NCBI GenBank assembly: GCA_028710275.1 | Contig: JAQTUL010000001.1 | Coordinates: 921-64,920 of the forward strand | Direction of reading: 5' to 3' | Source of the DNA: Candidatus Colwellbacteria bacterium | GTDB lineage: Bacteria; Patescibacteriota; Minisyncoccia; UBA6257; Colwellbacteraceae | DNA length: 64,000 nt | Shown: one piece after another, positions 1 to 64,000 of the stretch | How the letters are laid out: every line of letters starts with the position of its first letter | How positions within the stretch are numbered: position 1 is the stretch's first letter | Program-made: the position numbers and the translations under genes | Notes under the pieces: model-generated | What the model saw: the letters and a program-made list of their open reading frames with translations, nothing else | Databases searched by the model: none | What the model was told of the DNA's origin: nothing

Positions 1-135
1 CTTCGTCAGACTTACTCTCCTCCTCTTCGTCAGACTTACTCTCCTCCTCTTCGTCAGACTTACTCTCCTCCTCTTCGTCCTCCTCTTCGTCCTCCTCTTC
101 GTCCTCCGACTTCTCTTCGTCGGACTTACTCGCCT
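1..135 (-). repeat. 24-nt/12-nt tandem repeats (cttcgtcagacttactctcctcct; cttcgtcctcct) encoding an acidic (E/D/S/K) low-complexity tail
   Basis: Direct repeats visible at positions 1-120. Confidence 0.7.
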
Positions 136-721
136 CGTCCTCGTCATCCGACTCTTCTTCGATCTCGACCTCCTCTCCACAGAAGATAGATGACAGATCA
201 TCGAGATTCATGTCAGACATCATTCTCTTGATGACCTTCTCGCGAAGTGCATCCTTCTGCTCACAGAGCAGATCATATTTCTCACCAATCTCCTCGTCCT
301 TCTCTCGGCACTCAACACACTTTCCCTTCTTCTCCTTTCCCTTCTTGATCTTGTCATCATGTTCGCAGTCCTCATAACTCTCTTCCGTCTCATCGATCTC
401 GGTGATGAGCTCATCAATTCGAACCTGCTCATCGTCGGATGGGGAGAAGTTGAATGATGCGAAGATACCGTTGTGGACGGTGACATACCGGTAGTCCTCA
501 TCACTCTCTCCGAAGTTGGCGAAGACGAACATGATCAGGGGGAACTCCTTGGACAGAGACTTGATCTCCTTATCAGTCTCATACTGCCACTTACACCACT
601 CCCCAATTCCCATCTCCATATCCAGATTTTCTTTGTTATCAACGAACCACTTCTCGAGACGCTTTCTCTCCGACGAGGAGGTCTTGAAGATGGCGATAGA
701 GGTGAAGACTTGGCAGCCCAT
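1..721 (-). CDS. Partial CDS, C-terminal part beyond window edge. Acidic protein ending in EEESKSD repeats; function unknown
   Basis: Hand-translated minus-strand frame is open from ATG (revcomp of 719-721) to position 1 with no stop. Composition is balanced (MGCQVFTSIAIFK...EWCKWQYETDKEIK...) and ends in acidic EEESKSDEE repeats. The promoter-like motif sits 70 nt upstream. Replaces the wrong-frame track ORF 220..504. Confidence 0.5.
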   Translation of the reverse strand, partial: MGCQVFTSIAIFKTSSSERKRLEKWFVDNKENLDMEMGIGEWCKWQYETDKEIKSLSKEFPLIMFVFANFGESDEDYRYVTVHNGIFASFNFSPSDDEQVRIDELITEIDETEESYEDCEHDDKIKKGKEKKGKCVECREKDEEIGEKYDLLCEQKDALREKVIKRMMSDMNLDDLSSIFCGEEVEIEEESDDEDEASKSDEEKSEDEEEDEEEDEEEESKSDEEEESKSDEEEESKSDE

Positions 722-790
722 GATGAAGAAAGTGCTTGAAGTATTTGAGAGTGCTGTGATAAGCGGTGAATCTCTAGTATTCAACACAGG

Positions 791-805
791 AAAAATCACT
801 TTTTC
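791..805 (-). promoter_or_regulatory. Upstream motif instance (sense 5'-AAAAAGTGATTTTT-3') for CDS 1..721
   Basis: + strand reads aaaaatcactttttc. Same element found upstream of >=10 other minus-strand genes. Confidence 0.5.
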
Positions 806-991
806 TGGAGACTGGACTAGTAATATAGAGGGCCTAGTGGCCTTCTGTATTATTCTGGTAGACTAAGTGGAGAGTGGAAGTAGGTGTTTAGACACAATCG
901 GTCTTGAGCCACTTATTGACCTCTGCAATATCAGAGATCTCCACTCCGTCCGTCGGAACCAAAACTGTCGCGTACAGTGATGGGTCGAAGT

Positions 992-1369
992 TCAGATACT
1001 TGGAGAGAGCAACACCGATGTCACTCTTCCAGTGATCATGTATGACATGTACATTTGAGAGACGAAGGAGAAACGTGCGAGGAAGTTCCACATCTCATTG
1101 GTCACATTCTCCTTCAGAAGAAAAGCCTGGAAAAAGGGCTTCATCTCATTTCGCAGTGCGAAGAAGTTGGTGAGTCCGCGAGGCTTGATGAACCAACCAT
1201 CCTTCCGGATTCCGTAGAACGGAAATGCCATTCCCTTAACATGAGAGTTCTCTCCGGTGGAGATGTAGAAGTAGGAACCGTTGACCTTGAAGATTGTTCG
1301 GTCCTTGTGTGTGATGGATGATCCAGTGGGGGAAACGACAGATGATGAGGTAGAACGAGTGAGAGTCAT
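992..1369 (-). CDS. Hypothetical protein. Probably continues into ORF 888..1091 via a frameshift
   Basis: ORF with upstream motif at 1418-1433. The overlapping -frame ORF 888..1091 encodes a protein-like continuation (HVIHDHWKSDIGVALSKYLNFDPSLYATVLVPTDG...). Confidence 0.4.
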   Translation of the reverse strand: MTLTRSTSSSVVSPTGSSITHKDRTIFKVNGSYFYISTGENSHVKGMAFPFYGIRKDGWFIKPRGLTNFFALRNEMKPFFQAFLLKENVTNEMWNFLARFSFVSQMYMSYMITGRVTSVLLSPSI

Positions 1370-1417
1370 AGTGGAGAAGTTACTGTGAGAAGTGAAATAG
1401 AGTGTGTGGTATCGAAA

Positions 1418-1433
1418 GAAATCACTTTTTTCT
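1418..1433 (-). promoter_or_regulatory. Upstream motif instance (aaatcactttttt on + strand) for CDS starting at 1369
   Basis: Motif about 50 nt upstream of ATG. Confidence 0.45.
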
Positions 1434-1456
1434 CTTATGAAGGCCTGCCTTCTGTA

Positions 1457-2059
1457 TTAGTCGAATGCATCAGCTGCCTTAGTGATGGCTCGCGCATCGT
1501 CCCCGATGGACCCCACATCTTTCAGATGAGGACGAACGAGGTTGCGGGCTCTCCACGCGGTAGACGCGTCCTTCACGAGATCCATGGCCTCAATAATAAG
1601 ACGACGAGGTTCGTCTTTGAGCTCCTTCTCCATATCGAGGCGAATCTTCTCATCAATCTCCCTGAATGCCGGAGTCCACTTCTCTTGGGAGATCTTCACC
1701 GCATCCATCAGACGAGGAAGATCATTCTCCTCAGCGAGAGATTCGAAGTCAGAGATACAGATTCTCTGAATACCGGGATTCGAATGGTCGTTCATCTGTT
1801 TGATAGCAAGATCGATGAGTACCTCGGTAGCCTCTTTGTTCATCGGATCCTCCCGAATGAACTCGACCACCTCAATACATTCTGGGTGATGATCCGCAAA
1901 ATAAGTGAGATGGTGAATGTCTTGCGGAACGAACAGATCCTCCGCACAGACGCATTCGGGCCATGAACCGAGAATATCGAACATCTTGGTCACCTCCAGA
2001 CGTTCTGATGTGGAGTATATCGTAACATTCGCGACCTGAGTCTCGAAAACATCCTTCAT
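1457..2059 (-). CDS. Hypothetical protein (about 200 aa). Start most likely the internal ATG at 2059 rather than 2191
   Basis: The track ORF runs to 2191, but the upstream motif (2171-2185) and a G-poor leader would then be inside coding sequence (MVKKSDF = AAAAAGTGATTTT). A downstream ATG at 2057-2059 gives MKDVFETQ.... Confidence 0.45.
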   Translation of the reverse strand: MKDVFETQVANVTIYSTSERLEVTKMFDILGSWPECVCAEDLFVPQDIHHLTYFADHHPECIEVVEFIREDPMNKEATEVLIDLAIKQMNDHSNPGIQRICISDFESLAEENDLPRLMDAVKISQEKWTPAFREIDEKIRLDMEKELKDEPRRLIIEAMDLVKDASTAWRARNLVRPHLKDVGSIGDDARAITKAADAFD

Positions 2060-2170
2060 GACTCGAGATGCGAGGGGAGAAATGAGTTGTAGCAGACATT
2101 GGGAATGTGACGTTGAATGAGAGTGGTTGGTTGTTGTGAAGAGGTGATTTCTACACTCTCTTTTGGGTAG

Positions 2171-2185
2171 AAAATCACTTTTTTT
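2171..2185 (-). promoter_or_regulatory. Upstream motif instance (aaaatcacttttttt)
   Basis: About 110 nt upstream of the ATG at 2059. Flanked by an inverted copy gtgatttct about 25 nt away. Confidence 0.45.
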
Positions 2186-2195
2186 CACCATAAGC

Positions 2196-2507
2196 CTACA
2201 CGTAGATCTTCTTCCCTTTGACTATAACGTATTTTCCTCCACGAGCTCCTGTATGTATTTTTCTCGTCTTCGAGACTCTTCTCCTCATAGAGGATCTTTC
2301 TTTAGGACTCATCTTTGAAAGACGAGGACTCTTTCGTCTCGAGGAACTTCGAGACCTACACTTACACTTTTTTAAATTCTTTCGTTGGCGCGGGGATGTC
2401 TCTCTCTCCCACTTTTCACAATCCCATGAAGGTTTCTTTCCGTCGCGAATATCCTGATTGTATCGCACCCAACAGTATTTTCTCTGAGCTTCAGATGTAA
2501 AAGGCAT
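2196..2507 (-). CDS. Small, extremely basic Arg/Ser/Lys-rich protein (protamine/SR-like); possible nucleic-acid-binding core protein
   Basis: 103 aa containing ...KKCKCRSRSSSRRKSPRLSKMSPKERSSMRRRVSKTRKIHTGARGGKYVIVKGKKIYV. Confidence 0.45.
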   Translation of the reverse strand: MPFTSEAQRKYCWVRYNQDIRDGKKPSWDCEKWERETSPRQRKNLKKCKCRSRSSSRRKSPRLSKMSPKERSSMRRRVSKTRKIHTGARGGKYVIVKGKKIYV

Positions 2508-2775
2508 GCTATACTTTAGGAAAAGATTTCATTAAATTAAAGAATTAATGAAATCTAATTACTGTTTTCTTGCATTAGCGTGATACTGTTGTATCATACC
2601 TTTGATATCAACAAGTCCCTGTGATGTCAATCCCTCCCGTGTTCGGCTACATGAATGTTCACCACTTGTATTATAGAGATAAACTAGAACTAGAATGAGA
2701 ATAATAATAGAGAGAGCTGCGTTTAGACACCCGTGCATTTTTGGTTATTGATAGCAAAGAGAAAAAGTTACAAGA

Positions 2776-3696
2776 TTAATCATCGTCTTCCTCCTCCATC
2801 TCTCTCATCCTCTTCATCTCCTCAGCAGCCTTCTTGACATTCATCATCGCCTCCTTCTTATCAGTACGTCCGGTTTTTCCTACATCTCTAATGATTGGAT
2901 CCATTGTTGCGTCCTCTTCCAACATATCATCTAGTTCGTCATCTAACATCTCTCCTCCAGAGATAGGCATCTGTTTTTGTTTAGGTTTGTTGGATGGACG
3001 TTTAATATCTGCACCCAACGATGATCTCGCTAATCCGTCATGACCAACCCCTTTAGTTGGATAACTTCTTGCGCTACTCAACCCCACGTCTGGAGGATCT
3101 TGTTCTTTAATTCTTTGACGATGATCATCCATTGGTCGTCCAGCCTGTCTAACTTTACTTCTCACAGCTGAATGTCGAGATGATGATTCATCAACGAGTT
3201 TACTCAAATCGGTTTCATACTCTTCGTTCTCTTCATTGTCGTGAGAAGGAGAACCATTAACAGGCATTCCGAGAATCTCTGATAGAGGAGTTACAGTTGA
3301 CCCTGGATTTTTGACAGGAACCGCAGAAGGTTGGGTAGCTTGGGTTATTTTTTGAACAATAGAGTAGACACTCTTAATGATCTCCATGGATGCATCTCCT
3401 TCGTAAGTTGAAACAATGCCATCAGTATGTACAACAATGATACACGGAACCTCGGTAACCTTTATACTAGAGGAATTGAGAATACTTGATCTCATGTCAG
3501 GATTATCGATATTTAGATAATAGAAAAATCTTTTGCATTCAGGAGGGATTGAATTGATAAGTTCTGCGCACTTGGGTGAAAATCTACTCCAGAGAAAGAG
3601 AATCATTCGTATAGTCTTGTCTGGTTGGAGAAACCTATTCATCTCTGCAAGAGATTCAATAACAAATGGGAGTTGGTCCGGTTGTTCAGATGCCAT
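2776..3696 (-). CDS. Protein with N-terminal thioredoxin-like fold (single Cys, SPKC) and a long acidic/disordered C-terminal tail
   Basis: ILFLWSRFSPKCAEL resembles WCxxC-type thioredoxin. VPCIIVVHTDG resembles the cis-Pro loop. C-terminus is E/D/K-rich. Confidence 0.35.
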   Translation of the reverse strand: MASEQPDQLPFVIESLAEMNRFLQPDKTIRMILFLWSRFSPKCAELINSIPPECKRFFYYLNIDNPDMRSSILNSSSIKVTEVPCIIVVHTDGIVSTYEGDASMEIIKSVYSIVQKITQATQPSAVPVKNPGSTVTPLSEILGMPVNGSPSHDNEENEEYETDLSKLVDESSSRHSAVRSKVRQAGRPMDDHRQRIKEQDPPDVGLSSARSYPTKGVGHDGLARSSLGADIKRPSNKPKQKQMPISGGEMLDDELDDMLEEDATMDPIIRDVGKTGRTDKKEAMMNVKKAAEEMKRMREMEEEDDD

Positions 3697-3786
3697 ATTC
3701 TAACTTTAGTCTTACGTCTTAACTTTTAAACAACACAAAACTACACAATTAATCGAATTCTTTTTTATGTTCAATATCTAATAGCT

Positions 3787-4335
3787 ATGTCTAACGTTCA
3801 ACGTGGATTTGATACCTCAGGAAATAGATGGACTCTTCCGCGAGAAGCTGTTGATGCATATGATAACGACTCATCCGAATTTCAGAGAGCACAACCCCGT
3901 ATATCAGAGAATCCGTCGACCTCTTATTATTCCAATCCCTACGAGATTGAGAGAAGTGTGATTCCTCGAGATGCCCGAGGTGTGTTCTACTCTTTCTTTT
4001 CGGCTCAAAATGTTCTGTACATCTCTACAGAAATTACACGTCGTCTCGCAGGTGTTCATTCCGAAGGGAAAAACATCATTGTTTCAGATCGTCAGATCGT
4101 CTCTGTGATGGACAGTATCTACAAGAACACATATCGAGATATCGATAAGATGACCATTATGGTTATCGGGTATCTTGTGGATTATGTTACTGCTGATCTT
4201 CAGACAGAGGCCCAGAATAAAAAGCTCAGTATCTGGACAACTAATTTCGGACCAGAGACCGGATTACGACAATACTCAAAGATTAAGATAAGGGAGCGCA
4301 GAGGAACACCCATGATTTTCAACATGAATTATTGA
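3787..4335 (+). CDS. Hypothetical protein (182 aa)
   Basis: Clean ORF. Convergent with the next gene. 28-nt perfect palindrome after its stop. Confidence 0.45.
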   Translation: MSNVQRGFDTSGNRWTLPREAVDAYDNDSSEFQRAQPRISENPSTSYYSNPYEIERSVIPRDARGVFYSFFSAQNVLYISTEITRRLAGVHSEGKNIIVSDRQIVSVMDSIYKNTYRDIDKMTIMVIGYLVDYVTADLQTEAQNKKLSIWTTNFGPETGLRQYSKIKIRERRGTPMIFNMNY

Positions 4336-4365
4336 CCGGTTATAAGGTGTCCGGATTCAATTTAT

Positions 4366-4393
4366 AAAACAAAATCCCATGGGATTTTGTTTT
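4366..4393. terminator. Perfect 28-nt palindrome aaaacaaaatcccatgggattttgtttt followed by attcgattt; 3' hairpin between convergent genes
   Basis: Verified as a perfect inverted repeat. First of three related ATAAAACAA...TTGTTTTATTCGATT elements. Confidence 0.55.
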
Positions 4394-4431
4394 ATTCGAT
4401 TTGGTGGTAGACTAGTATTCTCTCTGATGGT

Positions 4432-4719
4432 TTACTCCATCAGAGACTCCATCTCTGGAACCATCTCCATGAGAAATCTGACCTCGTCGTCGACGTTGCT
4501 TCCTTGAGCCATCACGAATGTCATGATCTCACGCGCAGTCTCCAGTCGAGAGTTCTCATTGTCAACGAAACGATCCACGAGATGGAGAAGATCCTCCTTG
4601 ATCTTCTCCGTGTTGATGTACTTGCTGTTGAGATGCCCGAAGTTCTTGTCGATGATATCATTCATGATGAATGAAACGGGGGTGACAATCTGAATGACAA
4701 CGGAGTTGGATGAAGACAT
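4432..4719 (-). CDS. Hypothetical small protein (96 aa, start MSSSNSV)
   Basis: The track ORF extends to 4860, but the motif (4774-4788) would be inside coding (RKSDF). ATG at 4717-4719 chosen. Confidence 0.4.
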   Translation of the reverse strand: MSSSNSVVIQIVTPVSFIMNDIIDKNFGHLNSKYINTEKIKEDLLHLVDRFVDNENSRLETAREIMTFVMAQGSNVDDEVRFLMEMVPEMESLME

Positions 4720-4773
4720 AGTGGAAAGAATGTGTTGTGATGGAGTGGTGATATTGGATTGTATATTTGGATA

Positions 4774-4788
4774 AAAATCACTTTTTCT
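4774..4788 (-). promoter_or_regulatory. Upstream motif instance (aaaaatcactttttc)
   Basis: About 55 nt upstream of ATG 4719. Confidence 0.45.
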
Positions 4789-4837
4789 ACTGATGGGACA
4801 TAACGATAAGATGATCCAACTCATTCTTCCAGTTGTA

Positions 4838-4869
4838 AACGCTTCTTTATAAAACAACACTCTACGGAA
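4838..4869. terminator. Hairpin ataaaacaaca-N10-tgttgttttat, followed by tcgattcgg; 3' end of gene 4956..5318
   Basis: 11-bp inverted arms. About 85 nt downstream of the stop at 4956. Confidence 0.5.
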
Positions 4870-4955
4870 TGTTGTTTTATTCGATTCGGGTGGGGTCGGT
4901 GTATACTAGTTTCTTCACCATCCTGTTTTCAGATCATTCAGCGAATGTAGAAGTG

Positions 4956-5318
4956 TTACCACATAATAAGTTTGAGTTTTTCGTACAGTGCGTTAAGTTG
5001 ACATTTCATTTCAACAAGCTCCTCGAGTGTCACATCCTCAACATCAGTTGTCTCAGCGATGAAATCATTCGGATCCGAATGCCGTTCTATAGCGTAAAGA
5101 ACAAATTTCGCGTACTGATTGTCTTTAGTGTCACGAATCATAATGTGATGATCATTATCAATGATCGATATTATTGCATCTTTGTTTTGGTAACCAATAA
5201 GTTGTGGAAATCTAGTATCCTCGGGATACTCATCCCGAGGAGTCAGACAAACCTTTCCATTGATTTTGTTAGGAATACCTTTAGTCTTAACCCTTGTAAA
5301 AGATACAGGTGCAGCCAT
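4956..5318 (-). CDS. Hypothetical protein (120 aa)
   Basis: ORF with the motif 40 nt upstream and the conserved hairpin downstream. Confidence 0.4.
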   Translation of the reverse strand: MAAPVSFTRVKTKGIPNKINGKVCLTPRDEYPEDTRFPQLIGYQNKDAIISIIDNDHHIMIRDTKDNQYAKFVLYAIERHSDPNDFIAETTDVEDVTLEELVEMKCQLNALYEKLKLIMW

Positions 5319-5358
5319 GAGTGAGAAAGAGAAGTGAATTAGGTGCGTGGTATTGGAT

Positions 5359-5373
5359 AAAAAATCACTTTTC
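5359..5373 (-). promoter_or_regulatory. Upstream motif instance (aaaaaatcacttttc) Confidence 0.45.
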
Positions 5374-5405
5374 TGTATCGATACCGATGATAGGCTAAGT
5401 GGAAC

Positions 5406-5439
5406 AATAAAACAAAATCCCGTAGGATGTTGTTTTATT
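5406..5439. terminator. Hairpin aataaaacaa-N14-ttgttttatt, followed by cgatttg; 3' end of gene 5485..6081
   Basis: 10-bp arms. About 45 nt downstream of the stop at 5485. Confidence 0.5.
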
Positions 5440-5484
5440 CGATTTGTGGCGCGAGCGGTAGACTAATTATTCTCTCGGTTTTTC

Positions 5485-6081
5485 TTAGTACTTCTTCACA
5501 GAGTACTGCTGCTGAGTCTCATGGCACGACTTGCAGTAGTCCATCTTGGTCAGGTTCGGGCAGTTCCATCCCTTGCCGACAACGTATCCATCCTGATCAC
5601 GACTGCGTCCTCCGCGGCACTGCTGATCCGGACGCTTGTTGATCTCCTCAAATCGAGCTTGCTTAGCCTCCCATCGAGCCTTGCTCTCTGCAGATCTGCG
5701 CTCGTTCTCCTCTTCACGAAGAACCTTCCACTGTTCAGTGCAAGCTCCACACTGCTTGCTAGTCTCCTTGCACTTTCCTCCACAGTTGTTCGGGCAGTAC
5801 TTCAGTCCGTGGAAAGTCATGTAGACATCCTCGTCGTGAGAGTAGCGACACTTCGATCCGAACTTGCAGAGGGGCTTCCCAGTTGAAGCATCCAGTCCAT
5901 CCGCAGTCTTGAAGTGTGAGTAGCAAGGACGCTGTTCATCCGGAACCTGTGAAGCATGCTTGGACGACGCAGCAGCAGGCTTGGACGCAGCAGCAGGCTT
6001 GGACGACGCAGCAGCAGGCTTGGGAACTTGAGACTTCACAGGCTTGGAATCCGAGAGAACAGAGAACATGTTGGAAGACAT
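5485..6081 (-). CDS. CCCH-type zinc-finger protein with PAAAS(S)K low-complexity repeats
   Basis: CYSHFKTADGLDASTGKPLCKFGSKCRYSH fits C-x8-C-x5-C-x3-H. Further Cys/His cluster at the C-terminus. Confidence 0.5.
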   Translation of the reverse strand: MSSNMFSVLSDSKPVKSQVPKPAAASSKPAAASKPAAASSKHASQVPDEQRPCYSHFKTADGLDASTGKPLCKFGSKCRYSHDEDVYMTFHGLKYCPNNCGGKCKETSKQCGACTEQWKVLREEENERRSAESKARWEAKQARFEEINKRPDQQCRGGRSRDQDGYVVGKGWNCPNLTKMDYCKSCHETQQQYSVKKY

Positions 6082-6157
6082 CTTAGTAACGAGAGTTGGG
6101 AGAGAATGAGTTGTCGGTGAGTGTTGTGGAGGGGTGATTTATCCTTCTAGTATTCTC

Positions 6158-6173
6158 AAAAAATCACTTTTTC
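6158..6173 (-). promoter_or_regulatory. Upstream motif instance (aaaaaatcactttttc)
   Basis: About 80 nt upstream of ATG 6081. Inverted partial copy ggtgattt at 6133-6140. Confidence 0.45.
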
Positions 6174-6192
6174 TAGGATTTTACCTTAGCAT

Positions 6193-7035
6193 TTAGGCCT
6201 CCAAAGAAATCTTGGAGATATTGAAGATTGTCTCCTTTTCCTCATCTCCACGTGTAAAAGTTCTGTTGTTGAATAATTTCATAAAACTATTTCGTAATCT
6301 CTTTACGGAGATCTTTTCATTACAAGAGGATTCTTTTATCAGAGAGATTGCTGATTTCTCTAACAGAGAGATTTTCCTATTAGCTAAAGCTTTCTCATCT
6401 GGTTCGTATTGAATAATCTTTAACAAACGACCGAGACAATCTTCGTATAGATCATAAGATTCTATATTCCACGAAGAGAGAATTTCCGAACAGATATCCA
6501 TATTTCGCGTCCGATAAAATATATCCACTGTTCTATTTATATCACTTGGCCATCCGGTAATTTTAAAAGTTCTCAGCATGGAGAGAATATGTGATGTTGA
6601 GAAATCATCTATAGTATCAGACAGATCGTTCTTATTGAAAATCTCTTTCATGAGTACATGACATACTTCGATATCGGTTTCGTATCTACCCTCTATTTTT
6701 TGTAGACGCTCTGTAGTCTGTTCTACTTCCGAACAATCTTCGAGAGTCCAGACTGAAACTCTCAAATCGGTATCTATATCGAAAGTTACATCAGTAGGAT
6801 GAGAATTGATCTCTATATTTAACCACCCCTCTATATCTTCACGTGAAGGATCTTTTCCAGGAATATTGCAATACTTCCTCAGACTCTCCGTGTCGGTTTC
6901 GTCTCCTTTGAGGGTATGTAGAAGATACTCTACAACTATTTTTCCAGCCTTAATCTGAAGGTCTGATTCTGAAACGAGAAAATGCTTTCTCTTTCCTCTA
7001 ATAGAAGAGACATCTATCGAATAGTATTGTGACAT
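6193..7035 (-). CDS. Hypothetical protein (280 aa)
   Basis: Long clean ORF. No motif recognised. Confidence 0.45.
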   Translation of the reverse strand: MSQYYSIDVSSIRGKRKHFLVSESDLQIKAGKIVVEYLLHTLKGDETDTESLRKYCNIPGKDPSREDIEGWLNIEINSHPTDVTFDIDTDLRVSVWTLEDCSEVEQTTERLQKIEGRYETDIEVCHVLMKEIFNKNDLSDTIDDFSTSHILSMLRTFKITGWPSDINRTVDIFYRTRNMDICSEILSSWNIESYDLYEDCLGRLLKIIQYEPDEKALANRKISLLEKSAISLIKESSCNEKISVKRLRNSFMKLFNNRTFTRGDEEKETIFNISKISLEA

Positions 7036-7039
7036 CTTG

Positions 7040-7067
7040 ATTATGTTTAATTATAATTAAACATAAT
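7040..7067. terminator. Perfect 28-nt palindrome attatgtttaattataattaaacataat immediately after the stop of 7077..7355
   Basis: Verified palindrome. Confidence 0.5.
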
Positions 7068-7076
7068 GAATCAATT

Positions 7077-7355
7077 TTAAGCATCAGTCTCGTCGTTGAT
7101 CGCCGCTCTAATTATTGCTCTACATTCAGGACATAAATTAGAGATATCATCACGCACTTCATAAATTGATTGGCACTCACCATACTTAACGATAAATGCA
7201 CTCATCATGGATCTGTATGAGTATGGACAGCTATTAAGTATCCTTAAAACCAATGGAAGTTTCTCTCCCTCATATTCCAAAAGACTATTGAATGTCTCGA
7301 GATTTTCGTCGACTTGTGCCATGACTGTATCGTTAATGATGTAAATTGTTCTCAT
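7077..7355 (-). CDS. Small hypothetical protein (92 aa; CPYS...CPEC)
   Basis: ORF only. Confidence 0.3.
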   Translation of the reverse strand: MRTIYIINDTVMAQVDENLETFNSLLEYEGEKLPLVLRILNSCPYSYRSMMSAFIVKYGECQSIYEVRDDISNLCPECRAIIRAAINDETDA

Positions 7356-7382
7356 GACAAGAAATCATTTTTAAAGATCTAT

Positions 7383-8024
7383 TTAATTGTGTTTGTGGTA
7401 TGCACATCCTCCATTTCCATATCGTTCTTTTAACTCCTCCAATTTTTCGATTGCGTCGAGAAGAAAATCATCCGTTTCAGAGGAATCCTTCTTTGCGTCA
7501 AAGTAAGGAGCACGAATAGTCTGTTTTGGATTAGCTTTAAACACATCAGAGAGATCATCGATGATCACCGTGTTACACGGATGATATCCTTTGAAATTAT
7601 AAAGATACCGGAGATCCTTCGGACTATTTTCATCGTACAGTTTCTGAGACTCGTCACAATTGTTGTCGTAGAGAAACATCTTTATCTGGCGATCCTTCTT
7701 ACCATCCATAATAATATTCTCTATAATGAACGATGCATAATCTCTCGATGCTGCTGTCCATACCGAGACATCAAAATTCTCAAATAGGTAACTAAGAAAC
7801 TTTTTCAGATGAGGACGCGAGTAGACTCGGTAATACCCCTCCATAGTTTGATAATCAAGTTTACGTTTGTCGATATTTTTCATTCTCTTAATCTCCTTGA
7901 GGGACAATGAGGATATAATCGTGTTGTCAAGATCAAGGACCACGCTGAGCTTGGATTTTTTATTATGCGAATATCCTTTTTGTTGGGGGGATTCTACGTT
8001 ATAGGATTTCGACATTACAGACAA
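7383..8024 (-). CDS. NIF/FCP1-homology (HAD-type) CTD phosphatase-like protein
   Basis: LSVVLDLDNTIISS (DxDxT catalytic motif), YRVYSRPHLKKFL, FDVSVWTAASRDYA. Typical NLI-interacting-factor family signature. Conserved in many NCLDVs. Confidence 0.7.
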   Translation of the reverse strand: MSVMSKSYNVESPQQKGYSHNKKSKLSVVLDLDNTIISSLSLKEIKRMKNIDKRKLDYQTMEGYYRVYSRPHLKKFLSYLFENFDVSVWTAASRDYASFIIENIIMDGKKDRQIKMFLYDNNCDESQKLYDENSPKDLRYLYNFKGYHPCNTVIIDDLSDVFKANPKQTIRAPYFDAKKDSSETDDFLLDAIEKLEELKERYGNGGCAYHKHN

Positions 8025-8042
8025 TGTACACGATTACATACA

Positions 8043-9134
8043 CTAAATATTAAATTTATTCAAAACATTCGCAATCGTAACATTTGATACCCCGTAATCT
8101 TTTCCTAATTGAGTTTTTGTTACATCTTCATTGTTATATCGGTCATATATCTCTTGTCGTTGTTCGTCAGTTAATTTATGATGACGAGTTTTAAAATCTG
8201 GAGGAATATACGTCTCGTCAATCCATGATGTATTTCTTACAACATTATTTATACATGCGCGTGAAACACCATATTTTTCCATCATATCCTTTTCTCTTAA
8301 TTCTCCCGAGCAATAATCTTCTCTGATTCTCTTTACTATCTCCTTGTTCAGTTTAGCAACAACTCTTTTAGTTTTCGTTGTCGGTTCAGATACGGTTTTA
8401 AATTTTTCAGATTTCTCACCGTACTGTATATTAGTTCGTTTTCGATGACAATACTGACACAGCATTCTACACTTATCGATCTCCTTCTGGATTCTTTCTG
8501 TGCTATAAGTAGATCCCGCCATATTACTTATCATATAACTCTTAGTCTCGACATCTATATGATCAAATTCATAAAATGAGAGAATAGTGTTATCGAATAC
8601 ATCGGTGCAGCCTTCCATTTGACATCCACCGATTTTTACCTTTACTTCATCGACATACTTTCTATTTCTCTCCTTTCTCTTTCGTTTACTCGCAAGTCTC
8701 TTATCAGTTTCATCGATATTATTATCTCGTTCTTCTCGCTCGATATCTCTTTGTGATCTTGTATGTCTCGCGTGACATTTTCCGCATATAGTTCTCACTT
8801 TATCAAGTTCGATAAGTAGACTTTCCATCTTGAGTATAGCCGTTACATTTTTATATTTCTCTTTCGGATCGATATGATCAAAATGTATATGACTCATATC
8901 ATCGTCACCACATAGTTCACATTTATCTTTATGACTTTCAACAACATCTTTGGCTCTATTAGCTGTTGTTTTATAGCCCAGTCTCTGTACACGACAATCA
9001 AGACACATTTTAGTTTCTTGACCATTTCTCAAGTCTGCAAACTGTGATAGATTTTTTTCATCTTCACATATGTAACAGGTCTTGACTAATTCAATATAAA
9101 TCTCTTCGTCCGACTCTACTAAAGGGTTTGCCAT
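8043..9134 (-). CDS. HNH-type endonuclease-like protein with two Cys/His nuclease-like motifs and a C-terminal helix-turn-helix
   Basis: CELCGDDDMSHIHFDHIDPKEKYKN and GGCQMEGCTDVFDNTILSFYEFDHIDVE (HNH-like C..C...H.DHI). C-terminal LGKDYGVSNVTIANVLNKF is HTH-like. Confidence 0.4.
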   Translation of the reverse strand: MANPLVESDEEIYIELVKTCYICEDEKNLSQFADLRNGQETKMCLDCRVQRLGYKTTANRAKDVVESHKDKCELCGDDDMSHIHFDHIDPKEKYKNVTAILKMESLLIELDKVRTICGKCHARHTRSQRDIEREERDNNIDETDKRLASKRKRKERNRKYVDEVKVKIGGCQMEGCTDVFDNTILSFYEFDHIDVETKSYMISNMAGSTYSTERIQKEIDKCRMLCQYCHRKRTNIQYGEKSEKFKTVSEPTTKTKRVVAKLNKEIVKRIREDYCSGELREKDMMEKYGVSRACINNVVRNTSWIDETYIPPDFKTRHHKLTDEQRQEIYDRYNNEDVTKTQLGKDYGVSNVTIANVLNKFNI

Positions 9135-9250
9135 TATAACTATGAGTATAAATACATTTATAATTATTCAGTCCATATTCACTTTTGAATTGTGTGGACG
9201 AGCACTAATTGAGATAATTAATTAATTAATTATCTTGAGAATAATTAATT

Positions 9251-10069
9251 ATGTCATTTAGAAAAAATCACTGTCGAGATGACTCGATAAACTCTTCCGA
9301 TTCATGTAACTCTTCTGGTTCGGACTCGGACTCATCTTGTAACATTCGTAAATGTAAACCGCAACATTGTAATATACAGATAATTAACCAAGGGTGGTGT
9401 CCTCAAGGAAATTCAATTACGGGTGCTACTGGCCCTCAAGGAAATTCAATTACGGGTGCTACTGGACCTCAAGGAAATTCAATTACGGGTGCTACTGGAC
9501 CTCAAGGAAATTCAATTACGGGTGCTACTGGACCTCAAGGAAATTCAATTACGGGTGCTACTGGTCCTCAAGGCGATTCAATTACGGGTGCTACTGGTCC
9601 TCAAGGAAATTCAATTACGGGTCCTCAAGGAAATTCAATTACTGGTGCTACCGGCCCGTCTAATGTTCTTGGATATGGATACGTATATAATCTCACATCT
9701 ACTACAGTAGCGATCGAATCACCAATAAATTTTGATACCAACGGGCCTCTCCTTGGAATTTCTCATACACCATCTTCACCTTCGATTATATTTTCCGAAT
9801 CGGGAGTATATTCAATTATATTTTCTGTATCAGGAACTCAACCTAATCAGTTTGCAATATTTATAAATGGTGTTCCTGATGGTTCGACAATTTACGGATC
9901 GGGAGCGGGAACACAACAAAATACTGGTCCATCAATAATTTTAATAACTTCAGGTGACGTATTGACTCTGGTAAATCATAGTTCAGCTTCAGCTGTAACA
10001 CTGGATTCTGTGATTGGTGGTACACAAGCAAACGTAAATGCCTCTATACAGATAGTGAGAATCGCATAA
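9251..10069 (+). CDS. Tandem 11-aa repeat protein ([11 protein letters not shown] x~10) with C-terminal C1q/TNF/BclA-like beta-sandwich tail; putative surface fibre
   Basis: 33-nt in-frame repeats. The repeat is not strict G-X-Y collagen. C-terminus [36 protein letters not shown]...[11 protein letters not shown] resembles C1q/BclA C-terminal domains. Confidence 0.5.
9405..9655 (+). repeat. 33-nt tandem coding repeat (~7.5 copies)
   Basis: tcaattacgggtgctactgg(a/c)cctcaaggaaat repeated. Confidence 0.8.
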
Positions 10070-10079
10070 CTTAATACAT

Positions 10080-10100
10080 CTCAAAACTCCGGGTTTTGAG
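10080..10100. terminator. Hairpin ctcaaaac-tccgg-gttttgag just after the stop of 9251..10069
   Basis: 8-bp arms. Confidence 0.45.
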
Positions 10101-10144
10101 AATCCAATACTTTCAAATTATATTGGTCAACCAACCAATATAAT

Positions 10145-10411
10145 TTATACTCTCTTCCATTCCGCCTCCTTATTCTCCTCCTTCTTCCATACGGAGACAA
10201 GATCCTTAATCTCTAGAACCGTGAGTGTCTTCTTAACCGGAGGGGTTCGATGAGATAGCCATTGAAGGAACTCATTGATATTCTTCTCATTGTCGTCCAT
10301 CTCAATAAAGAATCCCATAAACTCATTTCCTACAAAACAGTTACAGTTCTCATATCCACCACATTTTTGTACGCGGAGAAGATGTTCCCAGTTATTAGAA
10401 GAAGAAGACAT
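10145..10411 (-). CDS. Small hypothetical protein (88 aa)
   Basis: ORF only. Confidence 0.3.
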   Translation of the reverse strand: MSSSSNNWEHLLRVQKCGGYENCNCFVGNEFMGFFIEMDDNEKNINEFLQWLSHRTPPVKKTLTVLEIKDLVSVWKKEENKEAEWKRV

Positions 10412-10510
10412 TCAGTATCGTGGTTGATGTGAATAAAAGATAGATCCCGGTGACAGTGATTATCAAAGACATGTATGATACTCTGTCTAGTATAAAACAT
10501 AACATCACTT

Positions 10511-11074
10511 TTAAAGTTCAACTTCAAATCTATCGATTCGTCCGGTACAAAGGCAGTTACCCAAATGGTATTCACGTCCATACATGTATTCGACTGCTCT
10601 CTTACTATCTCCTCGCAAGTTAAGAAGAGTGATACCATACGTCTTCAATTCACATTCATCGTCTCCCCACGTAACATGAGTAAGGATTTCAGGTAGATTC
10701 TCTTCTAATTCTGTAACAGGACGAGATTCCTTGGTAAAGGATCCGAGAACTGGTGTACGACTTTGTGTGTAAGTCGCATCAATCCAAATGGTACTCTGAC
10801 CACGCAACTGGATTGGTTCACAAGAATGAGGTTGAAACGGACAATGTGCGTCGATGTAGTACCATCCGTTACAATGCTTTCCGACATTATGAGTTTTACC
10901 GTAGAGATCTATCTGTCGAGGCATACGATCGGCTTTAATAATAATCTTATTAATGATTTCTACCGATCCAATATTAGGCCATGCAGTGACATCAGGGTAT
11001 TCTGTGATACAATTTGCATAAGCACCTTCAAGCTTCCCCTCTCCTGTAATTAGTTGAAATATAGCAGCTGACAT
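10511..11074 (-). CDS. Hypothetical protein (187 aa)
   Basis: ORF only. Confidence 0.4.
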   Translation of the reverse strand: MSAAIFQLITGEGKLEGAYANCITEYPDVTAWPNIGSVEIINKIIIKADRMPRQIDLYGKTHNVGKHCNGWYYIDAHCPFQPHSCEPIQLRGQSTIWIDATYTQSRTPVLGSFTKESRPVTELEENLPEILTHVTWGDDECELKTYGITLLNLRGDSKRAVEYMYGREYHLGNCLCTGRIDRFEVEL

Positions 11075-11112
11075 TCTGATACTATAACTACACTTTCTTT
11101 CTTTAATACGGT

Positions 11113-11517
11113 TTAACGGCTCTTCTTATACGCCTCGATGAGTGTGATGAACGTATCGAAATAGGTCCAGATAACAGCGCGATCCTCCTTGTCGAGGAGA
11201 GTAGATGTCCACAATCTCTTGAAATGAAGTACCTTTCCTGTATCTAGCATTCCAAAGATATTGTTCTCTTCAAGGAAGAATTTATCATTTCGTTTGGAAA
11301 TGATATCCTTGTGTGGAAGGACGTGATGAACGAAAGAATCGGCAATAGTCGCAACAGGTACCTGATCCTCAAAAAATACACGAATGATTATGAGATCTGA
11401 TTCCTGGGGGAAGATGTCGATCAGATCATCGATAAATTGCATAATACCTCTTTTAAACCTCTGAAGAATATCAACAGACGATGGTGCGGGTTTAGACTTT
11501 GAAAGAACTACAGACAT
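11113..11517 (-). CDS. Hypothetical protein (134 aa)
   Basis: ORF only. Confidence 0.4.
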   Translation of the reverse strand: MSVVLSKSKPAPSSVDILQRFKRGIMQFIDDLIDIFPQESDLIIIRVFFEDQVPVATIADSFVHHVLPHKDIISKRNDKFFLEENNIFGMLDTGKVLHFKRLWTSTLLDKEDRAVIWTYFDTFITLIEAYKKSR

Positions 11518-11590
11518 AACGAGAAAAGGTTATATAACAGAATATTTCTTAAACCTTCTGTTTAAGAAATATAATTACTCTTTGTCAACC

Positions 11591-11806
11591 TTATTGAATA
11601 CAGCATATAGCCTCTTGACGAAGAAAGGAGGATTTTTTCTCGACCCACATTCCACTTTCAAGTGTATCAGCACACGTTTGTTGATTTTTATCCTTGAGAA
11701 GAACTTTGTCGTCGTGAACACCAATGACACAAACTTTTCTCCATTCACCGAGCATCCACACAACAACCTCGTCACCAATAGAGTACTCTTCTGTACCAAC
11801 CATCAC
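11591..11806 (-). CDS. Small hypothetical protein (71 aa)
   Basis: ORF only. Alternative-frame ORF 11575..11799 overlaps. Confidence 0.25.
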   Translation of the reverse strand: MMVGTEEYSIGDEVVVWMLGEWRKVCVIGVHDDKVLLKDKNQQTCADTLESGMWVEKKSSFLRQEAICCIQ

Positions 11807-11858
11807 GAATAGGGAAGTGATACTCTCTTTTTCTATTTAGAAAAATACAGTTTTTACC

Positions 11859-13187
11859 TTATATCACTAAATACTTATTTTTTGTGATTTCTAAAAACGG
11901 TTGATCTATCCAATTGTAAAGAGGAGAATCTATAATTATAAAAATATCTCTTTTCATAAGGTCTAAAAGATACAGTCCAAAATTCTCAACCGTTGTTTTT
12001 GATATTTGGTTGTACGCTATTCTAATCATCTTTATTCCGCATTCGACAGCTGCATAATTTTTGATAAGATCTCTCTGTCTACATTCTTCAAATTTAACGG
12101 GTGTTTTGTGCATAAATTCCCCAAATTTAAAATGTTGAGCTCCATCAAATTCAAGATAGTACTTACATTCATTATAAGAAAATTCAAAATCGTATCTCAA
12201 ATTACCTTTTAATATATTATTTTTTGTTTGTGTATCAAACTCTATATTTAATTTTCTCAACACAGCAATTATAAATTTTTCACCACCAGATTGTACGCAA
12301 CGATTACACATCCCATTTCCTCTTTGTATACTATTAGGTCTAGGATTACACACGTGATTATCACTGCATAAACATTTAACGGGGGTCATGACATTGATAT
12401 ATTCTCCAACAACGTTTCCACCAAACTCTTTTATTCGATCATAAAAGTTTTGTTTAGATGTTTCCAAATCATTATTAGCACATATTCTACATATTCCATT
12501 TCCTCTTTGTATACTATTAGGGCTAGGATTACACACGTGATTATTACTGCATAAACATTCGATCGGTAATACACTATTGATATATTCTCCAACAACTTTT
12601 CCACCTAGTTCTTTTATTAGCTCATAAAAATTTTGTTTAGATGTTTCGGGGTCATTATTAGCACATATTCTACATATTCCATTACCATTACGCACACATC
12701 CGGGTCTTGGATTACATTTATGATTATTAACACATATACAGTCTACCGGTATATCCTTTCCTTTATATTCACCAACAACTTTTCCACCTAGTGCTTGTAT
12801 CTGATTATAAAAATTTTGTTTGGATGTTTCCGAATCATTTTTAGCACATATTTTACATATTCCCTGTCCTTGTTGGACGCATCCAGGTCTTGGATTACAT
12901 TTATGATTGTTAACACATATACAGTCTACCGGTATATCTTTTCCTTTATATTCACCTATAACTTTTCCACCTAGTGCTTTTATTCTCTTATTAAATCTCT
13001 GTGATGATTGCTCTAATGTGAACAAATTTATCATATCCGGTAGTAAGTGGTTTTTACATCTTATACCGTAGTCTTTTTGTTCATAATTATGAACGGCTCG
13101 TCGATTGCATATTTCACATTTATTTTTTATCTCTTTCTTTTCCTCCTCACAATCTGATTCAAAAATAATTTCCGCGAATATGGACAT
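11859..13187 (-). CDS. Four tandem Cys-rich (zinc-ribbon-like) repeats plus a C-terminal endonuclease-like domain (RYDFEF...YYLEFDGAQHF)
   Basis: Four ~47-aa repeats NFY..I.ALGGKVVGEYKGKDIPVDCICVNNHKCNPRPGC...GICKICA. The C-terminal E-x-DG-x-QH block is shared with 41616..43193. Confidence 0.45.
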   Translation of the reverse strand: MSIFAEIIFESDCEEEKKEIKNKCEICNRRAVHNYEQKDYGIRCKNHLLPDMINLFTLEQSSQRFNKRIKALGGKVIGEYKGKDIPVDCICVNNHKCNPRPGCVQQGQGICKICAKNDSETSKQNFYNQIQALGGKVVGEYKGKDIPVDCICVNNHKCNPRPGCVRNGNGICRICANNDPETSKQNFYELIKELGGKVVGEYINSVLPIECLCSNNHVCNPSPNSIQRGNGICRICANNDLETSKQNFYDRIKEFGGNVVGEYINVMTPVKCLCSDNHVCNPRPNSIQRGNGMCNRCVQSGGEKFIIAVLRKLNIEFDTQTKNNILKGNLRYDFEFSYNECKYYLEFDGAQHFKFGEFMHKTPVKFEECRQRDLIKNYAAVECGIKMIRIAYNQISKTTVENFGLYLLDLMKRDIFIIIDSPLYNWIDQPFLEITKNKYLVI

Positions 13188-13211
13188 TTGAATAGTTAAT
13201 TAACTATTCAA
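13188..13211. terminator. Perfect 24-nt palindrome ttgaatagttaattaactattcaa after the stop of the XRN gene
   Basis: Verified palindrome. Confidence 0.5.
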
Positions 13212-13232
13212 ATAATACTGTTTGATCAATTT

Positions 13233-14960
13233 TTAAACAAACGACGTTTTGACTTGTCCATTGTAGTTATAGTATTTCATACTTTTTCCTAGTTTATTTC
13301 GCTTCTGTTCAATTTCAGTCAGATCAGACTTCTTAGTATTATAAGCATCCTTCAAGCGATCGACATTCACAAACGGTAACACAGCGACACCTTCAAACTC
13401 TTTCTTCTTACCATCTAAATCTATCTCAAAATCCGACGGATAAAAATCTGCAATAACGGAATCGTCATCTGCGACAAGATTCTTAAGCGCTGATGGAAGA
13501 ATATCCACGCTTCCCGGAGGCATAACTGCCAATAATTGTTCGAACGATGAAAGAGGCCCTCTATTCTCAAATAAAATTTCACCGTCAAAATCATCCACAC
13601 TCTCATACATATCCATAAAAAATGGTGATTTATGAAATGGATAAAACCATTGATAATCTGGGATCCCATCAATATAGTAACGAATCACGAACAACATACC
13701 CTTAAAGTATTCGTGACACACATCATATGGTTCCGTATCGTGAAGCTTCTTCTCATAGTACAGTTTTCTATATTTATTGAAGTCGAGTTTAGGAGTGGTT
13801 CCATTTCCTGATGAAGAAGAACTACCATCCTTTGACTCCTTCAAACTCTCAGTGATACAGGAAGCCAGAACCGTATCTGGAAAATCCAAACTTCGATCTT
13901 GTGACTTCGTCAAAAGTCTCTCTTTTTCTCCTTGAGCGAGTGAATAGAAAAGTTGACCGAGAGCCTTAGTGTTCAAGGACAGTTCTCCTGTTTTCTTTGA
14001 TCGGTACACGAGATGTCCATGGTTTGTTGCGATACGCGGATACGTTTCCATCAGGACATCTAACCCATCGTTGGAAATCTCTAGTGATGGAATATGGGGG
14101 AGAAAATCATTACCGAGCATAAAACAGATTAGAATAAAATCGTAGATGAGTTGAGTATCAGTATATACATGTTCACCTGACCCCCATCGAAACTGTTTAA
14201 TAATAATTTCCCTAAACTTGTTGACATCAACAACGAAATACTTGCAGTCTATACTCTTGTAGATATTTTCTCTGATAATGTAGATATTTGGATTCGGAAG
14301 TGATAGAGTCAACATTAGGAGATCTGCATCAGGTGAGTCGATGCAGAACGACATAGCAGAATTACTTTTCATATATTGAATAATCTTGTGTTCTCCCTCT
14401 CCAGGAACCTTCTCGTTGGAGAAGATCACCTCAAGATTTGCCCACTCCGGATTCTCAGAAAGTTGTCGTTGAATATTGATATGAACATACTTGGAGAGAT
14501 TATTCATAAACTCACTTCCAGTAGTAATGCTGTTAGAATCGAAAGTCCGACTTTTATCTTTCGATTTCGCGGAGACAAATCTACGTTGTCGCTGCTGGCA
14601 CATCTTTGCCATACAAGCAACTCCGTCCGTCGCAAAGATGAATCTCTTGGATGGATTCACAATCTTTCGAAGTTCATCGGTCTTTCTACACAATTGAGAG
14701 AAGATCTGTTTCTCATGAGGAGGTTCCCTTTGTTTCGGTTTTCGGTGAAGAAAGCTCTTCTTCGGATCCGAGTTTCCGTATCCATGTGCTTTCTGACACA
14801 CGGGATGGATAATAGCATTGTTATCCAGAGCATAACACTCAACCTCCAGATTCAGATCCCTAAAAGTCTGTCCATGCTTCAATTTAATGAGACACTCCGG
14901 GTGAGTTGCGTTGATCCAGTAGAAGAGACGAGGAATACCCACGATTGCTGACCTGTACAC
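13233..14960 (-). CDS. XRN-family 5'-3' exoribonuclease (N-terminal catalytic domains only, 575 aa)
   Basis: VGIPRLFYWI matches XRN1 MGVPKFFRWL. YALDNNAIIHPVCQ matches LYLDMNGIIHNC. FIFATDGVACMAKMCQQRQRRF matches IDGVAPRAKMNQQRSRRF. Confidence 0.85.
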   Translation of the reverse strand: MYRSAIVGIPRLFYWINATHPECLIKLKHGQTFRDLNLEVECYALDNNAIIHPVCQKAHGYGNSDPKKSFLHRKPKQREPPHEKQIFSQLCRKTDELRKIVNPSKRFIFATDGVACMAKMCQQRQRRFVSAKSKDKSRTFDSNSITTGSEFMNNLSKYVHINIQRQLSENPEWANLEVIFSNEKVPGEGEHKIIQYMKSNSAMSFCIDSPDADLLMLTLSLPNPNIYIIRENIYKSIDCKYFVVDVNKFREIIIKQFRWGSGEHVYTDTQLIYDFILICFMLGNDFLPHIPSLEISNDGLDVLMETYPRIATNHGHLVYRSKKTGELSLNTKALGQLFYSLAQGEKERLLTKSQDRSLDFPDTVLASCITESLKESKDGSSSSSGNGTTPKLDFNKYRKLYYEKKLHDTEPYDVCHEYFKGMLFVIRYYIDGIPDYQWFYPFHKSPFFMDMYESVDDFDGEILFENRGPLSSFEQLLAVMPPGSVDILPSALKNLVADDDSVIADFYPSDFEIDLDGKKKEFEGVAVLPFVNVDRLKDAYNTKKSDLTEIEQKRNKLGKSMKYYNYNGQVKTSFV

Positions 14961-15129
14961 AGGATTGGGTTTAGTAAACCGAAATCAGGAGTAGAATAAT
15001 AATTCTTATATTATTCTACTGTTACTCACTTTTATATCTCTGAAAAAGTTCATATTATTGGGAAACAATTATTTTTATTGGGAAATAAAGTTAAGATGAT
15101 TAATACCCTGAACTCTCCGACCAAAGTGA

Positions 15130-15193
15130 ATTGTTAGTAATCTGTACAACGAGAACAAATTATGGGTAACGAATTTGATAAGACAGAAGTTAA
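15130..15193 (+). pseudogene. Decayed 3'-end fragment of a third copy of the paralogous gene family (cf. 16820-16883)
   Basis: tagtaatctgtacaacgagaacaaattatgggtaacgaatttgataag[22-nt deletion]acagaagttaa aligns to the last codons of 15906..16883. Confidence 0.45.
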
Positions 15194-15905
15194 AAGATTG
15201 TTTTCGGAGATCACAACCATTTCCGAAACTGGAAAGTTTTTCGGTGGAGAGGTCGCCTCTCTCACAAATATTGAGAGAGTTTGATATACTTTTTTCAATT
15301 TCAAATAGTTTTAGAAACGGGATTCTCTCTGAACTCCGAAAGTCATAATCCGAAAAGAATGCGTGATAGAGTATAAATCGGAGTTTTGACTTTCAGAGTT
15401 TATCTCTGATCTCCGAAATATGCGATTTCGGAAAATCGTATTACATAGTATGTAATAATATTACAATAAATTACATACTATGTAATACGATTGCGATATA
15501 TGTAATTTATTGTAATACGATTGCAAGTTGTTGCAACCATACGATTGATATGCTGTAAACCGTAATTGACAATTCGGAGTTTTTCAGAGATCACACCCAT
15601 TTCCGAAACCAGAAAGTTTTTCGGCGGAGAGGTCGCCTCTCTCTCAAATATTGAGAGAGTTTGATATACTTTTTTCAATTTCAAATAGTTTTAGAAAAGG
15701 GGATTCCCTCTGAACTCCGAAAGTCATAACTCAAATTTATACAGTAACAGAGATTATTTTCAACTTATGACTTTCGGAGTGTTTTTTGGATCTCTGAAAG
15801 TCTGATTTTCGGAAAATAAGATGACGATTTATTGTAATACAATTACATCAGATGACGATTTATTGTAATACAATGTTAAACGATTACAATAATATGTAAT
15901 CCCAA
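15194..15905. repeat. Palindrome-rich non-coding region holding two ~150-bp direct repeats (~15199-15348 and ~15572-15735), (t)gtaatac(g)att repeats and nested hairpins. Homologous in inverted orientation to 58419-58740
   Basis: Contains palindromes gagaggtcgcctctc and ctctc(t)caaatattgagagag, hairpin ctccgaaagtcataa...ttatgactttcggag, and attacatactatg/catagtatgtaat inverted repeats. Confidence 0.65.
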
Positions 15906-16883
15906 ATGTTTACTTGTGAATACTGCGGTAAAGAGTTGACAACCAAATCGGTTCTTCGAAATCATCAAGAAAAGGCAAAGTATTGTCTAGAAAAACAAAA
16001 TAAGACTATTCGTCACGAAATCAAATGTAGTTTTTGCAACAAAGAATTTAGCGCAAAAAACAGAAAAGAAACACACGAGGCTAAATGCCCACATCGAATA
16101 GAGAAGGAGAGATTGGAATTACTTGTATTAAAAGAGATTGATACCGACCATAAATCTCTCCGTGAAGATTATAAAACTCTTGAAACAACCCATAAAACTT
16201 TGTCAGATAACTATAAAACTTTGTCAGATAACTATAAAACTCTTGATACCAAACATAATTCTCTATCTGAAGACAATAAAACTCTTAGTACAAAAATCGC
16301 CTCTCTTCTAGAAGAGAATATCTCTCTCAAACTTGAAAAACAGAGAGCAGACATATACTCTGAGTTATACAACAAAGAACAAATATTCGTTCACGAACAG
16401 AGTAAGAGATTGGTAGAGAAGTCAGGTGTTACCACAACAAACATCAAAGCAAAGAATATAACTATGAACGCTCTTAATCTCTCTCAAGAACGACTAGAAT
16501 CGATTAAAGATACCTACACTATAAAACATTATGAACGAGGTGGAATAGGCCAAGCTGATTGGGTGGTTGATAATGTACTCAGAGATGAATCGGGAAACCT
16601 TATTTACAAATGTACAGATAAAAACCGGAAGAATTTCATTTACCACGACAATAAAGGAGATGTAGTAACAGACATACAGGCTAAGAAACTAAAAGAAGCC
16701 ATACTTCCTATTATGAGTACAAAACTGAAGGAGTTCAAGAAGATCAAATGTGCTGAACTCGCTGAACAAAGCGACGATGAGAGTGAATTGTTAGAACAGT
16801 ATAGTAATCTATACAACGAGAATAAATCCATGGGTAACGAATTTGATAAGAGACTAGTTGAGAAGACATATGACAGAAGTTAA
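15906..16883 (+). CDS. Paralog A: C2H2-like zinc-finger plus coiled-coil (YKTLSDN heptad-like repeats) protein
   Basis: MFTCEYCGKELTTKSVLRNHQEKAKYC...CSFCNKEFSAKNRKETHEAKCPH. About 75% identical to 57537..58418 on the opposite strand. Confidence 0.55.
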   Translation: MFTCEYCGKELTTKSVLRNHQEKAKYCLEKQNKTIRHEIKCSFCNKEFSAKNRKETHEAKCPHRIEKERLELLVLKEIDTDHKSLREDYKTLETTHKTLSDNYKTLSDNYKTLDTKHNSLSEDNKTLSTKIASLLEENISLKLEKQRADIYSELYNKEQIFVHEQSKRLVEKSGVTTTNIKAKNITMNALNLSQERLESIKDTYTIKHYERGGIGQADWVVDNVLRDESGNLIYKCTDKNRKNFIYHDNKGDVVTDIQAKKLKEAILPIMSTKLKEFKKIKCAELAEQSDDESELLEQYSNLYNENKSMGNEFDKRLVEKTYDRS

Positions 16884-17034
16884 ATTCATAGTATTATGAC
16901 TATTCATGAGCATTTATGTTAATAGGTCATTTGAAATAATGACTACAATAAAGATGTTTATGTATGAGTAAAATTTAACAAAGTCTGATGAGAAGTTAAA
17001 GTGATACGATTAGTTAATATCTCTATATTAACTA

Positions 17035-17385
17035 ATGAGTCAGGATTGGATCCATATGTATTTCGTTGTGAATAGTTCACTTGATATGGGTAAAGGTAAG
17101 ATTGCTGGACAAGTTGGTCACACAACCGAGAAGCTTATTCGTCGACTAGAGAAGAACCCGACAAAAAATTATTCAGCATGGAGAACATCTGGTAACGCCA
17201 AGATTGTTCTAAAAGCAAAGGAGGGCGACCTTGAGGATCTTATCAAGAAATACGATAAGATTTGTGAGTATGTCATCGATGCAGGAAAGACACAGATCAC
17301 AGCTAACTCTCTAACTGTGGTAGGATTTATTCCTCTCACGTCGGAAGAGGTTCCTCCAGAGATAAAGAAGATGAAGTTGATGTGA
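17035..17385 (+). CDS. Peptidyl-tRNA hydrolase, PTH2 family
   Basis: LDMGKGKIAGQVGHTT, KIVLKAKEGDLEDLIKK, IDAGKTQITANSLTVVGFIP match the PTH2 consensus (MGKGKIAAQ..H / DAGRTQI..GS.TVLGIGP). Confidence 0.7.
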   Translation: MSQDWIHMYFVVNSSLDMGKGKIAGQVGHTTEKLIRRLEKNPTKNYSAWRTSGNAKIVLKAKEGDLEDLIKKYDKICEYVIDAGKTQITANSLTVVGFIPLTSEEVPPEIKKMKLM

Positions 17386-17387
17386 GA

Positions 17388-18518
17388 TCACTCCAATTTT
17401 AATCTCTGTTTCTCTGCCGACGAAAGAGGCGTGCGTGATTCTCTTGTGATGATGAATGGTGCATACGGATTATGTTGAACTCCGTAACATGTGTTATGAA
17501 CATAAATAACATCTTTGTTGGATGTTAGTGATTCGATTGGTTCTTTCTTTGCCACCCAGCATCCTCGTCGCATTATAAAAGTTCCATTTGTTAGTGTCCA
17601 ATCTGTATGGTAGTTCACGACAGGTATATGGAAACTCATGTTATTCACTCGAGCCATATACAAAAATTTTAAGTCGGATAGCTTATCCAAATTAAGTTTG
17701 TATTTATCCATAGTTTCCGTCTCTGTAGAGTTGACCTGCTGACGTCTGAATTCGATATAGTCGTGCGAATATTCCTTTGCGAATGCGATTAGGGATTCAG
17801 GTGGAATGTTGAACGTACTGTTCGGATAGAATGTTTGACATTCAATCGTGGAGTCGACCATACTACCGGAAATTTTCTCCACGATTTCATCCCTGGTTTT
17901 AATCTGTTCTTCGAGGATTCTTATCTTCTTCTCCAATCCAAGTATTCTATCGTTTTGGATCTTCTTCTCTCTTTCTCCCTCATCACATGGGATTTTCTTC
18001 AGCAACACATCGAATGATTCATCGATGCTCTCGACTCGACAAGAGATTATGATTCCTCCCTCAACATCACATTGCTTGTAATGATTACGACTGAATATTT
18101 TCTCGATTTGGTCGGGTCTCTTCTTAATATACATTCCGAGAAGAGATGTTGAACCCAATGCGTCGATCGTTATCTCTCCAGTATACTGTTCATGTGATCT
18201 TTCATACAAAAGAGTCCATGAATTCTGATCCTTTACTTTACACGAAATGGAATCATCAGATTCCTTGATTTCATCCTGATCTTCAACTTCGACCGATTCC
18301 TTGATTTCATCCTGATCTTCAACTTCGAGATCATACACTTCGATGATCAGCTGATCATCGAAGTTGAGATCCACCTTTTTACCGTTGACAACTTTGTGTG
18401 ACACGGTTCTCTTCGCAACGTTGAGAAGATAGACATTGTTGGACTTGTTTTCAATAAAGTAAACCTGCCCCTTAAGTTCTCCATCCTTGAACTTCTTGGC
18501 TTGAATAGTGAGTGACAT
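17388..18518 (-). CDS. Hypothetical protein (376 aa) with an internal 36-nt duplication (VEVEDQDEIKES x2)
   Basis: ORF. Motif about 65 nt upstream. Confidence 0.45.
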   Translation of the reverse strand: MSLTIQAKKFKDGELKGQVYFIENKSNNVYLLNVAKRTVSHKVVNGKKVDLNFDDQLIIEVYDLEVEDQDEIKESVEVEDQDEIKESDDSISCKVKDQNSWTLLYERSHEQYTGEITIDALGSTSLLGMYIKKRPDQIEKIFSRNHYKQCDVEGGIIISCRVESIDESFDVLLKKIPCDEGEREKKIQNDRILGLEKKIRILEEQIKTRDEIVEKISGSMVDSTIECQTFYPNSTFNIPPESLIAFAKEYSHDYIEFRRQQVNSTETETMDKYKLNLDKLSDLKFLYMARVNNMSFHIPVVNYHTDWTLTNGTFIMRRGCWVAKKEPIESLTSNKDVIYVHNTCYGVQHNPYAPFIITRESRTPLSSAEKQRLKLE

Positions 18519-18578
18519 CGTTGAAAGTGAGTTAAGATCAATGATCGAAAGTGAGTGATATTCCCTTCATTAATATTT

Positions 18579-18595
18579 AAAAAATCACTTTTTAT
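18579..18595 (-). promoter_or_regulatory. Upstream motif instance (aaaaaatcacttttta), overlapping the stop codon of the upstream gene Confidence 0.45.
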
Positions 18596-19527
18596 TCAAC
18601 CCTGTCACGGAGATCGTTATACAACTCATAGATCCATTGAAGTTTTTTATTACTCCCAATCTGAAGACCTAAGTAGAATCCACTCTTACGACACTTGACT
18701 AACGCATTTTTACATCGTTCAATCTCTTTGTCTGTTTGTTTATGAGTAAATATCTCATTGTAATTTTTATTGGAAAGACGAAGGTTCGTTTCTTTGATCA
18801 TGTTTAATAAATCTCTTTCGGATATATTAAATTTTTCAACGATATTAGATAGTGATAATTCCCTGTACAATCTCTGTTCCGAGAGATTGGGAAAATTAGG
18901 TTCTCTTCCTGTTTCAGGATTTTTACTTTTTATCGACATTGGAAATTCCTTTGTCAGATTAGAGACGATAAATGCGTATATTTTTTTCGGGATATCTTTT
19001 TCCTTGATACTGAGAACTGTATTACATTTATCAAATAGAAGGAATGTATCGATACCTTCGTTTACATCAGACACATTATAGACCTCCAATATTATCTCCA
19101 TGTTAAACTTTGTATTAGAAGACATAATTCTTCTGAGAACTTCATGTCTATGTTGACCATCCATCAATCTGATACGACGTTGAGTATCTATTGCGATTTT
19201 AAATGTACCAATGAAACTTGGAGATTTAGACTGTTCTATATCAAATTTGAGTTTCTGTATATGCTCCTCATTCATCTCTCGATTGAATGCCCAATTTCGT
19301 GTATGGTTTGAAAACTCTCTTCCGTTGGCAACATAGATTGAGGGGGTTCCTTGATGAACCAATTCACCTAAATATGAGATATCGTCGGGTTTGTCGTCAT
19401 CTTCAAATTCTATATCCGGTTCCTCGTCTTTAATAACAATAGACGATTCTCTCTCGGGAGTTTTACCAAAAATTCTATTTAACAATGATGCCATAGAATA
19501 CTCATTGTTAAATAGAATTAGAATCAT
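18592..19527 (-). CDS. DGQHR-domain (DndB/DpdB/ParB-like nuclease-fold) protein
   Basis: FKIAIDTQRRIRLMDGQHRHEVL contains the eponymous DGQHR motif of the ParB-related DndB family. Confidence 0.45.
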   Translation of the reverse strand: MILILFNNEYSMASLLNRIFGKTPERESSIVIKDEEPDIEFEDDDKPDDISYLGELVHQGTPSIYVANGREFSNHTRNWAFNREMNEEHIQKLKFDIEQSKSPSFIGTFKIAIDTQRRIRLMDGQHRHEVLRRIMSSNTKFNMEIILEVYNVSDVNEGIDTFLLFDKCNTVLSIKEKDIPKKIYAFIVSNLTKEFPMSIKSKNPETGREPNFPNLSEQRLYRELSLSNIVEKFNISERDLLNMIKETNLRLSNKNYNEIFTHKQTDKEIERCKNALVKCRKSGFYLGLQIGSNKKLQWIYELYNDLRDRVE

Positions 19528-19925
19528 TTTGTATTCATTTTTGTATTTGTAATAAGAACACCGTCCTTGTTACAATAAGACATGTAATCAAAGACCAATT
19601 TTGAGATAATTGTTTTATCAATTTGAAGACTCTTTATCGGTGTCTTCTTTTTCAAAAGCTCCGGTCGGATACAATCCGACTTGTTACAACTTTTCAAAAG
19701 CTCTGGGTTCAAAATAGTATCGGATGATGGAATATCCAGAACCATATTAAATATCATAAAGTTATTATTAACTGGAAATCTCATCCAAGAGATAAAACGT
19801 ACACATCCATCAACGACTGAATCTATCGTTAATGAGTTGAAAGTCTGTCCCTTATCGAGACTTTCAATCATATATTTTTTCAATTCATTATCTATTTCGA
19901 TGTCAGAGTCTCTTCTTAGAGCCAT
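19524..19925 (-). CDS. Hypothetical protein (133 aa); stop overlaps the start of the downstream gene (ATGA)
   Basis: ORF only. Confidence 0.35.
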   Translation of the reverse strand: MALRRDSDIEIDNELKKYMIESLDKGQTFNSLTIDSVVDGCVRFISWMRFPVNNNFMIFNMVLDIPSSDTILNPELLKSCNKSDCIRPELLKKKTPIKSLQIDKTIISKLVFDYMSYCNKDGVLITNTKMNTK

Positions 19926-19982
19926 TTGAATAGATAATGAGTCACATCCTTAAAGGTGTTTCACGATGAGTAAGTTACAAAA

Positions 19983-20231
19983 TCACACCGGTTGATGTTC
20001 AAAGAGACAACGTTTAAGCGGAAGAGTTACTGAAAATGTCCGGTATCTAATGTACTTGATAATCCAACCTTTCATTTGAAAATGAGTGACGACGTCGTCA
20101 CATACTCTTTCGTATTTTGAAGGGATAACGACATTGAATGTTCGTTTGGACGATGAATCTCTCGACGAAAGGAACAGATTCCGAAGTCGATTAAAATCGT
20201 TGTCGGACGGATTTGAATAGCAGACACCCAT
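19983..20231 (-). CDS. Small hypothetical protein (82 aa)
   Basis: ORF only. Confidence 0.3.
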   Translation of the reverse strand: MGVCYSNPSDNDFNRLRNLFLSSRDSSSKRTFNVVIPSKYERVCDDVVTHFQMKGWIIKYIRYRTFSVTLPLKRCLFEHQPV

Positions 20232-20268
20232 ATTGTATCTGTTGTATTACAATAAGGTAATACAATTT

Positions 20269-21972
20269 TTATTTCATCTTCTCATTGATATTCTCCCTGT
20301 AGATATCCAGGACTCTTGCTGACGGGTTCTTCACGTTACCACACCATTTCGGAAGCCACATGTACGGAATAGTATCTGTGTTATGGGATTTGAACTCGCT
20401 CTCAAACCACATACGAAAATAGTACGCCTCTTTTGTTTCTGGTGTATTGAACGGATATCTCTCCTTTCGAGATTCAAATTCGGAATCGGTGATAGAAATG
20501 TTTGTGTAGTCCTCGATATATTGATACCAGGACTTAGACTCGTGAGAGATAGCATCCGAGAACGCGTTCTTTGTACGGATAATAATGTCGTCTGGAAGAA
20601 GACCGGTCTGAAAGAATGCCTCTCTAACAAGAGCCTTCTCCAGTTTGTTTGAGATTCCGAGTTCTGGAGAAGGACGCGGCATTCTCAATTCCGGATCAAG
20701 AGAAAGATAGAACTCTACAAACTGCTGATGCGAGAATGGTACACGTGCCTCTATTCCGTTTCCAGCAATACATCTATCTGCGCGAAGAGAGTCGAAGAGA
20801 TAGATATCCTTTACTAATCGAACACACTCTTTGTGAAACTCGTCGGGAGATGGAGCATTGTGTAGATAGAGATACGATCCAGCCACCTCGTCCATGAACT
20901 CTCCTGAATAGATAACCTTGACATCCGTATTCTCTCGAATCCATTTGAGAAGAAGAAAGTGTGGAGTGGATGCTCTAACCGTCGTGATATCATAGCTTTC
21001 GATCGCTTTGATAATCGATGGAATAGATTTGATACCTTCAAATGGAATGAACGGAACAACAGTATGAATAGACCCGATATGATCAGCAACCTTTTGGGCG
21101 TAATAGACATCAGGGGAATCCGGCATACCGATACTAAAAGTCTTGATTCTCTTACCTTTCTGTTTCATGTAGTTTGCTGCGATAGCCGCGACCAGACTGC
21201 TATCAATTCCTCCACTAAGAAGACATGCAATCGGCCGATCAGCATCTAATCGGGACTCAATAGCCTCTGTGATAAGCTCTCGAACACGAGTTTTAATCTG
21301 TGGAAGGGAGAGAGTAACTTCTCGTGTGTATGTAGGGAGATACCATTCCTTCCAATCGATACCGGTTGAAATAACCTTATCTCTCGTCGAAACAGAGATT
21401 TTGACATAGTATGTAGGAGAGAATGTATGAACTTTTTGAGAAATAGGAATCAGTCCCTTCATCTCTGAACTGAAAGAGTACCCATGAACATCAGATGAAT
21501 AGAACAGAGGACGAACACCCATCTGATCTCTAGCAGCGTAGAGAATCGTATCGTCTGTCAAGTTGTCAATCTCAACAACAATACATGCCCATTCTCCCAT
21601 CAATAAAGAGATAGTCTTTTCAAATCCATACTTCATGTAGAGAAGAGGAACTACTTCACAATCGGAACCGGAAATCGGTGATAGGTTATGATCATCAATC
21701 AACGTCTTGTGATTATAGATTTCTCCGTTAGTAAGAGTATAAATAGTTTTATTTTGAGGAGTCTCGTAAACAAATGGTTGATCTCCCTTGGTAGAGAGAT
21801 CCATAATAGAGAGACGATGAAATCCGATCTTCATCGGAATCTTACCGTTCAGTTCCAGATATTGCGATCTATCAGGACCTCTTTCCTTGATAGAGTTAAA
21901 TGCGGAATAGTAATCGACATCCTTATGATGAAAACGTCCAAGTTTGCTAAGATAAGCCCAGATCCCGCACAT
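20269..21972 (-). CDS. Asparagine synthetase (glutamine-hydrolysing), class II amidotransferase plus PP-loop synthetase
   Basis: N-terminal MCGIWAY (Cys2 nucleophile). LLSGGIDSS PP-loop (SGGxDS). 567 aa is typical. Confidence 0.85.
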   Translation of the reverse strand: MCGIWAYLSKLGRFHHKDVDYYSAFNSIKERGPDRSQYLELNGKIPMKIGFHRLSIMDLSTKGDQPFVYETPQNKTIYTLTNGEIYNHKTLIDDHNLSPISGSDCEVVPLLYMKYGFEKTISLLMGEWACIVVEIDNLTDDTILYAARDQMGVRPLFYSSDVHGYSFSSEMKGLIPISQKVHTFSPTYYVKISVSTRDKVISTGIDWKEWYLPTYTREVTLSLPQIKTRVRELITEAIESRLDADRPIACLLSGGIDSSLVAAIAANYMKQKGKRIKTFSIGMPDSPDVYYAQKVADHIGSIHTVVPFIPFEGIKSIPSIIKAIESYDITTVRASTPHFLLLKWIRENTDVKVIYSGEFMDEVAGSYLYLHNAPSPDEFHKECVRLVKDIYLFDSLRADRCIAGNGIEARVPFSHQQFVEFYLSLDPELRMPRPSPELGISNKLEKALVREAFFQTGLLPDDIIIRTKNAFSDAISHESKSWYQYIEDYTNISITDSEFESRKERYPFNTPETKEAYYFRMWFESEFKSHNTDTIPYMWLPKWCGNVKNPSARVLDIYRENINEKMK

Positions 21973-21979
21973 GTTGTGT

Positions 21980-22006
21980 AAAGAGATACTTTATTTATAT
22001 CTCTTT
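21980..22006. terminator. Hairpin aaagagata-N9-tatctcttt downstream of the Fanzor-like gene stop
   Basis: 9-bp arms. May also be part of a guide-RNA scaffold. Confidence 0.35.
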
Positions 22007-22061
22007 ATACTTTTTCACTTTATTTCATTCGCCAGAACCAGGATCCTCAAATATACAAAAT

Positions 22062-23894
22062 CTAATTTGTAATTGGAATCCCGGACATCGAACTAGTCGA
22101 TGGATCGACACTCGTATCCTCCTCAACGAAAATGAATTCGGGTGGAGTAGTGTCATGAGTAACTTTCTTCCCTCTCTGTAGACCCGGAGGTCTTTCAGGT
22201 GAGGACTTTGCTAAGGAGCAGATATGAAGGGACGCATTAGTATCTCTATTCCAGTACTGGTTACAGGTTGTGCACCTTAACAAGCCATGGACTAGTGATT
22301 GATTCCCTCTTCTCCACGGACGAGGACATTCTCGCCACATAAACTTTTTATTCTCTCCTTCACACTGATAACAGGTACAAGAGGTTTTATGTTCATCTAC
22401 TAAATAGACCTTGTAACCGTTCTTTCTAAAGATGTCTCTTATTCCCTTTCCAAGAGTTGGTTCTTTCCACTTCATCTGTCTTTTCTGTTCCCAATCACCT
22501 ATCGCTATCACCGCTTCAGTTGGACCTCCGAACACGTTCTTAAAGTTACGAATCATCTTACTTTCCGATTTCTGTCTTAGAATATGGCCTCTCCACTTTA
22601 TGGATCTGAATACCTCTTTCTGGTACACAGATCTACACTCCTCTTCAACTTCTCTCTTCTTAGATACGTATTCCATGAACTCTGTGTAGTCTGATGAAGT
22701 TGAACGGTAATGAGAGAGTTCCTCCTCTATACTCTTTACTGGTTCTCTTTGTCTATCCAATTTGTGTCGGTGGGCTCTCTTACAGCACTCCCTCTTTCTC
22801 TGAACAGCCGAGTATCGGAATCTCTTCTCTCCATCGGTACAGTGAATAAGATCCTCCTTCCCAGGATCGATACCAACTATAGAGGTGTAGAGATCCCTTG
22901 TAGAGAGAAATTCAGGTCCAGTAATATAAGGCTCAACGATATCATGAGTCTTTTCATCTAAACTCCCCTTGTGAAGAAGAATCGAGACTCCCTTACCATC
23001 TGTTTTTATCATTAGGAACTCATACCCGACTCTTTCGTATCTCTTAGTTTGTGGAAGAGAGTGAATAGAGAAGTATTCAGTCCATGTATCTCTAAAGGGT
23101 ATTTTATTCTTTCCACTCTTATTGTTACCAGTAATTCTTTGTAAACACTCACCATCGAGAGTGATGTATGCAGGGATTAGAGACCTTCGTAGAGGAAAGA
23201 TATTTAATCCGAGACTAATTGCGGGTGAAAGATACATCCATGGATTACATTTAACATCGTAGCGCACTGTACCATTCTTCAATTCTCTATTACCGTAAAG
23301 AAGAGTCTTTATCCGTCCTATAAAATCTGTGTATTCATCTCCACTCTTAAGAGTATTCTCTAATACGTCTTTCTTAACAGCTTCTAGTTTTTTATTAAGA
23401 ACTTTTCTTTCGTCTCCAGAAACCAATTTCAATCCGAAGCGACGGTCGATGTATTTTCTTAATTTATCTATAAATGAGGTCTTGATAAGGTTCTCGTAAT
23501 TTACTATCATATCCTCCGCTTCGTACTTGAGGAAGTTACCAATGTGTTCGCATACGGGAATTTCTATTCTTCCTTCTGGATCGTAATGTTTGGTGTAGTA
23601 GTCTCTCACTTCTAGACACAATTCCTCATTCTTCTCAGATAGAGTACCTCTCTTTTTTGGGGTGTAGAAGAGCTTAAAACAGACATTGATAAAGTTTGTG
23701 TTTAATTCCGGAAGAACAAAGTTGTTAGTCTCCAAGTAGAGACAATACGCTTTTATGAAAGCGTATGTGTTATACACTATTCGGTTTATCTCTAGAACTT
23801 TTAATTGGATGTCATCTACCACTGAAGAATCTTTTCTAACAATAGAATTTAGTCCTATTTTAAAGGACTTGTAAGTGTATTTCTTTCCTCTCAT
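22062..23894 (-). CDS. TnpB/Fanzor-like RuvC-fold nuclease (OMEGA-family, eukaryotic/viral Fanzor2-type candidate)
   Basis: RuvC-I IVGIDPGKEDL. RuvC-II-like AVIAIGDWEQ. C-terminal zinc finger plus RuvC-III CTCYQCEGENKKF...LRCTTCNQYWNRDTNASLHI, matching the CxxC...CxxC...DRDxNAAxNI consensus. 610 aa. Confidence 0.6.
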   Translation of the reverse strand: MRGKKYTYKSFKIGLNSIVRKDSSVVDDIQLKVLEINRIVYNTYAFIKAYCLYLETNNFVLPELNTNFINVCFKLFYTPKKRGTLSEKNEELCLEVRDYYTKHYDPEGRIEIPVCEHIGNFLKYEAEDMIVNYENLIKTSFIDKLRKYIDRRFGLKLVSGDERKVLNKKLEAVKKDVLENTLKSGDEYTDFIGRIKTLLYGNRELKNGTVRYDVKCNPWMYLSPAISLGLNIFPLRRSLIPAYITLDGECLQRITGNNKSGKNKIPFRDTWTEYFSIHSLPQTKRYERVGYEFLMIKTDGKGVSILLHKGSLDEKTHDIVEPYITGPEFLSTRDLYTSIVGIDPGKEDLIHCTDGEKRFRYSAVQRKRECCKRAHRHKLDRQREPVKSIEEELSHYRSTSSDYTEFMEYVSKKREVEEECRSVYQKEVFRSIKWRGHILRQKSESKMIRNFKNVFGGPTEAVIAIGDWEQKRQMKWKEPTLGKGIRDIFRKNGYKVYLVDEHKTSCTCYQCEGENKKFMWRECPRPWRRGNQSLVHGLLRCTTCNQYWNRDTNASLHICSLAKSSPERPPGLQRGKKVTHDTTPPEFIFVEEDTSVDPSTSSMSGIPITN

Positions 23895-23916
23895 CTTAGT
23901 CTAAACTAATTATCGT

Positions 23917-24444
23917 TTAAGTCTCTTTAGCGAGAACCATGAACTTTCCTTTGTTGAAAGTGACCTTGGTGATTGTGATTGACACAGAATCTCCGACTTT
24001 CTTCGTCGACCGAGAATTTGCTCCGACAAAGATATCGACAGGTTCATCCACATAGAACCCGTTTGATGGGACATCTTTGACTGTTGTTTTCACCTTCTCT
24101 CCGAGAATCGGTACATACATCTTCACTTTCAGGATCACGGTATATCTTGTGAATCCTGTGTTATCAAACTTTATCTCTCCCTCATCATCTATCTTGAACT
24201 TTTCCACAGAGATAACCAGACCGTGTTTCGTCTGAGTTCCTGTTACAAGAGATGATGCTCTTTTCCGGATCTCACTCTCGAGATCATTCCCGAGAAATTT
24301 GGGAGGAATTCCGACATTTTTGATTCGCATAAGTTTCGTGATATAACCCATGTTTGATGCGATGAGAACAGAGGTTCTTGTAAATAAGACTTCACTATGT
24401 AAGAGAAAATCAGTTTTCATTCTCAAGAAAGATCCATTCATCAT
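23917..24444 (-). CDS. RNA polymerase subunit Rpb7/E'-like protein (tentative)
   Basis: Pattern GLVISV.KF.I.DEGEI...G...Y.V.LKVKMYVP..GE.V...V..V...GFYVD..P.DIFV resembles the Rpb7 N-domain plus S1-like layout. Length 175 aa fits. Confidence 0.35.
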   Translation of the reverse strand: MMNGSFLRMKTDFLLHSEVLFTRTSVLIASNMGYITKLMRIKNVGIPPKFLGNDLESEIRKRASSLVTGTQTKHGLVISVEKFKIDDEGEIKFDNTGFTRYTVILKVKMYVPILGEKVKTTVKDVPSNGFYVDEPVDIFVGANSRSTKKVGDSVSITITKVTFNKGKFMVLAKET

Positions 24445-24958
24445 CCTTCATCTTTTCGTATGCAGCATATGCTGCATCCAGATCGATCTCTTCGAGACGC
24501 ATTTTCTTGTATTCAGCGTACACAGCATCGATATCAGGAATCTCTTTCTCATCTTCATATTCGATCTCCTCCGGAATCTCGTCGTCATAGTAGTATTCAT
24601 ACGGATCATCTTCCACTTCCAGATTATTGAGTCTGACCAATCGGGTATTGATAACTCTCTTCTTGTGAATAGTCAACTCGTTCGCTATTGGAGACCCACA
24701 CATTCGATGTCCGTGATATGCACAACGCGGTCTCTTTTTTGAATCAAATCCATCGCGAAACGTACGACTGTAATTTCTCGCAGAATACCCCCATTTTACC
24801 CCCGCAGGCTTACACATCCCTTCTCCTTTCTTGGGGGTGAATGACCAACAATTAGGTCCATTATCACACACAATTCCTTTTCCATGGTGTGTAACACTAT
24901 TCCTGACACGTCGGATGGTATTACTAGATGAGATACCGCGAACTTCTTTGGGCTTCAT
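24410..24958 (-). CDS. Hypothetical Cys/His-containing protein with acidic C-terminus (182 aa)
   Basis: ORF only. Confidence 0.35.
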   Translation of the reverse strand: MKPKEVRGISSSNTIRRVRNSVTHHGKGIVCDNGPNCWSFTPKKGEGMCKPAGVKWGYSARNYSRTFRDGFDSKKRPRCAYHGHRMCGSPIANELTIHKKRVINTRLVRLNNLEVEDDPYEYYYDDEIPEEIEYEDEKEIPDIDAVYAEYKKMRLEEIDLDAAYAAYEKMKDDEWIFLENEN

Positions 24959-25026
24959 GACGTGACGATGGAAGTATATTACTTTATAACAATAGTAAAT
25001 AAAAATTCACTTGTACAACTACAGTA

Positions 25027-25052
25027 TTTTATTACAGAATTCTGTAATAAAA
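25027..25052. terminator. Perfect 26-nt palindrome ttttattacagaattctgtaataaaa downstream of the stop of 25171..25659
   Basis: Verified. Nearby 20-nt direct repeat gttggaaccg(c)ttaggcaag x2. Confidence 0.45.
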
Positions 25053-25170
25053 CATTCGGATTTCAATTATGAAAGTTGGAACCGTTAGGCAAGGTTGGAT
25101 TCACCAACCCGGAGCTTTGATAAGTTGGAACCGCTTAGGCAAGTAGGATAGGATACTGGAGCTTTTGATG

Positions 25171-25659
25171 TTAACTCATTCTATACGCGTAAACACTCAT
25201 CTCTTTCCTCTTACCGACAAATCCCAAAAATAGAGGGTGTTTTGATGTATCGATCTTAATTCCGGTCTCCTCTGCAAACTCTCTCATTGATGCATCACGA
25301 GAGTTCTCTCCTCGATCAGTTCTCCCCTGAGGAAATACAATGTCATAAGTTGTATATCCACATCCAGGAGCCTCTATGCCTACAATAGCGAACAGATCCT
25401 TGTCATTCTTAAATTCTACATTTGTGACGAGAAGATCTCGACACTCTTCTCCACAATATCCTGGGTGAAGGAACTCCTCGTTGGGAATTATTGTCTGCAC
25501 TTCAGGAGTGAGTCTAAGAGCGGATACAGAAACTGAATCCTTCATCGGTATCGCAAAAACATATTTCATGTAATCTTTTTCGCCCGAATCCTTTCGTTTT
25601 GAAATAAGATCGGTGAGTACAGATTGACTCCCGACACACAATAGGCATGACCGATCCAT
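25171..25659 (-). CDS. Nudix hydrolase (possible mRNA-decapping type)
   Basis: Nudix box GRTDRGENSRDASMREFAEETGI fits Gx5Ex7REUxEExGU. Confidence 0.7.
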   Translation of the reverse strand: MDRSCLLCVGSQSVLTDLISKRKDSGEKDYMKYVFAIPMKDSVSVSALRLTPEVQTIIPNEEFLHPGYCGEECRDLLVTNVEFKNDKDLFAIVGIEAPGCGYTTYDIVFPQGRTDRGENSRDASMREFAEETGIKIDTSKHPLFLGFVGKRKEMSVYAYRMS

Positions 25660-25736
25660 AATGAAACAGATTGTTTATATTCTTATATCTATAGATAGAA
25701 ATCGTTTTTTTGATATGTCATCATCGAAGATAATTT

Positions 25737-26705
25737 CTACATTTCAACATCATCTTTTCGTCCAACTATAATCTCGACAATACCACATGGATATATAACC
25801 TTCCCATTATTCATATAATCGATAAAGGGAATCTCTCCCTTCTCATACACATTTACCTGTCGCATCCATTCACATTTTTTAAACACGTCAAGCCCTGGGA
25901 ACTCATCCCATTTTGGAAATGTACAGAGAAATTCAACTTCATTTTTCGATTCGATACAATACACCATAACCTGTTCCATAGCATGTGTCATAAGAGACTC
26001 GTCGAATGGAGGATTCATATAGACTTTAGAGATTGGCCACTCTCTCTTGTTAAAGAATGAACCCATGGATCCGAATGGTTTTTCAAGATCGGGAAAAGCC
26101 GAACAAAATAGATCGAAGTAATGATTGAATGCTGACGCAAAAGCCTCACATCCGTCAGAAGGTTTAGCCATGTCTTTGTAAACACGAGCCAGACCATGAT
26201 TCGTCAACTTGAGATAATTATATCTGATGTTCAGAGCAAGAGCATATTTTATCGATTTTGGATTCTTCTTTGCGAGACTAGAGATGTCATCATATTTCCA
26301 AGTACCGTACATAATTTTATTACCCGAAAGAGAAACTTGACGATCCGGCCGAAGAACTTCTCCAGCCATTACAGTAGATCCGAGAGAAAATTTCTCCTCT
26401 AATTCATCGATGAATTTCTGTGGATCTCGAGACGATTTGTTGTAAACGAAATCCCTCTTCAGCTGGTCCTCTGCAAGAGGAGAACGAGTTTCAATAAAAA
26501 TAGGATCATCTTCATCTGTCTTGGTGATAATCTTGTTGAACAGATATCGAAGAAGGAGATGACAGATCTCCTTATATTTCAATTCCGGAATCTCCTTGGC
26601 AGCCCAATCAATAATCTCCTTCTCGTAGATTCTCTTTCGGAGAAGTTCGGTTTCGATCAATTTCTCTTCTGGACCCGATGGTTGTTTTCGTGAGGGATTT
26701 GACAT
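25737..26705 (-). CDS. Putative amino-methyltransferase-like protein (NPPF motif); tentative
   Basis: VYMNPPFDES resembles catalytic motif IV (N/D-PP-F/Y/W) of N6-adenine/amino methyltransferases. No clear GxGxG motif seen. Confidence 0.3.
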   Translation of the reverse strand: MSNPSRKQPSGPEEKLIETELLRKRIYEKEIIDWAAKEIPELKYKEICHLLLRYLFNKIITKTDEDDPIFIETRSPLAEDQLKRDFVYNKSSRDPQKFIDELEEKFSLGSTVMAGEVLRPDRQVSLSGNKIMYGTWKYDDISSLAKKNPKSIKYALALNIRYNYLKLTNHGLARVYKDMAKPSDGCEAFASAFNHYFDLFCSAFPDLEKPFGSMGSFFNKREWPISKVYMNPPFDESLMTHAMEQVMVYCIESKNEVEFLCTFPKWDEFPGLDVFKKCEWMRQVNVYEKGEIPFIDYMNNGKVIYPCGIVEIIVGRKDDVEM

Positions 26706-26768
26706 TGTTCGGTTTGGTTCTAAAATGTAGATATAGACTCTACATTTTAGATATTCATTTTTCAGATG

Positions 26769-27368
26769 TTAATTCTTCTGATTACACTTGAAGAGTTCAG
26801 TATTCTCTCTACATACGTTACAGTAAAAATCCTCTCTCTTCTTATTGTACACATATCCCACACCATCAAGATATCCACTGTATGAACTACTATATGACCT
26901 CTTGTCTCGACAAAAACAACACCCGTTATCCATCATACAGGTCTTGTGTACATCATCACAGTTGATTCCTCGACATCCCGAACAGCAGTTTTTACCATCT
27001 ATTCCTCTTCTCTGAAGATTTCGCGGTTCAAACTCCTCGATACATATATCACACTTAATCTTCGGATGACAGTCACTACACAAACGTTCTTTAGTTTCTT
27101 TATCGAAAGGAATCTCCTCTCTCGAGATATCATTGCACTTCTCACATTTAAATTTGACATCACACTTTTGACAATGGTCCACACTCATATAGAGATCAAC
27201 ATTAAATCTCATGATTCGAGTACTTTTGACACAGCAAGGACAGTTGAAAAAGAGCTTTCCCTTATTCTGAGAAATACATTCGTAGCAATAATGATCTGGA
27301 TTGAACTCTTGACAAGTCCATCTCCGAGAAGACTGAAAAGATGTCTTGCACTTATAACATGAAGGCAT
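26769..27368 (-). CDS. Cys-rich protein with >=8 CxxC pairs (tandem zinc ribbons)
   Basis: CYKC...CYEC...CPCC...CQKC...CEKC...CSDC...CDIC...CSGC...CNVC. Confidence 0.4.
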   Translation of the reverse strand: MPSCYKCKTSFQSSRRWTCQEFNPDHYCYECISQNKGKLFFNCPCCVKSTRIMRFNVDLYMSVDHCQKCDVKFKCEKCNDISREEIPFDKETKERLCSDCHPKIKCDICIEEFEPRNLQRRGIDGKNCCSGCRGINCDDVHKTCMMDNGCCFCRDKRSYSSSYSGYLDGVGYVYNKKREDFYCNVCRENTELFKCNQKN

Positions 27369-27694
27369 TGTGTAAGAATGAATTATATTCAGATATTATA
27401 AACGTTTTCATTTTTACCACAACGCACCAACACCATCTTCATATTCACACAATTCATCGTCGTCGTCGTAACTCACATCAAAATTCTCGACGTTCTCGTC
27501 ATCTTTTAAAGATTATCTCTCCACCACTCGGGAGTTGTTTCATGTCGTCATGTCTGAATTTGGAGTATCATGTATTGAATATGAATATCTCCTGTCGTGA
27601 AAAGAACGGCATCTCATTGGTGGAGATTCTTCAAAAGAGACACTCATCTTTCTATGTACAGAAATACATAGAAATACGGAAATTAATTGTAAAT

Positions 27695-28597
27695 CTAATT
27701 TAACCTAATCTTGTCGGACGTTTTGAGAATCTCAGAAATATTCTTCGAGATTCTACTGATAGTGATATCAGAGAGTTTCACCATCTTACTGAAGTTGAGG
27801 GACGTAATATTACCACCTATAAGTCTAAAGTAATAGTAGACCAATCCGGAAATAACAGACTGTGGGTTTGAACGATTAAGAAGTTTAGATCTGTTGTGAA
27901 TACGAGTATACAACGCGGTGACTTTTCCAATGTGCAATTCGTTCGCATTGAACTTGGCCATGACTGGAGGGATGAAACTGATAGGTGATATGTAGATGGG
28001 TTTTTTATTCTTATTCTTTTTATTGAGATTGTAGTATGTTAATCCTTTCGACACCTCCTTCTTCGACAACTCAAACTTCTCTCTAAGAACCTCTGGGTTT
28101 TGAGCTTGTCCCTGATCTTTATAAGCATTAAATATACAGGCAAAGATGATTGCACGACGATAATTTCCTCGTCTGATCTTACCATCGGTAACTTCCATAT
28201 ATGCTATATTAGCATACTCACGGATAGCGAAAGGAAAGTCGTATTTCTCAATATCCTTATAGATGTTCTTCTCCTCAATCTTTCGGATATGACATCTACT
28301 CGGGTCCGATGAATGCTTACTATCATTGTCACCGTAAAATCTCCATTCTGGTTCAAGAGAGAGTTCCTTATAAATCTCTATACCACAATCAGAACAACTT
28401 TCAACTCCGTTCTCATTAACAATATTTTTGTGAAGACAGATCTCTGTAATATCCTTTTCGTTTAGTCGAGTATACTCATCGACATTCAAGGCTTCCACCT
28501 CATCTAAACTAGAATAGTCCTCCTCTTCGTATTTACTATCGTCAAATATCTCTTCGTCGTCTGACCCCTGAAATGTGACATCATTATTTTCTGACAT
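27695..28597 (-). CDS. TFIIB-like transcription factor (tentative)
   Basis: N-terminal zinc ribbon CLHKNIVNENGVESCSDCG. Then a cyclin-like region with RRGNYRRAIIFACIFNAY, cf. TFIIB R.....AACLYIACR. Confidence 0.45.
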   Translation of the reverse strand: MSENNDVTFQGSDDEEIFDDSKYEEEDYSSLDEVEALNVDEYTRLNEKDITEICLHKNIVNENGVESCSDCGIEIYKELSLEPEWRFYGDNDSKHSSDPSRCHIRKIEEKNIYKDIEKYDFPFAIREYANIAYMEVTDGKIRRGNYRRAIIFACIFNAYKDQGQAQNPEVLREKFELSKKEVSKGLTYYNLNKKNKNKKPIYISPISFIPPVMAKFNANELHIGKVTALYTRIHNRSKLLNRSNPQSVISGLVYYYFRLIGGNITSLNFSKMVKLSDITISRISKNISEILKTSDKIRLN

Positions 28598-28694
28598 TGT
28601 GTGTGAGCTAATAGTAGTTAAACACTCTTATGTCATTAAATCGTTTTTGTAATCGTTTAATGACAATTGACAATGATAAAAATAGATTTCGATA

Positions 28695-29027
28695 TTGATA
28701 TATATATATTTATCAATAATCATGAGTTCTGTATACCATAAAAAGGCTATTCCTCAAGCTCTACGACAACAAGTATGGTTGACTCGTATCGGAGAGAAGT
28801 TCAGTGGTAAATGTGTTACTCGATGGTGTAAGAATAAGATTACAGTGTTCAATTATGAATGTGGCCACGATAAGGCAGAGAGTAAAGGTGGAGAAACAGT
28901 ATTGGAAAATCTCTATCCTATTTGTCGACAATGTAATGGATCGATGAACAACCAGTATTCTATTTCCGACTGGCAGAAGTTCGGTAGTGCAAAGAGAGGG
29001 TTCTGTTGTTTTTCAAAAGCTCGGTAG
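28695..29027 (+). CDS. HNH endonuclease (small, free-standing)
   Basis: YECGHDKAESKGGETVLENLYPICRQCNGSMNNQ fits the ExxH-x-P-x-S-x-GG...N-L-x-x-C-x-x-CN HNH pattern. Confidence 0.6.
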   Translation: MIYIYLSIIMSSVYHKKAIPQALRQQVWLTRIGEKFSGKCVTRWCKNKITVFNYECGHDKAESKGGETVLENLYPICRQCNGSMNNQYSISDWQKFGSAKRGFCCFSKAR

Positions 29028-29034
29028 GATACGA

Positions 29035-29051
29035 TCCTACTTATTTCGTCT
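29035..29051. terminator. Hairpin gtaggat-acg-atcctac directly after the stop of the HNH gene
   Basis: 7-bp arms. Confidence 0.4.
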
Positions 29052-29175
29052 TAGTGTATGTCTTCTTACTAATTCCTTTTCAAATTCGACACCCATCGTT
29101 TTATTCTCTTCATGAATATTTATACACATCTGTCTGGAAGCCGTCATAAAAGGGAATTGGAACAATTTAAATGTT

Positions 29176-29541
29176 CCATATTAATGAAAATGGGAAAACT
29201 TCAATAGTTCCTGTCCAAGTTGAACTATCTTGACAAGCTATTAATATTTGATTGAATGTAGTACTAGAAGAAGCTTGTAATATTTTAACTACGCCATTAT
29301 TTTGTCCAGGAATGATATTCTATACCGAGGTATTTGGAGAGAATCTCACAGGAAACGCAGATGTAGATTGCCAAATACCAACAGATCCCGAAGCAGTTCC
29401 TGTTAAAATTGTCGACATGTAAAATGTGACGACTCTCCCTACTCTAGTAATAAAACAGTTTATAGTTGCTGTCGTAAGAGGACCAGAAAAGGTTGTGAAT
29501 GATTCATCCGGCCTGTATCCCCTGAGAATAAGAAATATCAC
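29176..29541 (-). pseudogene. ORF interrupted by an in-frame TAG (+ strand 29318-29320); possible C1q/fibre-tail-like remnant
   Basis: Hand translation ...FSPNTSV*NIIPGQNNGVVKILQASSSTTFNQILIACQDSSTWTGTIEVFPFSLIWNI continues in the same frame after the stop. Confidence 0.3.
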
Positions 29542-29685
29542 TTCGCAAAAAGTGAAAAGAATAAAAATGCGATTTGAAGAAAATAATTGTATCTTTTCTG
29601 CAAAACGAGGAGGAGATCAAATGAGATTCCGGATGAAGAATTTGTATTGTATTTGGATGTGATGTGTATGAGTTAATATAAAAAA

Positions 29686-32600
29686 TTAAATGCTGTACGT
29701 AAAGCTGGAGTACACAAAGTCGATTGCTCCTCCGGTCGGGAAGTATCCTCCTGCTGCTCCGGGATAAAATATATTCATAATTCCACTTGTACTGATGTAC
29801 ATAGTACATGCGACTATCGACGGATTCAGTGATAGTATTTGCATGTACACAGTCCCGTAACCGTATACGGATGTACTGTAAAACTGACTCGGGAGAGCGG
29901 ATGTCGCTCCGTAGATTTGGTTTGCAACAGGTAGATTTGTTCCCCCTGTAAATCGGATCGACAGGGTGACTTTGTTATTAATCCTCATCAGATTGATCGG
30001 AACGGTAACATTTCCCACACCGGTAAATGTAAACGATGCTGAGTAATCCTCGAAGTATGTCATGGTACTTCCTCCTCCACTCAAAACGAATGACCCAGCC
30101 GTTACGCTTCCAGGAGTAACTACGTTCGTTGTTGAACCATTACCCAAAAACACCGTATTAGAAGCGGTGATGGATGCTCCATATCCAAGAGCTGTAGAGT
30201 TGGTCCATCCACCATTATTCGTATTCGAGTATGATCCGAGGCACGTATTGTAAGATCCAGTCGTGAATAAAGATCCAGCACTATATCCCACACCCACATT
30301 TTGCTGACCTGTCGTGTTATTCTGTAACGCGGTATTTCCGATCGCGATGTTTAGCTGTCCTGTTGTATTGGAGTACAAAGTATTCACTCCGACTCCCGTA
30401 TTATCATTCGCGGTTGTACTCGTAAGAGCGCTGACACCGATCGCGGTGTTATATCCACCAACACCACCAGCTATAAGAGCACTCGTTCCCACAGCAAGGT
30501 TTGAAGGTCCATTTCCAGTATTAATATCCAATCTTCCAACCATCACAACTCCTCCTGTTCCTTTGATTCGGAACAACTCATTGCTCCCGGTTGAAGATGC
30601 CGCTGCATAAAAAACATGATCGGCTGTCGTTCCATCTACTTGAAATCTTAATATTCTTGAACCGATACCGAACCCGTAAAAGTTGTGTTGTGTTTGATCG
30701 CTCGAAGTTCCACTATCAAACAGAGCAATCATCTTGTTTTGCCCGTTGTTGTTCATGTAGATGTTCTTCTGTGATGTAACTAGGCCCCCATGGGAGATCC
30801 GAAACAACTCGTTACTCGTCGTGTTTGAAGTCGCCCCATAAAACACATGATCATCCGTGAGATCAGTTTGGTATCTCAATTGACCCGCTGTTATACCAAA
30901 CCCATCAAAGTCGTGTTGTGTTTGATCACTCGAAGTTCCACCATCGTACAAAGCGATCATTTTTAGTTGGTAATTATTGTTCATGAATAGATTGTTTGTA
31001 AGTACCGTGTATCCGAGGGTTTTATTAGTCAGAGTTTGAGCTCCTGTCGTTGTAACCAATGTATTTGTAGGTACTGTAGCTCCTGATATAGTTAACGAAT
31101 TTAAAGTTGCATTGGACCCTGTGAAGCTCGTAGATGATAGATTTGTGAAACTACCATTAGTTCCAGTAAAGTTAACAGTCTGTAGATTCGTACTTGTTAT
31201 ATTCGTAATTGTAGCAGTAGACCCCGTGAGTGAAGTTATAGATGCATTAGTTCCTGTAAAGTTCGTAGTCTGAAGATTAGTACTTGTTATATTTGTAATT
31301 GTTGATGTAGACCCCGTGAGTGAAGTTATAGATGCATTAGTTCCTGTAAAGTTCGTAGTCTGAAGATTAGTACTTGTTATATTTGTAATTGTTGATGTAG
31401 ACCCCGTGAGTGAAGTTATAGATGCATTAGTTCCTGTAAAGTTCGTAGTCTGAAGATTAGTGATATTAGCGTTAATTCCAGAGAGAGAAGTTATAGATGC
31501 ATTAGTTCCTGTAAAGTTCGTAGTCTGAAGATTAGTGATATTAGCAGATGAACCGGTAAGAGAAGTTATAGATGCATTAGTTCCTGTAAAGTTAACAGTC
31601 TGAAGATTAGTACTTGTTATATTCGTAATTGTAGCAGTAGACCCAGTAAGCGAAGTTATAGACGCGTTAGTTCCTGTAAAATTTACAAATGACGCGTTAA
31701 TCGCATTAAGAGAATTAACGTATACATTTGTACCTGTAAAATTTGATACAGTAATATTCGTAAATATACTATCATTCGATGATATATTACTTGCGGTGAG
31801 AGACCCAGTAATACTAAAATTTCCTGTAACGTGACCACCATTTAGAGATATTCCAGGGAAACTTGGTGTATCAGTAGTCGAAAGACTCTGATTTAATACA
31901 ATTGGTGTTCCTCCTGGTGGTTTTAAAACCCATGATGATCTATCAGAACTTACTTGAATATATCCTGACCCAGTAATTCCTCCTTCCATCACTTGAAGAC
32001 CCGCTCCAAATCCCGAAGCGACTGCTCCACTCATATTCAATACAATATTTTTATCTGTAACAGCTAAGTTAGTTGTATTTACAGTGACGAGAGTTCCTTG
32101 AACGATAACACTATCACCGATGCCTCCAAGATTAATAGTGGTAATTCCGGATGTTGTTCCGACATTAACAAATTGTATTCCAGTACCACATCCTATATTT
32201 ATGGATTGTGTTGATGAGTTATTACCAATCGATAATGTAGCCCCAACACTATCGATTGTGTTTGTAAGAATCGATGATGATGAAATATTCGTAATAGATG
32301 CATTAGTTCCGGTAAGTGATGTTATTGTAGCATAAGTTCCTGTAAAGTTTGACACAATAAGATTATTAATATTAGCAGAAATTCCATTGAAATTTGCAGA
32401 TAACAGATTTGTACTTGTCAATGTTGTGATATTAGCAGATGAACCGGTAAGTGAAGTTATAGATGCATTAGTTCCTGTAAAGTTCGTAGTTTGAAGATTA
32501 GTGATATTAGCAGATGAACCGGTAAGTGAAGTTATAGATGCATTAGTTCCTGTAAAGTTCGTAGTTTGAAGATTAGTGATATTAGCAGATGAACCAGCAA

Positions 32601-33162
32601 GTGAAGTTATAGACGCATTAGTTCCTGTAAAGTTCGTAGTTTGAAGATTAGTGATATTAGCAGATGAACCAGAAAGTGAAGTTATAGACGCATTAGTTCC
32701 TGTAAAGTTCGTAGTTTGAAGATTAGTGATATTAGCAGATGAACCGGTAAGTGAAGTTATAGACGCATTAGTTCCTGTGAAGTTAGTAGTTTGAAGATTA
32801 GTGATATTAGCAGATGAACCGGTAAGTGAAGTTATTGACGCATTTGTGATTGTAGCAGTAGACCCAGTAAGAGATGTTATAGACATATTAGTTCCGGTAA
32901 AGTTCATTACGAAAAGATTATTAATTGATGCAGATGTTCCTGTCAAATTATTTGTTATCAATACATTTTCAAATATCGGATTTGACCCAGAAAATCCGGG
33001 ACCAGTGGGACCAGTTATCCCGATACCAGAACCTCCAGTGGGACCAGTTTCTGATGAAATCACTATAAAATTATTATTTTGAACTTGTTCGGCTGATACT
33101 AAGCCTACAATTGAAGTCAATTCGCTTCTTGCCGGCAAACTAAATCGTACCTTAAAAGCCAT
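29686..33162 (-). CDS. Giant (1158 aa) tandem-repeat surface/fibre-like protein with N-terminal collagen-like G-P-T-G segment and Thr/Ser/Asn-rich 23-aa repeats
   Basis: N-terminus GPTGGSGIGITGPTGPGFSG. Repeats TNFTGTNASITSLTGSSANITNLQT in two blocks. Likely glycosylated (N-x-T/S dense). Confidence 0.55.
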   Translation of the reverse strand: MAFKVRFSLPARSELTSIVGLVSAEQVQNNNFIVISSETGPTGGSGIGITGPTGPGFSGSNPIFENVLITNNLTGTSASINNLFVMNFTGTNMSITSLTGSTATITNASITSLTGSSANITNLQTTNFTGTNASITSLTGSSANITNLQTTNFTGTNASITSLSGSSANITNLQTTNFTGTNASITSLAGSSANITNLQTTNFTGTNASITSLTGSSANITNLQTTNFTGTNASITSLTGSSANITTLTSTNLLSANFNGISANINNLIVSNFTGTYATITSLTGTNASITNISSSSILTNTIDSVGATLSIGNNSSTQSINIGCGTGIQFVNVGTTSGITTINLGGIGDSVIVQGTLVTVNTTNLAVTDKNIVLNMSGAVASGFGAGLQVMEGGITGSGYIQVSSDRSSWVLKPPGGTPIVLNQSLSTTDTPSFPGISLNGGHVTGNFSITGSLTASNISSNDSIFTNITVSNFTGTNVYVNSLNAINASFVNFTGTNASITSLTGSTATITNITSTNLQTVNFTGTNASITSLTGSSANITNLQTTNFTGTNASITSLSGINANITNLQTTNFTGTNASITSLTGSTSTITNITSTNLQTTNFTGTNASITSLTGSTSTITNITSTNLQTTNFTGTNASITSLTGSTATITNITSTNLQTVNFTGTNGSFTNLSSTSFTGSNATLNSLTISGATVPTNTLVTTTGAQTLTNKTLGYTVLTNNLFMNNNYQLKMIALYDGGTSSDQTQHDFDGFGITAGQLRYQTDLTDDHVFYGATSNTTSNELFRISHGGLVTSQKNIYMNNNGQNKMIALFDSGTSSDQTQHNFYGFGIGSRILRFQVDGTTADHVFYAAASSTGSNELFRIKGTGGVVMVGRLDINTGNGPSNLAVGTSALIAGGVGGYNTAIGVSALTSTTANDNTGVGVNTLYSNTTGQLNIAIGNTALQNNTTGQQNVGVGYSAGSLFTTGSYNTCLGSYSNTNNGGWTNSTALGYGASITASNTVFLGNGSTTNVVTPGSVTAGSFVLSGGGSTMTYFEDYSASFTFTGVGNVTVPINLMRINNKVTLSIRFTGGTNLPVANQIYGATSALPSQFYSTSVYGYGTVYMQILSLNPSIVACTMYISTSGIMNIFYPGAAGGYFPTGGAIDFVYSSFTYSI
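31130..31700 (-). repeat. ~69-nt tandem coding repeats (block 2, approximate bounds)
   Basis: gttatagatgcattagttcctgtaaagttcgtagtctgaagattag... repeated. Confidence 0.7.
32270..32890 (-). repeat. ~69-nt tandem coding repeats (block 1, approximate bounds)
   Basis: gtgaagttatagatgcattagttcctgtaaagttcgtagtttgaagattagtgatattagcagatgaacc repeated. Confidence 0.7.
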
Positions 33163-33197
33163 TTAATTATTCAATAAAAATATTAAAATAATTACAT

Positions 33198-33218
33198 AAA
33201 GATATTGAAAATATCTTT
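33198..33218. terminator. Hairpin aaagatat-tgaaa-atatcttt; further AT-palindromes follow (attaatattaattgattaatattaat)
   Basis: Between the start of 29686..33162 and the stop of 33248..34246. Confidence 0.4.
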
Positions 33219-33247
33219 ATAACATGATTAATATTAATTGATTAATA

Positions 33248-34246
33248 TTAATCCCTAAACTCTTTACAATACATTGAGTAATAATATCGGGTCGGATTGT
33301 TTCGTGTAGTCTTAAAATTGTATCTTCTGTGGCAAAATAACAGTCCATGTCTATAGAACAGTCGAGACCATTCATTTTTTGATCTGTAATCTCCATGATA
33401 GTTTTTTATAAAACTATCTACAGGGTCTTTGAGTACAGTTTCAAAAATGCAATGTTCAATATCGATAAGCATCTTTATAAGAACGCTATCACAATCGTGT
33501 TCTCTAATAATAATATACCCTCCTGGTTCTAGAATACGATATAATTCCGAGATAACTAAGTCTGGATTCTTCATGTGATGAAGGGACTGAAAACATGTGA
33601 CTAATCCAAACTCCCCGTCGTTGAACGGTAGACGATGTCCCTCTGATATTTTCAAATATGTTATCTCCTCTTTCTCTGTTCGATCGTTATCCCACCACGA
33701 ATCAATATCTGCACACACAATTTTCTCTTTTGAAAGATGGAGATATTGTCCAATAGCAGATGTAATCTTTCCATCACCTCCTCCGAGATCAAGATACTTT
33801 TTAGGACGTCCATTGTAGAATCTAAAGATATCCTGTTGTCTTGCACTTTCCCGAGATTCTCTACCACGTCGAGGAATCCATTTTCGAACCCTCTTATCTC
33901 CACTTATCGGACTACGTTCGGGAGATCTCGAACTACTATTTTCACTATGTTGAATTTCCCTGATAACATTTCTAAATTTGGAATAGACTGTCTCATCAGT
34001 ATCCTTTATATTTGTTTCCGATAATAGTTGTTCAACTCTCTCTCGTGATAGAAATCGTCTCAAATTTTTCGATAGAAGATCGACGAGAATCTCCCTGTTC
34101 TGTAAACGCATATAAGAGATCTGTGTTGTGTAGATAGTTTTTATCAATGTTAAAAGTGGTAGTTTTGTTCGCAGGGTCTCCGCTATTTTCTGAGATGAAA
34201 CTTCGTCATCTGAAATCAGACTGTAATAATTAATAAGATCCATCAA
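33248..34246 (-). CDS. Class I SAM-dependent methyltransferase
   Basis: Motif I YLDLGGGDGKITSAIG (hhDhGxGxG). Motif post-I/II ILEPGGYIIIREHD. Confidence 0.6.
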   Translation of the reverse strand: MMDLINYYSLISDDEVSSQKIAETLRTKLPLLTLIKTIYTTQISYMRLQNREILVDLLSKNLRRFLSRERVEQLLSETNIKDTDETVYSKFRNVIREIQHSENSSSRSPERSPISGDKRVRKWIPRRGRESRESARQQDIFRFYNGRPKKYLDLGGGDGKITSAIGQYLHLSKEKIVCADIDSWWDNDRTEKEEITYLKISEGHRLPFNDGEFGLVTCFQSLHHMKNPDLVISELYRILEPGGYIIIREHDCDSVLIKMLIDIEHCIFETVLKDPVDSFIKNYHGDYRSKNEWSRLFYRHGLLFCHRRYNFKTTRNNPTRYYYSMYCKEFRD

Positions 34247-34334
34247 GTACTTATAGTAAATAATATTTAGATTTGCTATAAATTCAGTTGTTTAATTGTA
34301 AGTCTTCTCTAATCTCTTATCAGATATCAGGTCT

Positions 34335-35126
34335 TTAAAGTGTTAGCAATGTCACTAGTTCGTCAACAATTGGTTTTCTAACCTTTCCGATAGATTTCTT
34401 AAGATTAAGAAAAATAGCTACAGCATGATTGACTTGTTCATCAGCAGTTTTCGAATTATCGGATGCCTCCTTTTGCTTTCTCTTATCACCGGAATCGTGA
34501 AGTTCCTCTGCAATAACCTCATCAATATCCTCATCGTATTCATCATCAGAATCACTATCCGATGATTCTCCAACAATAAGAACGTCATCCTCTTGATAGA
34601 TCCTATTGATAAGAATTCGATAGATCTTAGTTATTTTCTTAATCAACGGGTCATAAAGAGCATCCATAAGTGCTCTACACCTGATATCTTTTTGAAGTCC
34701 CTCGACGTCGTAATAATGAAATACCTTCTTTGAAGGATCTGCGCAGATATACACAATATCAGTTGGTGTGTCATCATCACGAATAACATATGTGTGAATA
34801 AAATCTATAATACCTTTGTAACCTTTTTGGAATGTATCCTGAGTATAATATTCATTCACTAACGATTCCAATCTCTCCTCTGAAAGATCCAATTGAGCCA
34901 TAGTATCAGATATGATTTTATCACCCTTACGAATCGGTTTCAACGGTTGATAATAGATTCCGTTATCGTCAAGAATACTTTGTAGAATATCGATATGATT
35001 TAGATATCTTACACAATATGCGCATCCGATAGATTCTCCGTGAGGAAATTTACACTCATCACTTGAAAGGTCTGATTTCGACGAAGACATAGTTGTATGT
35101 GATTTTTGGACTTTATGAGAACTCAT
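34335..35126 (-). CDS. Hypothetical protein with acidic (D/E/S) segment (263 aa)
   Basis: ORF only. Confidence 0.4.
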   Translation of the reverse strand: MSSHKVQKSHTTMSSSKSDLSSDECKFPHGESIGCAYCVRYLNHIDILQSILDDNGIYYQPLKPIRKGDKIISDTMAQLDLSEERLESLVNEYYTQDTFQKGYKGIIDFIHTYVIRDDDTPTDIVYICADPSKKVFHYYDVEGLQKDIRCRALMDALYDPLIKKITKIYRILINRIYQEDDVLIVGESSDSDSDDEYDEDIDEVIAEELHDSGDKRKQKEASDNSKTADEQVNHAVAIFLNLKKSIGKVRKPIVDELVTLLTL

Positions 35127-35384
35127 AAAAATTAAATAATGAAAGATACTTTTAAACAGGAATTCAATTTAAAAGTACAATGTTTAGTCTTTGTTATGAG
35201 ATAACTTTAATGCTGTAGAACCAATATCCTGAATATCGATCCTCCTCAAACAAAGATTTTGTGATCTCAGCCTCTTCTAATGTATCGAACAGTCCATGTA
35301 TCGTTACATCATAACTATCACTGCATCGATATTTCCACACATATCGTAATCACCGCTGTGGTGTTGAACAATGATGTAAGACAT

Positions 35385-36284
35385 TTAGTAGGTTTTGTGA
35401 CTCTCTGTTATTGTCTTACGACATGAAGGACACTTATTCTCACTTTTTTTAATTGTATCTATACAGGCCATACAATATCGATGACCACACGGAATAATAA
35501 TACAGTTGATCTTATTTTCCATACAGATACCACAGGTTTCAAGTTCTTTTATTCGCTTGGTTATCTTAATCTGAAGCGATTGCATGATCTCTTGAATACC
35601 ATTTAACGTTTCCGTGTCTAGATTTTCAGGATCGATACTCTTAATCTTATCTATTACTGATCCATTCTGTGAAGATGAAGATGAAGCTGCTGCAAGTACA
35701 ATTGGTTTGGAAGAACTACTTGAACTACTTGAACTACTTGAACTACTTGAAGAAGACGATTCTGATTTGGTCGACTCCTCCAGAAGTAGTGTAAGATTAT
35801 TATTCACCTCATGTGATTTTTGAAGCTCGGTTTGAAGAGTTTGAATAGTATTCTTATACTTTATCAAGTAGAATTCATCTTGTCCAAAGAGTTTCTCGTA
35901 AATTCCCTGAATCATCTTCGATTCGTTATGTTTAAATTCGCAAGATGTGATAGTGATGTTTATCTCCAGATTGCGATTGGCGTCTATGTATGTGTAAAGT
36001 TTAGATATATCGATCCATGATCCATCTCCTCTCAAATTAGGATCTGGAAATATGTATACCCATTTCGACACCTTACATCTATTACCATTTTTATTGATAA
36101 CTGCTCCATTCCATGAGAGAGTGATTTCAGAATATCCTTTTCCCGCGGTTAATCCAACAAACAGTTGAAGATACTTATCCGTGACCATAAGACAGACTTT
36201 CATTGTAAAGGCCTGATAATCGAATGCAAAGTCCTTTCTCCATCCGGGAATAATCTGATCGACATTCTCAACAATTCGAAACAT
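35385..36284 (-). CDS. C-terminal RING-finger (C3HC4) E3-ligase-like protein with poly-Ser linker and possible N-terminal MATH/TRAF-like domain
   Basis: CGICMENKINCIIIPCGHRYCMACIDTIKKSENKCPSCRK. SSSSSSSSSSSSSSSS is encoded by 9-nt repeats at ~35700-35760. Confidence 0.6.
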   Translation of the reverse strand: MFRIVENVDQIIPGWRKDFAFDYQAFTMKVCLMVTDKYLQLFVGLTAGKGYSEITLSWNGAVINKNGNRCKVSKWVYIFPDPNLRGDGSWIDISKLYTYIDANRNLEINITITSCEFKHNESKMIQGIYEKLFGQDEFYLIKYKNTIQTLQTELQKSHEVNNNLTLLLEESTKSESSSSSSSSSSSSSSSSSKPIVLAAASSSSSQNGSVIDKIKSIDPENLDTETLNGIQEIMQSLQIKITKRIKELETCGICMENKINCIIIPCGHRYCMACIDTIKKSENKCPSCRKTITESHKTY

Positions 36285-36358
36285 TCTTTGATGATGATTG
36301 CTCTTTACAATTTGACCGATAGTTCACTTTTATCTATCATAAATACTCTAAAGAGAAG

Positions 36359-36856
36359 ATGTTAGGTTTAACAACCTCTCCAATGAGTCGTAAGAACAAC
36401 CCTAAGCGTCGTGGATCTCAGCCCAAACTGGATGAATTCCCGGATGATTTTGATGACAGTTATTTCCACAATGAGTTGGTGGAAACTAACCGAAAGATTC
36501 CAGTCCTTCGAAACGTGGTCTATCGGAAGGTGAAGGACGCAGTTACTTCTCGAGTAGAATCTTACGGAAACAACTCCGCACCTCTTTCTGATAAGTTTGA
36601 TGTTGATTTTCTTACCGAGGGATTTTCTGATTTCGAATGGGCTGTAGTTCGCGAAGAGATTATGTCTCAGGGTATTGAAGTGACTTCTGAGTTTAAGGAC
36701 GAGAAACTATTTGCTATTCACGTTCATATTGAACGTGAAATCAGTCTCACTATGACGATGAAGGAGATGGAGATTCGTGACGGTGATGCAAGTGACAGCA
36801 GTGACGACGATTGTGAAGATAGTATCTGCAAGGGGGAATGTGAAAAGAACGAGTAA
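36359..36856 (+). CDS. Hypothetical acidic protein (165 aa)
   Basis: ORF only. Confidence 0.4.
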   Translation: MLGLTTSPMSRKNNPKRRGSQPKLDEFPDDFDDSYFHNELVETNRKIPVLRNVVYRKVKDAVTSRVESYGNNSAPLSDKFDVDFLTEGFSDFEWAVVREEIMSQGIEVTSEFKDEKLFAIHVHIEREISLTMTMKEMEIRDGDASDSSDDDCEDSICKGECEKNE

Positions 36857-36897
36857 ATATAAATTTCTGTATTTCATACACAAATTTACTGATTGAT

Positions 36898-37389
36898 TTA
36901 TCGAGAGGGTGACATCTGTTGATGCTCTCCGCTAAGAATTACTACTCCAGTCGTAAATATATTGAACATCGGAAGAATATATCCCAAAGTCTCAGTCATA
37001 TTGAATTGCGTCTGAAGAGTTTCAACATCAGATGTGTATCGATCGATCGAAGTACGCATTCCTCTAATGAACAACACCAAGACAATAGTGAGCGCCATGT
37101 TGATATAGATCATATGATCTAATTTTTTGTGAAGATCGGTCACCGGTCTGTGATTGACAATCTTTACCCCGAACATAAAATAGATAAAAGCAAGAAGAAG
37201 ATAAGATGCTATCTCAAGACGTTTAAAATTTGTTTTCACTCCGACAAGATCTCTCTTGGTCAGACTGGCTCTAGTTGCGGCAACTAGAGCCATAATAGAA
37301 ATATACAAGATCAATTTTACAACGATAACACAATTCCAAAAGTTCTTAGAAAACAACATCTTAAAGATGATAAAGAAATTAATTTTCAC
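36898..37389 (-). CDS. Predicted multi-pass membrane protein (163 aa)
   Basis: Four hydrophobic stretches (IIFKMLF..., ILYISIMALVAA, ASYLLLAFIYFMFGV, ALTIVLVLF, VVILSG). Confidence 0.4.
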   Translation of the reverse strand: MKINFFIIFKMLFSKNFWNCVIVVKLILYISIMALVAATRASLTKRDLVGVKTNFKRLEIASYLLLAFIYFMFGVKIVNHRPVTDLHKKLDHMIYINMALTIVLVLFIRGMRTSIDRYTSDVETLQTQFNMTETLGYILPMFNIFTTGVVILSGEHQQMSPSR

Positions 37390-37748
37390 ATCTTTATAAT
37401 CTCATCGTCAATATCAAACATCACAAACTCCTCTTCATTATTTGCTATTAAGGAGAAGATCTCTAAAGCTGTATCGGAACTATGACCATCTATTTCGATT
37501 AGAGTTAATTGGTCGTTGTACAGAATTCTACACTTATCAGAGACATGAACAACATTGAATATCTCATCTATATTCATTTCACCGATAACCTTATTTTCAG
37601 ACATCGAAATTGTTCTATTTGTTTTTATAGATTTGATCCGCGAATAGATCTTTCTCCTTACCGCTTTCTTATCACCTGAAGATACTAGTTTGTAGACATT
37701 CAAAATATTTCCCTTGTTGTCAGAGATCCAGTAGTGATGTGTAGTCAT
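37386..37748 (-). CDS. Hypothetical protein (120 aa); a 5' remnant of a second copy lies at ~39130-39170
   Basis: ORF. Part of the duplicated unit. Confidence 0.35.
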   Translation of the reverse strand: MTTHHYWISDNKGNILNVYKLVSSGDKKAVRRKIYSRIKSIKTNRTISMSENKVIGEMNIDEIFNVVHVSDKCRILYNDQLTLIEIDGHSSDTALEIFSLIANNEEEFVMFDIDDEIIKM

Positions 37749-37795
37749 CTATAATGTAGATTATAGATGAATTCTTTTAAGTCGAGTTGAGTTGA

Positions 37796-38881
37796 TTAAT
37801 CGATACACCCCGCTCTAGCAATATCCACTTTTCTACCTACTCCTCCTCCGTTACCATCATCTGGACCACAATACCACTTCCAGAAACACTGAGACTTGTC
37901 TTTCGTGAGAAGATATAATCGGTACCAGTTTCTGATTCGTAGAGACTTCACCTTGATTCTAAATTTCTTGAGCCTATTCAAATGCATCTTTTGAAGATAT
38001 AGATTGTATTTAAATTTATTCATACTCAAATACTCCCAATCCCATGGTTTCTCCGGATGCGCGAGAACAAACTCGGGAGTAATGTTCGGATTCGAACTCA
38101 ATCCCCCCCAATTCCATGGTTTCTCCGGATGTGAGAGAACAAACTCGGGTGTGATACTTGGATTCCTACTCAAAGAATACCAATCCCACGGTTTCTCCGA
38201 ATGTGAGAGAACAAACTCGGGTGTGATACTTGGATTACTACTCAAAGAATACCAATTCCATGGTTTCTCTGGATGAGCGAGAACAAACTCGGGAGTCATA
38301 CTCGGATTCCTACTCAAATACTCCCAATCCCATGGCTTGTCCGGATGTGAGAGAACAAACTCGGGTGTGATACTTGGATTACTACTCAAAGAATACCAAT
38401 TCCATGGCTTGTCCGGATGGGAGAGAACAAACTCGGGAGTTATGTTCGGATTACAACTCAATTCAAACCAATCCCATGGTTTCTCCGGATGGGCGAGAAC
38501 AAACTCGGGAGTGATACTCGGATTCCCACTCAACAAGTCCCAATCCCATGGTTTCCCTGGATGTGTGAGAACAAACTCGGGAGTGATACTCGGATTCTCG
38601 CTCAACCAATACCAATCCCATGATTTCTCTGGATGAGCGAGAACAAACTCGGGAGTGATACTCGGATTCTCGCTCAACCAATACCAATCCCATGATTTCT
38701 CTGGATGAGCGAGAACAAACTCGGGGGTGATATTCGGGTTCCCACTCAGCATGTGCCAATCCCACGGTTTCTCTGGATGAGCGAGAACAAACTCAAGTGT
38801 GATACTCTGATTATAACTCAACCATTCCCAACTCCATGGGTTATCCGGATGAGAGAGAATAATCGATTCTAATGGAGTCAT
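37796..38881 (-). CDS. Tandem 23/24-aa repeat protein, consensus LS.NP(N/S)ITPEFVL(A/S)HPEKPWDW, ~13 repeats; C-terminal basic/Cys module
   Basis: Repeats explicit in the translation. The C-terminal module QKMHLNRLKKFRIKVKSLRIRNWYRLYLLTKDKSQCFWKWYCGPDD is shared with 39219..39596. Confidence 0.55.
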   Translation of the reverse strand: MTPLESIILSHPDNPWSWEWLSYNQSITLEFVLAHPEKPWDWHMLSGNPNITPEFVLAHPEKSWDWYWLSENPSITPEFVLAHPEKSWDWYWLSENPSITPEFVLTHPGKPWDWDLLSGNPSITPEFVLAHPEKPWDWFELSCNPNITPEFVLSHPDKPWNWYSLSSNPSITPEFVLSHPDKPWDWEYLSRNPSMTPEFVLAHPEKPWNWYSLSSNPSITPEFVLSHSEKPWDWYSLSRNPSITPEFVLSHPEKPWNWGGLSSNPNITPEFVLAHPEKPWDWEYLSMNKFKYNLYLQKMHLNRLKKFRIKVKSLRIRNWYRLYLLTKDKSQCFWKWYCGPDDGNGGGVGRKVDIARAGCID

Positions 38882-38912
38882 TTGTGAAGTAAATACTTAT
38901 ATAATACGTACA

Positions 38913-38926
38913 GAATCACTTTTTGA
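38913..38926 (-). promoter_or_regulatory. Upstream motif variant (agaatcactttttg) ~35 nt before ATG 38881 Confidence 0.35.
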
Positions 38927-39218
38927 GAGTCTATATCATCTTCTCTGTAATCTCTCTATTCTCTTCGGGGTTGTCCGTTGGAAGAAGTTCTATCTTATTG
39001 TAGTCTTTATATAACATTCTTTCACCCATCCCGGACCTCCATCAACAGAGCAATCACCACACTTACACGTTACAAAGTGACGATCGTAAAGTGACTCGAT
39101 GATAACCATACAATTGAGACATCGGAAACGATGTCAAGATTCCTTTTTGATCGGTGATGTGTAGTATAATTCATCTATAATCTAGATTATAGATGAATTC
39201 TTTTAAGTCGAGTTCTTA

Positions 39219-40321
39219 TTAATCGATACATCCCGCTCTAACAATATCCACTTTTCTCCCTACTCCACCTCCATTCTCGTCGTCTGGACCGCAATACCAC
39301 TTCCAGAAACACTGAGACATATCCTTTGTTAGCAGATACAATCGGTACCAGTTTCTGATTCGTAGAGACTTTACCTTAGCTCTGAATTTCTTGAGTTTAT
39401 TCAAATGTATTTTCTGAAGTGACAAATCGTGTTTAAATTTATTCTCACTCATCCAACACCAATTCCATGGTATTTCCGGATGCGCGAGAACAAACTCGGG
39501 AGTAATGTTTGGATTTTTACTCAACCACCTCCAATCACATGGTTTCTCCAGATGAGAGAGAACAAACTCGGGGGTGATGTTCGGATTACTACTCAACCAC
39601 TCCCAATCTCATGGTTTTTCCGGATGAGTGAGAATAAACTCGGGGGTGATGCTCGGATTGTTACTCAACATATACCAATTCCATGGTATTTCCGGATGCG
39701 CGAGAACAAACTCGGGGGTGATGTTTGGATTTTTACTCAACCACCTCCAATCCCATGGTTTCTCCGGATGAGAGAGAACAAACTCGGGGTGATGTTCGGA
39801 TTACTACTCAACCACTCCCAATCCCATGGTTTTTCCGGATGAGTGAGAATAAACTCAGGGGTGATGTTCGGATTGTTACTCAACATATACCAATTCCATG
39901 ATATTTCCGGATGCGCGAGAACAAACTCTGATGTGATGTTTGGATTTTTACTCAGCCAATACCAACTCCACGGTTTCTCCGGATGTGCGAGAACAAACTC
40001 GGGAGTGATACTTGGATTACTACTCAAAGATCTCCAATCACACGGTTTCTCCGGATGAGCGAGAACAAACTCAGGGGTGATATTCGGATTTCTACTCAAC
40101 AGATCCCAATCCCACGGTTTCTCCGGATGAGCGAGAACAAACTCGGGAGTGATACACGGATTTCTACTCAACAGATCCCAATCCCACGGTTTCTCCGGAT
40201 GAGCGAGAACAAACTCGAGAGTGATGTTCGGATTATTACTCAACAGATCCCAATCCCACGGTTTCTCCGGATGTGCAAGAACAATTAATTCTAATGGAGA
40301 CATGGGTGAAGTTGATGACAT
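39219..40321 (-). pseudogene. Paralog of 37796..38881, split into ORFs 39737..40321 and 39219..39596 by a 1-nt deletion in a G-run near 39781 (frameshifted pseudogene or homopolymer error)
   Basis: The unit at ~39775-39790 reads aaactcggggtgatg versus the consensus aaactcggg(a/g)gtgat. The reading frame then ends ...NITPSLFSLIRRNHGIGGG*. Downstream ORF 39219..39596 keeps the same repeats and the C-terminal module. Confidence 0.5.
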
Positions 40322-40325
40322 ATCG

Positions 40326-40934
40326 TTAAACTAGACTAACCTCTAAGACTCTTTGCCCACAAACACTCAATAATAATGTAGCATATATATGAACCCAATT
40401 ATAAACACTTTTTATGAATAGACCAAATCCCATAAGAGAGAATCCATATCCCATGAACTCGAAAAAGTAAGGATCGATATATGTGAAATCAAAATTTCTT
40501 ACAGGGATAACTGGGAGATCACCATCTCGATCACCGATCAGAGCGATGATCATAGTTGTGAATCCGATAATAAGAATAGACCACCAGACAATCTTTCCGG
40601 ATAGAGCAAATGCTCGATGAGTTAGCTTGACTCCAATGAAGAGATATGCGAAGAAACGGATAAACCACACGACAGTGATAACAGAGATTATGATTGTAAG
40701 AAGAGAGAAAATAGTAATAGTTACAGGATGTGTGATCAATCTCGCAAACCAGACTCGAGACATCTTGTATGTGTATCGACAAGTTGGACATTCATATGTA
40801 TATCTATTGTTTCGTACACGAAGTTCATCAAGACAGTTCTCATGTATATGACTACATCTACATGGGCGAAACAACTTTCCCTTGGAGATATCCACTCCCT
40901 CCAAACAGAGAAAACATTCTCGGTCGTCAGCCAT
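40326..40934 (-). CDS. RING-CH (MARCH-like, C4HC3) zinc-finger membrane protein
   Basis: CFLCLEG...LFRPCRCSHIHENCLDELRV...YECPTCRY followed by two or more TM helices. Confidence 0.5.
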   Translation of the reverse strand: MADDRECFLCLEGVDISKGKLFRPCRCSHIHENCLDELRVRNNRYTYECPTCRYTYKMSRVWFARLITHPVTITIFSLLTIIISVITVVWFIRFFAYLFIGVKLTHRAFALSGKIVWWSILIIGFTTMIIALIGDRDGDLPVIPVRNFDFTYIDPYFFEFMGYGFSLMGFGLFIKSVYNWVHIYATLLLSVCGQRVLEVSLV

Positions 40935-41020
40935 GATGGAAGATACTAGTGTTTTAAAAATTAATCCAATGATTCATTTTTAAAATCTCCGGTTTAATAA
41001 ATTTACGTCTGATAACAGAC

Positions 41021-41362
41021 ATGTACAAAATAGATATCGAGAAGAGGACTTTGGAGAATACATACTACAGAAGAGTACTATACACTAACAGAAAACAACA
41101 ACTAGTTGTTATGAATCTTCTTCCAAAAGAGGAGATCGGAAGAGAAAAACATTCGGGATCACAGTTCTTTAGAATTGAAGAGGGATCCGGAAGGGCTTAT
41201 GTTGATGATCAATGGGTCAAATTATCACCGGGAAGTGTGTTAATTATCAATCCGGGTATGTATCATAATATCATTGCTGGAATGGGGGGCTTAAAACTCT
41301 ATACAATCTATTCTCCACCGCAACATCCCAAGGGAACTAAAGAAAAATATAAGAGGGAATGA
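41021..41362 (+). CDS. Cupin-fold small protein
   Basis: GSVLIINPGMYHNIIAGMGGLKLYTIYSPPQHPKG. Typical cupin motif-2-like P-G-x-x-H-x-x-x-N. Confidence 0.4.
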   Translation: MYKIDIEKRTLENTYYRRVLYTNRKQQLVVMNLLPKEEIGREKHSGSQFFRIEEGSGRAYVDDQWVKLSPGSVLIINPGMYHNIIAGMGGLKLYTIYSPPQHPKGTKEKYKRE

Positions 41363-41375
41363 ACCTTTGTGAATA

Positions 41376-41588
41376 TTAAGGTTTGATAGCTGCAAACTCA
41401 TCCATTGTTAGTAAAAGTTCCTTTCCTTCAAAATTCCAATATAATTTCCAATGTGTAATATCAACCTGCTTATTTTCAGAGGCCTGCCATAACCATTTAC
41501 CATCAATCTTTTCCTTCAGAATAAATCTCGGAGAGAAAGGATTTTGATATTTGGATACTATAGCTTTCCATTGTCGAGGAGAAACCAT
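41376..41588 (-). CDS. Small hypothetical protein (70 aa)
   Basis: ORF only. Confidence 0.25.
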   Translation of the reverse strand: MVSPRQWKAIVSKYQNPFSPRFILKEKIDGKWLWQASENKQVDITHWKLYWNFEGKELLLTMDEFAAIKP

Positions 41589-41615
41589 TGAGATAGAGTA
41601 TACTAGCGACTGGTA

Positions 41616-43193
41616 TTATTTGATTAAATTCGATTTTAAAAATCTTTGATATTCGTTTTCAATAAATATTTTTAACTCTTTCGGCCTCTCGTATGTGTAT
41701 GTATAAGGAATAATTATAATATAAACTCCGTGATCAATACACAACTTCATTTTCCTTTCGTCTCTTTCCTGTTGTTTTTCAAATGAATCGTCTTCTCTAT
41801 GAAAATGAGGGACGTGTTGATAGTGTTGAAGCCCGTTATATTCGAATGCGAGATTAAGTGATTCACAGTATCCATCTAACTCTAAATTCTCTAACCAATT
41901 GGGTTTAACTTTTATAAATTTAGAACCAGAGATTTCATCCAAAATCTCACGGCATAATTGTTCCGATTTCCATCGGCATTTGGGACACCAATGGAATTGT
42001 CTGATATCTGCGTAGAAATTTTTCCAGATATGATTCTTTTTACATTTCCATCCCTCAACCGATATTCTAGTATTAAGTGGTATAGTATCTAATATATATT
42101 CCCCACCCATTTCTATGGCTAATTCTTTATAATCTTTTAATATCTTTGGTTTATTTCCATAACATTCCGGACACCATTTATTTTGCTGTATACTATTGTA
42201 TTTGGAAGACCATACATGGTTATTTTCACATCTCCATGCATCAACTGCTAAAACTCCTGTATGGTGGGGAATATTATCTAATATATATTCACCTCCCATT
42301 TCTACAGCTAACTCTTTATAATCATCTAAAATTTTTGGTTTATTTCCCGCACATACTGGACACCAGTAATTGAGGATATTGTGGTAAGAACTGTTCCAAA
42401 TATGTCCTTCCTCACACTCCCATCCTTTAATCAATATGTCTGTATTTTCAGGTATGTTATCTAAAATATATTCACCTCCCTTTTTTACAGCTAACTCTTT
42501 ATAATCATCTAAAATTTTTGGTTTATTTCCCGCACATTCAGGACACCATTGTCCATTAGATATATTGTTATATCTAGCAGACCATATATGATTATGCTGA
42601 CATTTCCATCCTTTTATTGGTTCGGTTACATTTTGAGGTATAATATCTAAAATATATTCACCTCCTTTATCGAGGGCTAAATTTTTATAATCACATAATT
42701 TCTTTGGTTTTAAGTTTTTACATTCTCTACACCAACCATCACCTTTTATTCCTTTTATAAAATTGTGACCTTTTTCACAGTAAAAAATAAGTTTATTTTT
42801 GTTACAACATGTTTCATATCTTGGACAATTTTTGTTTCTTGGGTGTACAAACGAACTTGTATTTTTTGTCGAAAAACTTCTCTTGTAACATGACGCACAC
42901 TTTTTATTATGGCACAATTTACGGCTATTAGGTTTACAATCAGTTATTACCATATTTTCGATATGACATTTTTCACATAAATTTTCATTATCACCAATAC
43001 CCCTAATTTTCACATCCCAATAATTATATAAGATATGACATCTTTCACATTCATTTTCAAAATATAAAATCGGTTCATTAGGCCAACTATCAATTATACA
43101 ATTCAAACACAAATCCTTTTCTTGAGGCGATATATTTATAACTTTTTCGATATCTTTTGTATCGAATAATTTATGACACAGTAGACAATTCAT
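41616..43193 (-). CDS. Four tandem ~47-aa Cys-rich (zinc-ribbon-like) repeats plus C-terminal endonuclease-like domain (LAFEYNGLQHYQHV...ERDERKMKLC); same architecture as 11859..13187
   Basis: Repeats GNKPKILDDYKELAVKKGGEYILDNIP...KGWECEEGHIWNSSY...WCPVCAG x4. C-terminal E-Y-N-G-x-Q-H-Y block. Confidence 0.45.
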   Translation of the reverse strand: MNCLLCHKLFDTKDIEKVINISPQEKDLCLNCIIDSWPNEPILYFENECERCHILYNYWDVKIRGIGDNENLCEKCHIENMVITDCKPNSRKLCHNKKCASCYKRSFSTKNTSSFVHPRNKNCPRYETCCNKNKLIFYCEKGHNFIKGIKGDGWCRECKNLKPKKLCDYKNLALDKGGEYILDIIPQNVTEPIKGWKCQHNHIWSARYNNISNGQWCPECAGNKPKILDDYKELAVKKGGEYILDNIPENTDILIKGWECEEGHIWNSSYHNILNYWCPVCAGNKPKILDDYKELAVEMGGEYILDNIPHHTGVLAVDAWRCENNHVWSSKYNSIQQNKWCPECYGNKPKILKDYKELAIEMGGEYILDTIPLNTRISVEGWKCKKNHIWKNFYADIRQFHWCPKCRWKSEQLCREILDEISGSKFIKVKPNWLENLELDGYCESLNLAFEYNGLQHYQHVPHFHREDDSFEKQQERDERKMKLCIDHGVYIIIIPYTYTYERPKELKIFIENEYQRFLKSNLIK

Positions 43194-43282
43194 TGTAGTA
43201 TGATGTTAATATGTTTATCTGATTCTTTCATCATTTTTATTTAATAGTTTAATGTTTTGCTATATGTAATTATAGCAAAACA

Positions 43283-44623
43283 ATGAGCGGGGTTCAGATG
43301 CCAAAAAGATGCTCGTATGTACTTCCATCTGTCGAGTCGTTTCATATTCTCAGAGCTCCAAGTAGTTCTATCCATACAAGAAAGAAAGAAAGAATAGACA
43401 TGAGCGACGTTACCTGGATGATAAGAAATGATGATTCTCGTATTAATGAAGGAATTTCATACCTGCAGAAAGGTGTGAATCCCATGATTGATGTTTCTTA
43501 TAATACCAACGGTATGGGAGGCTCGAGATTGACAACAATGAGTAATAGTGTACAAGGGTCAATTCCGTACAAGGTGATGCGAAACGGTAGTTTCCGGCCG
43601 CCGATTTTTACTCAGGAGGATCTTCTTCCCCTCTCTCGTCAGAGACGATCAGAGACCGCAGCAATTACAAATCCCGGTATCAGATCGGGATTCAGTATTC
43701 ATAATCTCCAATCTCAAATAGATGTGGGAGCAGTTAATGCCGCAATCGATAAGGAGAAGATCAACTATATTTCAGCTCGTCCTACCGCTGTATATAGAAT
43801 GGAGATCCCTCAAGAAGTCTTTTCGGGTCATAGACTTAAAGATCCTCTGAAGGTCTCTGCTTCCGCTGGTTACATGGGTAATCAGAACTATGATATTGCT
43901 CGTGTAGCGCCTCAGAATTCTCCGATGGAGGCATCTCGTGATCGACTGGATGTCTCTGCTGCTCCGAACGTAAACAATCCAAATGCGAATACAACTCGCG
44001 ATGATAGTATTGATATCAATAACTATATCAAGGATAACATTATTCTTAAGAACATCAGTCCTAACTTTCGTATCATGGTCTTCGATAGCAACAATAAGAA
44101 CTACTCCGAAGTCTTCTCTAGTATCAAGGAGAAGCTTAATATTGCAGTTCAGAGTAGTTTGAACAATCCTATCAGTCTAGCTCGAAGTGACGGTACTCAG
44201 ATCAAGATTAAGGATTACAGATGGCAGATTGTAACTAGTGCAGTGGGAGGTGATAATCTTGTTCTTCTTCCTCAGAATGCTCCCGATCTTCAATTGGAGA
44301 GAAATACACCTCTGTACGCGGTCGGAACAAATACGAGTGGTTACACAAAGCAAGAGCGATTCCATACAATAGATCCTCTAATGGGAAGTCAAGTTCAGGC
44401 TTCAGCTGGTTCAGGTGTCTCTATGAGATACGGAAGACAGGAGGCAATTCACGATGTCGAGAGAAATATGAATCTGAGAGGCATGGGAACTGTGGGTGGA
44501 CATAGTAATATGGGAAGTATGCCTATTCAACAGAATCATGACATTCCGACTTTGAGTAGTAAGAACATTAGTGTCAAACAAGCGGCAGCTCAGGAAATGG
44601 GAAGTCGTTACAACCAGTATTAA
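43283..44623 (+). CDS. Hypothetical protein (446 aa; polar, Ser/Asn/Gly-rich), possibly a virion component
   Basis: ORF only. The real start may be the internal MSDVTWM. Confidence 0.4.
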   Translation: MSGVQMPKRCSYVLPSVESFHILRAPSSSIHTRKKERIDMSDVTWMIRNDDSRINEGISYLQKGVNPMIDVSYNTNGMGGSRLTTMSNSVQGSIPYKVMRNGSFRPPIFTQEDLLPLSRQRRSETAAITNPGIRSGFSIHNLQSQIDVGAVNAAIDKEKINYISARPTAVYRMEIPQEVFSGHRLKDPLKVSASAGYMGNQNYDIARVAPQNSPMEASRDRLDVSAAPNVNNPNANTTRDDSIDINNYIKDNIILKNISPNFRIMVFDSNNKNYSEVFSSIKEKLNIAVQSSLNNPISLARSDGTQIKIKDYRWQIVTSAVGGDNLVLLPQNAPDLQLERNTPLYAVGTNTSGYTKQERFHTIDPLMGSQVQASAGSGVSMRYGRQEAIHDVERNMNLRGMGTVGGHSNMGSMPIQQNHDIPTLSSKNISVKQAAAQEMGSRYNQY

Positions 44624-44669
44624 ATCTCTTTATTTTATTGTGACTTCACAATAAAATATTTATAAGTTA

Positions 44670-44918
44670 TTATTTTTGATTTGCGAGACTATCAATCATA
44701 TCCCTCATCAAGATAATCGGATAAACAACACCGAAAATAGACAGAGGGATCATGATCTTCATTAAAGGAAACCATAAATATAATCCGAATTCTGTGACCA
44801 ATGAGAGAATTGTTATCCAGAAACAGACAATTATTGTCTGTTTCAATACTCTTCTATCGATAGCATTATATGATGAACGCATTTCAACCTTTGGTTTGAT
44901 ACTATCAAACGGTTCCAA
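44670..44918 (-). CDS. Small predicted membrane protein (82 aa)
   Basis: Hydrophobic segments. Adjacent to the aquaporin-like ORF. Confidence 0.25.
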   Translation of the reverse strand: MEPFDSIKPKVEMRSSYNAIDRRVLKQTIIVCFWITILSLVTEFGLYLWFPLMKIMIPLSIFGVVYPIILMRDMIDSLANQK

Positions 44919-44953
44919 CTTTTATTCTTATAAGAATAAAAGTCAATTTAGAT

Positions 44954-45241
44954 CTATTGTACTATATGTTTATAATTTCTCCCATACTTATACCAGAGCA
45001 AGGCGATAATCATACCAATCAACTGAGCGCAGATATATGCGATACACTTCTTGATAGGCATGTCACCTTTGATACACGACATAATACTGATTGTACTGTT
45101 GAAATGTCCACCACTCACCTTTCCGAATGCATACATCATAGCAAGAAGACCGATAGCAATCTCTATAGGTTTACCCGATGAGAGAATAATAATAAAGAAC
45201 AAAGCTGTTCCTATAGTTTCGGCGAGTAACGCGAGTAGCAT
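44954..45241 (-). CDS. MIP/aquaporin-like half-protein (95 aa: TM1-TM2-loop B-TM3) with NPA box changed to NST; truncated or half-size channel gene
   Basis: FGKVSGGHFNSTIS is close to AqpZ HISGGHFNPAVT. KKCIAYICAQLIGMIIALLWY is close to KEVVGYVIAQVVGGIVAAALLY. N-terminal AETIGTALFFIII is close to AEF.GTF.LVF. No second half within the ORF. Confidence 0.5.
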   Translation of the reverse strand: MLLALLAETIGTALFFIIILSSGKPIEIAIGLLAMMYAFGKVSGGHFNSTISIMSCIKGDMPIKKCIAYICAQLIGMIIALLWYKYGRNYKHIVQ

Positions 45242-45332
45242 CTTTCATATCGTAAAGATTAAAAAGTTGGAATACGTTCGAGTTTGACGATTCGTTTGCA
45301 AGTTCTGAAGTATTTTATTTGATACAAGTCTG

Positions 45333-47807
45333 TTACACGATCGATTCCTCCTCAATACGAATAGTACCAATCGTACTCTCTTCGATTTCATCTTCAACAG
45401 GATTTCGATATTCACCGGTTAGAGTCTCCTTTTTGTCGACTTTGTGTGTCGTTCCCCAGCTGAAATCGTCCATATTGAGGAATGCGTATAATGGAAGAAT
45501 GATAGTCCAAATTGGAAATGCCAGGGTATAGATAAAAAACCAGATAATATACATGAGATCTCTCTTAATGATAAAAATCAGAATCTGTACAGCTCCAACA
45601 CTACAGACGATGATAATAAATACAATTGGAACAGTAGTTCCTGTAGCAAATGCGTAGATAAGATAGATAAAATATCCGGACATAATAGGAAGTGAAATTG
45701 TAGTTAGAATATCCATCAGAACAATAAACTTCATAGAACAACAACAGATTCCACACAAGCGATCGAGTAACATAAGCTCGAGAAGATTATGGAGAGTACT
45801 GTTTATCCATCGGCGACGTTGTGATAACAAGACTCGCCAATTACTCGGTACATTAGTCTCGCATCGAGCTTCACCGACAAATTTAATCTTCCAGGTGGGG
45901 AAGTATTTGTTCAACAACGTCGTAAAGAATCGATCCTCCCCGAGATCAAAGAGATTTCTTTTATGAAGAGTGTTGATATTGTTATCTGCATAATCCTCCA
46001 AGAGTTCAGGTTTAATAAAGAGAGGCTTTCGTCTATCATCATCCGTGCGGATTCGATACATCGAGAAACATCCCGGAAGACATGTAACACTCGAGAACAT
46101 AGACTCAAACGCTTTGTTCAGCATGTGATTGATATAATATTCATACACTTGAATCGCGGTTACCCAACTCTCTGTGCGATTCGCAATAGTTGTCTCACCA
46201 CATAGAGCTATAATTCTCGGATCCTTCATTCGAAAGATCATCTGTATGATTGCATCCTCGTGAAGAAACGTATCCGCATCAACCGTCATCATGAACTTAT
46301 AACTGAATGGATCGATACCGATCGTATTCATAACACCATTATTAATGCATTTCTCAAGATCAGTCATCTCATCAACCTCTTTGAAATGAACCTTCTTAAG
46401 CCACCAATACAAAATAAGTTGTGAATCTCTCTTTCCGCGATTACCTCTACGAGGATTATTAGTTTCAGCCTCAGTCCCAGTTTTTATCACCACAACATAG
46501 GGAACTCGATGATTGTTGTTCGTGTGCCATCCGTAATAGATTTTAGCTCTGTTAAAAGCCTTTGTATCATCTCCGATACTATCGTACATAAACTCTTCAT
46601 TCGAATCATCAAGTGTTCGTCCGAAAATATTTAGAGCAATTTCTGCTGTAGATTTCTTATTTCCCTTACCTTTGATAACACCGTCTGCTACAACGAATAT
46701 AAGTTTTTTGTCATCGGGATACTCGGAATCGTAGATTGAATGAATCGTCTTTTGCATTGCATATTCCGATTCTGTGTAACACGGAACAGTTATGATGAGA
46801 TACTGAGCATCACATTTCGGATACTGTTTAATAAGTGTACACAACGATGTTAGAAACTTAATTACAAGAATACCTGCAATAGCGCATACAAAGATAAGAT
46901 ATGTGTAGTCTAGGACATGACAAACTGCATTGTATCTTGTATCGAGGGATCCAGTTTCATACCGAGAAAGATAATCCAATAGATCTTGTCGATGATACTT
47001 GGGAAATGTCTTCTCAAATAGAAGAGTAGCATCCTGCCCGATACGATTCATAATAGTAGTGTTTAGTCGTGAATCGAAGTAATATTCCATATCACGAGGA
47101 ATTGTTTCATGATCGTATTTTGATGGATAGACTCCATGCCCATATTCTACATATGAAGAGATATTGTATACTTTATTATACAGAATAAACCAGTTGGGAT
47201 TTTTTAGTTCATTAAGTTCATAGTATGTGTAAACAAGATCACCGATTGTCATTCCTTCTATCATTTGTCGAGTCTCATTTCGATAAGGATGACAGCGATT
47301 TGATGTGCAATATCGATCTGTGTCATTTACTTGTCGTTGGAGATAAACATCCAACAGGTCAGGATATAACTGAATCGTAGATGGAAGTTTGTATGAAGGA
47401 TGTGGAAGATCGAACATGTTAGTGACGTCTTGTCCGAGATATTGATTAAAGTCTGGGATTGTTCCGGGATGAACCTTGTTAAATTCCTTAACATCCAAAA
47501 CTTTACCTGATATAATCATAAGTTGCTTATTGGATTTGTAGATGTTCTCCCACGAGTAAACTGTGACATCTGGACAGAGAATCTGGGGTAGAATAGCAAC
47601 AAGAAATAGAAGAGAAAAACTAAAAGTAGCGATAAGAACAATGATAGCCACCTTTTCACGGAACGCTTGTCTGATGTCTCGATTCTTATTCAGACAACAA
47701 TCCGGGATATAGAATGTGAGAATATTACTGGCTATAAGCCATTTTTTGCGTGTAGTTGTGAGAGGATCAGTGAGAATCCTCTCACGTTCGTCGATATGTT
47801 CGGCCAT
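45333..47807 (-). CDS. Chitin synthase (GT2 family) with N-terminal cytochrome-b5-like segment
   Basis: Signatures in order: MTVDADT, CLPGCFSMYRI, LGEDRFFTTLL, LSQRRRWINST (QRRRW), DDFSWGTTHK (SWGT). Multiple TM helices. N-terminal MIISGKVLDVKEFNKVHPGT is cyt-b5-like. Confidence 0.85.
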   Translation of the reverse strand: MAEHIDERERILTDPLTTTRKKWLIASNILTFYIPDCCLNKNRDIRQAFREKVAIIVLIATFSFSLLFLVAILPQILCPDVTVYSWENIYKSNKQLMIISGKVLDVKEFNKVHPGTIPDFNQYLGQDVTNMFDLPHPSYKLPSTIQLYPDLLDVYLQRQVNDTDRYCTSNRCHPYRNETRQMIEGMTIGDLVYTYYELNELKNPNWFILYNKVYNISSYVEYGHGVYPSKYDHETIPRDMEYYFDSRLNTTIMNRIGQDATLLFEKTFPKYHRQDLLDYLSRYETGSLDTRYNAVCHVLDYTYLIFVCAIAGILVIKFLTSLCTLIKQYPKCDAQYLIITVPCYTESEYAMQKTIHSIYDSEYPDDKKLIFVVADGVIKGKGNKKSTAEIALNIFGRTLDDSNEEFMYDSIGDDTKAFNRAKIYYGWHTNNNHRVPYVVVIKTGTEAETNNPRRGNRGKRDSQLILYWWLKKVHFKEVDEMTDLEKCINNGVMNTIGIDPFSYKFMMTVDADTFLHEDAIIQMIFRMKDPRIIALCGETTIANRTESWVTAIQVYEYYINHMLNKAFESMFSSVTCLPGCFSMYRIRTDDDRRKPLFIKPELLEDYADNNINTLHKRNLFDLGEDRFFTTLLNKYFPTWKIKFVGEARCETNVPSNWRVLLSQRRRWINSTLHNLLELMLLDRLCGICCCSMKFIVLMDILTTISLPIMSGYFIYLIYAFATGTTVPIVFIIIVCSVGAVQILIFIIKRDLMYIIWFFIYTLAFPIWTIILPLYAFLNMDDFSWGTTHKVDKKETLTGEYRNPVEDEIEESTIGTIRIEEESIV

Positions 47808-47919
47808 AACTGAAGAGAGAAGTACGATAACAGACTATATTTTGGTCTATTTCAATTTTAGGGTTTTGTCTATTATTATGTAGACAAAACTCGATATCAT
47901 AAAAGATTCAGTTTAAAGA

Positions 47920-48648
47920 TCAAATAGTATATGTTTCTTTAACAGTCCTTGGTGCATACTTAGTAACTGTTGATATATTAGATTCAGTATCGTGTTTAGA
48001 ATCGCAATGTTCGCTGAGAACAACTTCAATAAAAGAACAGAGTATGTTTGGAATTGTAACTGAACGATCCGACGACCATCGTCCGCATTCTAGACAGAGA
48101 TCATTGTGACAAAGATCTTTGTCAAGAGATTCAGCACGAGTCTTGAACTTACCAACATATTCTATAGTTCGTTCAGGATGATCATCATCAATTATGATAT
48201 ATCCTGTTTTACTGATACGAAGGTTTTTATTACGATTACAAACAGATGTTTTGGGTCCAACCTCTTTCGTTGAGACTACTCCTCTTTCAACAATCTCCTC
48301 CGGATCCAATCCGAATTCGATACATTGAGCCAATCTCTTTTTCGAACCTCTAGCCATAGCTTCACCTAAGCTTTCACACGATTCACATCTGGGATCAGTT
48401 GAACTGATCCATTTGGAACATCCATCAGAACAGAAAGAGACATAACATCGTTTACACTTCTCTACCCTCTCGGATAGAGGACCATCGCAATGATAACATA
48501 TACGATGTGATACGACAGGAATCTCAACTTTCTTCTTTGAATATCTTCTCCACAAGTGTGTAGACAAAAATCCTACTCCAAACGTTGAGACACATGTTGC
48601 GGCTAGTAGGATCTTCATTTGAGACTGATTGTGTAGTGTGGTTATCAA
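47920..48648 (-). CDS. Hypothetical Cys-rich protein with N-terminal TM anchor (242 aa)
   Basis: N-terminal hydrophobic KILLAATCVSTFGVGFL. Several CxxC. Confidence 0.4.
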   Translation of the reverse strand: MITTLHNQSQMKILLAATCVSTFGVGFLSTHLWRRYSKKKVEIPVVSHRICYHCDGPLSERVEKCKRCYVSFCSDGCSKWISSTDPRCESCESLGEAMARGSKKRLAQCIEFGLDPEEIVERGVVSTKEVGPKTSVCNRNKNLRISKTGYIIIDDDHPERTIEYVGKFKTRAESLDKDLCHNDLCLECGRWSSDRSVTIPNILCSFIEVVLSEHCDSKHDTESNISTVTKYAPRTVKETYTI

Positions 48649-48696
48649 ACAGTTTTAGTATTTGATAATCATTTTTGTATTCTCCTCCATTGTTAT

Positions 48697-51576
48697 TTAT
48701 TCTAGATAGTGAATGGTCAGAGGTCCTTCTCTTCCAATACGATTCGCTCGGCCAGTAAGCTGAATCTCCATCAACGGATCCATCTGATGGTAGTAGATGA
48801 TGTGACCAGTCATCTGAAGATTGATTCCTGCACCATTGAACTTCGCGTTCAGGAAGATGGTATCAACATCTCCTGTCTGATACATTGCCAACTTCTTCTC
48901 TCTTGCCTCTCGAGTACCTTTGATCTCCACATACTCTGTGTTGTTATCTTTGAACGAATCTTTGATGAGATCGAATGACTCGTCGTGTGCCGAGAAGACG
49001 ATGAACTTTTCACCGGGATGGTCCTCGATGATCTTGATGATAGTCTCCGGTTTGCTCAACACAATTTTGTTTTTCTTTTTCTTTACCTCTACGAAACTAT
49101 CGTCACCCTCTTCATCCGAATCATCGAATACTATCGGAGCGGGTGATTTTTTGTCCGTCACCGAGATCAGAGCACCAACCTTTACCTCTGATCGACACAT
49201 ATGACATGTAGGATTGATCTTCAACCAGTCAGTCACACACTTGAGACATACAATATTCTGACAACAGGGAAGTAGAACAGGGTTATTAAGAGTACACGAA
49301 CAGATGCTACAGTCGTCTTCAAGAATCTTGGCGAATCTCATCTTAATTAGTGCGAGCTTCTCTTTGATCTCGATTACTCTATCAACCCACATCTTGTGTC
49401 GTTCCTTATGAGCAGCATCCTTGTTCCTCAATGGGTAGTGCTCTTCAACCTTCATCTCTGCTCGCTCTAGTTCCTCCTTCTTATTGGCTGTCACAACCTC
49501 GATCAGATTTCTCGGACCATCCTCTCCTCCAAGATGTTTGATCGCTCCATCAATATGTCCCGCTGCGATCATTGCGACGACCTCCTCTCCGACCATGTCA
49601 CCAACCACTTCGAGAACTCCTGGTTGAATACATTTGTGAGTGATAACCTTTGTTTGTGGCATTGAGAACGATGCTTTGACGAAATCATCTTCATTCTTCA
49701 CGAGCATATATCCAAATGTGATTGGAGAGATAGTACTGAAGATCGTCTTGATGAAGTGTTGTTTTCTTCCTCTTATAGAACTCAAGTTAGGAAATGTGGC
49801 TGTAACAAACCAGTAGAATCCAGCGTACACACTATTCATCGATGGAATGTGTGTGGAAGCAGCCTCGTCAAACACAAATCTCTTCCATGAGAACTGTACA
49901 AACTGCTCCACGAATTTGTTGTACATCTTGTCCGAACAGAGAATGATGTGGTAGTCGTTAGGATCGATCTCCATGTGAGCCTTCTTGGTCACTGTGTGAC
50001 AAGAGATTTTCTTCGCTCGTCCAATCTCTTTTTCCCATTGACCGATGATCGAATTGGATGCAACGATCAGAGTACAGTCCAATCTCTCCTTCTTCACCCG
50101 TCGTCGAGTAATATAAGTTGAAGATGGACCGAATGCTTCGATCTCTTCATACTCGAATGGTGTATCCATATCCCATTCCATTTTATCACGATCTATTACA
50201 GCCACCATACTCATTGTGTTGTGTGTCACTGTGAAATCACCCAGAAGAAATCTTCTGTTACCAGTAATAGAAAATCCATAGTAATCATCAACTTCCAATT
50301 TCTCGACAATGATACTTCCGCAGAGCTGATCCTTGTTCGGATTTGAAACCGCTTTCTTTCGTTCGAGAAGAACTGGTATCTCTTCAATACCTTTTCCGGA
50401 GAAACTCATAAGATTATACTCACCAGTTCTTTTTTCTCCCTTATACATACACCATTTATCCACCTTCTTGATTGTACATCTGAATCCCAGAGATCGACAA
50501 AGATATACAATATCATTTGCGAGAACTGTATTTTTCTGTGCGATTTCGTAACATCCACGGGAATAGTATCCATCCGAATCGATAAGACCGGCGAGAAGAC
50601 GAAGACGATTTTCTCTTGAGTTGATCTTATAATCTTCGGGAATGTGTTTGTTGTCCATCAGCTTACGATCAGTCAGAAAGTTTCTCACACGATTAGATCG
50701 TTTCAATCCTTTGTTCTCTTTCGGAATGAGTCTGTAATGTATATCGTAAACTCTCAAATCAAAATCGGGAAATGCATTGAATAAATATTCTACAATTTCT
50801 TTATCATCCGTAGTTATAGATTGGTCTTGTGAATCTCCATCACCCAACCACATTCCCAAAAAGTAAGGATCGATTTCAACTTTCTTTTCAGGGAACTCGA
50901 CTCCGACTCTATATCCTTTCAGATGTTGCTGAATGGTTTTCGGAAGTGTGAGATACTTTTTTACTTCCACATCGACATATGGGTTGATGTATCCTAATGA
51001 TTCAAGAAACTTATCAGCCTCATTTTGGGCATCTTCGATTGAATAGTTACAATACGAGAATGTTTTCGATTTGAACTTCAGTTCTTCTGGTACGAAATAA
51101 TGAGCTTGCACTCGTCTCGATCCAGCCATTGTTACTTTCACTCCGGACATTTTCAATGAGAGAATATGAGATTCATTCACTGTATAATCCTCACCACCGT
51201 TGGTCTGCTTGATCTTATACATTGTTTCTTGTCCTCTCGCGAGTGAAAGAACTTCTCTTGAAGTAGAATCGTCACCCATCAACAAGTCTCCAACAACTAC
51301 ATCCTGAACCATTTTTATTTTACCGTCAAACATGAGTATGGGAGTGTCAAATTTATGGCACTTACCGTATCCTGGAATGTCCCCGAACACTCCCATGGTC
51401 ATTTCTATGTATCGTCCTCCGAGATCTCTCTTCTTCTCTCGCTCAATCTTCTCGAGATCAAGAACCGACACAACCTGATGAGGGAAGAGTTTGATTGTCA
51501 AAGATGATGCGATATCTCCTCGCTCCTCTTTGCGGCCGTCATCGATCGGTTCTCCTTTGCGTTCTTCGAGATCCAT
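48697..51576 (-). CDS. SNF2-family helicase with embedded RING finger (Rad5/Rad16/HLTF-like), interrupted by an intein in the Walker A motif
   Basis: Exteins: LFPHQ...GDIPGYGK|[intein]|TMSMV. FDEAAS (DExx). RING CSICSCTLNNPVLLPCCQNIVCLKCVTDWLKINPTCHMCR. Helicase-C motif QLTGRANRIGREGP. Confidence 0.7.
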   Translation of the reverse strand: MDLEERKGEPIDDGRKEERGDIASSLTIKLFPHQVVSVLDLEKIEREKKRDLGGRYIEMTMGVFGDIPGYGKCHKFDTPILMFDGKIKMVQDVVVGDLLMGDDSTSREVLSLARGQETMYKIKQTNGGEDYTVNESHILSLKMSGVKVTMAGSRRVQAHYFVPEELKFKSKTFSYCNYSIEDAQNEADKFLESLGYINPYVDVEVKKYLTLPKTIQQHLKGYRVGVEFPEKKVEIDPYFLGMWLGDGDSQDQSITTDDKEIVEYLFNAFPDFDLRVYDIHYRLIPKENKGLKRSNRVRNFLTDRKLMDNKHIPEDYKINSRENRLRLLAGLIDSDGYYSRGCYEIAQKNTVLANDIVYLCRSLGFRCTIKKVDKWCMYKGEKRTGEYNLMSFSGKGIEEIPVLLERKKAVSNPNKDQLCGSIIVEKLEVDDYYGFSITGNRRFLLGDFTVTHNTMSMVAVIDRDKMEWDMDTPFEYEEIEAFGPSSTYITRRRVKKERLDCTLIVASNSIIGQWEKEIGRAKKISCHTVTKKAHMEIDPNDYHIILCSDKMYNKFVEQFVQFSWKRFVFDEAASTHIPSMNSVYAGFYWFVTATFPNLSSIRGRKQHFIKTIFSTISPITFGYMLVKNEDDFVKASFSMPQTKVITHKCIQPGVLEVVGDMVGEEVVAMIAAGHIDGAIKHLGGEDGPRNLIEVVTANKKEELERAEMKVEEHYPLRNKDAAHKERHKMWVDRVIEIKEKLALIKMRFAKILEDDCSICSCTLNNPVLLPCCQNIVCLKCVTDWLKINPTCHMCRSEVKVGALISVTDKKSPAPIVFDDSDEEGDDSFVEVKKKKNKIVLSKPETIIKIIEDHPGEKFIVFSAHDESFDLIKDSFKDNNTEYVEIKGTREAREKKLAMYQTGDVDTIFLNAKFNGAGINLQMTGHIIYYHQMDPLMEIQLTGRANRIGREGPLTIHYLE
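50218..51360 (-). mobile_element. Intein (381 aa) with two LAGLIDADG homing-endonuclease motifs, inserted in-frame between GYGK and T of the P-loop
   Basis: Starts CHKFDTPILMFDG (Hint block A, Cys1; codon tgc at 51358-51360). LAGLIDADG motifs FLGMWLGDGDS and RLLAGLIDSDGYY. Ends FTVTHN|T (His-Asn then Thr; codons verified at 50215-50223). Confidence 0.75.
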
Positions 51577-51669
51577 GGTGAGGCCGTGTTAGAATAGAGA
51601 AACTTGTCTTTATTTATGGAGAGCGTTGCGATGTAACTTTTGGTTGTGTACACTCTCCGTAAACTATCT

Positions 51670-51685
51670 GAAAACTCACTTTTTC
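51670..51685 (-). promoter_or_regulatory. Upstream motif variant (gaaaactcactttttc) ~95 nt before ATG 51576 Confidence 0.4.
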
Positions 51686-51715
51686 GGGAGATATGTCTCC
51701 GACTTAAATTAGCAA

Positions 51716-52753
51716 TTATTCTCTCATCAGATGTTCAAGATAGTACTCGTCTTCGTTTCTGCTTTCAAAGTAAAGTTGTATATCATCCAACAATTCCGAT
51801 GGACATTTATCTGTTGGTATTAAGAGTCCATTATCATCTGTTGTTGTGTGAATGAACGGATCGTACTGATGTTTGACGAGAATTTTCCATCTCTCTGAAT
51901 ACTGACGATTCTTCTTGCTTCCATGAAAGTAATGACTAATAACTCCTGGTGTATATCCTAGACGTAGACCTCTACATCTGAGATCAAAATCGATAATACT
52001 CTTTTTATATCCTTCCGATACCTCTTCGTTTACACTCTTGATACCGTTTTGAATTAAACTGAGAAATAGATTGTGATCACCAGACCCGAGAATAGATACT
52101 TCATATAGACCATTCATCTGCTCGTATGCTTCTCTAGTCATTGCGATATTGAATCCGGGATGCCAGTAGTTTATTCCTCCTCCGAATGAGTATTTTTTAC
52201 CAGTTGTGTATTGATAACCGAAACTAGAGAATATAGACATCGGATTGAGATCAAGATTGAGATCTCGACAGTGAGAAAACATCTGTACAATATCTCTAGT
52301 ACCGTTAAGAATCTTAAGAGTATCCAATGCGAAATGTGGATTGTCAAACTCAATATCAGCGTCACAAAAAGCCACGGCTTTCCATCCTGAAGGGAGAAGT
52401 TTTGTCCCGAGATTAAGCATATTCTCTTTCATCCACAGAGCGGGAGAATCAGTAGTTAGTTGAAGATGTTTTCTATTTCCTTTTTCGGTTACTTGAAAAT
52501 GTTGTGACGATTTTCCCGCGATACTGTAAACAAGTTCTACGATATAAAGATCTATCTCTTCTTTATAATCTCTCTCGATTCTTGCGATAAATTCTTTAGC
52601 CAAGATATACCGTCTTGCATATTGACATACATTAGAAATACAGATCACCATATTAAGCTTCTCCTCGATGGGAGAGTTATTTTTTATAGCTTGATGTATA
52701 TCATTTTCGATATACTCAATATCGTCGATCTCAATACCGTTGATAATCGTCAT
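51716..52753 (-). CDS. Putative glycosyltransferase (DxD-type nucleotide-sugar transferase), tentative
   Basis: AFCDADIEFDNPHF contains a DxD motif in a hydrophobic context. Sits beside the chitin-synthase/surface-protein genes. Confidence 0.35.
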   Translation of the reverse strand: MTIINGIEIDDIEYIENDIHQAIKNNSPIEEKLNMVICISNVCQYARRYILAKEFIARIERDYKEEIDLYIVELVYSIAGKSSQHFQVTEKGNRKHLQLTTDSPALWMKENMLNLGTKLLPSGWKAVAFCDADIEFDNPHFALDTLKILNGTRDIVQMFSHCRDLNLDLNPMSIFSSFGYQYTTGKKYSFGGGINYWHPGFNIAMTREAYEQMNGLYEVSILGSGDHNLFLSLIQNGIKSVNEEVSEGYKKSIIDFDLRCRGLRLGYTPGVISHYFHGSKKNRQYSERWKILVKHQYDPFIHTTTDDNGLLIPTDKCPSELLDDIQLYFESRNEDEYYLEHLMRE

Positions 52754-52865
52754 TTACTTCTAAATTTAAACATTTAATTGGTAATAACATAACCGGAAGG
52801 TTATGTTATTCTTGTTGCGGTTATGTTATTCTTGTTGGTGATATCGGTTATGTGTATGGATGGGA

Positions 52866-53756
52866 TTAGCACTCTTTGGATTTCATGAAATCCAGACGAT
52901 CTTCATCATCATCGTCAGTTGGAGATAGGGTATCATCATCGGACCCACAATCATTGGATCCGTATCCAGTACATCCATCAAACATGTTGAATTTACAGTC
53001 CGAGTCCCCGGAATATCCACTCGACTTAGTGGAGAGATCTCCAACCATCAATTTGATGGCTGCGTATGACTCAGCTCGTGTTGTCGTACGATCAAACATA
53101 CTCACCGACTTTTTAGGCGGAGTCTTTCTTTCTTCGATCTCTTTCTCCAAGTATTCCAAGTATTCCAAGTATTCAGTCGCTCCAAAATATTGAGCGATAA
53201 AGACGAACTGTTTACTGAAACTATTTCTTCGTTTCCACAACGTCAAATACTCATCTATGAGTTCCTTTCTCCTCTCCGGTGAGAGATGCTCCCTGATCCA
53301 CTTGTTTGCGAACTGAAACATAGTGGTCGCTGATGCGTTGTGATCACGAATAACCATCCACCGCTCCAGAGTGAAAGGTGTCGATACCGGAATCATATCC
53401 CACATTCCGTTCTCGAAAACGAAGTCGATGTAGTAGTCCTTGGTCTTGTCGAATGCAGTCGGAATCTCAGTGGTGATTCGTAGGAAGGTATTCGGAGTGA
53501 TGAGTTTCATCAAAAACATTTTCTCTGGGTTAGAGAAGATATCGTGATACTCTGTTGGAGTATTCTTCAAGTGGTTGAAAATCTGATCCCCGATCGGAGG
53601 GACAAATTTACAACGTGTTTTCCGCAGACAACCGGACGAATGGCAGTGAGAAGAGGCATGTTTGAGGAAGTGAGTGGATTGAGGAAGTGAGTGGATTGAG
53701 GAAGTGAGTGGATTGAGGAAGTGAGTGGATTGAGGAAGTGAGTGATATTGGATCAT
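52866..53756 (-). CDS. Hypothetical protein with N-terminal 17-bp-repeat-encoded SLPQSTHFLNPLTSSIH repeats and an EYLEYLEYLE motif
   Basis: ORF. Motif 10-25 nt upstream. Confidence 0.4.
   Translation of the reverse strand: MIQYHSLPQSTHFLNPLTSSIHSLPQSTHFLKHASSHCHSSGCLRKTRCKFVPPIGDQIFNHLKNTPTEYHDIFSNPEKMFLMKLITPNTFLRITTEIPTAFDKTKDYYIDFVFENGMWDMIPVSTPFTLERWMVIRDHNASATTMFQFANKWIREHLSPERRKELIDEYLTLWKRRNSFSKQFVFIAQYFGATEYLEYLEYLEKEIEERKTPPKKSVSMFDRTTTRAESYAAIKLMVGDLSTKSSGYSGDSDCKFNMFDGCTGYGSNDCGSDDDTLSPTDDDDEDRLDFMKSKEC
53664..53748 (-). repeat. 17-bp tandem repeat (gaggaagtgagtggatt x ~5) inside the 5' coding region; frame rotates every copy
   Basis: Visible direct repeats. Period is not a multiple of 3. 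Confidence 0.75.
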
Positions 53757-53765
53757 ATATTACCA

Positions 53766-53781
53766 GAAAAATCACTTTTTC
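53766..53781 (-). promoter_or_regulatory. Upstream motif instance embedded in a near-perfect 30-nt palindrome attaccagaaaaatcactttttctggtaat
   Basis: Palindrome centred on TCAC. Confidence 0.45.
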
Positions 53782-53811
53782 TGGTAATATTGACGTATGG
53801 CGTCGGTTATT

Positions 53812-54018
53812 TCATACCATCTTGATCAGATTTCTATGTGTCTTATCTGTACAGACAGATTCACCTATGATCTTCCGTGTGTTTTTAGGCTTTAGAAGTC
53901 CACACACCCAACACCATTTTCGTTTACACATCTCACATGTTATCAGATTACACCCCTTTATCTTCTCAGTATAGACTTCACATCCCGGACATTGTTTAAA
54001 CAGGATCTGATTGAACAC
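53812..54018 (-). CDS. Small IBR/RING2-type (in-between-RING-like) zinc-finger protein (68 aa)
   Basis: CPGCEVYTEKIKGCNLITCEMCKRKWCWVCG fits C-P-x-C-x-x-x-I-E-K-x-x-G-C-N-x-x-T-C-x-x-C-x-x-x-W-C-W-x-C. Motif about 40 nt upstream (54055-54071). Confidence 0.45.
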   Translation of the reverse strand: MFNQILFKQCPGCEVYTEKIKGCNLITCEMCKRKWCWVCGLLKPKNTRKIIGESVCTDKTHRNLIKMV

Positions 54019-54054
54019 TCATTTTGAACAAGTATTTATACTTATCATGACCAG

Positions 54055-54071
54055 TATAATATCACTTTTTG
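54055..54071 (-). promoter_or_regulatory. Upstream motif variant (ataatatcactttttg) Confidence 0.35.
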
Positions 54072-54075
54072 GAGT

Positions 54076-57000
54076 TTATTTCTCGTACTCCATAAGTTTT
54101 TTCTCCTTAAACCAATCTTCCATAGCATCACACATATCCTTTTTTCCTGCCTTTACCTGCCAGTAATACACATTTTTCAATCTGTCATCAGTCATCTCCT
54201 TCAACGTTTTCTTTTTGAATTCGCTACCTCTCTTAATAATCTCATCAATAAACTTATTCCTATCTTTCATCACTACTTCAATTGGTGGTTTTATATTTAG
54301 ACTTTTCTTATTCAGATCATTGATAATATCGATTATACGTTCTTTGGGAACCATTTCACGACAGATTGGTCCTCTCCATCTCTTACGTTTGTCGGTCTTG
54401 TCTTTTTCTACTTTCATGATCTGGAATTTAAACTTCTTCTTTGGATCTTTGATAATTCGTCCGTAGTATCCGTAAGGATTTAGTTCAAGAGTTCCCTTCT
54501 CCTCTATTTTAACATCTTCAATCTCTTCACTTACTTTATCATCACATTCAACCCAATCGTCCATACTCTTACCTTTAGTTGGAAGACAACGAAGTCTACC
54601 TTCAGTATCGTGTAGAAGAGTAGAGACAGTTTTATTACTGACATCAATAATATAGTTTTTATAATGATCGACAATGATTGTTCGAATCTCCTCTCCAGTT
54701 TTCTTCTCCAATTTATTACCTACAACAGACATTTCAATAAAAAGTTCTTGAAGACTTGGAACTAAAGAGACAATCTGATCGATGATAACTTTTTTATCAT
54801 CGGCTTCCGTATAATTTTCAATAAGGTACACCTTATCCTCCACGATATACCGATACTGTGCGAGTTTAATCATATCCTCGAAGTTGTAGTATGTTTTAAC
54901 ATTGGGATGTTCTGCGTACCGGGCTAGAAGAAAAGAGTCGGGTAGAGTAATATCGTCGACCAGAAAGTAGAGATTGTGATCCTCTCTCATATATGAAGGC
55001 ATACCGTATTTGTTGATAATGAGAATAGACTTATCTATAATTTTCTTTAATGCTCTCACAATAACCATTGTCGATGTCTCTGAAAATTCAAGTAGCATCT
55101 CACCGAGATCATAAGCAAACTTTTTACGGAACATCTGTTTAATAATATTAGTTATACTCTCTATCTCACTCTCAGCATAAAAGAGATTGTACGTATCATC
55201 AATCAGATCGGGATTTGCAATAGTCTTCTTTGAGATATGTGAACAAGTGTACTTACACTTCATATAATCACACTCTTTACTTCCATCTTTATCGGTTGGA
55301 AGGTTGTTTCGTTCCCAGTTCAACGCGCAATTGACAGCCTCCTCTTTACAGACACGTTCTATCTGTTTCATTTTAAAGTCCTTGTCCTCTGATGTTTTGT
55401 ACATAATATAGTTGATAGATTCAACTCCACGATTGGGAATAGATGCGTGTCGAAAAATCTTAACACTTCTCTCATCGGGTTTAAGATCTTCGTGAGAGAA
55501 GGCTCGAATACCGCGACCGATAGCTTGTTCTGTTTCAGGATTATTCCAGTGAGGAGTCTGGATATGGATTTGTCTTACATTTCTTAAACTTTTACCCTCA
55601 CCAATAACCTGACTTCCGATAATAACCTGAATATATTGTCCATATCGATTTCTCGGATCGTTAAAAACCTTATCAACCACACGATCGATTTCAGCTGCAG
55701 AAACAGTTTCTCCTGTGATAAGAGAGAACCGAGGTTTCTTTCGGGAATCTAATTTTTTCTTGGTCTTTTTTGGAATTTCTACATCTTCAGACTTCTTATA
55801 CTTTTTCATAGTCTTCTTATCGATCTTTGGCGGTTTGGGTTCATCATCGTCAATATCCTCGTCGGTCTCCTCTTCGATATCACTCATATCACTGTCACTC
55901 TTTTCGTCATCAGAGACATCGTACTCATCATCTCGATCCATATCAATATGTCCTCTTGTTCTTTCAAAACCAACAAGTTTAAGAAGTTCAGCAAAGAGTA
56001 TACCACCGGAACCTTGAACATATTTATTATACACGAAGATGTTCTCATTTGGGTGGTCAAGAATCTCCTTTATCGTAGACGCGTAGATAGACGAATATTT
56101 AGAGATATTCTTAATTATCTGATAGGGTGTTGCTTTTCCGTTTGAAGTTAGTTCGTTACGAAGATCTTTGGACATAATATATTCACTTCCAACTTCGTTA
56201 AAATATTCTCCAAACCCTGTAGACTCCTTCTTTCCTCCGTCCTTTGTCTTTCCTGAAGAGCTACCCCCCGAACTCCCATCAGGAAAAACAAAGAGCGATG
56301 CCTGTCGAGATTTCGAATAGAGACCCTGACTTTTCGTCTCATCTTCTACCTCCTCAATATCATCAACATCACCTTCTTTATCACCTGTATCTTTATTGTA
56401 TGCGGTAACATAAGCCTTGGTTTGAAAATCACTCATCTCTGAAGGATAAATTTTAATCTTCTCCATTTTACCATAAAGCTCACCCTTGAATACTTTTGTC
56501 ACACCACCCTCCATCGATCGAATATACCCGACACGTCCTCGAATAGCCTCTTTAAGCTCGTGAACATTTTCAAGTGTGTTATTCTCTTTATCATCGGAAA
56601 AGAACTTCTTCATAAACTCCTTTCCAGTTGGAAGCTGTTTGTCCTCGGGGAGAATAAGATTCATTACGCTACCAAACTCCTCTGGTCTATCTCTCATAGG
56701 AGTCGCAGAAAGAAGTACAATCTTTCTGTTATCGATGTTGTGAAGGAATCGATGGATACTATCGTAAATATTCACTGACGTCTTACCCTTCTTTTTCTTA
56801 GGTTGAATTCGAATGTTATGTACTTCATCGATAATGATCACGCGATTCGAATAGACTTTATTGATATACTTCTCTGAGTATTTCGAAACCCTTTCAGCAA
56901 AGGTTTCGAATGTCTGAATATCATACTCTTTATTGATAAGACGGTTCATACGCAGAATCTTCTCTCCCTTTGTAAGATTATCATAGTTATCGGGGATAAA

Positions 57001-57414
57001 CTTACCCGATGTACATTTAAAGGCTAGCTCCTGTACGAAATTTCTTTTCAGCGGAGGTCCTTTCATAAGACACAATGTTGGTTTCAAAGACGGATTGATT
57101 TTACGAGACTCTTCGGCTATGGTAATTGCTGTACAAGTTTTCCCACTACCGAGTCCGTCAAATAAGAGTATTTCATCATTTAACGTGTTAGGTGAGAGAA
57201 ATCGTGCGCTGGTAAGTTGATTCTTCAGAGGCATACCTGGCTTGTCCGGTTTTTTTTCCGAAGGTCCTAATTTGTTCGTGTAGAACTCCTTCTTTCGGTA
57301 AAATGAACTTTCTGGTTCATCGTCGTATATGTTAAACAGGTCCTCCTCATATTTTTTGCCAAAGTGTGTATATCCCGGGAGAAAATCTTCCAGCTTGAGT
57401 TGTAGATCACCCAT
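54076..57414 (-). CDS. D6/D11-type DExH helicase (poxvirus early transcription factor small-subunit-like, NCLDV core gene)
   Basis: Walker A LFDGLGSGKTCTAI. Motif II VIIIDEVHNIR. Motif III LLSATPM. Helicase C QIHIQTPHWNNPETEQAIGRGIR. Acidic insert. Confidence 0.8.
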   Translation of the reverse strand: MGDLQLKLEDFLPGYTHFGKKYEEDLFNIYDDEPESSFYRKKEFYTNKLGPSEKKPDKPGMPLKNQLTSARFLSPNTLNDEILLFDGLGSGKTCTAITIAEESRKINPSLKPTLCLMKGPPLKRNFVQELAFKCTSGKFIPDNYDNLTKGEKILRMNRLINKEYDIQTFETFAERVSKYSEKYINKVYSNRVIIIDEVHNIRIQPKKKKGKTSVNIYDSIHRFLHNIDNRKIVLLSATPMRDRPEEFGSVMNLILPEDKQLPTGKEFMKKFFSDDKENNTLENVHELKEAIRGRVGYIRSMEGGVTKVFKGELYGKMEKIKIYPSEMSDFQTKAYVTAYNKDTGDKEGDVDDIEEVEDETKSQGLYSKSRQASLFVFPDGSSGGSSSGKTKDGGKKESTGFGEYFNEVGSEYIMSKDLRNELTSNGKATPYQIIKNISKYSSIYASTIKEILDHPNENIFVYNKYVQGSGGILFAELLKLVGFERTRGHIDMDRDDEYDVSDDEKSDSDMSDIEEETDEDIDDDEPKPPKIDKKTMKKYKKSEDVEIPKKTKKKLDSRKKPRFSLITGETVSAAEIDRVVDKVFNDPRNRYGQYIQVIIGSQVIGEGKSLRNVRQIHIQTPHWNNPETEQAIGRGIRAFSHEDLKPDERSVKIFRHASIPNRGVESINYIMYKTSEDKDFKMKQIERVCKEEAVNCALNWERNNLPTDKDGSKECDYMKCKYTCSHISKKTIANPDLIDDTYNLFYAESEIESITNIIKQMFRKKFAYDLGEMLLEFSETSTMVIVRALKKIIDKSILIINKYGMPSYMREDHNLYFLVDDITLPDSFLLARYAEHPNVKTYYNFEDMIKLAQYRYIVEDKVYLIENYTEADDKKVIIDQIVSLVPSLQELFIEMSVVGNKLEKKTGEEIRTIIVDHYKNYIIDVSNKTVSTLLHDTEGRLRCLPTKGKSMDDWVECDDKVSEEIEDVKIEEKGTLELNPYGYYGRIIKDPKKKFKFQIMKVEKDKTDKRKRWRGPICREMVPKERIIDIINDLNKKSLNIKPPIEVVMKDRNKFIDEIIKRGSEFKKKTLKEMTDDRLKNVYYWQVKAGKKDMCDAMEDWFKEKKLMEYEK

Positions 57415-57536
57415 TATTGATATATAGAAAGATTATTTTAAATTTGGATGTTTGAATTCGTTTATTCAAAACGAGTAATGTAAATCGGAACTACTTTACA
57501 AACCTACCGAAACAAATCCATTCATGTTCTTATACT

Positions 57537-64000: not shown

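Follow-up and report, generated by a model that had tools for sequence, protein, structure and literature searches.

Probable promoter element in an uncultured giant virus: the NCLDV early core in a G version, extended in a subset of genes

The early promoters of nucleocytoplasmic large DNA viruses (NCLDV) have short cores, such as AAAANTGAAAA in vaccinia virus (VACV), AAAATTGA in mimivirus and CroV, and AAAAATGAT in AaV (PMC5294985, PMC5917014). The vaccinia core lies at −25 to −13 from the transcription start, and the AAAAT of IIV-6 at −19 to −15 (PMC5294985). The element AAAAAGTGATTTTT, which recurs in the 64-kb stretch of DNA analysed here (the window), corresponds to AAAANTGA with N = G, and differs by one base from AAAA(T/A)TGA, the early promoter that mimivirus-like viruses use. 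An earlier sequence-only reading did not recognise it as a published giant-virus motif. However, it fits the NCLDV early core AAAANTGA, and A and T versions precede other genes of the window. Our results indicate that AAAAAGTGATTTTT is probably a promoter element of an uncultured NCLDV, namely this lineage's G version of the AAAANTGA core, which is extended in a subset of genes. Promoter activity, start site and the temporal class suggested earlier are inferences from sequence. The virus is most likely mimivirus-like, a placement drawn from its motif usage, its hairpins and its gene content.

The + strand of the window contains nine matches to AAAAATCACTTTTT at ≤1 mismatch (791, 1417, 2170, 4773, 5360, 6159, 18580, 51671 and 53767), all on a single strand, against 0.19 expected from shuffles. 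None of 100 shuffles reached nine, which confirms the recurrence of AAAAAGTGATTTTT. Among the 100-nt regions upstream of 63 genes, the top 8-mers in an unbiased count were AAAGTGAT and AAAAGTGA. These occurred upstream in 10 sense and 2 antisense copies, and only once in sense in 55 kb of coding sequence, a density ratio of ~59. A sequence profile built from the eight strong sites scored 25–36 bits on these training sites, 13.4 bits at 38892-38924, 12.6 bits at 51665-51685, and ≤10 bits everywhere else. Support for the class definition comes from only eight full modules, all within 64 kb, plus ~6 in relatives, with a profile trained on the same sites. At least 11 genes had been credited with the element; eight of these sites are full modules, but the others comprise two partial sites and one core-only site.

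The eight full modules precede minus-strand genes and consist of (G)AAAAAGTGATTTTT, a weak AATA block at +14 to +17, TCAC, and a leader of 19–86 nt. In all eight, TCAC lies 30–31 nt downstream of the G of GTGA, behind a spacer of 26–27 nt with 0–5 G. The inverted partial copy described earlier is confirmed and takes the form (A/T)(A/T)(A/T)TCAC at a fixed offset. Module 1 (719..805; 27.3 bits) has its core, GAAAAAGTGATTTTTC, at 790-805, TCAC at 766-769, and a 48-nt G-poor leader to the ATG at 719-721; its open reading frame (ORF) continues past the left edge of the window. Module 2 (1367..1431; 25.3 bits; core 1416-1431, TCAC 1392-1395, 26-nt leader, ATG 1367-1369) precedes the gene of a 125-aa orphan protein. 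In module 3 (2097..2184; 27.9 bits; core 2169-2184, TCAC 2144-2147) the first ATG (2097-2099) misses the frame of the 200-aa ORF starting at 2059 by 1 nt. The leaders of modules 4 and 5 contain no G at all: module 4 (4717..4787; 34.6 bits; core 4772-4787, TCAC 4748-4751, 32-nt leader, ATG 4717-4719) serves a 95-aa gene (4432..4719), and module 5 (5316..5374; 28 bits; core 5359-5374, TCAC 5334-5337, 19-nt leader, ATG 5316-5318) a gene encoding 120 aa. Module 6 (6079..6173; 30.6 bits; core 6158-6173, TCAC 6134-6137, 56-nt leader, ATG 6079-6081) precedes a 198-aa product with a weak CCCH zinc-finger match. Module 7 (18516..18594; 31.2 bits; core 18579-18594, TCAC 18555-18558, 40-nt leader, ATG 18516-18518) belongs to a 376-aa orphan, and its core extends into the TAA stop codon of 18592..19527, the gene upstream. 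Module 8 (53657..53781; 35.6 bits; core 53766-53781, TCAC 53742-53745, ancestral ATG 53657-53659) has an 86-nt, G-free leader containing a 17-nt × 4.9 tandem repeat.

The suspected over-extension of two ORFs is supported, both for 1457..2191, which reads through the module 3 promoter, and for the GTG-started 4432..4860. ORF 52866..53756 is likewise over-extended, because its orthologues start at the ATG 3' of the leader. The partial minus-strand site GAAAAAGTGAGTTTTC (51670..51685; 12.6 bits) lies 103 nt before the ATG of a SNF2/RING/intein gene (48697..51576) and lacks TCAC at +30; the blocks TTTACGGAGAGTGTACACAACC and CATAAATAA downstream of it are kept in the related contig L012. The other partial site, CAAAAAGTGATTCTGT (38910..38925, minus strand; 13.4 bits; read as AAAAAGTGATTCT at 38913), lies 38 nt before the ATG of a repeat protein (37796..38881), a geometry matching the short leader of the generic class. 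The core-only site CAAAAAGTGATATTAT (54056..54071, minus strand; 5.3 bits), also read as AAAAAGTGATATT from 54055, has no intact ORF 3' of it; there is an IBR-type zinc-finger frame, with an ATG (54022) that is 1 nt out of frame.

Pooled over the modules, the sequence from TCAC to the ATG contains 3.1% G and 41% C, compared to 11.6% G and 14.3% C in the 40 nt directly before other genes. G-depletion of the leader had been placed from the motif onward; it can be sharpened to TCAC onward, with the depletion beginning at +25 to +28, just ahead of TCAC. Since, in addition, the distance to TCA(C/T) is kept in orthologues with unalignable spacers, TCA(C/T) may mark, or closely follow, the transcription start. 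The predicted start at +26 to +32 would lie farther from the core than in vaccinia or IIV-6. Alternatively, transcription might begin close to the AATA block, around +15.

Canonical RNA polymerase II promoters have their TATA at about −30 to −23 from the initiator. With the A of TCAC as +1, GATTTTTY falls at about −30 to −23, and the modules could be read as host-type core promoters in which the A/T tract acts as TATA, ~30 nt ahead of an Inr-like TCA(+1), and the cell's machinery transcribes host-like, GC3-rich genes. Codon third positions of the module genes are indeed atypical (C3 0.27 vs 0.16 and G3 0.28 vs 0.19 in other genes; p about 1e-4), the window's six highest-C3 genes are all module genes, and the trend is repeated in the relatives L012, L014 and L139. 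We nevertheless regard this explanation as very improbable. The core AAAA-N-TGA is not TATAWAWR, but a viral early signature common to other genes of the same virus and to its relatives. Moreover, the module genes are orphans for which no cellular homologues were detected, and the virus group encodes transcription proteins of its own. The 1112-aa SNF2 protein of the window matches vaccinia NPH-I and VETF-S, and in relatives a coding sequence resembling RPB1, the largest RNA polymerase subunit, lies nearby, as identified by eye from one conserved motif rather than by a search.

The symmetry of the module might point to a dedicated, probably dimeric, class-specific regulator layered over a generic early promoter, binding GTGA(T)n ... 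(A)nTCAC half-sites about three helical turns apart, so that TCAC would be a second half-site and not an initiator. TCAC and GTGA are exact reverse complements, the match is longer at several sites (GTGATTT(T) facing (A)AAATCAC), and the half-sites have a fixed centre-to-centre spacing of 30–31 bp. The class is also discrete, with profile scores dropping from 25–36 bits to ≤13 bits, and in this genome G is tied to it (8/8 extended sites vs 7/23 other AAA[AGT]TGA sites in the window). However, orthologues with an A core (L014, at +29, and L221, at +30) carry TCAT, which is not the reverse complement of ATGA; hence, symmetry is lost while position is kept. The G-depletion starting just before TCAC is what would be expected of a transcript start, and no candidate regulator was identified. 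Regulation by such a protein therefore seems unlikely to us. G at the variable position appears to be typical of the genome and not class-defining, because orthologues in more distant relatives have A there, yet still show the T-run, the G-free leader and, at ~+30, TCA(C/T).

Among 1.59 Mb of related giant-virus contigs, the core occurs 99 times with G, 102 with C, 527 with A and 333 with T at the variable base. The G form is thus at background level in relatives (1.4–1.6 Mb of contigs), where A and T versions prevail. Strong profile matches occur only in the closest relatives, L012 and L014. Across 67 loci of related giant viruses, the 132 sites of the A/T form are most frequent at 30–44 nt from the ATG, with a T-rich stretch at +6 to +8; the leaders in the window are longer than in these related viruses. 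L012, whose SNF2 protein is 85% identical to that of the window, keeps the element before both orthologous genes as conserved blocks with diverged flanks. Five orthologous promoters of a 296-aa gene retain AAAA(G/A)TGA, then a T-rich stretch and TCA(C/T), the latter at +29 in L014 and at +30 in the remaining four. A homologue of the module 7 protein in L139 (44% identical) has AAAAATGATTATTTT and a G-free leader.

It could be argued that the modules are by-products of duplication or mobile repeats, with a promoter-plus-leader cassette copied around the genome without independent selection. Six of the eight modules crowd into the 6.2 kb next to the contig end, some spacers have short strings in common (e.g., ATCCAATATCAC, GAATACTAGA), and two L012 sites belong to recently duplicated genes. 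Yet, the eight downstream proteins show no detectable paralogy when compared with each other, and the aligned modules are conserved only in the core, AATA and TCAC columns, with spacers and leaders otherwise unalignable. The same holds between orthologous promoters, where the spacer turns over and the core and TCA(C/T) at ~+30 are retained. Terminal repeats and target duplications were not seen, and orthologous sites persist across genomes down to 39–52% protein identity. This origin is extremely improbable in our view.

The palindrome reported at 53757..53790 consists of two 15-nt arms, 100% complementary, around an asymmetric 4-nt centre, GTGA, within the module 8 core. It is predicted to form an RNA hairpin of −20 kcal/mol (z −7.9) and probably doubles as a 3'-end hairpin for the transcription unit upstream. 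The inverted repeat is retained in the L219 orthologue, and in the L221 orthologue AAAAAATGATTTA is flanked by 17-nt hairpin arms of different sequence. Known termination models include the mimivirus-type 'hairpin rule' and T-runs such as the poxvirus U5NU or asfarvirus poly-T. The near-palindrome might accordingly be chiefly a 3'-end or termination signal of the upstream gene, by hairpin or T-run, instead of a promoter. Every extended site is located in the intergenic region of a tandem (same-strand) gene pair, so that each is also 3' of a gene, and at 53757..53790 and in L219 and L221 strong hairpins (−16 to −28 kcal/mol) have the core at their apex, where the differing arms of L221 suggest selection for structure. 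The window has many intergenic palindromes and encodes an NPH-I-like helicase, and TTTTTNT is depleted in coding sense (18 copies vs 76 of AAAAANA). In contrast, six of the eight modules have a motif-centred hairpin that does not outperform shuffled sequence (dG 0 to −4.7, z −1.5 to +1.3), and only 6 of 63 genes contain TTTTTNT in the 80 nt past their stop codon. The element begins anywhere from −2 to 295 nt after the upstream stop codon, but its downstream layout is fixed. In L219 one finds the same promoter, along with ~20 nt before its core, behind a different upstream gene, which links the element to its downstream gene.

Furthermore, three upstream genes have separate hairpins between stop codon and motif. 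The hairpin ATAAAACAAAATCCCA/TGGGATTTTGTTTTAT at 4364..4395 lies 3' of the stop codon of the module 4 gene, and sequence-related hairpins occur at 4849-4880 and 5406-5439, each between a module gene's stop codon and the next module promoter; TTGTTTTAT has 8 matches vs 1.5 expected. These hairpins are candidate terminators separate from the motif. Short-form sites also occur in divergent regions without 3' ends. For instance, the generic short form (CAAAAGTGAAT) at 9176..9189 on the minus strand, 48 nt before the ATG of 8043..9134, cannot be a terminator, because no gene ends in its divergent intergenic region. A mainly terminating role is thus decidedly unlikely, and we retain the promoter interpretation. 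Part of the local conservation may still serve 3'-end formation where the core lies in a strong hairpin apex right after the upstream ORF (53775, L219, L221).

Generic G-form sites similar to 9176..9189 are found at 10502-10515, 15023-15036, 22012-22025 and 36321-36334 (the last in a divergent region, too); another lies on the + strand, at 16995-17008. The + strand genes had been reported to lack the element. This is true of the extended form, but the short form AAAGTGA precedes the + strand PTH2 gene at 17035. Absence from the + strand is uninformative, because only ~1.7 occurrences are expected with ~11 + strand genes against ~52 on the minus strand. The proposal that the element is the promoter of a gene subset draws on its upstream sense position, its enrichment over coding sequence, its conservation, its staying with the downstream gene in L219 and its distinct gene set; the strand argument has no bearing on it. 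Other genes of the window have the canonical forms, AAAAATGA before seven and AAAATTGA before three, 39–54 nt from the ATG; AAAACTGA occurs upstream of none. An example is GCTTAAAATTGATTC (7036..7076, minus strand), 39 nt before the ATG of 6193..7035 and followed by a hairpin (7037-7070). Further sites of the A/T form are found before the genes ending at 7355, 13187, 26705, 27368, 35126, 40934, 43193, 47807 and 48618.

The core A5-G-TGA-T5 would most likely be read by virus-encoded transcription machinery, presumably an early-transcription-factor-type DNA binder with the viral multisubunit RNA polymerase. In the subset, the core is extended by the T-run, the weak AATA block and TCA(C/T) 30–31 bp downstream. 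RNA without G can form neither G-C nor G-U pairs, and a leader lacking G is therefore expected to be unstructured and free of upstream AUGs. Such a leader could promote efficient translation initiation with little dependence on helicase activity, by analogy with the G-free leaders of plant viruses and the poly(A) leaders of poxviruses. The variant core, fixed TCAC, G-free leader and GC3-rich orphan ORFs may together mark one co-regulated class, in which similar terminator hairpins would belong to the package of three neighbouring genes. While this kind of promoter is itself known, what appears to be new is a lineage-specific one-base variant joined to an unusually long, C-rich and nearly G-free leader.

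The DNA element upstream of a subset of minus-strand genes is sequence-conserved, position-constrained and gene-linked, and it belongs to the AAAANTGA family. Its recurrence was confirmed: AAAAATCACTTTTT, read on the plus strand, has nine matches at ≤1 mismatch where 0.19 were expected, with identical orientation in all. The sequence-only reading had counted at least 11 genes with the element. One architecture is indeed common to eight minus-strand sites, hereafter called modules, whereas the sites near 38.9, 51.7 and 54.06 kb score far lower. With a purely sequence-based profile, trained on the same eight sites that top its scores, the modules reach 25–36 bits, compared to 12–13 bits for the sites at 38.9 and 51.7 kb and 5 bits for the site at 54.06 kb. 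The same reading had taken the absence of the element from plus-strand genes as the mark of a class, but we reject strand specificity as a meaningful feature.

On the sense strand, the modules start with (G/A)AAAAAGTGATTTTT. The octamer AAAA-G-TGA is invariant in all eight and in the 12 aligned sites that include relatives, and its fifth position is G in every full module. Counted from the G of GTGA, a weakly conserved AATA lies at +14 to +17. TCAC follows at +30 in six modules and at +31 in two, a spacing that could shift by ±1 nt, as 5' frame problems in several genes suggest assembly indels. A leader of 19–86 nt separates TCAC from the ATG, and the core-to-ATG distance is 50–119 nt. These features were determined from one 64-kb window plus a few short related contigs. 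Six of the eight modules crowd into the window's first 6.2 kb, next to the contig end. With locus tag PHG66_00130 at about the 26th gene, the left edge of the window appears to coincide with roughly gene 1 of the 152,625-nt contig, and hence this left-hand cluster is not extendable.

When 8-mers were counted without bias in the 100-nt regions upstream of 63 window genes, AAAGTGAT and AAAAGTGA came first (10 genes), followed by AAAAATGA (7 genes) and AAAATTGA (3 genes), while AAAACTGA occurred in none of these regions. Upstream enrichment, for which a genome-wide k-mer check had been proposed, holds for the 64-kb window and the 100-nt regions covered here: AAAAGTGA was found 10 times in sense and twice in antisense orientation upstream of genes, and once in 55 kb of coding sense strand, a density ratio of ~59. 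Such upstream placement and depletion from coding sequence is expected of the AAAANTGA family, in sense orientation and no more than ~100–150 nt before gene starts.

The vaccinia early-gene consensus is AAAANTGAAAA, with a critical core at −25 to −13 (PMC5294985), and the vaccinia early promoter is bound by the VETF heterodimer (PMC5294985; PDB 7amv for VETF). Mimivirus and CroV share the early promoter AAAATTGA, and Aureococcus anophagefferens virus (AaV) uses AAAAATGA(T) and AAAAATGAT (PMC5294985, PMC5917014, PMC11464507). The DNA polymerase promoter of IIV-6 is AAAATTGATTATTTGTTTT at −19 to −2, with a core that begins AAAATTGATTATTT (PMC5294985). Set beside these published cores, the motif reads as AAAA-N-TGA with N = G, plus a T-run. 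The earlier reading did not recognise it as a published giant-virus promoter motif, a view that these cores do not support. Judged by its sequence, the core is clearly a member of the established early-promoter family of vaccinia, mimivirus, CroV, AaV and IIV-6, a family associated with early expression.

All eight modules have the A-run, single variable base and TGA of the family, in agreement with the vaccinia consensus (PMC5294985). Since this consensus accepts any base at N, AAAAGTGA fits it literally. The strict Mimiviridae/AaV octamer (AAAATTGA/AAAAATGA) is not matched, because full modules have a G where T or A is required. Forms with A or T precede other genes of the window, and also orthologues in three loci of related giant viruses (L014, L139 and L221). 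This Mimiviridae/AaV form coexists with the G module in the window (10 genes) and predominates in related giant-virus contigs. The short ATG distance of the strict octamer class is likewise absent from full modules but present at generic sites, which have the G core without the extended parts (34–48 nt from the ATG; 34–54 nt for A/T and short G forms together).

The modules thus resemble the promoters of Mimiviridae/Imitervirales and AaV in their A-run, variable base and TGA, their sense orientation at ≤~100 nt before gene starts, their rarity in coding sequence and the T-rich stretch that follows. They differ in the G at the variable base, in a complete T5 run, by which the core becomes near-palindromic, in the conserved TCA(C/T) at +30, and in an ATG that lies 50–119 nt instead of 30–44 nt from the core, where the added length is a C-rich, G-free leader. 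In addition, the G module is limited to a subset of GC3-rich orphan genes. With vaccinia the modules share a bipartite layout, with a core and a start region at a set distance, and the window encodes an SNF2 ATPase similar to NPH-I and VETF-S. In contrast to vaccinia, which has an A-run after the core, the modules have T5, and the inferred distance from core to start is longer (~17–23 nt from the core end). The IIV-6 promoter also has AAAA-N-TGA immediately followed by a T-rich tract, compare AAAAAGTGATTTTTT. Neither AAAGTGA nor the G form was linked to Nucleocytoviricota in the searched literature, and searches with the motif string gave no relevant match. Nor does that literature describe a fixed TCA(C/T) combined with a long leader that is G-free and C-rich and with a set of GC3-rich orphan genes.

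A Pol II promoter, with TATAWAWR at about −31 to −24 and an initiator YYANWYY at +1, was considered as well. TCAC(C/T) is partly initiator-like, with mostly C at position +3, but the −30 region reads GATTTTTY rather than TATAWAWR, and we consider this candidate very unlikely.

How far does the module extend beyond this genome? In 1.59 Mb of related giant-virus contigs, the variable base was G at 99 sites, C at 102, A at 527 and T at 333, which puts the G form at background level. Among 67 non-redundant related loci, 132 A/T-form sites showed a sharp peak at 30–44 nt from the ATG (87/132) and were T-rich at +6 to +8, so that the T-run is also a family trait. Special to the present lineage are the G, the fixed TCAC and, above all, the long C-rich, G-free leader, with the ATG 50–119 nt away. 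Strong profile matches were obtained in two related loci only, L012 and L014, which share 85% and 76% identity with the window in the SNF2 protein. The extended module was absent from relatives at 67–68% identity, two of which came from a single-protein scan of JGI metagenomes. Searches for the exact bipartite pattern GAAAAAGTGATTTT-N18-23-WTCAC yielded nine single chance matches in IMG/VR and at least 118 in unrelated bacteria among GTDB genomes; neither search revealed new relatives. Exact-protein look-ups for contig extension or transcript-like contigs found nothing beyond short Logan contigs of the same genome.

The closest of these loci, L012, is syntenic with the window for the kinesin, SNF2, 300-aa, SNF2/RING and chitin synthase genes. 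Both orthologous genes of L012 are preceded by the element, with conservation centred on the core and the downstream blocks. The promoter of the 296-aa gene behind module 8 (core at 53766–53781) was compared among five genomes: the window, L219 (73% protein identity), L221 (52%), L012 (39%) and L014. In all five, AAAA(G/A)TGA, a T-rich stretch, TCA(C/T) at ~+30 (+29 in L014, +30 in the other four) and a G-free leader are kept, while the spacer is unalignable. Similarly, the L139 homologue (44%) of the 376-aa gene behind module 7 is preceded by AAAAATGATTATTTT and a G-free leader of >50 nt. These orthologues show that a gene keeps its class membership even when its variable base switches between G and A. 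Locus L219 carries the same promoter, including ~20 nt upstream of the core, behind a different upstream gene (the orthologue of window 37796–38881). Hence, the element is tied to the downstream gene.

All extended sites lie between genes on the same strand, and position alone therefore does not discriminate between a promoter of the downstream gene and a terminator of the upstream gene. In mimivirus, 3'-end signals follow a "hairpin rule", in which structure rather than sequence is conserved. Strong intergenic palindromes do occur across the window in a similar manner, and the core sits in a hairpin apex at module 8 and in L219 and L221. The element itself is conserved in sequence, in contrast to the hairpin rule, and its structure is weak in six of the eight modules. 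Five observations count against a terminator role. The motif lies anywhere from −2 to 295 nt from the upstream stop codon. Motif-centred hairpins are no better than shuffled sequence at 6/8 window sites (dG 0 to −4.7 kcal/mol, z −1.5 to +1.3). Three upstream genes own separate, related hairpins (ATAAAACAA...TTGTTTTAT; 4364–4395, 4849–4880 and 5406–5439) between their stop and the next motif. Short-form sites occur in the divergent intergenic regions 9135–9250 and 36285–36358. Finally, TTTTTNT follows only 6 of the 63 genes. Hairpin formation as the motif's general function was rejected on the weak structure in 6/8 modules, as was TTTTTNT as a general terminator, given how few genes it follows.

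Among the modules, a stable stem-loop right after a stop codon was found only at 53757–53790, where the reported 30-nt palindrome proved correct and consists of two 15-nt arms flanking GTGA. At module 8, as at the orthologous sites of L219 and L221, a strong hairpin holds the core in its apex, and its arms differ among the genomes. Here, the terminator hairpin of the upstream unit appears to overlap the promoter of the next gene. As a separate observation, TTGTTTTAT has eight matches versus 1.5 expected, and each of the three ATAAAACAA...TTGTTTTAT hairpins lies just downstream of a module gene. Possibly, these hairpins are a sequence-specific terminator type paired with this promoter class. 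Coding sense strands contain 18 TTTTTNT versus 76 AAAAANA, a four-fold scarcity that is not separated from codon bias. It recalls how poxvirus genes avoid the U5NU early terminator, yet may merely reflect Lys-rich coding. Neither Rfam 15, searched over the whole window at the gathering threshold, nor a tRNA scan gave any match.

G depletion between motif and ATG, as previously claimed, applies to the leader but not to the 26–27 nt spacer between core and TCAC. The pooled leaders (355 nt) contain 3.1% G and 41% C, and three of them have no G at all. For comparison, G and C amount to 11.6% and 14.3% in the last 40 nt before the start of other genes, and to 20.9% and 17.5% in coding sense strands. 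A scan that sought G-free, C-rich 30-mers regardless of ORFs was discarded because it was confounded by the antisense of purine-rich coding sequence. The scarcity of G predicts an unstructured leader without upstream AUGs. Viral translational leaders that are G-free or unstructured include the omega leader of tobacco mosaic virus (TMV) and the poly(A) leaders of poxviruses. The module leaders share with these the near-absence of G and the predicted lack of structure and of upstream AUGs. They differ in composition, being C/T/A-rich with CAC and CTC words where TMV omega has CAA repeats and poxviruses poly(A), and they are template-encoded in DNA, whereas poxvirus poly(A) leaders arise by polymerase slippage.

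Some leaders are repetitive. The G-free leader of module 8 contains a perfect tandem repeat of 4.9 copies of a 17-nt unit (sense CCACTCACTTCCTCAAT; 53662–53744, minus strand); in L219, the 73% orthologue has the unit just once. A 16-nt unit is repeated in L014 (11080–11160), directly downstream of the core at 11056, and an 18-nt unit in L012 (about 9740–9800, minus strand), downstream of AAAAAAAGTGA at 9828. The latter repeat lies inside a called gene (9323..9910) and may be coding, so clear leader repeats are confined to the window and L014. Leader length seems to grow by slippage.

The eight module genes are orphans. Seven of their proteins have no Pfam match and the eighth (5485..6081) has a weak, sub-threshold match to a CCCH zinc finger; homology searches with two of the proteins returned one and three relatives. 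Paralogy as the source of the recurrence was rejected, since the module proteins are not paralogues of one another. Codon usage also sets them apart, with C3 of 0.27 vs 0.16 and G3 of 0.28 vs 0.19 (Mann-Whitney p about 1e-4), and module genes occupy the top six places for C3 in the window. The bias extends into the first 13 codons (C 33% vs 19%, p = 5e-4). Module-type genes of L012, L014 and L139 are likewise the most GC3-rich of their loci. The earlier reading named two over-extended ORFs; at least three ORFs are over-extended and read through their own promoter, which makes the module usable for gene-start correction. Four genes, all on the minus strand, have 5' frame problems (53600–53660, 2059–2099, 53990–54025 and 14940–14962). 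Compared with L219 and L221, the 296-aa gene shows a 1-nt deletion behind codons ...GKH; the first ATG of module 3 (2099) is 1 nt out of frame with its 200-aa ORF, as is the ATG of an IBR-type zinc-finger ORF; and XRN starts GTG-GGT-ATT-CCT, where the MGIP start of its family needs an ATG. Assembly indels may account for these problems, as may real lesions or recoding.

The window has ~1 gene per kb, ~83% of its genes on the minus strand and a GC content of 33–44%. Judged from sequence, its genes are those typically found in a nucleocytoplasmic large DNA virus: an XRN exonuclease, NUDIX, PCIF1-WW domain protein, FCP1/NIF phosphatase, PTH2, asparagine synthase, chitin synthase with cytochrome b5 domain, kinesin-like protein, several RING fingers, PBCV basic-adaptor domain, EsV-1-7 cysteine motif, TnpB-like ORF and intein-bearing SNF2/RING helicase. 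The lineage is probably mimivirus-like. The best solved-structure matches of the 1112-aa SNF2 protein (54076–57414, minus strand) are vaccinia NPH-I (E 5.8e-13) and VETF-S. An identical protein in GenBank (MDD4930582.1) lies on a 152,625-nt contig labelled "MAG: Candidatus Colwellbacteria bacterium" (locus tags PHG66_...), and homologues are located on IMG/VR giant-virus MAG contigs. On some of the latter, all from more distant relatives, an apparent RPB1-like coding sequence, picked out visually by a single conserved motif, lies near the SNF2 homologue; no RNA polymerase subunit was found within the 64 kb. The gene content and the relatives argue that the Colwellbacteria-labelled contig is mis-binned. 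It appears to be a giant-virus contig filed in GenBank under a bacterial MAG, and as such is a case of mis-binning.

Several other features of the window deserve mention. Inteins are placed reciprocally: in the window, the SNF2/RING helicase (48697–51576, minus strand) carries a Hint and LAGLIDADG intein and the NPH-I-like SNF2 does not, whereas L012 and other relatives show the opposite, with an intein-splicing domain in the NPH-I-like protein and none in the SNF2/RING orthologue, of 579 aa (L012 10001–13807 and 15380–17119). The sequence TTAAACRATYACA lies 25–51 nt before three ATGs, at 15876–15888 (plus strand), 28648–28660 and 58443–58455 (both minus strand). Three matches compare with 0.84 expected and were reached in 5 of 100 shuffles, so the signal is marginal. 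Two of these genes (15906..16883 and 57537..58418) are C2H2 zinc-finger paralogues with 75% identity, and TTAAACRATYACA could be a further promoter element or mere shared ancestry. Two minus-strand genes (37796..38881 and 39737..40321) encode proteins with a 24-aa "PEKPWDW...ITPEFVL" repeat, in 72-nt tandem repeats of ~11 copies each, and a fragment of this family lies at 39219..39452. Unusual viral cargo, all on the minus strand, includes a fungal-type chitin synthase with cytochrome b5 domain (45333–47807, E 2e-173), a 1258-aa kinesin-motor-like protein (59973–63749) and the PCIF1-WW domain protein, of a cap-adjacent methyltransferase family (25737–26705). The chitin synthase and kinesin-like genes keep their synteny in L012.

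We infer that the element is bound by an early-type viral transcription factor together with the polymerase, and that transcription would start at TCA(C/T) or just ahead of it, ~26–32 nt downstream of the G of GTGA. This start is suggested by the onset of G depletion at +25 to +28, by a distance that is kept despite turnover of the spacer, and by the ATG of related viruses at ~+37. Alternatively, transcription might start near +15, following the geometry of IIV-6, or at about +22, as in vaccinia. The IIV-6 start lies ~15 nt past N, but here the downstream element and the onset of G depletion lie at +25 to +33. By analogy, the G-free leader would favour translation as a 5' UTR that lacks structure and upstream AUGs.

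A more far-reaching interpretation, drawn by analogy and in our opinion unlikely, is that the modules form a "privileged expression cassette". A variant early promoter with a fixed TCAC start, a template-encoded, G-free, C-rich leader as translational enhancer, GC3- and C-rich codons (with the bias reaching into the first ~13 codons) and dedicated terminator hairpins would then secure preferential translation of a few fast-evolving orphan proteins in the infected cell. The proposed function of the leader would be akin to that of poxvirus poly(A) and TMV omega leaders. If true, this would be translation-level control written in the leader, which is not described for giant viruses.

Few regulatory features of uncultured giant viruses are legible in their genomes, and promoter motifs are one of them. 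Here, the early core has drifted at its "free" position, from T/A to G, within a single clade, while its geometry was kept. What sets the sub-class apart is less its core than its unusual codon usage and its long leader, C-rich and free of G. Should this leader turn out to enhance translation, it would add a new layer of control in these viruses and offer a compact part for expression engineering.

Follow-up and report, generated by a model that had tools for sequence, protein, structure and literature searches.

In eukaryotes and viruses, the counterparts of TnpB and Cas12 are the Fanzors, now in development as compact genome editors. In their RuvC-II motif, Gly or Pro stands where the canonical Glu would be, and a different, conserved Glu lies tens of residues further along the chain (Jiang et al. 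2023). The reRNAs of TnpB and Fanzor run ~20 nt past the right end of the element (Saito 2023). Fanzor1 (Fz1) proteins are carried by PGv-1-type Mariner/Tc1 (IS630-like) transposons in giant viruses (Bao and Jurka 2013) and by elements of Spodoptera frugiperda ascovirus 1a (SfAV) and related insect viruses (Bao and Jurka 2013; Yoon et al. 2023), and 'bacterial' Fz1 matches have been recognized as giant-virus contigs wrongly assigned (Yoon et al.). The literature already includes giant-virus Fz1, solo Fz1 elements and Fz1 carried by Mariner transposons, and the locus described below leaves this picture of Fanzor biology unchanged.

Here we describe a Fanzor gene in a 64-kb stretch of DNA (the window, 64,000 nt), which very probably represents an intact Fz1 RNA-guided endonuclease carried on a compact ~1.9-kb selfish insertion that lacks a transposase and resides in a giant-virus genome. 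The ORF (22062..23894, minus strand) is intact and encodes 610 aa. It is tightly packed between co-oriented genes, with an upstream spacer of 22 nt and a downstream one of 89 nt. The downstream neighbor is an asparagine synthetase (AsnS, 20269-21972) with strong Pfam hits, and the upstream neighbor is an Rpb7-like ORF (23917-24444). A reading of the locus from the letters and translations, made before any database search (hereafter the sequence-only reading), had named both genes; their order and spacing are as it described and AsnS is well supported, while the Rpb7-like ORF gives just a sub-threshold match to SHS2_Rpb7-N (E 1.4e-4, 22.4 bits; cut-off 24.8).

NCBI lists the protein under a 'Candidatus Colwellbacteria' MAG. 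The window encodes genes of eukaryote or giant-virus type, including a chitin synthase, XRN, a kinesin-like protein and an intein-bearing SNF2 helicase, and relatives of the 610-aa protein are housed in giant-virus MAGs (GVMAGs). The source is a giant-virus genome, which NCBI mis-bins as a CPR bacterium. The Mimiviridae-type early promoter AAAATTGA, which could have marked the lineage, shows no enrichment (4 occurrences observed, 9.6 expected).

The motifs quoted in the sequence-only reading are present in the protein, namely GIDPG, WNRDTNASLHI and a zinc ribbon between them, and its assignment to the TnpB/Fanzor-type RuvC nucleases is borne out by profile, sequence, motif and fold comparisons. 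The catalytic Asp residues are D343 (RuvC-I, GIDPGK, 22868-22866, minus strand) and D551 (RuvC-III, WNRD, 22244-22242, minus strand), and the zinc ribbon (C508/C511 and C541/C544) lies between RuvC-II and RuvC-III. The block II described in that reading as containing a Glu does have one, but not at the canonical position, which is occupied by G466 (IAIGDW, 22499-22497, minus strand); the Glu is relocated to E501 (VDEHKTS, 22394-22392, minus strand), 35 residues further on. These catalytic and zinc columns, G466 included, are invariant in 34 relatives. At the level of sequence, the rearranged RuvC-II agrees with the published Fanzor pattern.

A search with TnpB/Fanzor profiles, proposed together with the sequence-only reading, gives a match to PF07282 of 31.3 bits, exceeding the gathering cut-off of 26.3. 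The match to the NCBIfam model guided_TnpB (38.3 bits, against a cut-off of 100) is restricted to the C-terminal 70 residues. Searching the PDB with phmmer retrieves PpFz1 (7e-30), SpuFz1 (2e-29) and GtFz1 (2e-10), and no Fz2 chain is among the matches. The AF2 model (pLDDT 84.6, falling to ~30 in a disordered C-terminal tail, residues 576-610) aligns in Foldseek with SpuFz1 (TM 0.76-0.78), PpFz1 (0.71) and GtFz1 (0.58), compared with 0.26 for the mimivirus ApmFz2 and 0.26-0.31 for TnpB. The view that the protein is too large, and its N-terminus too elaborated, for a bacterial TnpB is supported, whereas its placement in Fanzor2 is not: judged from sequence matches and the modeled fold, the ORF encodes Fanzor1, not Fanzor2. 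The core is under purifying selection, with third-position bias in 144/227 mismatches against a relative at another locus (L003). RNA-guided, TAM-dependent double-strand DNA cleavage is the function predicted for the protein.

The extent of the insertion can be read from related viruses. Two syntenic Rpb7-like-to-AsnS loci (L170 and L171) lack the Fanzor, and in L171 the homology to the window breaks off at the stop codon of the Rpb7-like gene (23917) and is picked up again at ~22028. A third locus (L172, SRR23617173), whose contig stops 17 nt past the junction, provides a clean empty site that delimits the ~1,885-nt insertion (22032..23916, minus strand). The empty site reads ...GTTAA/AT/CGAATGAAATA, and the same junctions in the window read ...CTTAA/insertion...CCTGGTTCT(GG)/CGAATGAAATA, with an 11/11 nt match between L172 and window positions 22031-22021. 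The right boundary, placed to within 2 nt on either side (22034-22031), was also found independently, as conservation between the window and another relative (L002) ends at ...CCTGGTTCT, that is, at 22034. The segment is thereby shown to be an insertion between the Rpb7-like stop codon and the AsnS upstream region, relative to related viruses.

The insertion consists of a 22-nt leader, the Fz1 ORF and a 3' end of 28-30 nt. The leader (ACGATAATTAGTTTAGACTAAG, 23895..23916, minus strand) is conserved in L003 and absent from L170, L171 and L172. Joined to the TTAA before it, the leader gives ACTTAAA, which family loci carry as a motif 25-45 nt upstream of the ATG. A left boundary inside the Rpb7-like C-terminus, suggested by the alignment of the window with L003, was rejected: homologs show that this C-terminus is native, and L172 puts the boundary right after the stop codon. 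The 9-bp-stem hairpin that the sequence-only reading had noticed in the downstream spacer exists (21979..22007, minus strand; arms AAAGAGATA/TATCTCTTT at 22006-21998 and 21988-21980; a 9-bp core that the MFE fold lengthens to 11 bp, with z = -2.75). It is not part of the element, lying beyond the right boundary in native sequence upstream of the AsnS start codon, and in the Fanzor-free L171 a comparable hairpin (ATAACAAGATAT...ATATCTTGTTAT) occupies the same position ahead of AsnS, in a part of the locus alignable to the window.

A structured 3' module takes up the final ~120-215 nt of the insertion; it overlaps the disordered C-terminal tail and ends 0-4 nt before the right boundary. Its putative omega RNA (reRNA) scaffold (22034..22154, minus strand) comprises three stem-loops, although the module may begin as far upstream as 22250, at the NRD codon. 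Stem 1 (22154-22107) and stem 2 (22102-22086) are followed by the guide-adjacent stem 3 (22084-22038), which is closed by CCGGGAU/AUCCUGG and contains the stop codon, and by a UUCU tail (22037-22034), all on the minus strand. The MFE fold of the window scaffold has -39.7 kcal/mol (z = -2.68), and the same architecture is reached by the corresponding regions of L002, L004 and L008 when each is folded on its own (z -2.6 to -4.6). RNAalifold predicts 18 pairs, 6 of them with compensatory changes. Paired cells amount to 88.9%, against at most 45.5% when the partners are slid, and the observed covariation score is reached by 1/500 shuffles, though the covariation support is modest because just 5 sequences of the window clade could be used, and they also served to derive the structure.

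The spacing and substitution pattern of the 3' region bear on the same module. The distance from NRD to the right end is 217 nt in the window and 206-220 nt in the family, while the position of the stop codon floats. Between the window and L002, substitutions at the three codon positions number 28/25/34 in the tail, where the bias is lost, against 145/116/274 in the core; the corresponding tail counts for L003 (4/2/11) are uninformative. Downstream of the L003 tail frameshift, nucleotide identity is still high (86-95% in 90-nt bins over the last part of the ORF). Rfam gives no match to the 3' module, and a covariance model of the 3' module of the PGv-1-type sister family (R1) gives no significant hit at 22034-22250 and none on the window clade. 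A three-stem structure conserved in the clade is thus shown to overlap a disordered, weakly protein-constrained tail and to end at the right boundary. It would be the expected omega RNA scaffold. The sequence-only reading had placed any guide RNA across the 3' end of the ORF and the 89-nt spacer, and the predicted scaffold most plausibly spans the end of the ORF and the first part of that spacer. By analogy with TnpB and Fanzor reRNAs, the guide segment (GGCGAAUGAAAUAAAGUGAA, 22014..22033, minus strand) would then be native sequence directly 3' of the right end.

No transposase and no paralog of the Fz1 ORF (tblastn and blastn) were found in the 64-kb window, and a domain search found no resolvase or recombinase domain, serine recombinases included, among the neighboring ORFs. 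At the junctions set by the empty site there is no TIR, ungapped matches being at chance level (14/22), and no TSD, as the TTAA of the left flank has no duplicate at the right; the absence of transposase and TIRs noted in the sequence-only reading is therefore upheld. Carriage by a eukaryotic-type DNA transposon (with TIRs, a TSD and sometimes a DDE transposase), which the sister family does show, is a property of the carrier and not of the Fz1 protein. A gapped left TIR candidate (p~0.007), 268 nt upstream in the Rpb7-like coding sequence, conflicts with the boundaries given by L003, L171 and L172 and is ascribed to chance. Weak left TIRs are present in two more distant clade members, L007 and L008, 73-112 nt upstream of the ATG (p~0.02-0.03). 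Within the window, the right-end 13-mer (up to 2 mismatches) matches only the element itself and one chance site, and exact right-end and 3'-tail patterns are absent from IMG/VR and JGI metagenomes. Protein-based scans of IMG/VR, metagenomes and GTDB genomes returned no close relatives, and an AsnS-based synteny search of IMG/VR returned a single locus with 44% identity and no neighbors in common.

Further copies in the genome had been predicted, and one is found: a second Fanzor (P0122) lies on the same 152,625-bp contig, which encodes both MDD4930552.1 and MDD4930636.1. It shares 93% identity with the window copy, lacks the first 95 residues and may be decaying. The last 53 residues are identical in the two copies, which differ overall at ~7% of positions. 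The closest relatives of the window Fanzor have unrelated neighbor genes, and L003 carries a 2-nt frameshift in the C-terminal tail. The absence of TIR, TSD and transposase leaves two states for the window copy: a stranded one, or a non-autonomous one in which it is moved in trans or by homing.

The following mechanism is proposed for the selfish Fz1 element. Read-through transcription past the right end would produce the omega RNA (reRNA), with the three-stem structure as scaffold and ~16-20 nt of flanking sequence (GGCGAAUGAAAUAAAG...) as guide. The Fz1-RNA complex would recognize and cut genomes with an unoccupied site, consisting of ...TTAA on the TAM side followed by CGAATGAAAT..., and the element would be restored or spread when an occupied genome serves as the template for recombinational repair, in line with proposals made for TnpB and Fanzor. 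It is conceivable, though doubtful, that this small Fz1 clade spreads by such RNA-guided homing, with neither transposase nor TIRs, and that repair copies the element together with bits of flank. The L002 and L003 copies, at unrelated loci, are accompanied by remnants of the 3' end of the Rpb7-like gene, and TGGTTCT, 7 nt long, is shared by the native left flank and the right terminus of the element. Homing would explain these remnants and the repeated TGGTTCT, as well as the clean junctions without TIR or TSD in the window copy.

The window copy might instead be a stranded relic, a once-mobile Fz1 element whose left end (TIR) went missing during insertion or later, which is now immobile, with an ORF still open but heading to decay, and which retains the RNA structure as a leftover. 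The missing left TIR, which sets the window copy apart from L007 and L008, the short leader of just 22 nt, the loss of 95 N-terminal residues in the second copy and the frameshift in L003 are in keeping with this history. Nevertheless, we consider it unlikely, given that the catalytic and zinc residues are all intact, the structural model is confident and the core shows the third-position bias of purifying selection (144/227 against L003), and the nuclease and its RNA could act by homing without any TIR.

Domestication, in which the Fanzor would be a fixed, single-purpose viral gene (exapted, for instance, for anti-competitor defense or genome processing) that is no longer mobile, was favored by the sequence-only reading. 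The intact ORF with every catalytic residue present and the tight packing between co-oriented genes are compatible with it, and the lack of TIR, TSD and transposase accords equally with domestication and with a mobile element that is non-autonomous or stranded. This reading is contradicted by the L172 empty site and Fanzor-free syntenic loci in related viruses, by the second, diverging, N-terminally shorter copy in the same genome and by the unrelated contexts of the nearest relatives. The frameshift in L003 also argues against it, the conserved right-end RNA module is a hallmark of a mobile-element life style, and solo Fz1 elements are known as non-autonomous transposons, so that domestication is judged quite improbable. 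That the locus is a TnpB element of Fanzor2/IS607 type, or that the protein is a bacterial TnpB belonging to the CPR organism under which NCBI lists it, can be dismissed as extremely improbable: although Fz2/IS607 elements are the classic giant-virus Fanzors and IS607-family elements likewise lack TIRs and TSDs, this reading is already refuted by the fold comparison, and the sequence match to Fz1 over the full length, the guided_TnpB score far below cut-off, the Gly at the canonical RuvC-II position, the lack of a nearby serine recombinase, the giant-virus character of the window genes and of the relatives, and the report of Yoon et al. on mis-assigned 'bacterial' contigs all oppose it.

In a sparsely sampled lineage of giant viruses, the selfish Fz1 insertion described here is a natural case with well-defined limits, for which an occupied site, an empty site and a further genomic copy are available. 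A guide-RNA scaffold is predicted for it, ...TTAA is the candidate on its TAM side, and the locus exposes the taxonomic mis-assignment of the 610-aa protein to a CPR bacterium in its NCBI record.

Compared with known systems, the closest structurally characterized proteins are SpuFz1 of Spizellomyces punctatus (PDB 8gkh, 9ceu-9cez) and PpFz1 of Parasitella parasitica (9cf0-9cf3), which have the same full-length fold and a similar size, with a core of about 600 aa. A HMMER alignment shows that they share with the window protein the DPG Asp, the Gly-for-Glu substitution, the (V/L)DE(H/Y/F)(K/R)TS Glu, the zinc ribbon and NRD. The identity is just 19-24%, the hosts are fungi rather than a giant virus, and there is no detectable sequence similarity between their omega RNAs and the predicted one of the window. 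The mimivirus Fanzor2 (ApmFz2/ApmFNuc, in IS607 elements) is also a giant-virus RuvC nuclease with a rearranged Glu and a 3' guide RNA, but belongs to the other Fanzor class. The window protein is ~130 aa larger and has expanded REC domains, and its locus has neither the adjacent IS607 TnpA serine recombinase nor the compact protein of ~450-500 aa found in Fanzor2/IS607 elements.

The PGv-1-type sister family is represented by 521 IMG/VR relatives in giant-virus MAGs. Its Fz1 proteins are homologous to the window protein (32-36% identity over >90% of the length) and form a separate clade. Both have ACTTAAA upstream of the ATG, an NRD-to-right-end distance of ~210-220 nt and a 3' RNA module that is structured and reaches up to the right end. 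In the sister family this module is strongly covarying and fused to Mariner-type TIRs, making this family useful raw material for omega RNA modeling. Unlike the window element, the sister family has perfect TIRs of at least 24 bp (of the type T[T/A]TACACCCTTGAAGATTTAAAAT), small accessory ORFs and, in 63 of the 160 fetched loci, a DDE_3/HTH transposase. The SfAV element resembles that of the window in having a ~606-610-aa Fz1 as its sole gene, in residing in a large DNA virus and in being present in at least two copies per genome. SfAV-type elements have 13-bp TIRs and TTAN TSDs, whereas the window copy has neither, though its left flank ends in TTAA. The reRNA, observed by RNA-seq for SfAV and predicted for the window, is in each case predicted or shown to have three stems, with a stem-loop directly next to the guide, and to extend across both the end of the ORF and the right end of the element.

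The minus-strand ORF at 22062..23894 encodes an intact 610-aa protein carrying the RuvC motifs named in a sequence-only reading of this DNA, GIDPG (D343) and WNRDTNASLHI (D551), with a four-Cys zinc ribbon in between. Profile libraries recognize only its C-terminal zinc-ribbon/TNB portion, and the anticipated TnpB/Fanzor match is obtained in part, with a score exceeding the gathering cut-off for Pfam PF07282 but of 38 bits for NCBIfam guided_TnpB (cut-off 100). The best sequence matches among solved structures are all Fanzor1 (Fz1), namely PpFz1 (7e-30), SpuFz1 (2e-29, spanning residues 231-557) and GtFz1 (2e-10). AlphaFold2, run with 34 relatives, gives a confident model (pLDDT 84.6, pTM 0.78) except for residues 576-610, which are disordered. 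In Foldseek comparisons with the PDB this model matches SpuFz1 across the full length (TM 0.76-0.78), PpFz1 (0.71) and GtFz1 (0.58), while mimivirus Fz2 (9b0l) and TnpB reach only 0.26 and 0.26-0.31, respectively. Sequence matches and modelled fold together identify the protein as a Fanzor1, and its earlier assignment to Fanzor2 is ruled out by both the structure-chain matches and the TM values.

Fanzors are defined by a rearranged catalytic site (Jiang et al. 2023). The E-containing block II described earlier does include a Glu, but the canonical RuvC-II Glu position holds Gly466 (IAIGDW), and the Glu lies 35 residues downstream (E501, VDEHKTS). D343, G466, D467, E501, D551, C508, C511 and C541 are invariant across the 34-sequence alignment, and the catalytic residues line up with the corresponding SpuFz1 and PpFz1 motifs in HMMER alignments. 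As read from these alignments, the site is of the rearranged, Fanzor-defining type.

Judged by comparison with related loci, the Fanzor segment is an insertion and not a resident gene. Its downstream neighbour is a clear asparagine synthetase (AsnS; Asn_synthase, E 3e-56), as had been claimed, whereas the Rpb7-like identity of the upstream neighbour (23917-24444, minus strand) corresponds to a sub-threshold SHS2_Rpb7-N match. Most Rpb7-like homologues begin at window residue M32 (MGYITK...), so the true start is probably 24351, which would leave no overlap with the ORF upstream (24410-24958, minus strand). Homologue comparison shows that the Rpb7-like C-terminus (...KVTFNKGKFMVLAKE[T/C/V]) is native. 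The local gene order is kept, with no Fanzor between Rpb7-like and AsnS, in two related viral contigs, L170 (Rpb7-like - 1.6 kb - AsnS - XRN) and L171 (NUDIX - ORF - Rpb7-like - 935 nt - AsnS). Nucleotide homology to L171 breaks off at the stop codon of the Rpb7-like gene (23917) and is regained at ~22028. The closest Rpb7-like relative, L172 (82% aa), has a clean empty site with AT-CGAATGAAATA directly after the stop codon; in the window, CGAATGAAATA is at 22031-22021, starting 2 nt past ...CCTGGTTCT. Independently of the empty-site comparison, conservation with L002, whose Fanzor is 63% identical and lies among other genes, stops at ...CCTGGTTCT (22034), with unrelated sequence beyond. The homology break, the empty site and the end of conservation together place the insertion at 23916..~22032 (±2 nt), or ~1,885 nt, in which a 22-nt leader precedes the ORF and 28-30 nt follow its stop codon. 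In L171, the Rpb7-like/AsnS interval (L171:2476-3410) contains what resemble, by eye, frame-disrupted remnants of a repeat-containing (MORN-like) ORF and of a RING-finger ORF, and genes seem to turn over frequently in this intergenic slot.

An identical protein is present in NCBI nr (MDD4930552.1, from the 152,625-bp contig of a 'Candidatus Colwellbacteria' MAG). No second Fanzor copy occurs within the 64-kb window, and the expectation of further genomic copies is borne out beyond it on the same contig by MDD4930636.1, ~84 protein accessions from MDD4930552.1, a 516-aa protein that lacks the first 95 residues and shares 93% identity across residues 96-610. Each of the five remaining clade members (88-47% identity) sits among different genes. 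The suggestion of a domesticated copy is thus contradicted by the empty site, the second copy and the differing neighbours of the relatives.

The insertion junctions have no detectable TIR or TSD, and no transposase is found across the window or at any locus of its clade, in agreement with the earlier statement that neither TIRs nor transposase lie nearby. The sister family, a separate clade of Fz1 relatives 32-36% identical to the window protein (361 matches in the protein search, 521 in IMG/VR giant-virus MAGs), has perfect TIRs of at least 24 bp (T[T/A]TACACCCTTGAAGATTTAAAAT), the left one preceding the Fanzor ATG by either 390-600 nt or 1.9-2.8 kb, and a co-oriented DDE_3/HTH (IS630-Tc1/mariner) transposase at 63 of 160 fetched loci. 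These loci (L009-L168, from IMG/VR and JGI metagenomes), in which the Fz1 gene is part of a Tc1/mariner-IS630-type transposon, include a long form with the transposase, a short form without it, and small accessory ORFs. Weak left TIRs in two more distant window-clade members, L007 and L008, suggest that the window copy may be a derivative that is stranded or truncated at its 5' end.

In L002 (L002:9567-9706; GGAAGTTCATG..GGTTCTGCT..AAAGAAATC) and in another window-clade locus, L003 (L003:200-285; ACTAAAGAGACTTAA), the Fanzor gene is immediately preceded by decayed remains of the Rpb7-like 3' coding end. Neither locus has an Rpb7-like gene, and the remains suggest that flank sequence moved along with the element. 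The native Rpb7-like 3' end contains the heptamer TGGTTCT (23942-23936), as it does in L170 and L172, and the insertion terminates in a second copy of it (22040-22034), as in L002; this could be microhomology or coincidence. Upstream of the Fanzor of L004, a further clade member, is a perfect 32-nt palindrome (L004:60-130, TTAACTAAACTGGTTTAAACCAGTTTAGTTAA) that looks like two element termini (…CTGG / CCAG…) head to head, possibly originating from adjacent or nested copies.

In the sister family, the right end lies at an almost fixed distance from the RuvC-III NRD codon (206-220 nt; 217 nt in the window), while the position of the stop codon with respect to the right end varies between -60 and +131 nt. 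The family's 3' module folds into four helices, with 98% of cells paired (≤50% with partners slid) and 113 compensatory cells (32±5 in shuffles, 0/500). Its last 10 nt, the TIR terminus, pair with internal sequence. The covariance model of this module finds no match to that of the window, and the window clade was therefore analysed directly. The window, L002, L004 and L008 fold independently to a common three-stem architecture (z -2.6 to -4.6). The RNAalifold consensus of five loci has 18 pairs, 6 with compensatory changes, and 88.9% of cells paired (≤45.5% slid), its covariation score being matched in 1/500 shuffles; this support is modest, since it comes from a handful of sequences that also served to derive the structure. 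Stems are predicted at 22154-22107, 22102-22086 and 22084-22038; CCGGGAU/AUCCUGG closes the third, which includes the stop codon, and a UUCU tail follows to 22034.

The C-terminal tail is disordered in the model. A 2-nt deletion in L003 shifts its frame while downstream nucleotide identity remains high, the third-position bias of window-L002 substitutions is lost (28/25/34 by codon position in the tail versus 145/116/274 in the core), and the two genomic copies are identical across the last 53 residues. These features indicate RNA-level rather than protein-level constraint.

A guide RNA overlapping the 3' end of the ORF, as proposed earlier, is consistent with the predicted structure at 22154-22034, but the hairpin in the spacer does not belong to it. 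Both the 89-nt spacer and the 9-bp hairpin (22007-21979) are present; the hairpin lies beyond the insertion boundary in L171-alignable sequence, and L171, which lacks a Fanzor, has its own (ATAACAAGATAT/ATATCTTGTTAT) at the corresponding place, just before the AsnS ATG. From this alignment it belongs natively to the sequence upstream of AsnS, and one might speculate that it incidentally sets the 3' end of read-through transcripts.

The Fz1 at this locus is intact, lies in an insertion that has a conserved 3' structure, and is present in more than one copy in the genome. Transcription reading through the right end would produce the scaffold plus a guide (GGCGAAUGAAAUAAAGUGAA, 22033-22014). The ribonucleoprotein would then cleave the site where it is unoccupied (TAM side ...TTAA, followed by CGAATGAAAT...), and repair from an occupied genome would keep or spread the element, as in proposals for TnpB and Fanzor.

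The window is giant-virus-like in gene content, with XRN exonuclease, NUDIX and many ORFans. A fungal-type chitin synthase (45333-47807, minus strand; Chitin_synth_2 E 2e-173) has a cytochrome-b5-like domain fused to it, and a SNF2/RING-finger helicase ORF (48697-51576, minus strand) is split by an intein that combines a Hint with a LAGLIDADG homing-endonuclease domain, a second selfish element. Also on the minus strand are an ORF with an HNH-endonuclease motif (8043-9134), a 1,158-aa pentapeptide-repeat protein (29686-33162) and a 1,258-aa protein (59973-63749) carrying part of a kinesin motor domain. The chitin synthase, XRN, kinesin-like and intein-bearing SNF2 genes and the relatives in GVMAGs show a giant-virus contig that was evidently mis-binned as a CPR bacterium; other 'bacterial' Fz1 hits are likewise mis-assigned (Yoon et al. 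2023). The chitin synthase is of fungal type and the best structural relatives of the Fanzor are fungal (chytrid, mucoralean) Fz1, which may hint at the host lineage. AAAATTGA is not enriched in the window (4 matches versus 9.6 expected); all four copies (7071-7078, 13226-13233, 37311-37318 and 47852-47859, minus) are on the gene strand, three of them preceding an ATG by 36-50 nt (that of the ORFs that start at 7035, 13187 and 47807).

Fz1 in giant viruses is already published (Saito 2023; Bao & Jurka 2013), as are solo and Mariner-borne Fz1 elements, and the window locus adds a member from a sparsely sampled clade. The sister family matches the PGv-1-type architecture of Mariner-borne Fz1 in giant viruses (Bao & Jurka 2013), whereas the window copy lacks TIR and transposase. 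Solo ~606-aa Fz1 elements are known from SfAV, a large DNA virus that carries two copies (Yoon 2023). The predicted 3' module of the window element matches the anatomy of the SfAV reRNA, a ~120-nt three-stem scaffold with a stem-loop beside the guide and a transcript extending ~20 nt past the right end (Yoon 2023), and the sole unusual trait of the window locus is that TIR and TSD are lacking while flank sequence appears to have been carried over.

Follow-up and report, generated by a model that had tools for sequence, protein, structure and literature searches.

The 64,000-nucleotide stretch of contig JAQTUL010000001.1 analysed here (the window) carries a helicase gene whose ATP-binding loop is interrupted by 381 codons, and the locus raises the questions of what the interrupting element is, whether it is likely to splice and to move, and whether it is new. 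Although the contig was deposited in a MAG of the CPR bacterium 'Candidatus Colwellbacteria', it is giant-virus DNA. The uninterrupted 2,880-nt reading frame encodes 959 residues plus a stop (Table 1), of which the NCBI gene call covers just the last 167 residues of the helicase; the gene was probably under-called, and the bacterial label of the record may be part of the reason. The locus therefore corrects both the filing of the contig and the extent of the gene. Another member of the intein family described below (P0144, MDD4930878.1) shares the MAG label and the accession series of the window's proteins and lies on a different contig.

Our analysis indicates, with a probability of roughly 85%, that the element is a class 1, PI-SceI-type intein (a Hint splicing domain with a two-motif LAGLIDADG endonuclease) that interrupts the Walker A loop of a giant-virus SNF2-RING helicase after Lys72, and that it splices and homes. 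This reading draws on a clean insertion, the catalytic residues, the fold, presence and absence of the element among relatives, and an identity between inteins that exceeds that between their hosts; the splicing, the endonuclease activity and the endonuclease target are predictions from these observations.

Table 1. Features of the intein-containing helicase gene (window coordinates)
Feature	Position	Strand	Basis
Precursor ORF, SNF2-RING helicase with intein	48697..51576	(-)	ORF list; Pfam SNF2-rel_dom, RING, Helicase_C, Hom_end_hint
N-extein, aa 1-72, ending in helicase motif I/Walker A (...GDIPGYGK)	51361..51576	(-)	Alignment
Intein, 381 aa, Cys1 to His380-Asn381, followed by Thr+1	50218..51360	(-)	Pfam, PDB search, alignment, AlphaFold2, Foldseek
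N-terminal splicing (Hint) region, intein aa 1-102	51055..51360	(-)	Block A C1, T6, G13; block B N62-x-x-H65
LAGLIDADG homing-endonuclease domain, intein aa 163-345	50326..50874	(-)	Pfam Hom_end, LAGLIDADG_3; alignment to PI-SceI 207-454
LAGLIDADG motif 1, YFLGMWLGDGD, Asp174	50833..50865	(-)	Aligns to PI-SceI LGLWIGDG
LAGLIDADG motif 2, LLAGLIDSDG, Asp263	50569..50598	(-)	LAGLIDSDG core as in PI-SceI
C-terminal splicing region, intein aa 346-381, blocks F and G (VDDYYGFSITGNRRFLLGDFTVTHN)	50218..50325	(-)	PDB search, conservation
C-extein, precursor aa 454-959 plus stop, starting with Thr+1 (the Walker A Thr)	48697..50217	(-)	Pfam and alignment
RING-type zinc finger, precursor aa 756-794, between the helicase lobes	49195..49311	(-)	zf-C3HC4_3 5.9e-5, sub-threshold
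Helicase_C lobe, precursor aa 842-948	48733..49053	(-)	Pfam 8e-9, above cut-off

A clean insertion in the Walker A loop

The intein comprises precursor residues 73-453 and lies between the Lys and the Thr of GYGK^T (the caret marks the insertion point), with the Cys1 codon at 51358..51360 and the codon of the terminal Asn at 50218..50220. It starts with CHKFDTPILMFDG and ends in FTVTHN, and the extein sequence at the junctions reads GDIPGYGK^TMSMV. A preliminary description of this DNA had placed a LAGLIDADG intein of 381 residues, beginning with Cys and ending in His-Asn before the Walker A Thr, at this point; the placement is confirmed to the base, the codon positions agree exactly, and GK^T is indeed the 'classic' P-loop intein site. 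The alignment of the exteins with intein-free homologs, which that description had proposed, also shows a clean insertion: among 14 aligned sequences the 381 residues appear as a single gap in the 13 homologs, between the invariant G71-K72 and a T/S. The insertion is missing from all 66 homologs retrieved with the spliced extein as query; the closest intein-free homolog (P0001, 88% identical) has 578 residues, exactly the length expected after splicing; and the P-loop is uninterrupted in 80/80 IMG/VR loci. The sole IMG/VR locus with a longer match (L112) was rejected as an occupied site, its P-loop being intact and its insertion a low-complexity stretch elsewhere.

The same interruption could in principle mark a dead gene, a domain that never splices, or the junction of an assembly chimera, and the short NCBI gene call might be taken as a sign of decay. 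The reading frame is unbroken, however, the motifs of helicase, RING and intein are all conserved, an independent Logan assembly holds the identical 959-residue precursor, and 18 other orthologs have an in-frame intein at the identical position, so that this explanation is already close to excluded.

Splicing domain and intein class

The Pfam Hom_end_hint profile is matched over its whole length (1-228/228) at 1e-22, and this match, like those to the endonuclease profiles and to PI-SceI given below, lies well outside what chance would give. The N-terminal Hint region is rich in beta strands in the AlphaFold2 model and was aligned to PI-SceI residues 3-54 by the PDB sequence search. Across 51 family members C1, T6, G13 and H65 are invariant and N62 is conserved in at least 90% (block B reads N62-E-S-H65 in this intein). 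Also invariant are Y360, G362, F363, V378, H380 and N381 near the C terminus, where H380-N381 followed by Thr454 of the precursor forms the C-terminal splicing signature. Block F (VDDYYGF) has Asp but not Cys, and the Cys closest to it is at position 347; since Cys1 is present and block F lacks a Cys, the intein belongs to class 1, and class 3 is ruled out on the same two grounds. There are six further Cys in the intein besides Cys1.

These residues suggest a conventional splicing pathway. Translation would yield a 959-residue precursor with a split Walker A loop, which is therefore predicted to lack ATPase activity. Cys1 would undergo an N-S acyl shift; the resulting thioester would be attacked by the hydroxyl of Thr+1, the Walker A Thr itself; cyclisation of Asn381, aided by His380, would release the 381-residue intein; and an O-N shift would leave an intact GYGKT loop in a 578-residue helicase. 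One point against this reading is the Thr at +1, which is less nucleophilic than Cys or Ser.

Endonuclease domain and fold

Both endonuclease profiles in Pfam score above their cut-offs (Hom_end 8e-9, LAGLIDADG_3 4e-5). In the 51 family members G169 and W171 of motif 1 and A257, G258 and D261 of motif 2 are invariant, while D174 and D263 are conserved in at least 90%; we take Asp174 and Asp263 to be the catalytic Asp residues, equivalent to Asp218 and Asp326 of PI-SceI. K238 is likewise invariant and present in this intein, which keeps every column that is invariant in the family. The PDB sequence search returned PI-SceI at 1e-16, and the AlphaFold2 model of the intein (pLDDT 95.2, pTM 0.92), in which the endonuclease domain exceeds a pLDDT of 90 save for one loop, gave top Foldseek matches that were all PI-SceI (E 1e-27, TM 0.76), followed by TliVMA, PI-PfuI, Prp8 inteins and I-DmoI. 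For the endonuclease core fold the Foldseek matches are PI-SceI, PI-PfuI and I-DmoI. Thus the proposed full-length endonuclease with two LAGLIDADG motifs is borne out, both motifs and their Asp residues being found and Pfam and Foldseek in agreement; the impression that it 'looks intact' also holds at the level of sequence, where the residues for splicing and for cleavage are all present.

The prediction for the released intein is site-specific cleavage of DNA: during co-infection it would cut across the GK^T codons of an allele that lacks the intein, and repair templated by the occupied allele would then copy the intein in (homing). The reconstructed intein-free site, GACATTCCAGGATACGGTAAG^ACAATGAGTATGGTGGCTGTA, is the candidate substrate, with the closest empty allele (L003) as an alternative.

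The host helicase

In the spliced protein the SNF2-rel_dom (2.8e-8, above cut-off) and Helicase_C (4e-9) profiles are matched. D66, G69, G71 and K72 of the N-extein are invariant among the aligned homologs, and the C-extein supplies DEAA (motif II), TAT (motif III), the RING, Helicase_C and QxxGRxxRxGR (motif VI). The RING falls short of the Pfam threshold (3e-5 in the spliced protein; 23-24 bits against a cut-off of 27 bits), whereas those of the homologs pass it. It contains eight Cys, in columns that are invariant in the homolog alignment, with an invariant Gln773 at the expected His position and an extra invariant Cys772 adjoining it. It is thus an all-Cys variant and not the C3HC4 RING that had been reported. 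The label 'Rad5/HLTF-like' is apt in one respect, namely the order of SNF2 N-lobe, RING between the lobes and Helicase_C, which is that of the Rad5/HLTF/SHPRH type; it does not extend to the HIRAN domain, for which there is no Pfam match at E<=0.1, the N-extein upstream of motif I being only ~60 residues long.

Distribution and mobility

None of the ten nearest orthologs of the host (88-47% identity), a syntenic relative (L001) among them, has an intein at the site, while at least 18 divergent orthologs from metagenomes (30-40% extein identity) carry an in-frame intein at the identical site; occupancy among relatives is therefore sporadic. The allelic inteins are up to 64% identical where the exteins reach 33%, and an intein identity so far above that of the host indicates mobility. 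GC3 also differs, being 0.35 in the intein vs 0.49-0.50 in both exteins. Within the window, a six-frame tblastn search found the element alone, with next matches at E above 1, and two other P-loops, in the helicase at 54076..57414 (~57138) and in a kinesin (~62273), are unoccupied; these match the reconstructed homing site at just 17-21 of 42 bases. A mini-intein in the neighbouring helicase of L001 was rejected as a relative: BLASTP gives an E of 0.4, and it belongs to another Pfam family, Intein_splicing.

An intein that splices but no longer moves would account for part of this picture: the endonuclease may look intact and yet be inactive or have lost its target, and the element may persist because any deletion short of a precise one would ruin the Walker A loop, which is essential. 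At the SNF2-RING site many allelic copies have a reduced endonuclease region and a total length of 253-347 residues (family median 377), which shows that decay of the endonuclease is common there, and the nearest intein relative is 60-64% identical, no relative above 64% being at hand to show a recent transfer. Nor was a co-conversion tract detected when the spliced CDS was compared in 30-nt windows with L003 (82% nucleotide identity); among the 12 bases closest to the junction 4 are different, with 21 identical bases upstream and 15 downstream, but the gene has comparable clusters in other places, which leaves no usable co-conversion signal. The present copy, however, is full length and retains both catalytic Asp residues, Lys238 and all the other invariant columns in a confidently modelled endonuclease domain, and the nearest relatives of its host lack the intein, a pattern that a recent or ongoing invasion would be expected to give. 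Loss of mobility is for these reasons an unlikely, though by no means negligible, explanation.

A different possibility is that the intein is regulatory, splicing being delayed until a cue (redox, metal or DNA damage) activates the helicase/ubiquitin-ligase, so that the P-loop position benefits the virus. A P-loop split by an intein ensures that the precursor is inactive, the six additional Cys could be read in the same way, conditional splicing is documented for mycobacterial DnaB P-loop inteins and for the RecA intein (PMC6195587, PMC7360933, PMC11377839), and selective retention of P-loop inteins has been argued by Novikova et al. (PMC4760082). Yet no feature of the sequence points specifically to regulation and close relatives manage without the intein, while the patchy distribution, the intact endonuclease and the excess of intein over host identity fit a selfish element; we consider regulation improbable and favour the spliced, homing intein. 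The intact copy and the available empty alleles, which are 80-88% identical, would form a convenient pair for studying splicing with Thr+1 and endonuclease specificity.

A family of P-loop inteins in giant viruses

A search for the wider family returned 1,627 matches. The GK^T/S position is occupied in 177 of the 198 complete members (89%), and the +1 residue at GK^ sites is T in 144 copies, S in 33 and C in 4. The hosts at GK^T/S include DEAD/ResIII, SNF2, AAA/Cdc48, RFC-like and DnaB proteins, thymidine kinase, dNK, PIF1, UvrD, PhoH, EF-Tu-type GTPases, the packaging ATPase and others, and in the viral-contig collection most family loci were recovered on contigs named as giant-virus MAGs. 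In a neighbour-joining tree, which has no support values and is dependable for nearest neighbours alone, the allelic inteins fall into eight groups. This is a giant-virus intein family specialised on the GK^T/S of P-loops; its members have passed from one distant virus to another at orthologous alleles and have also jumped from one NTPase to another that is unrelated. At one locus (P0242), two inteins stand in tandem at a single GK^T site.

How the family reaches unrelated genes is a matter for more tentative proposals. Its endonucleases may recognise little beyond the DNA that encodes G-K-T/S, homing then being specific to a class of sites and not to an allele; we regard this as possible but rather doubtful. 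Such a short, degenerate target would be present in every P-loop NTPase gene, and one lineage could spread, inside a virus or from one virus to the next, among ATPase and GTPase genes that are not related to each other; it might even enter the viruses' eukaryotic hosts. The SNF2-RING copy would then be one recent landing and the tandem at P0242 a by-product. The flanks of 33 non-redundant occupied sites have only the codon-determined bases GGN AAR^ACN in common, which speaks neither for nor against relaxed specificity because occupied sites are free to drift. With hundreds of 40-60% identical, endonuclease-bearing inteins at one two-residue junction in many unrelated giant-virus P-loop NTPases, the family is a natural system for asking how inteins reach new, non-allelic sites, and whether the P-loop bias stems from the target preference of the endonuclease, the chemistry of Thr/Ser at +1, or selection.

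Comparison with known inteins

The preliminary description suggested that host and site may be a new intein allele. This is only partly so: the site is occupied in the divergent orthologs described above and SNF2 inteins, some of them in the P-loop, have been published from bacteria and Anaeramoeba (PMC4760082, PMC2807308, PMC10710043), but for giant viruses we found no paper describing an intein in an SNF2-RING helicase. Helicases do appear as hosts in the 2018 survey of viral inteins, but in non-SNF2 KOGs only (PMC5784728), and the locus adds a host protein missing from the viral intein lists consulted for this analysis.

Among P-loop inteins, mycobacteriophage TerL1-a is inserted at GK^T with the Walker A Thr as +1 nucleophile (PMC5050341), an insertion point identical to that in the window, and for the DnaB-b, MCM-a, RFC-a and RecA/RadA inteins analogous P-loop sites are reported (PMC4760082, PMC5874633). 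These classic examples differ in host protein and domain of life, and many are class 3 or mini-inteins, unlike the class 1, endonuclease-bearing, PI-SceI-type intein of the window. Bacterial SNF2/HepA inteins (COG0553), of which Novikova et al. count 15 (PMC4760082), share an SNF2-type SF2 ATPase as host, and at least some, including class 3 ones, occupy its P-loop (PMC4760082, PMC2807308); their hosts, however, have no RING, and the class 3 members rely on a block-F Cys, there being no nucleophile at the N terminus.

In Anaeramoeba, inteins occur in SWI/SNF, SNF2-chromodomain and SMARCAL1 helicases, related inteins have spread between the P-loops of non-homologous proteins, and there are clusters shared with Nucleocytoviricota (Gallot-Lavallee et al. 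2023; PMC10710043). Cluster 1, the P-loop cluster of Anaeramoeba, consists of class 3 inteins in a eukaryotic nucleus, whereas the family described here is class 1 and, in the viral-contig collection, was recovered mostly on contigs named as giant-virus MAGs. The promiscuous 'cluster 15' of Anaeramoeba is a candidate counterpart of this family. Within that family, the packaging ATPase of Marseillevirus LCMAC101 (P0118) carries a full-length intein, 42% identical, at the GK^T of a giant-virus ATPase, the host being a packaging ATPase and not an SNF2-RING helicase.

The best PDB match by both sequence and structure is PI-SceI, the VMA1 intein of Saccharomyces cerevisiae (1vde, 1lwt, 1dfa and further entries). 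The two share the Pfam pair Hom_end_hint and Hom_end, Cys1, an NxxH block B, the LAGLIDSDG core of motif 2, a DDYYG block F, a VxHN end and a P-loop ATPase as host. They differ in sequence (~21% identity in the structural alignment), in length (454 residues vs 381 here), in the +1 residue (Cys there, Thr here) and in setting, which is the VMA1-a site in the yeast nucleus for the one and the Walker A motif of an SF2 helicase in a giant virus for the other. The intein of the window is real, yet it is an unremarkable instance of a familiar type.

Source of the window and host gene

Proteins encoded in the window are identical to MDD4930577 and MDD4930580, from a 152,625-bp contig labelled 'MAG: Candidatus Colwellbacteria bacterium'. 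The genes of the window include an XRN 5'-3' exonuclease, a PCIF1 domain, a kinesin motor, a chitin synthase, an asparagine synthase, several RING and C2H2 fingers, a TnpB-like protein and two SNF2-type helicases, and this content does not fit a CPR bacterium. Because of this, and because many of the 142 confirmed IMG/VR relatives of the SNF2-RING gene are in giant-virus MAGs, the window is very probably giant-virus DNA (Nucleocytoviricota) that was binned wrongly. Two proteins are unusual cargo: the kinesin-motor protein, conserved in the syntenic relative L001, and one of 272 aa with a sub-threshold match to the BclA C-terminal domain. A TnpB/Fanzor-like ORF with a Cas12f1-like TNB domain (Pfam 2.3e-7) is a probable transposon-associated nuclease of the viral genome. 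Another ORF is a possible free-standing homing endonuclease: it has weak HNH endonuclease similarity (1.2e-4), and in tblastn the LAGLIDADG region of the intein aligns with it very weakly (E 1.8-3.6).

The NCBI record annotates only residues 793-959 of the SNF2-RING helicase (MDD4930579.1, 'C-terminal helicase domain-containing protein'), and the N-terminal 792 residues, including the whole intein, are without annotation. The spliced helicase matches the Pfam families SNF2-rel_dom (2.8e-8) and Helicase_C (4e-9), with RING slightly below threshold. The preliminary description called it Rad5/HLTF-like with a C3HC4 RING. The SNF2-RING-Helicase_C architecture is indeed common to Rad5, HLTF and SHPRH, but a Pfam search found no HIRAN domain in the window helicase, and in its RING, which contains eight Cys, an invariant Gln takes the position of the C3HC4 His.

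Coordinates of features in the window
Feature	Position	Strand	Length
Helicase precursor ORF	48697..51576	-	959 aa
Intein	50218..51360	-	381 aa
Cys1 codon of intein	51358..51360	-
Asn381 codon of intein	50218..50220	-
Junction codons	51355..51357 / 50212..50217
MDD4930579.1	48697..49200		167 aa
Neighbouring SNF2/ResIII helicase	54076..57414	-	1,112 aa
Kinesin-motor protein	59973..63749	-	1,258 aa
Protein with BclA C-terminal domain match	9251..10069	+	272 aa
TnpB/Fanzor-like ORF	22062..23894	-	610 aa
ORF with HNH match	8043..9134	-	363 aa

Intein anatomy and insertion point

In the translated ORF, the intein starts with CHKFDTPILMFDG directly after GDIPGYGK and ends, 381 residues later, in FTVTHN, which is followed by extein TMSMVAV. 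The boundaries given in the preliminary description are exact, and translation bears out its account of a P-loop split between Lys and Thr (GYGK^T, with ^ marking a junction) by an element that starts with Cys and ends in His-Asn before Thr. A search with the spliced extein retrieved 66 homologs of 340-756 aa, and the 381-aa insert, with or without Hint motifs, is absent from all of them. The top match, P0001 (88% identity), has exactly the length of the spliced product (578 aa). In a 14-sequence alignment of the helicase and 13 homologs, the intein residues form one gap, between invariant G71-K72 and T or S, as expected of a clean insertion; the G-x-G-K-(T or S) motif is likewise uninterrupted in all 80 further orthologous IMG/VR loci, many of them named GVMAG (giant-virus MAGs).

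Predicted function and class

The insert is a full-length LAGLIDADG intein, as first described. Pfam Hom_end_hint (1e-22) matches along its entire profile and spans the insert from end to end, and Hom_end (8e-9) and LAGLIDADG_3 (4e-5) also match. The best solved relatives in a sequence search are PI-SceI, the yeast VMA1 intein (1e-16), and fungal Prp8 inteins, with alignments that span block A, both LAGLIDADG motifs and blocks F and G; the second motif has a common LAGLIDSDG core. Across 51 aligned family members, C1, T6, G13, H65, G169, W171, K238, H239, A257, G258, D261, H380 and N381 are among the residues that never vary, while N62, D174 and D263 are at least 90% conserved. The window intein keeps all of these, and its endonuclease would appear intact, as proposed earlier. 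D174 and D263 are equivalent to the catalytic Asp218 and Asp326 of PI-SceI, and NxxH is the form that block B takes in the VMA1 intein. An AlphaFold2 model built on the family alignment (pLDDT 95.2, pTM 0.92) retrieves eleven PI-SceI chains as top Foldseek hits in the PDB (E 1e-27 to 1e-25, TM up to 0.76), followed by TliVMA, PI-PfuI, Prp8 mini-inteins and I-DmoI. Judged from these residues and the model, the intein looks functional. Its sequence places it in class 1 and excludes class 3, because the first residue is Cys and block F contains Asp but no Cys.

The unspliced precursor, with its Walker A split, is predicted to be unable to bind ATP. Canonical splicing would proceed through an N-S acyl shift at Cys1, attack by the Thr+1 hydroxyl, cyclisation of Asn381 assisted by His380 and an O-N shift that would rebuild GYGKT. 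The +1 nucleophile is the Walker A Thr itself; at GK^ sites across the family, 144 copies have T at +1, 33 have S and four have C. This coincidence may help explain how any P-loop can host an intein of the family.

Occupied and empty alleles

The SNF2-RING site is empty in all ten closest orthologs (88-47% identity), including L001, in which the gene order kinesin, helicase, SNF2-RING, chitin synthase is syntenic with the window. The full precursor was also searched exhaustively with HMMER against 1.84 billion cluster representatives, and at least 18 orthologs (744-990 aa) proved to be occupied at the same site (D-x-x-G-(Y or S)-G-K^C...). Their exteins are 27-40% and their inteins 33-64% identical to those of the window; in one of them, P0217, the values are 33% and 64%. 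Intein identity exceeding extein identity is the reverse of the expectation under co-divergence. GC3 is 0.35 in the intein versus 0.49-0.50 in both exteins. The best full-length intein relative (P0226, 60% identity) is in another SNF2-type helicase, which has SAP domains and lacks RING; Cdc48/NSF-type AAA ATPases host the next best. In many allelic copies the length is reduced to 253-347 aa, consistent with endonuclease decay. The window intein is probably mobile: the released endonuclease would cleave empty alleles during co-infection, and recombinational repair would then copy the intein into the cleaved allele.

The +2 residue is Met (ATG) in the window and, in the orthologs inspected, mostly Leu, otherwise Phe, Tyr, Ile or Val, and never Met. 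Compared with L003, the closest empty allele (82% nucleotide identity), the window has four substitutions grouped within 6 nt either side of the insertion point; they could be a co-conversion footprint, a target immunity footprint or chance.

The neighbouring helicase has an empty P-loop (DGLGSGK^TCTAIT), and its 85%-identical ortholog in L001 (4622-8428) contains, exactly at GK^T, a 156-aa mini-intein (Pfam Intein_splicing) unrelated to the window intein. The window and L001, two close relatives, thus have opposite patterns: of two helicase P-loops, each has one occupied and the other empty, and the two inteins differ. A more distant ortholog of this helicase (P0242, 1,656 aa, 51% identical) has two adjoining inteins in one Walker A site, reading GLGSGK ^ 381-aa PI-SceI-type intein ending VHN ^ C...mini-intein...GIITHN ^ TCTSIA; the +1 residue of the first intein seems to be supplied by Cys1 of the mini-intein.

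The intein family

With the intein as sole query, 1,627 proteins were found at E<=1e-3, the top 120 being 39-51% identical to it. Junction analysis places 177 of 198 complete members (89%) at the Walker A site G-K^(T or S). Many unrelated NTPases serve as hosts, among them DEAD/ResIII and SNF2 helicases, AAA proteins, an RFC-like clamp loader, DnaB, PIF1, UvrD, PhoH, thymidine kinase, deoxynucleoside kinase, phosphomevalonate kinase, EF-Tu-type GTPases and a Marseillevirus packaging ATPase. In IMG/VR, 46 family loci were recovered, mostly on contigs named as giant-virus MAGs. As a more interesting possibility, compatible with the data, the family endonucleases may target P-loop-coding DNA generically and so jump between non-homologous genes. 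Occupied-site flanks have only codon-determined bases in common across hosts, and the other P-loops of the window are empty.

In one subgroup the intein interrupts GKPG^TGKST and lies three residues before the usual junction. It includes MDD4930878.1, whose intein is 41% identical to that of the window and whose 288-aa extein has no Pfam match and may be an A32-like packaging ATPase. This protein shares its MAG label and accession series with the window proteins but is on another contig (83,885 bp); its intein is apparently a second one of the family in the same genome. At locus L044 (IMGVR GVMAG-S-1035423-6), a 32%-identical relative interrupts an RNA polymerase subunit-2-like protein (FLCPAE^C...HN^TPEGQS), and the family thus has members outside P-loops too.

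Comparison with known inteins

The preliminary description is correct as to anatomy and, in essence, as to interpretation. In kind, the window element is unremarkable: an intact, probably mobile intein in the position most typical of inteins. GK^T is called the 'classic' P-loop insertion, in agreement with the preliminary description, and ATP-binding proteins are reported to host ~70% of prokaryotic inteins (PMC5050341). SNF2/HepA is within the top 15 bacterial intein hosts (PMC4760082). In Anaeramoeba, inteins are present in SWI/SNF-type helicases, with documented P-loop-to-P-loop spread and with clusters shared between Anaeramoeba and Nucleocytoviricota (PMC10710043). The viral helicase hosts in a 2018 survey of eukaryotic and viral inteins were only KOG1123, KOG2548 and KOG0947, none of them an SNF2 group (PMC5784728). 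The proposal of a new allele stands in part: no description of a giant-virus SNF2-RING intein allele was found in the searchable literature, to which it is new, yet it is common in metagenomic data, as the occupied orthologs indicate. Finally, class 3 inteins are described from bacterial and phage SNF2, DnaB and TerL P-loops (PMC2807308), whereas that of the window is assigned to class 1.
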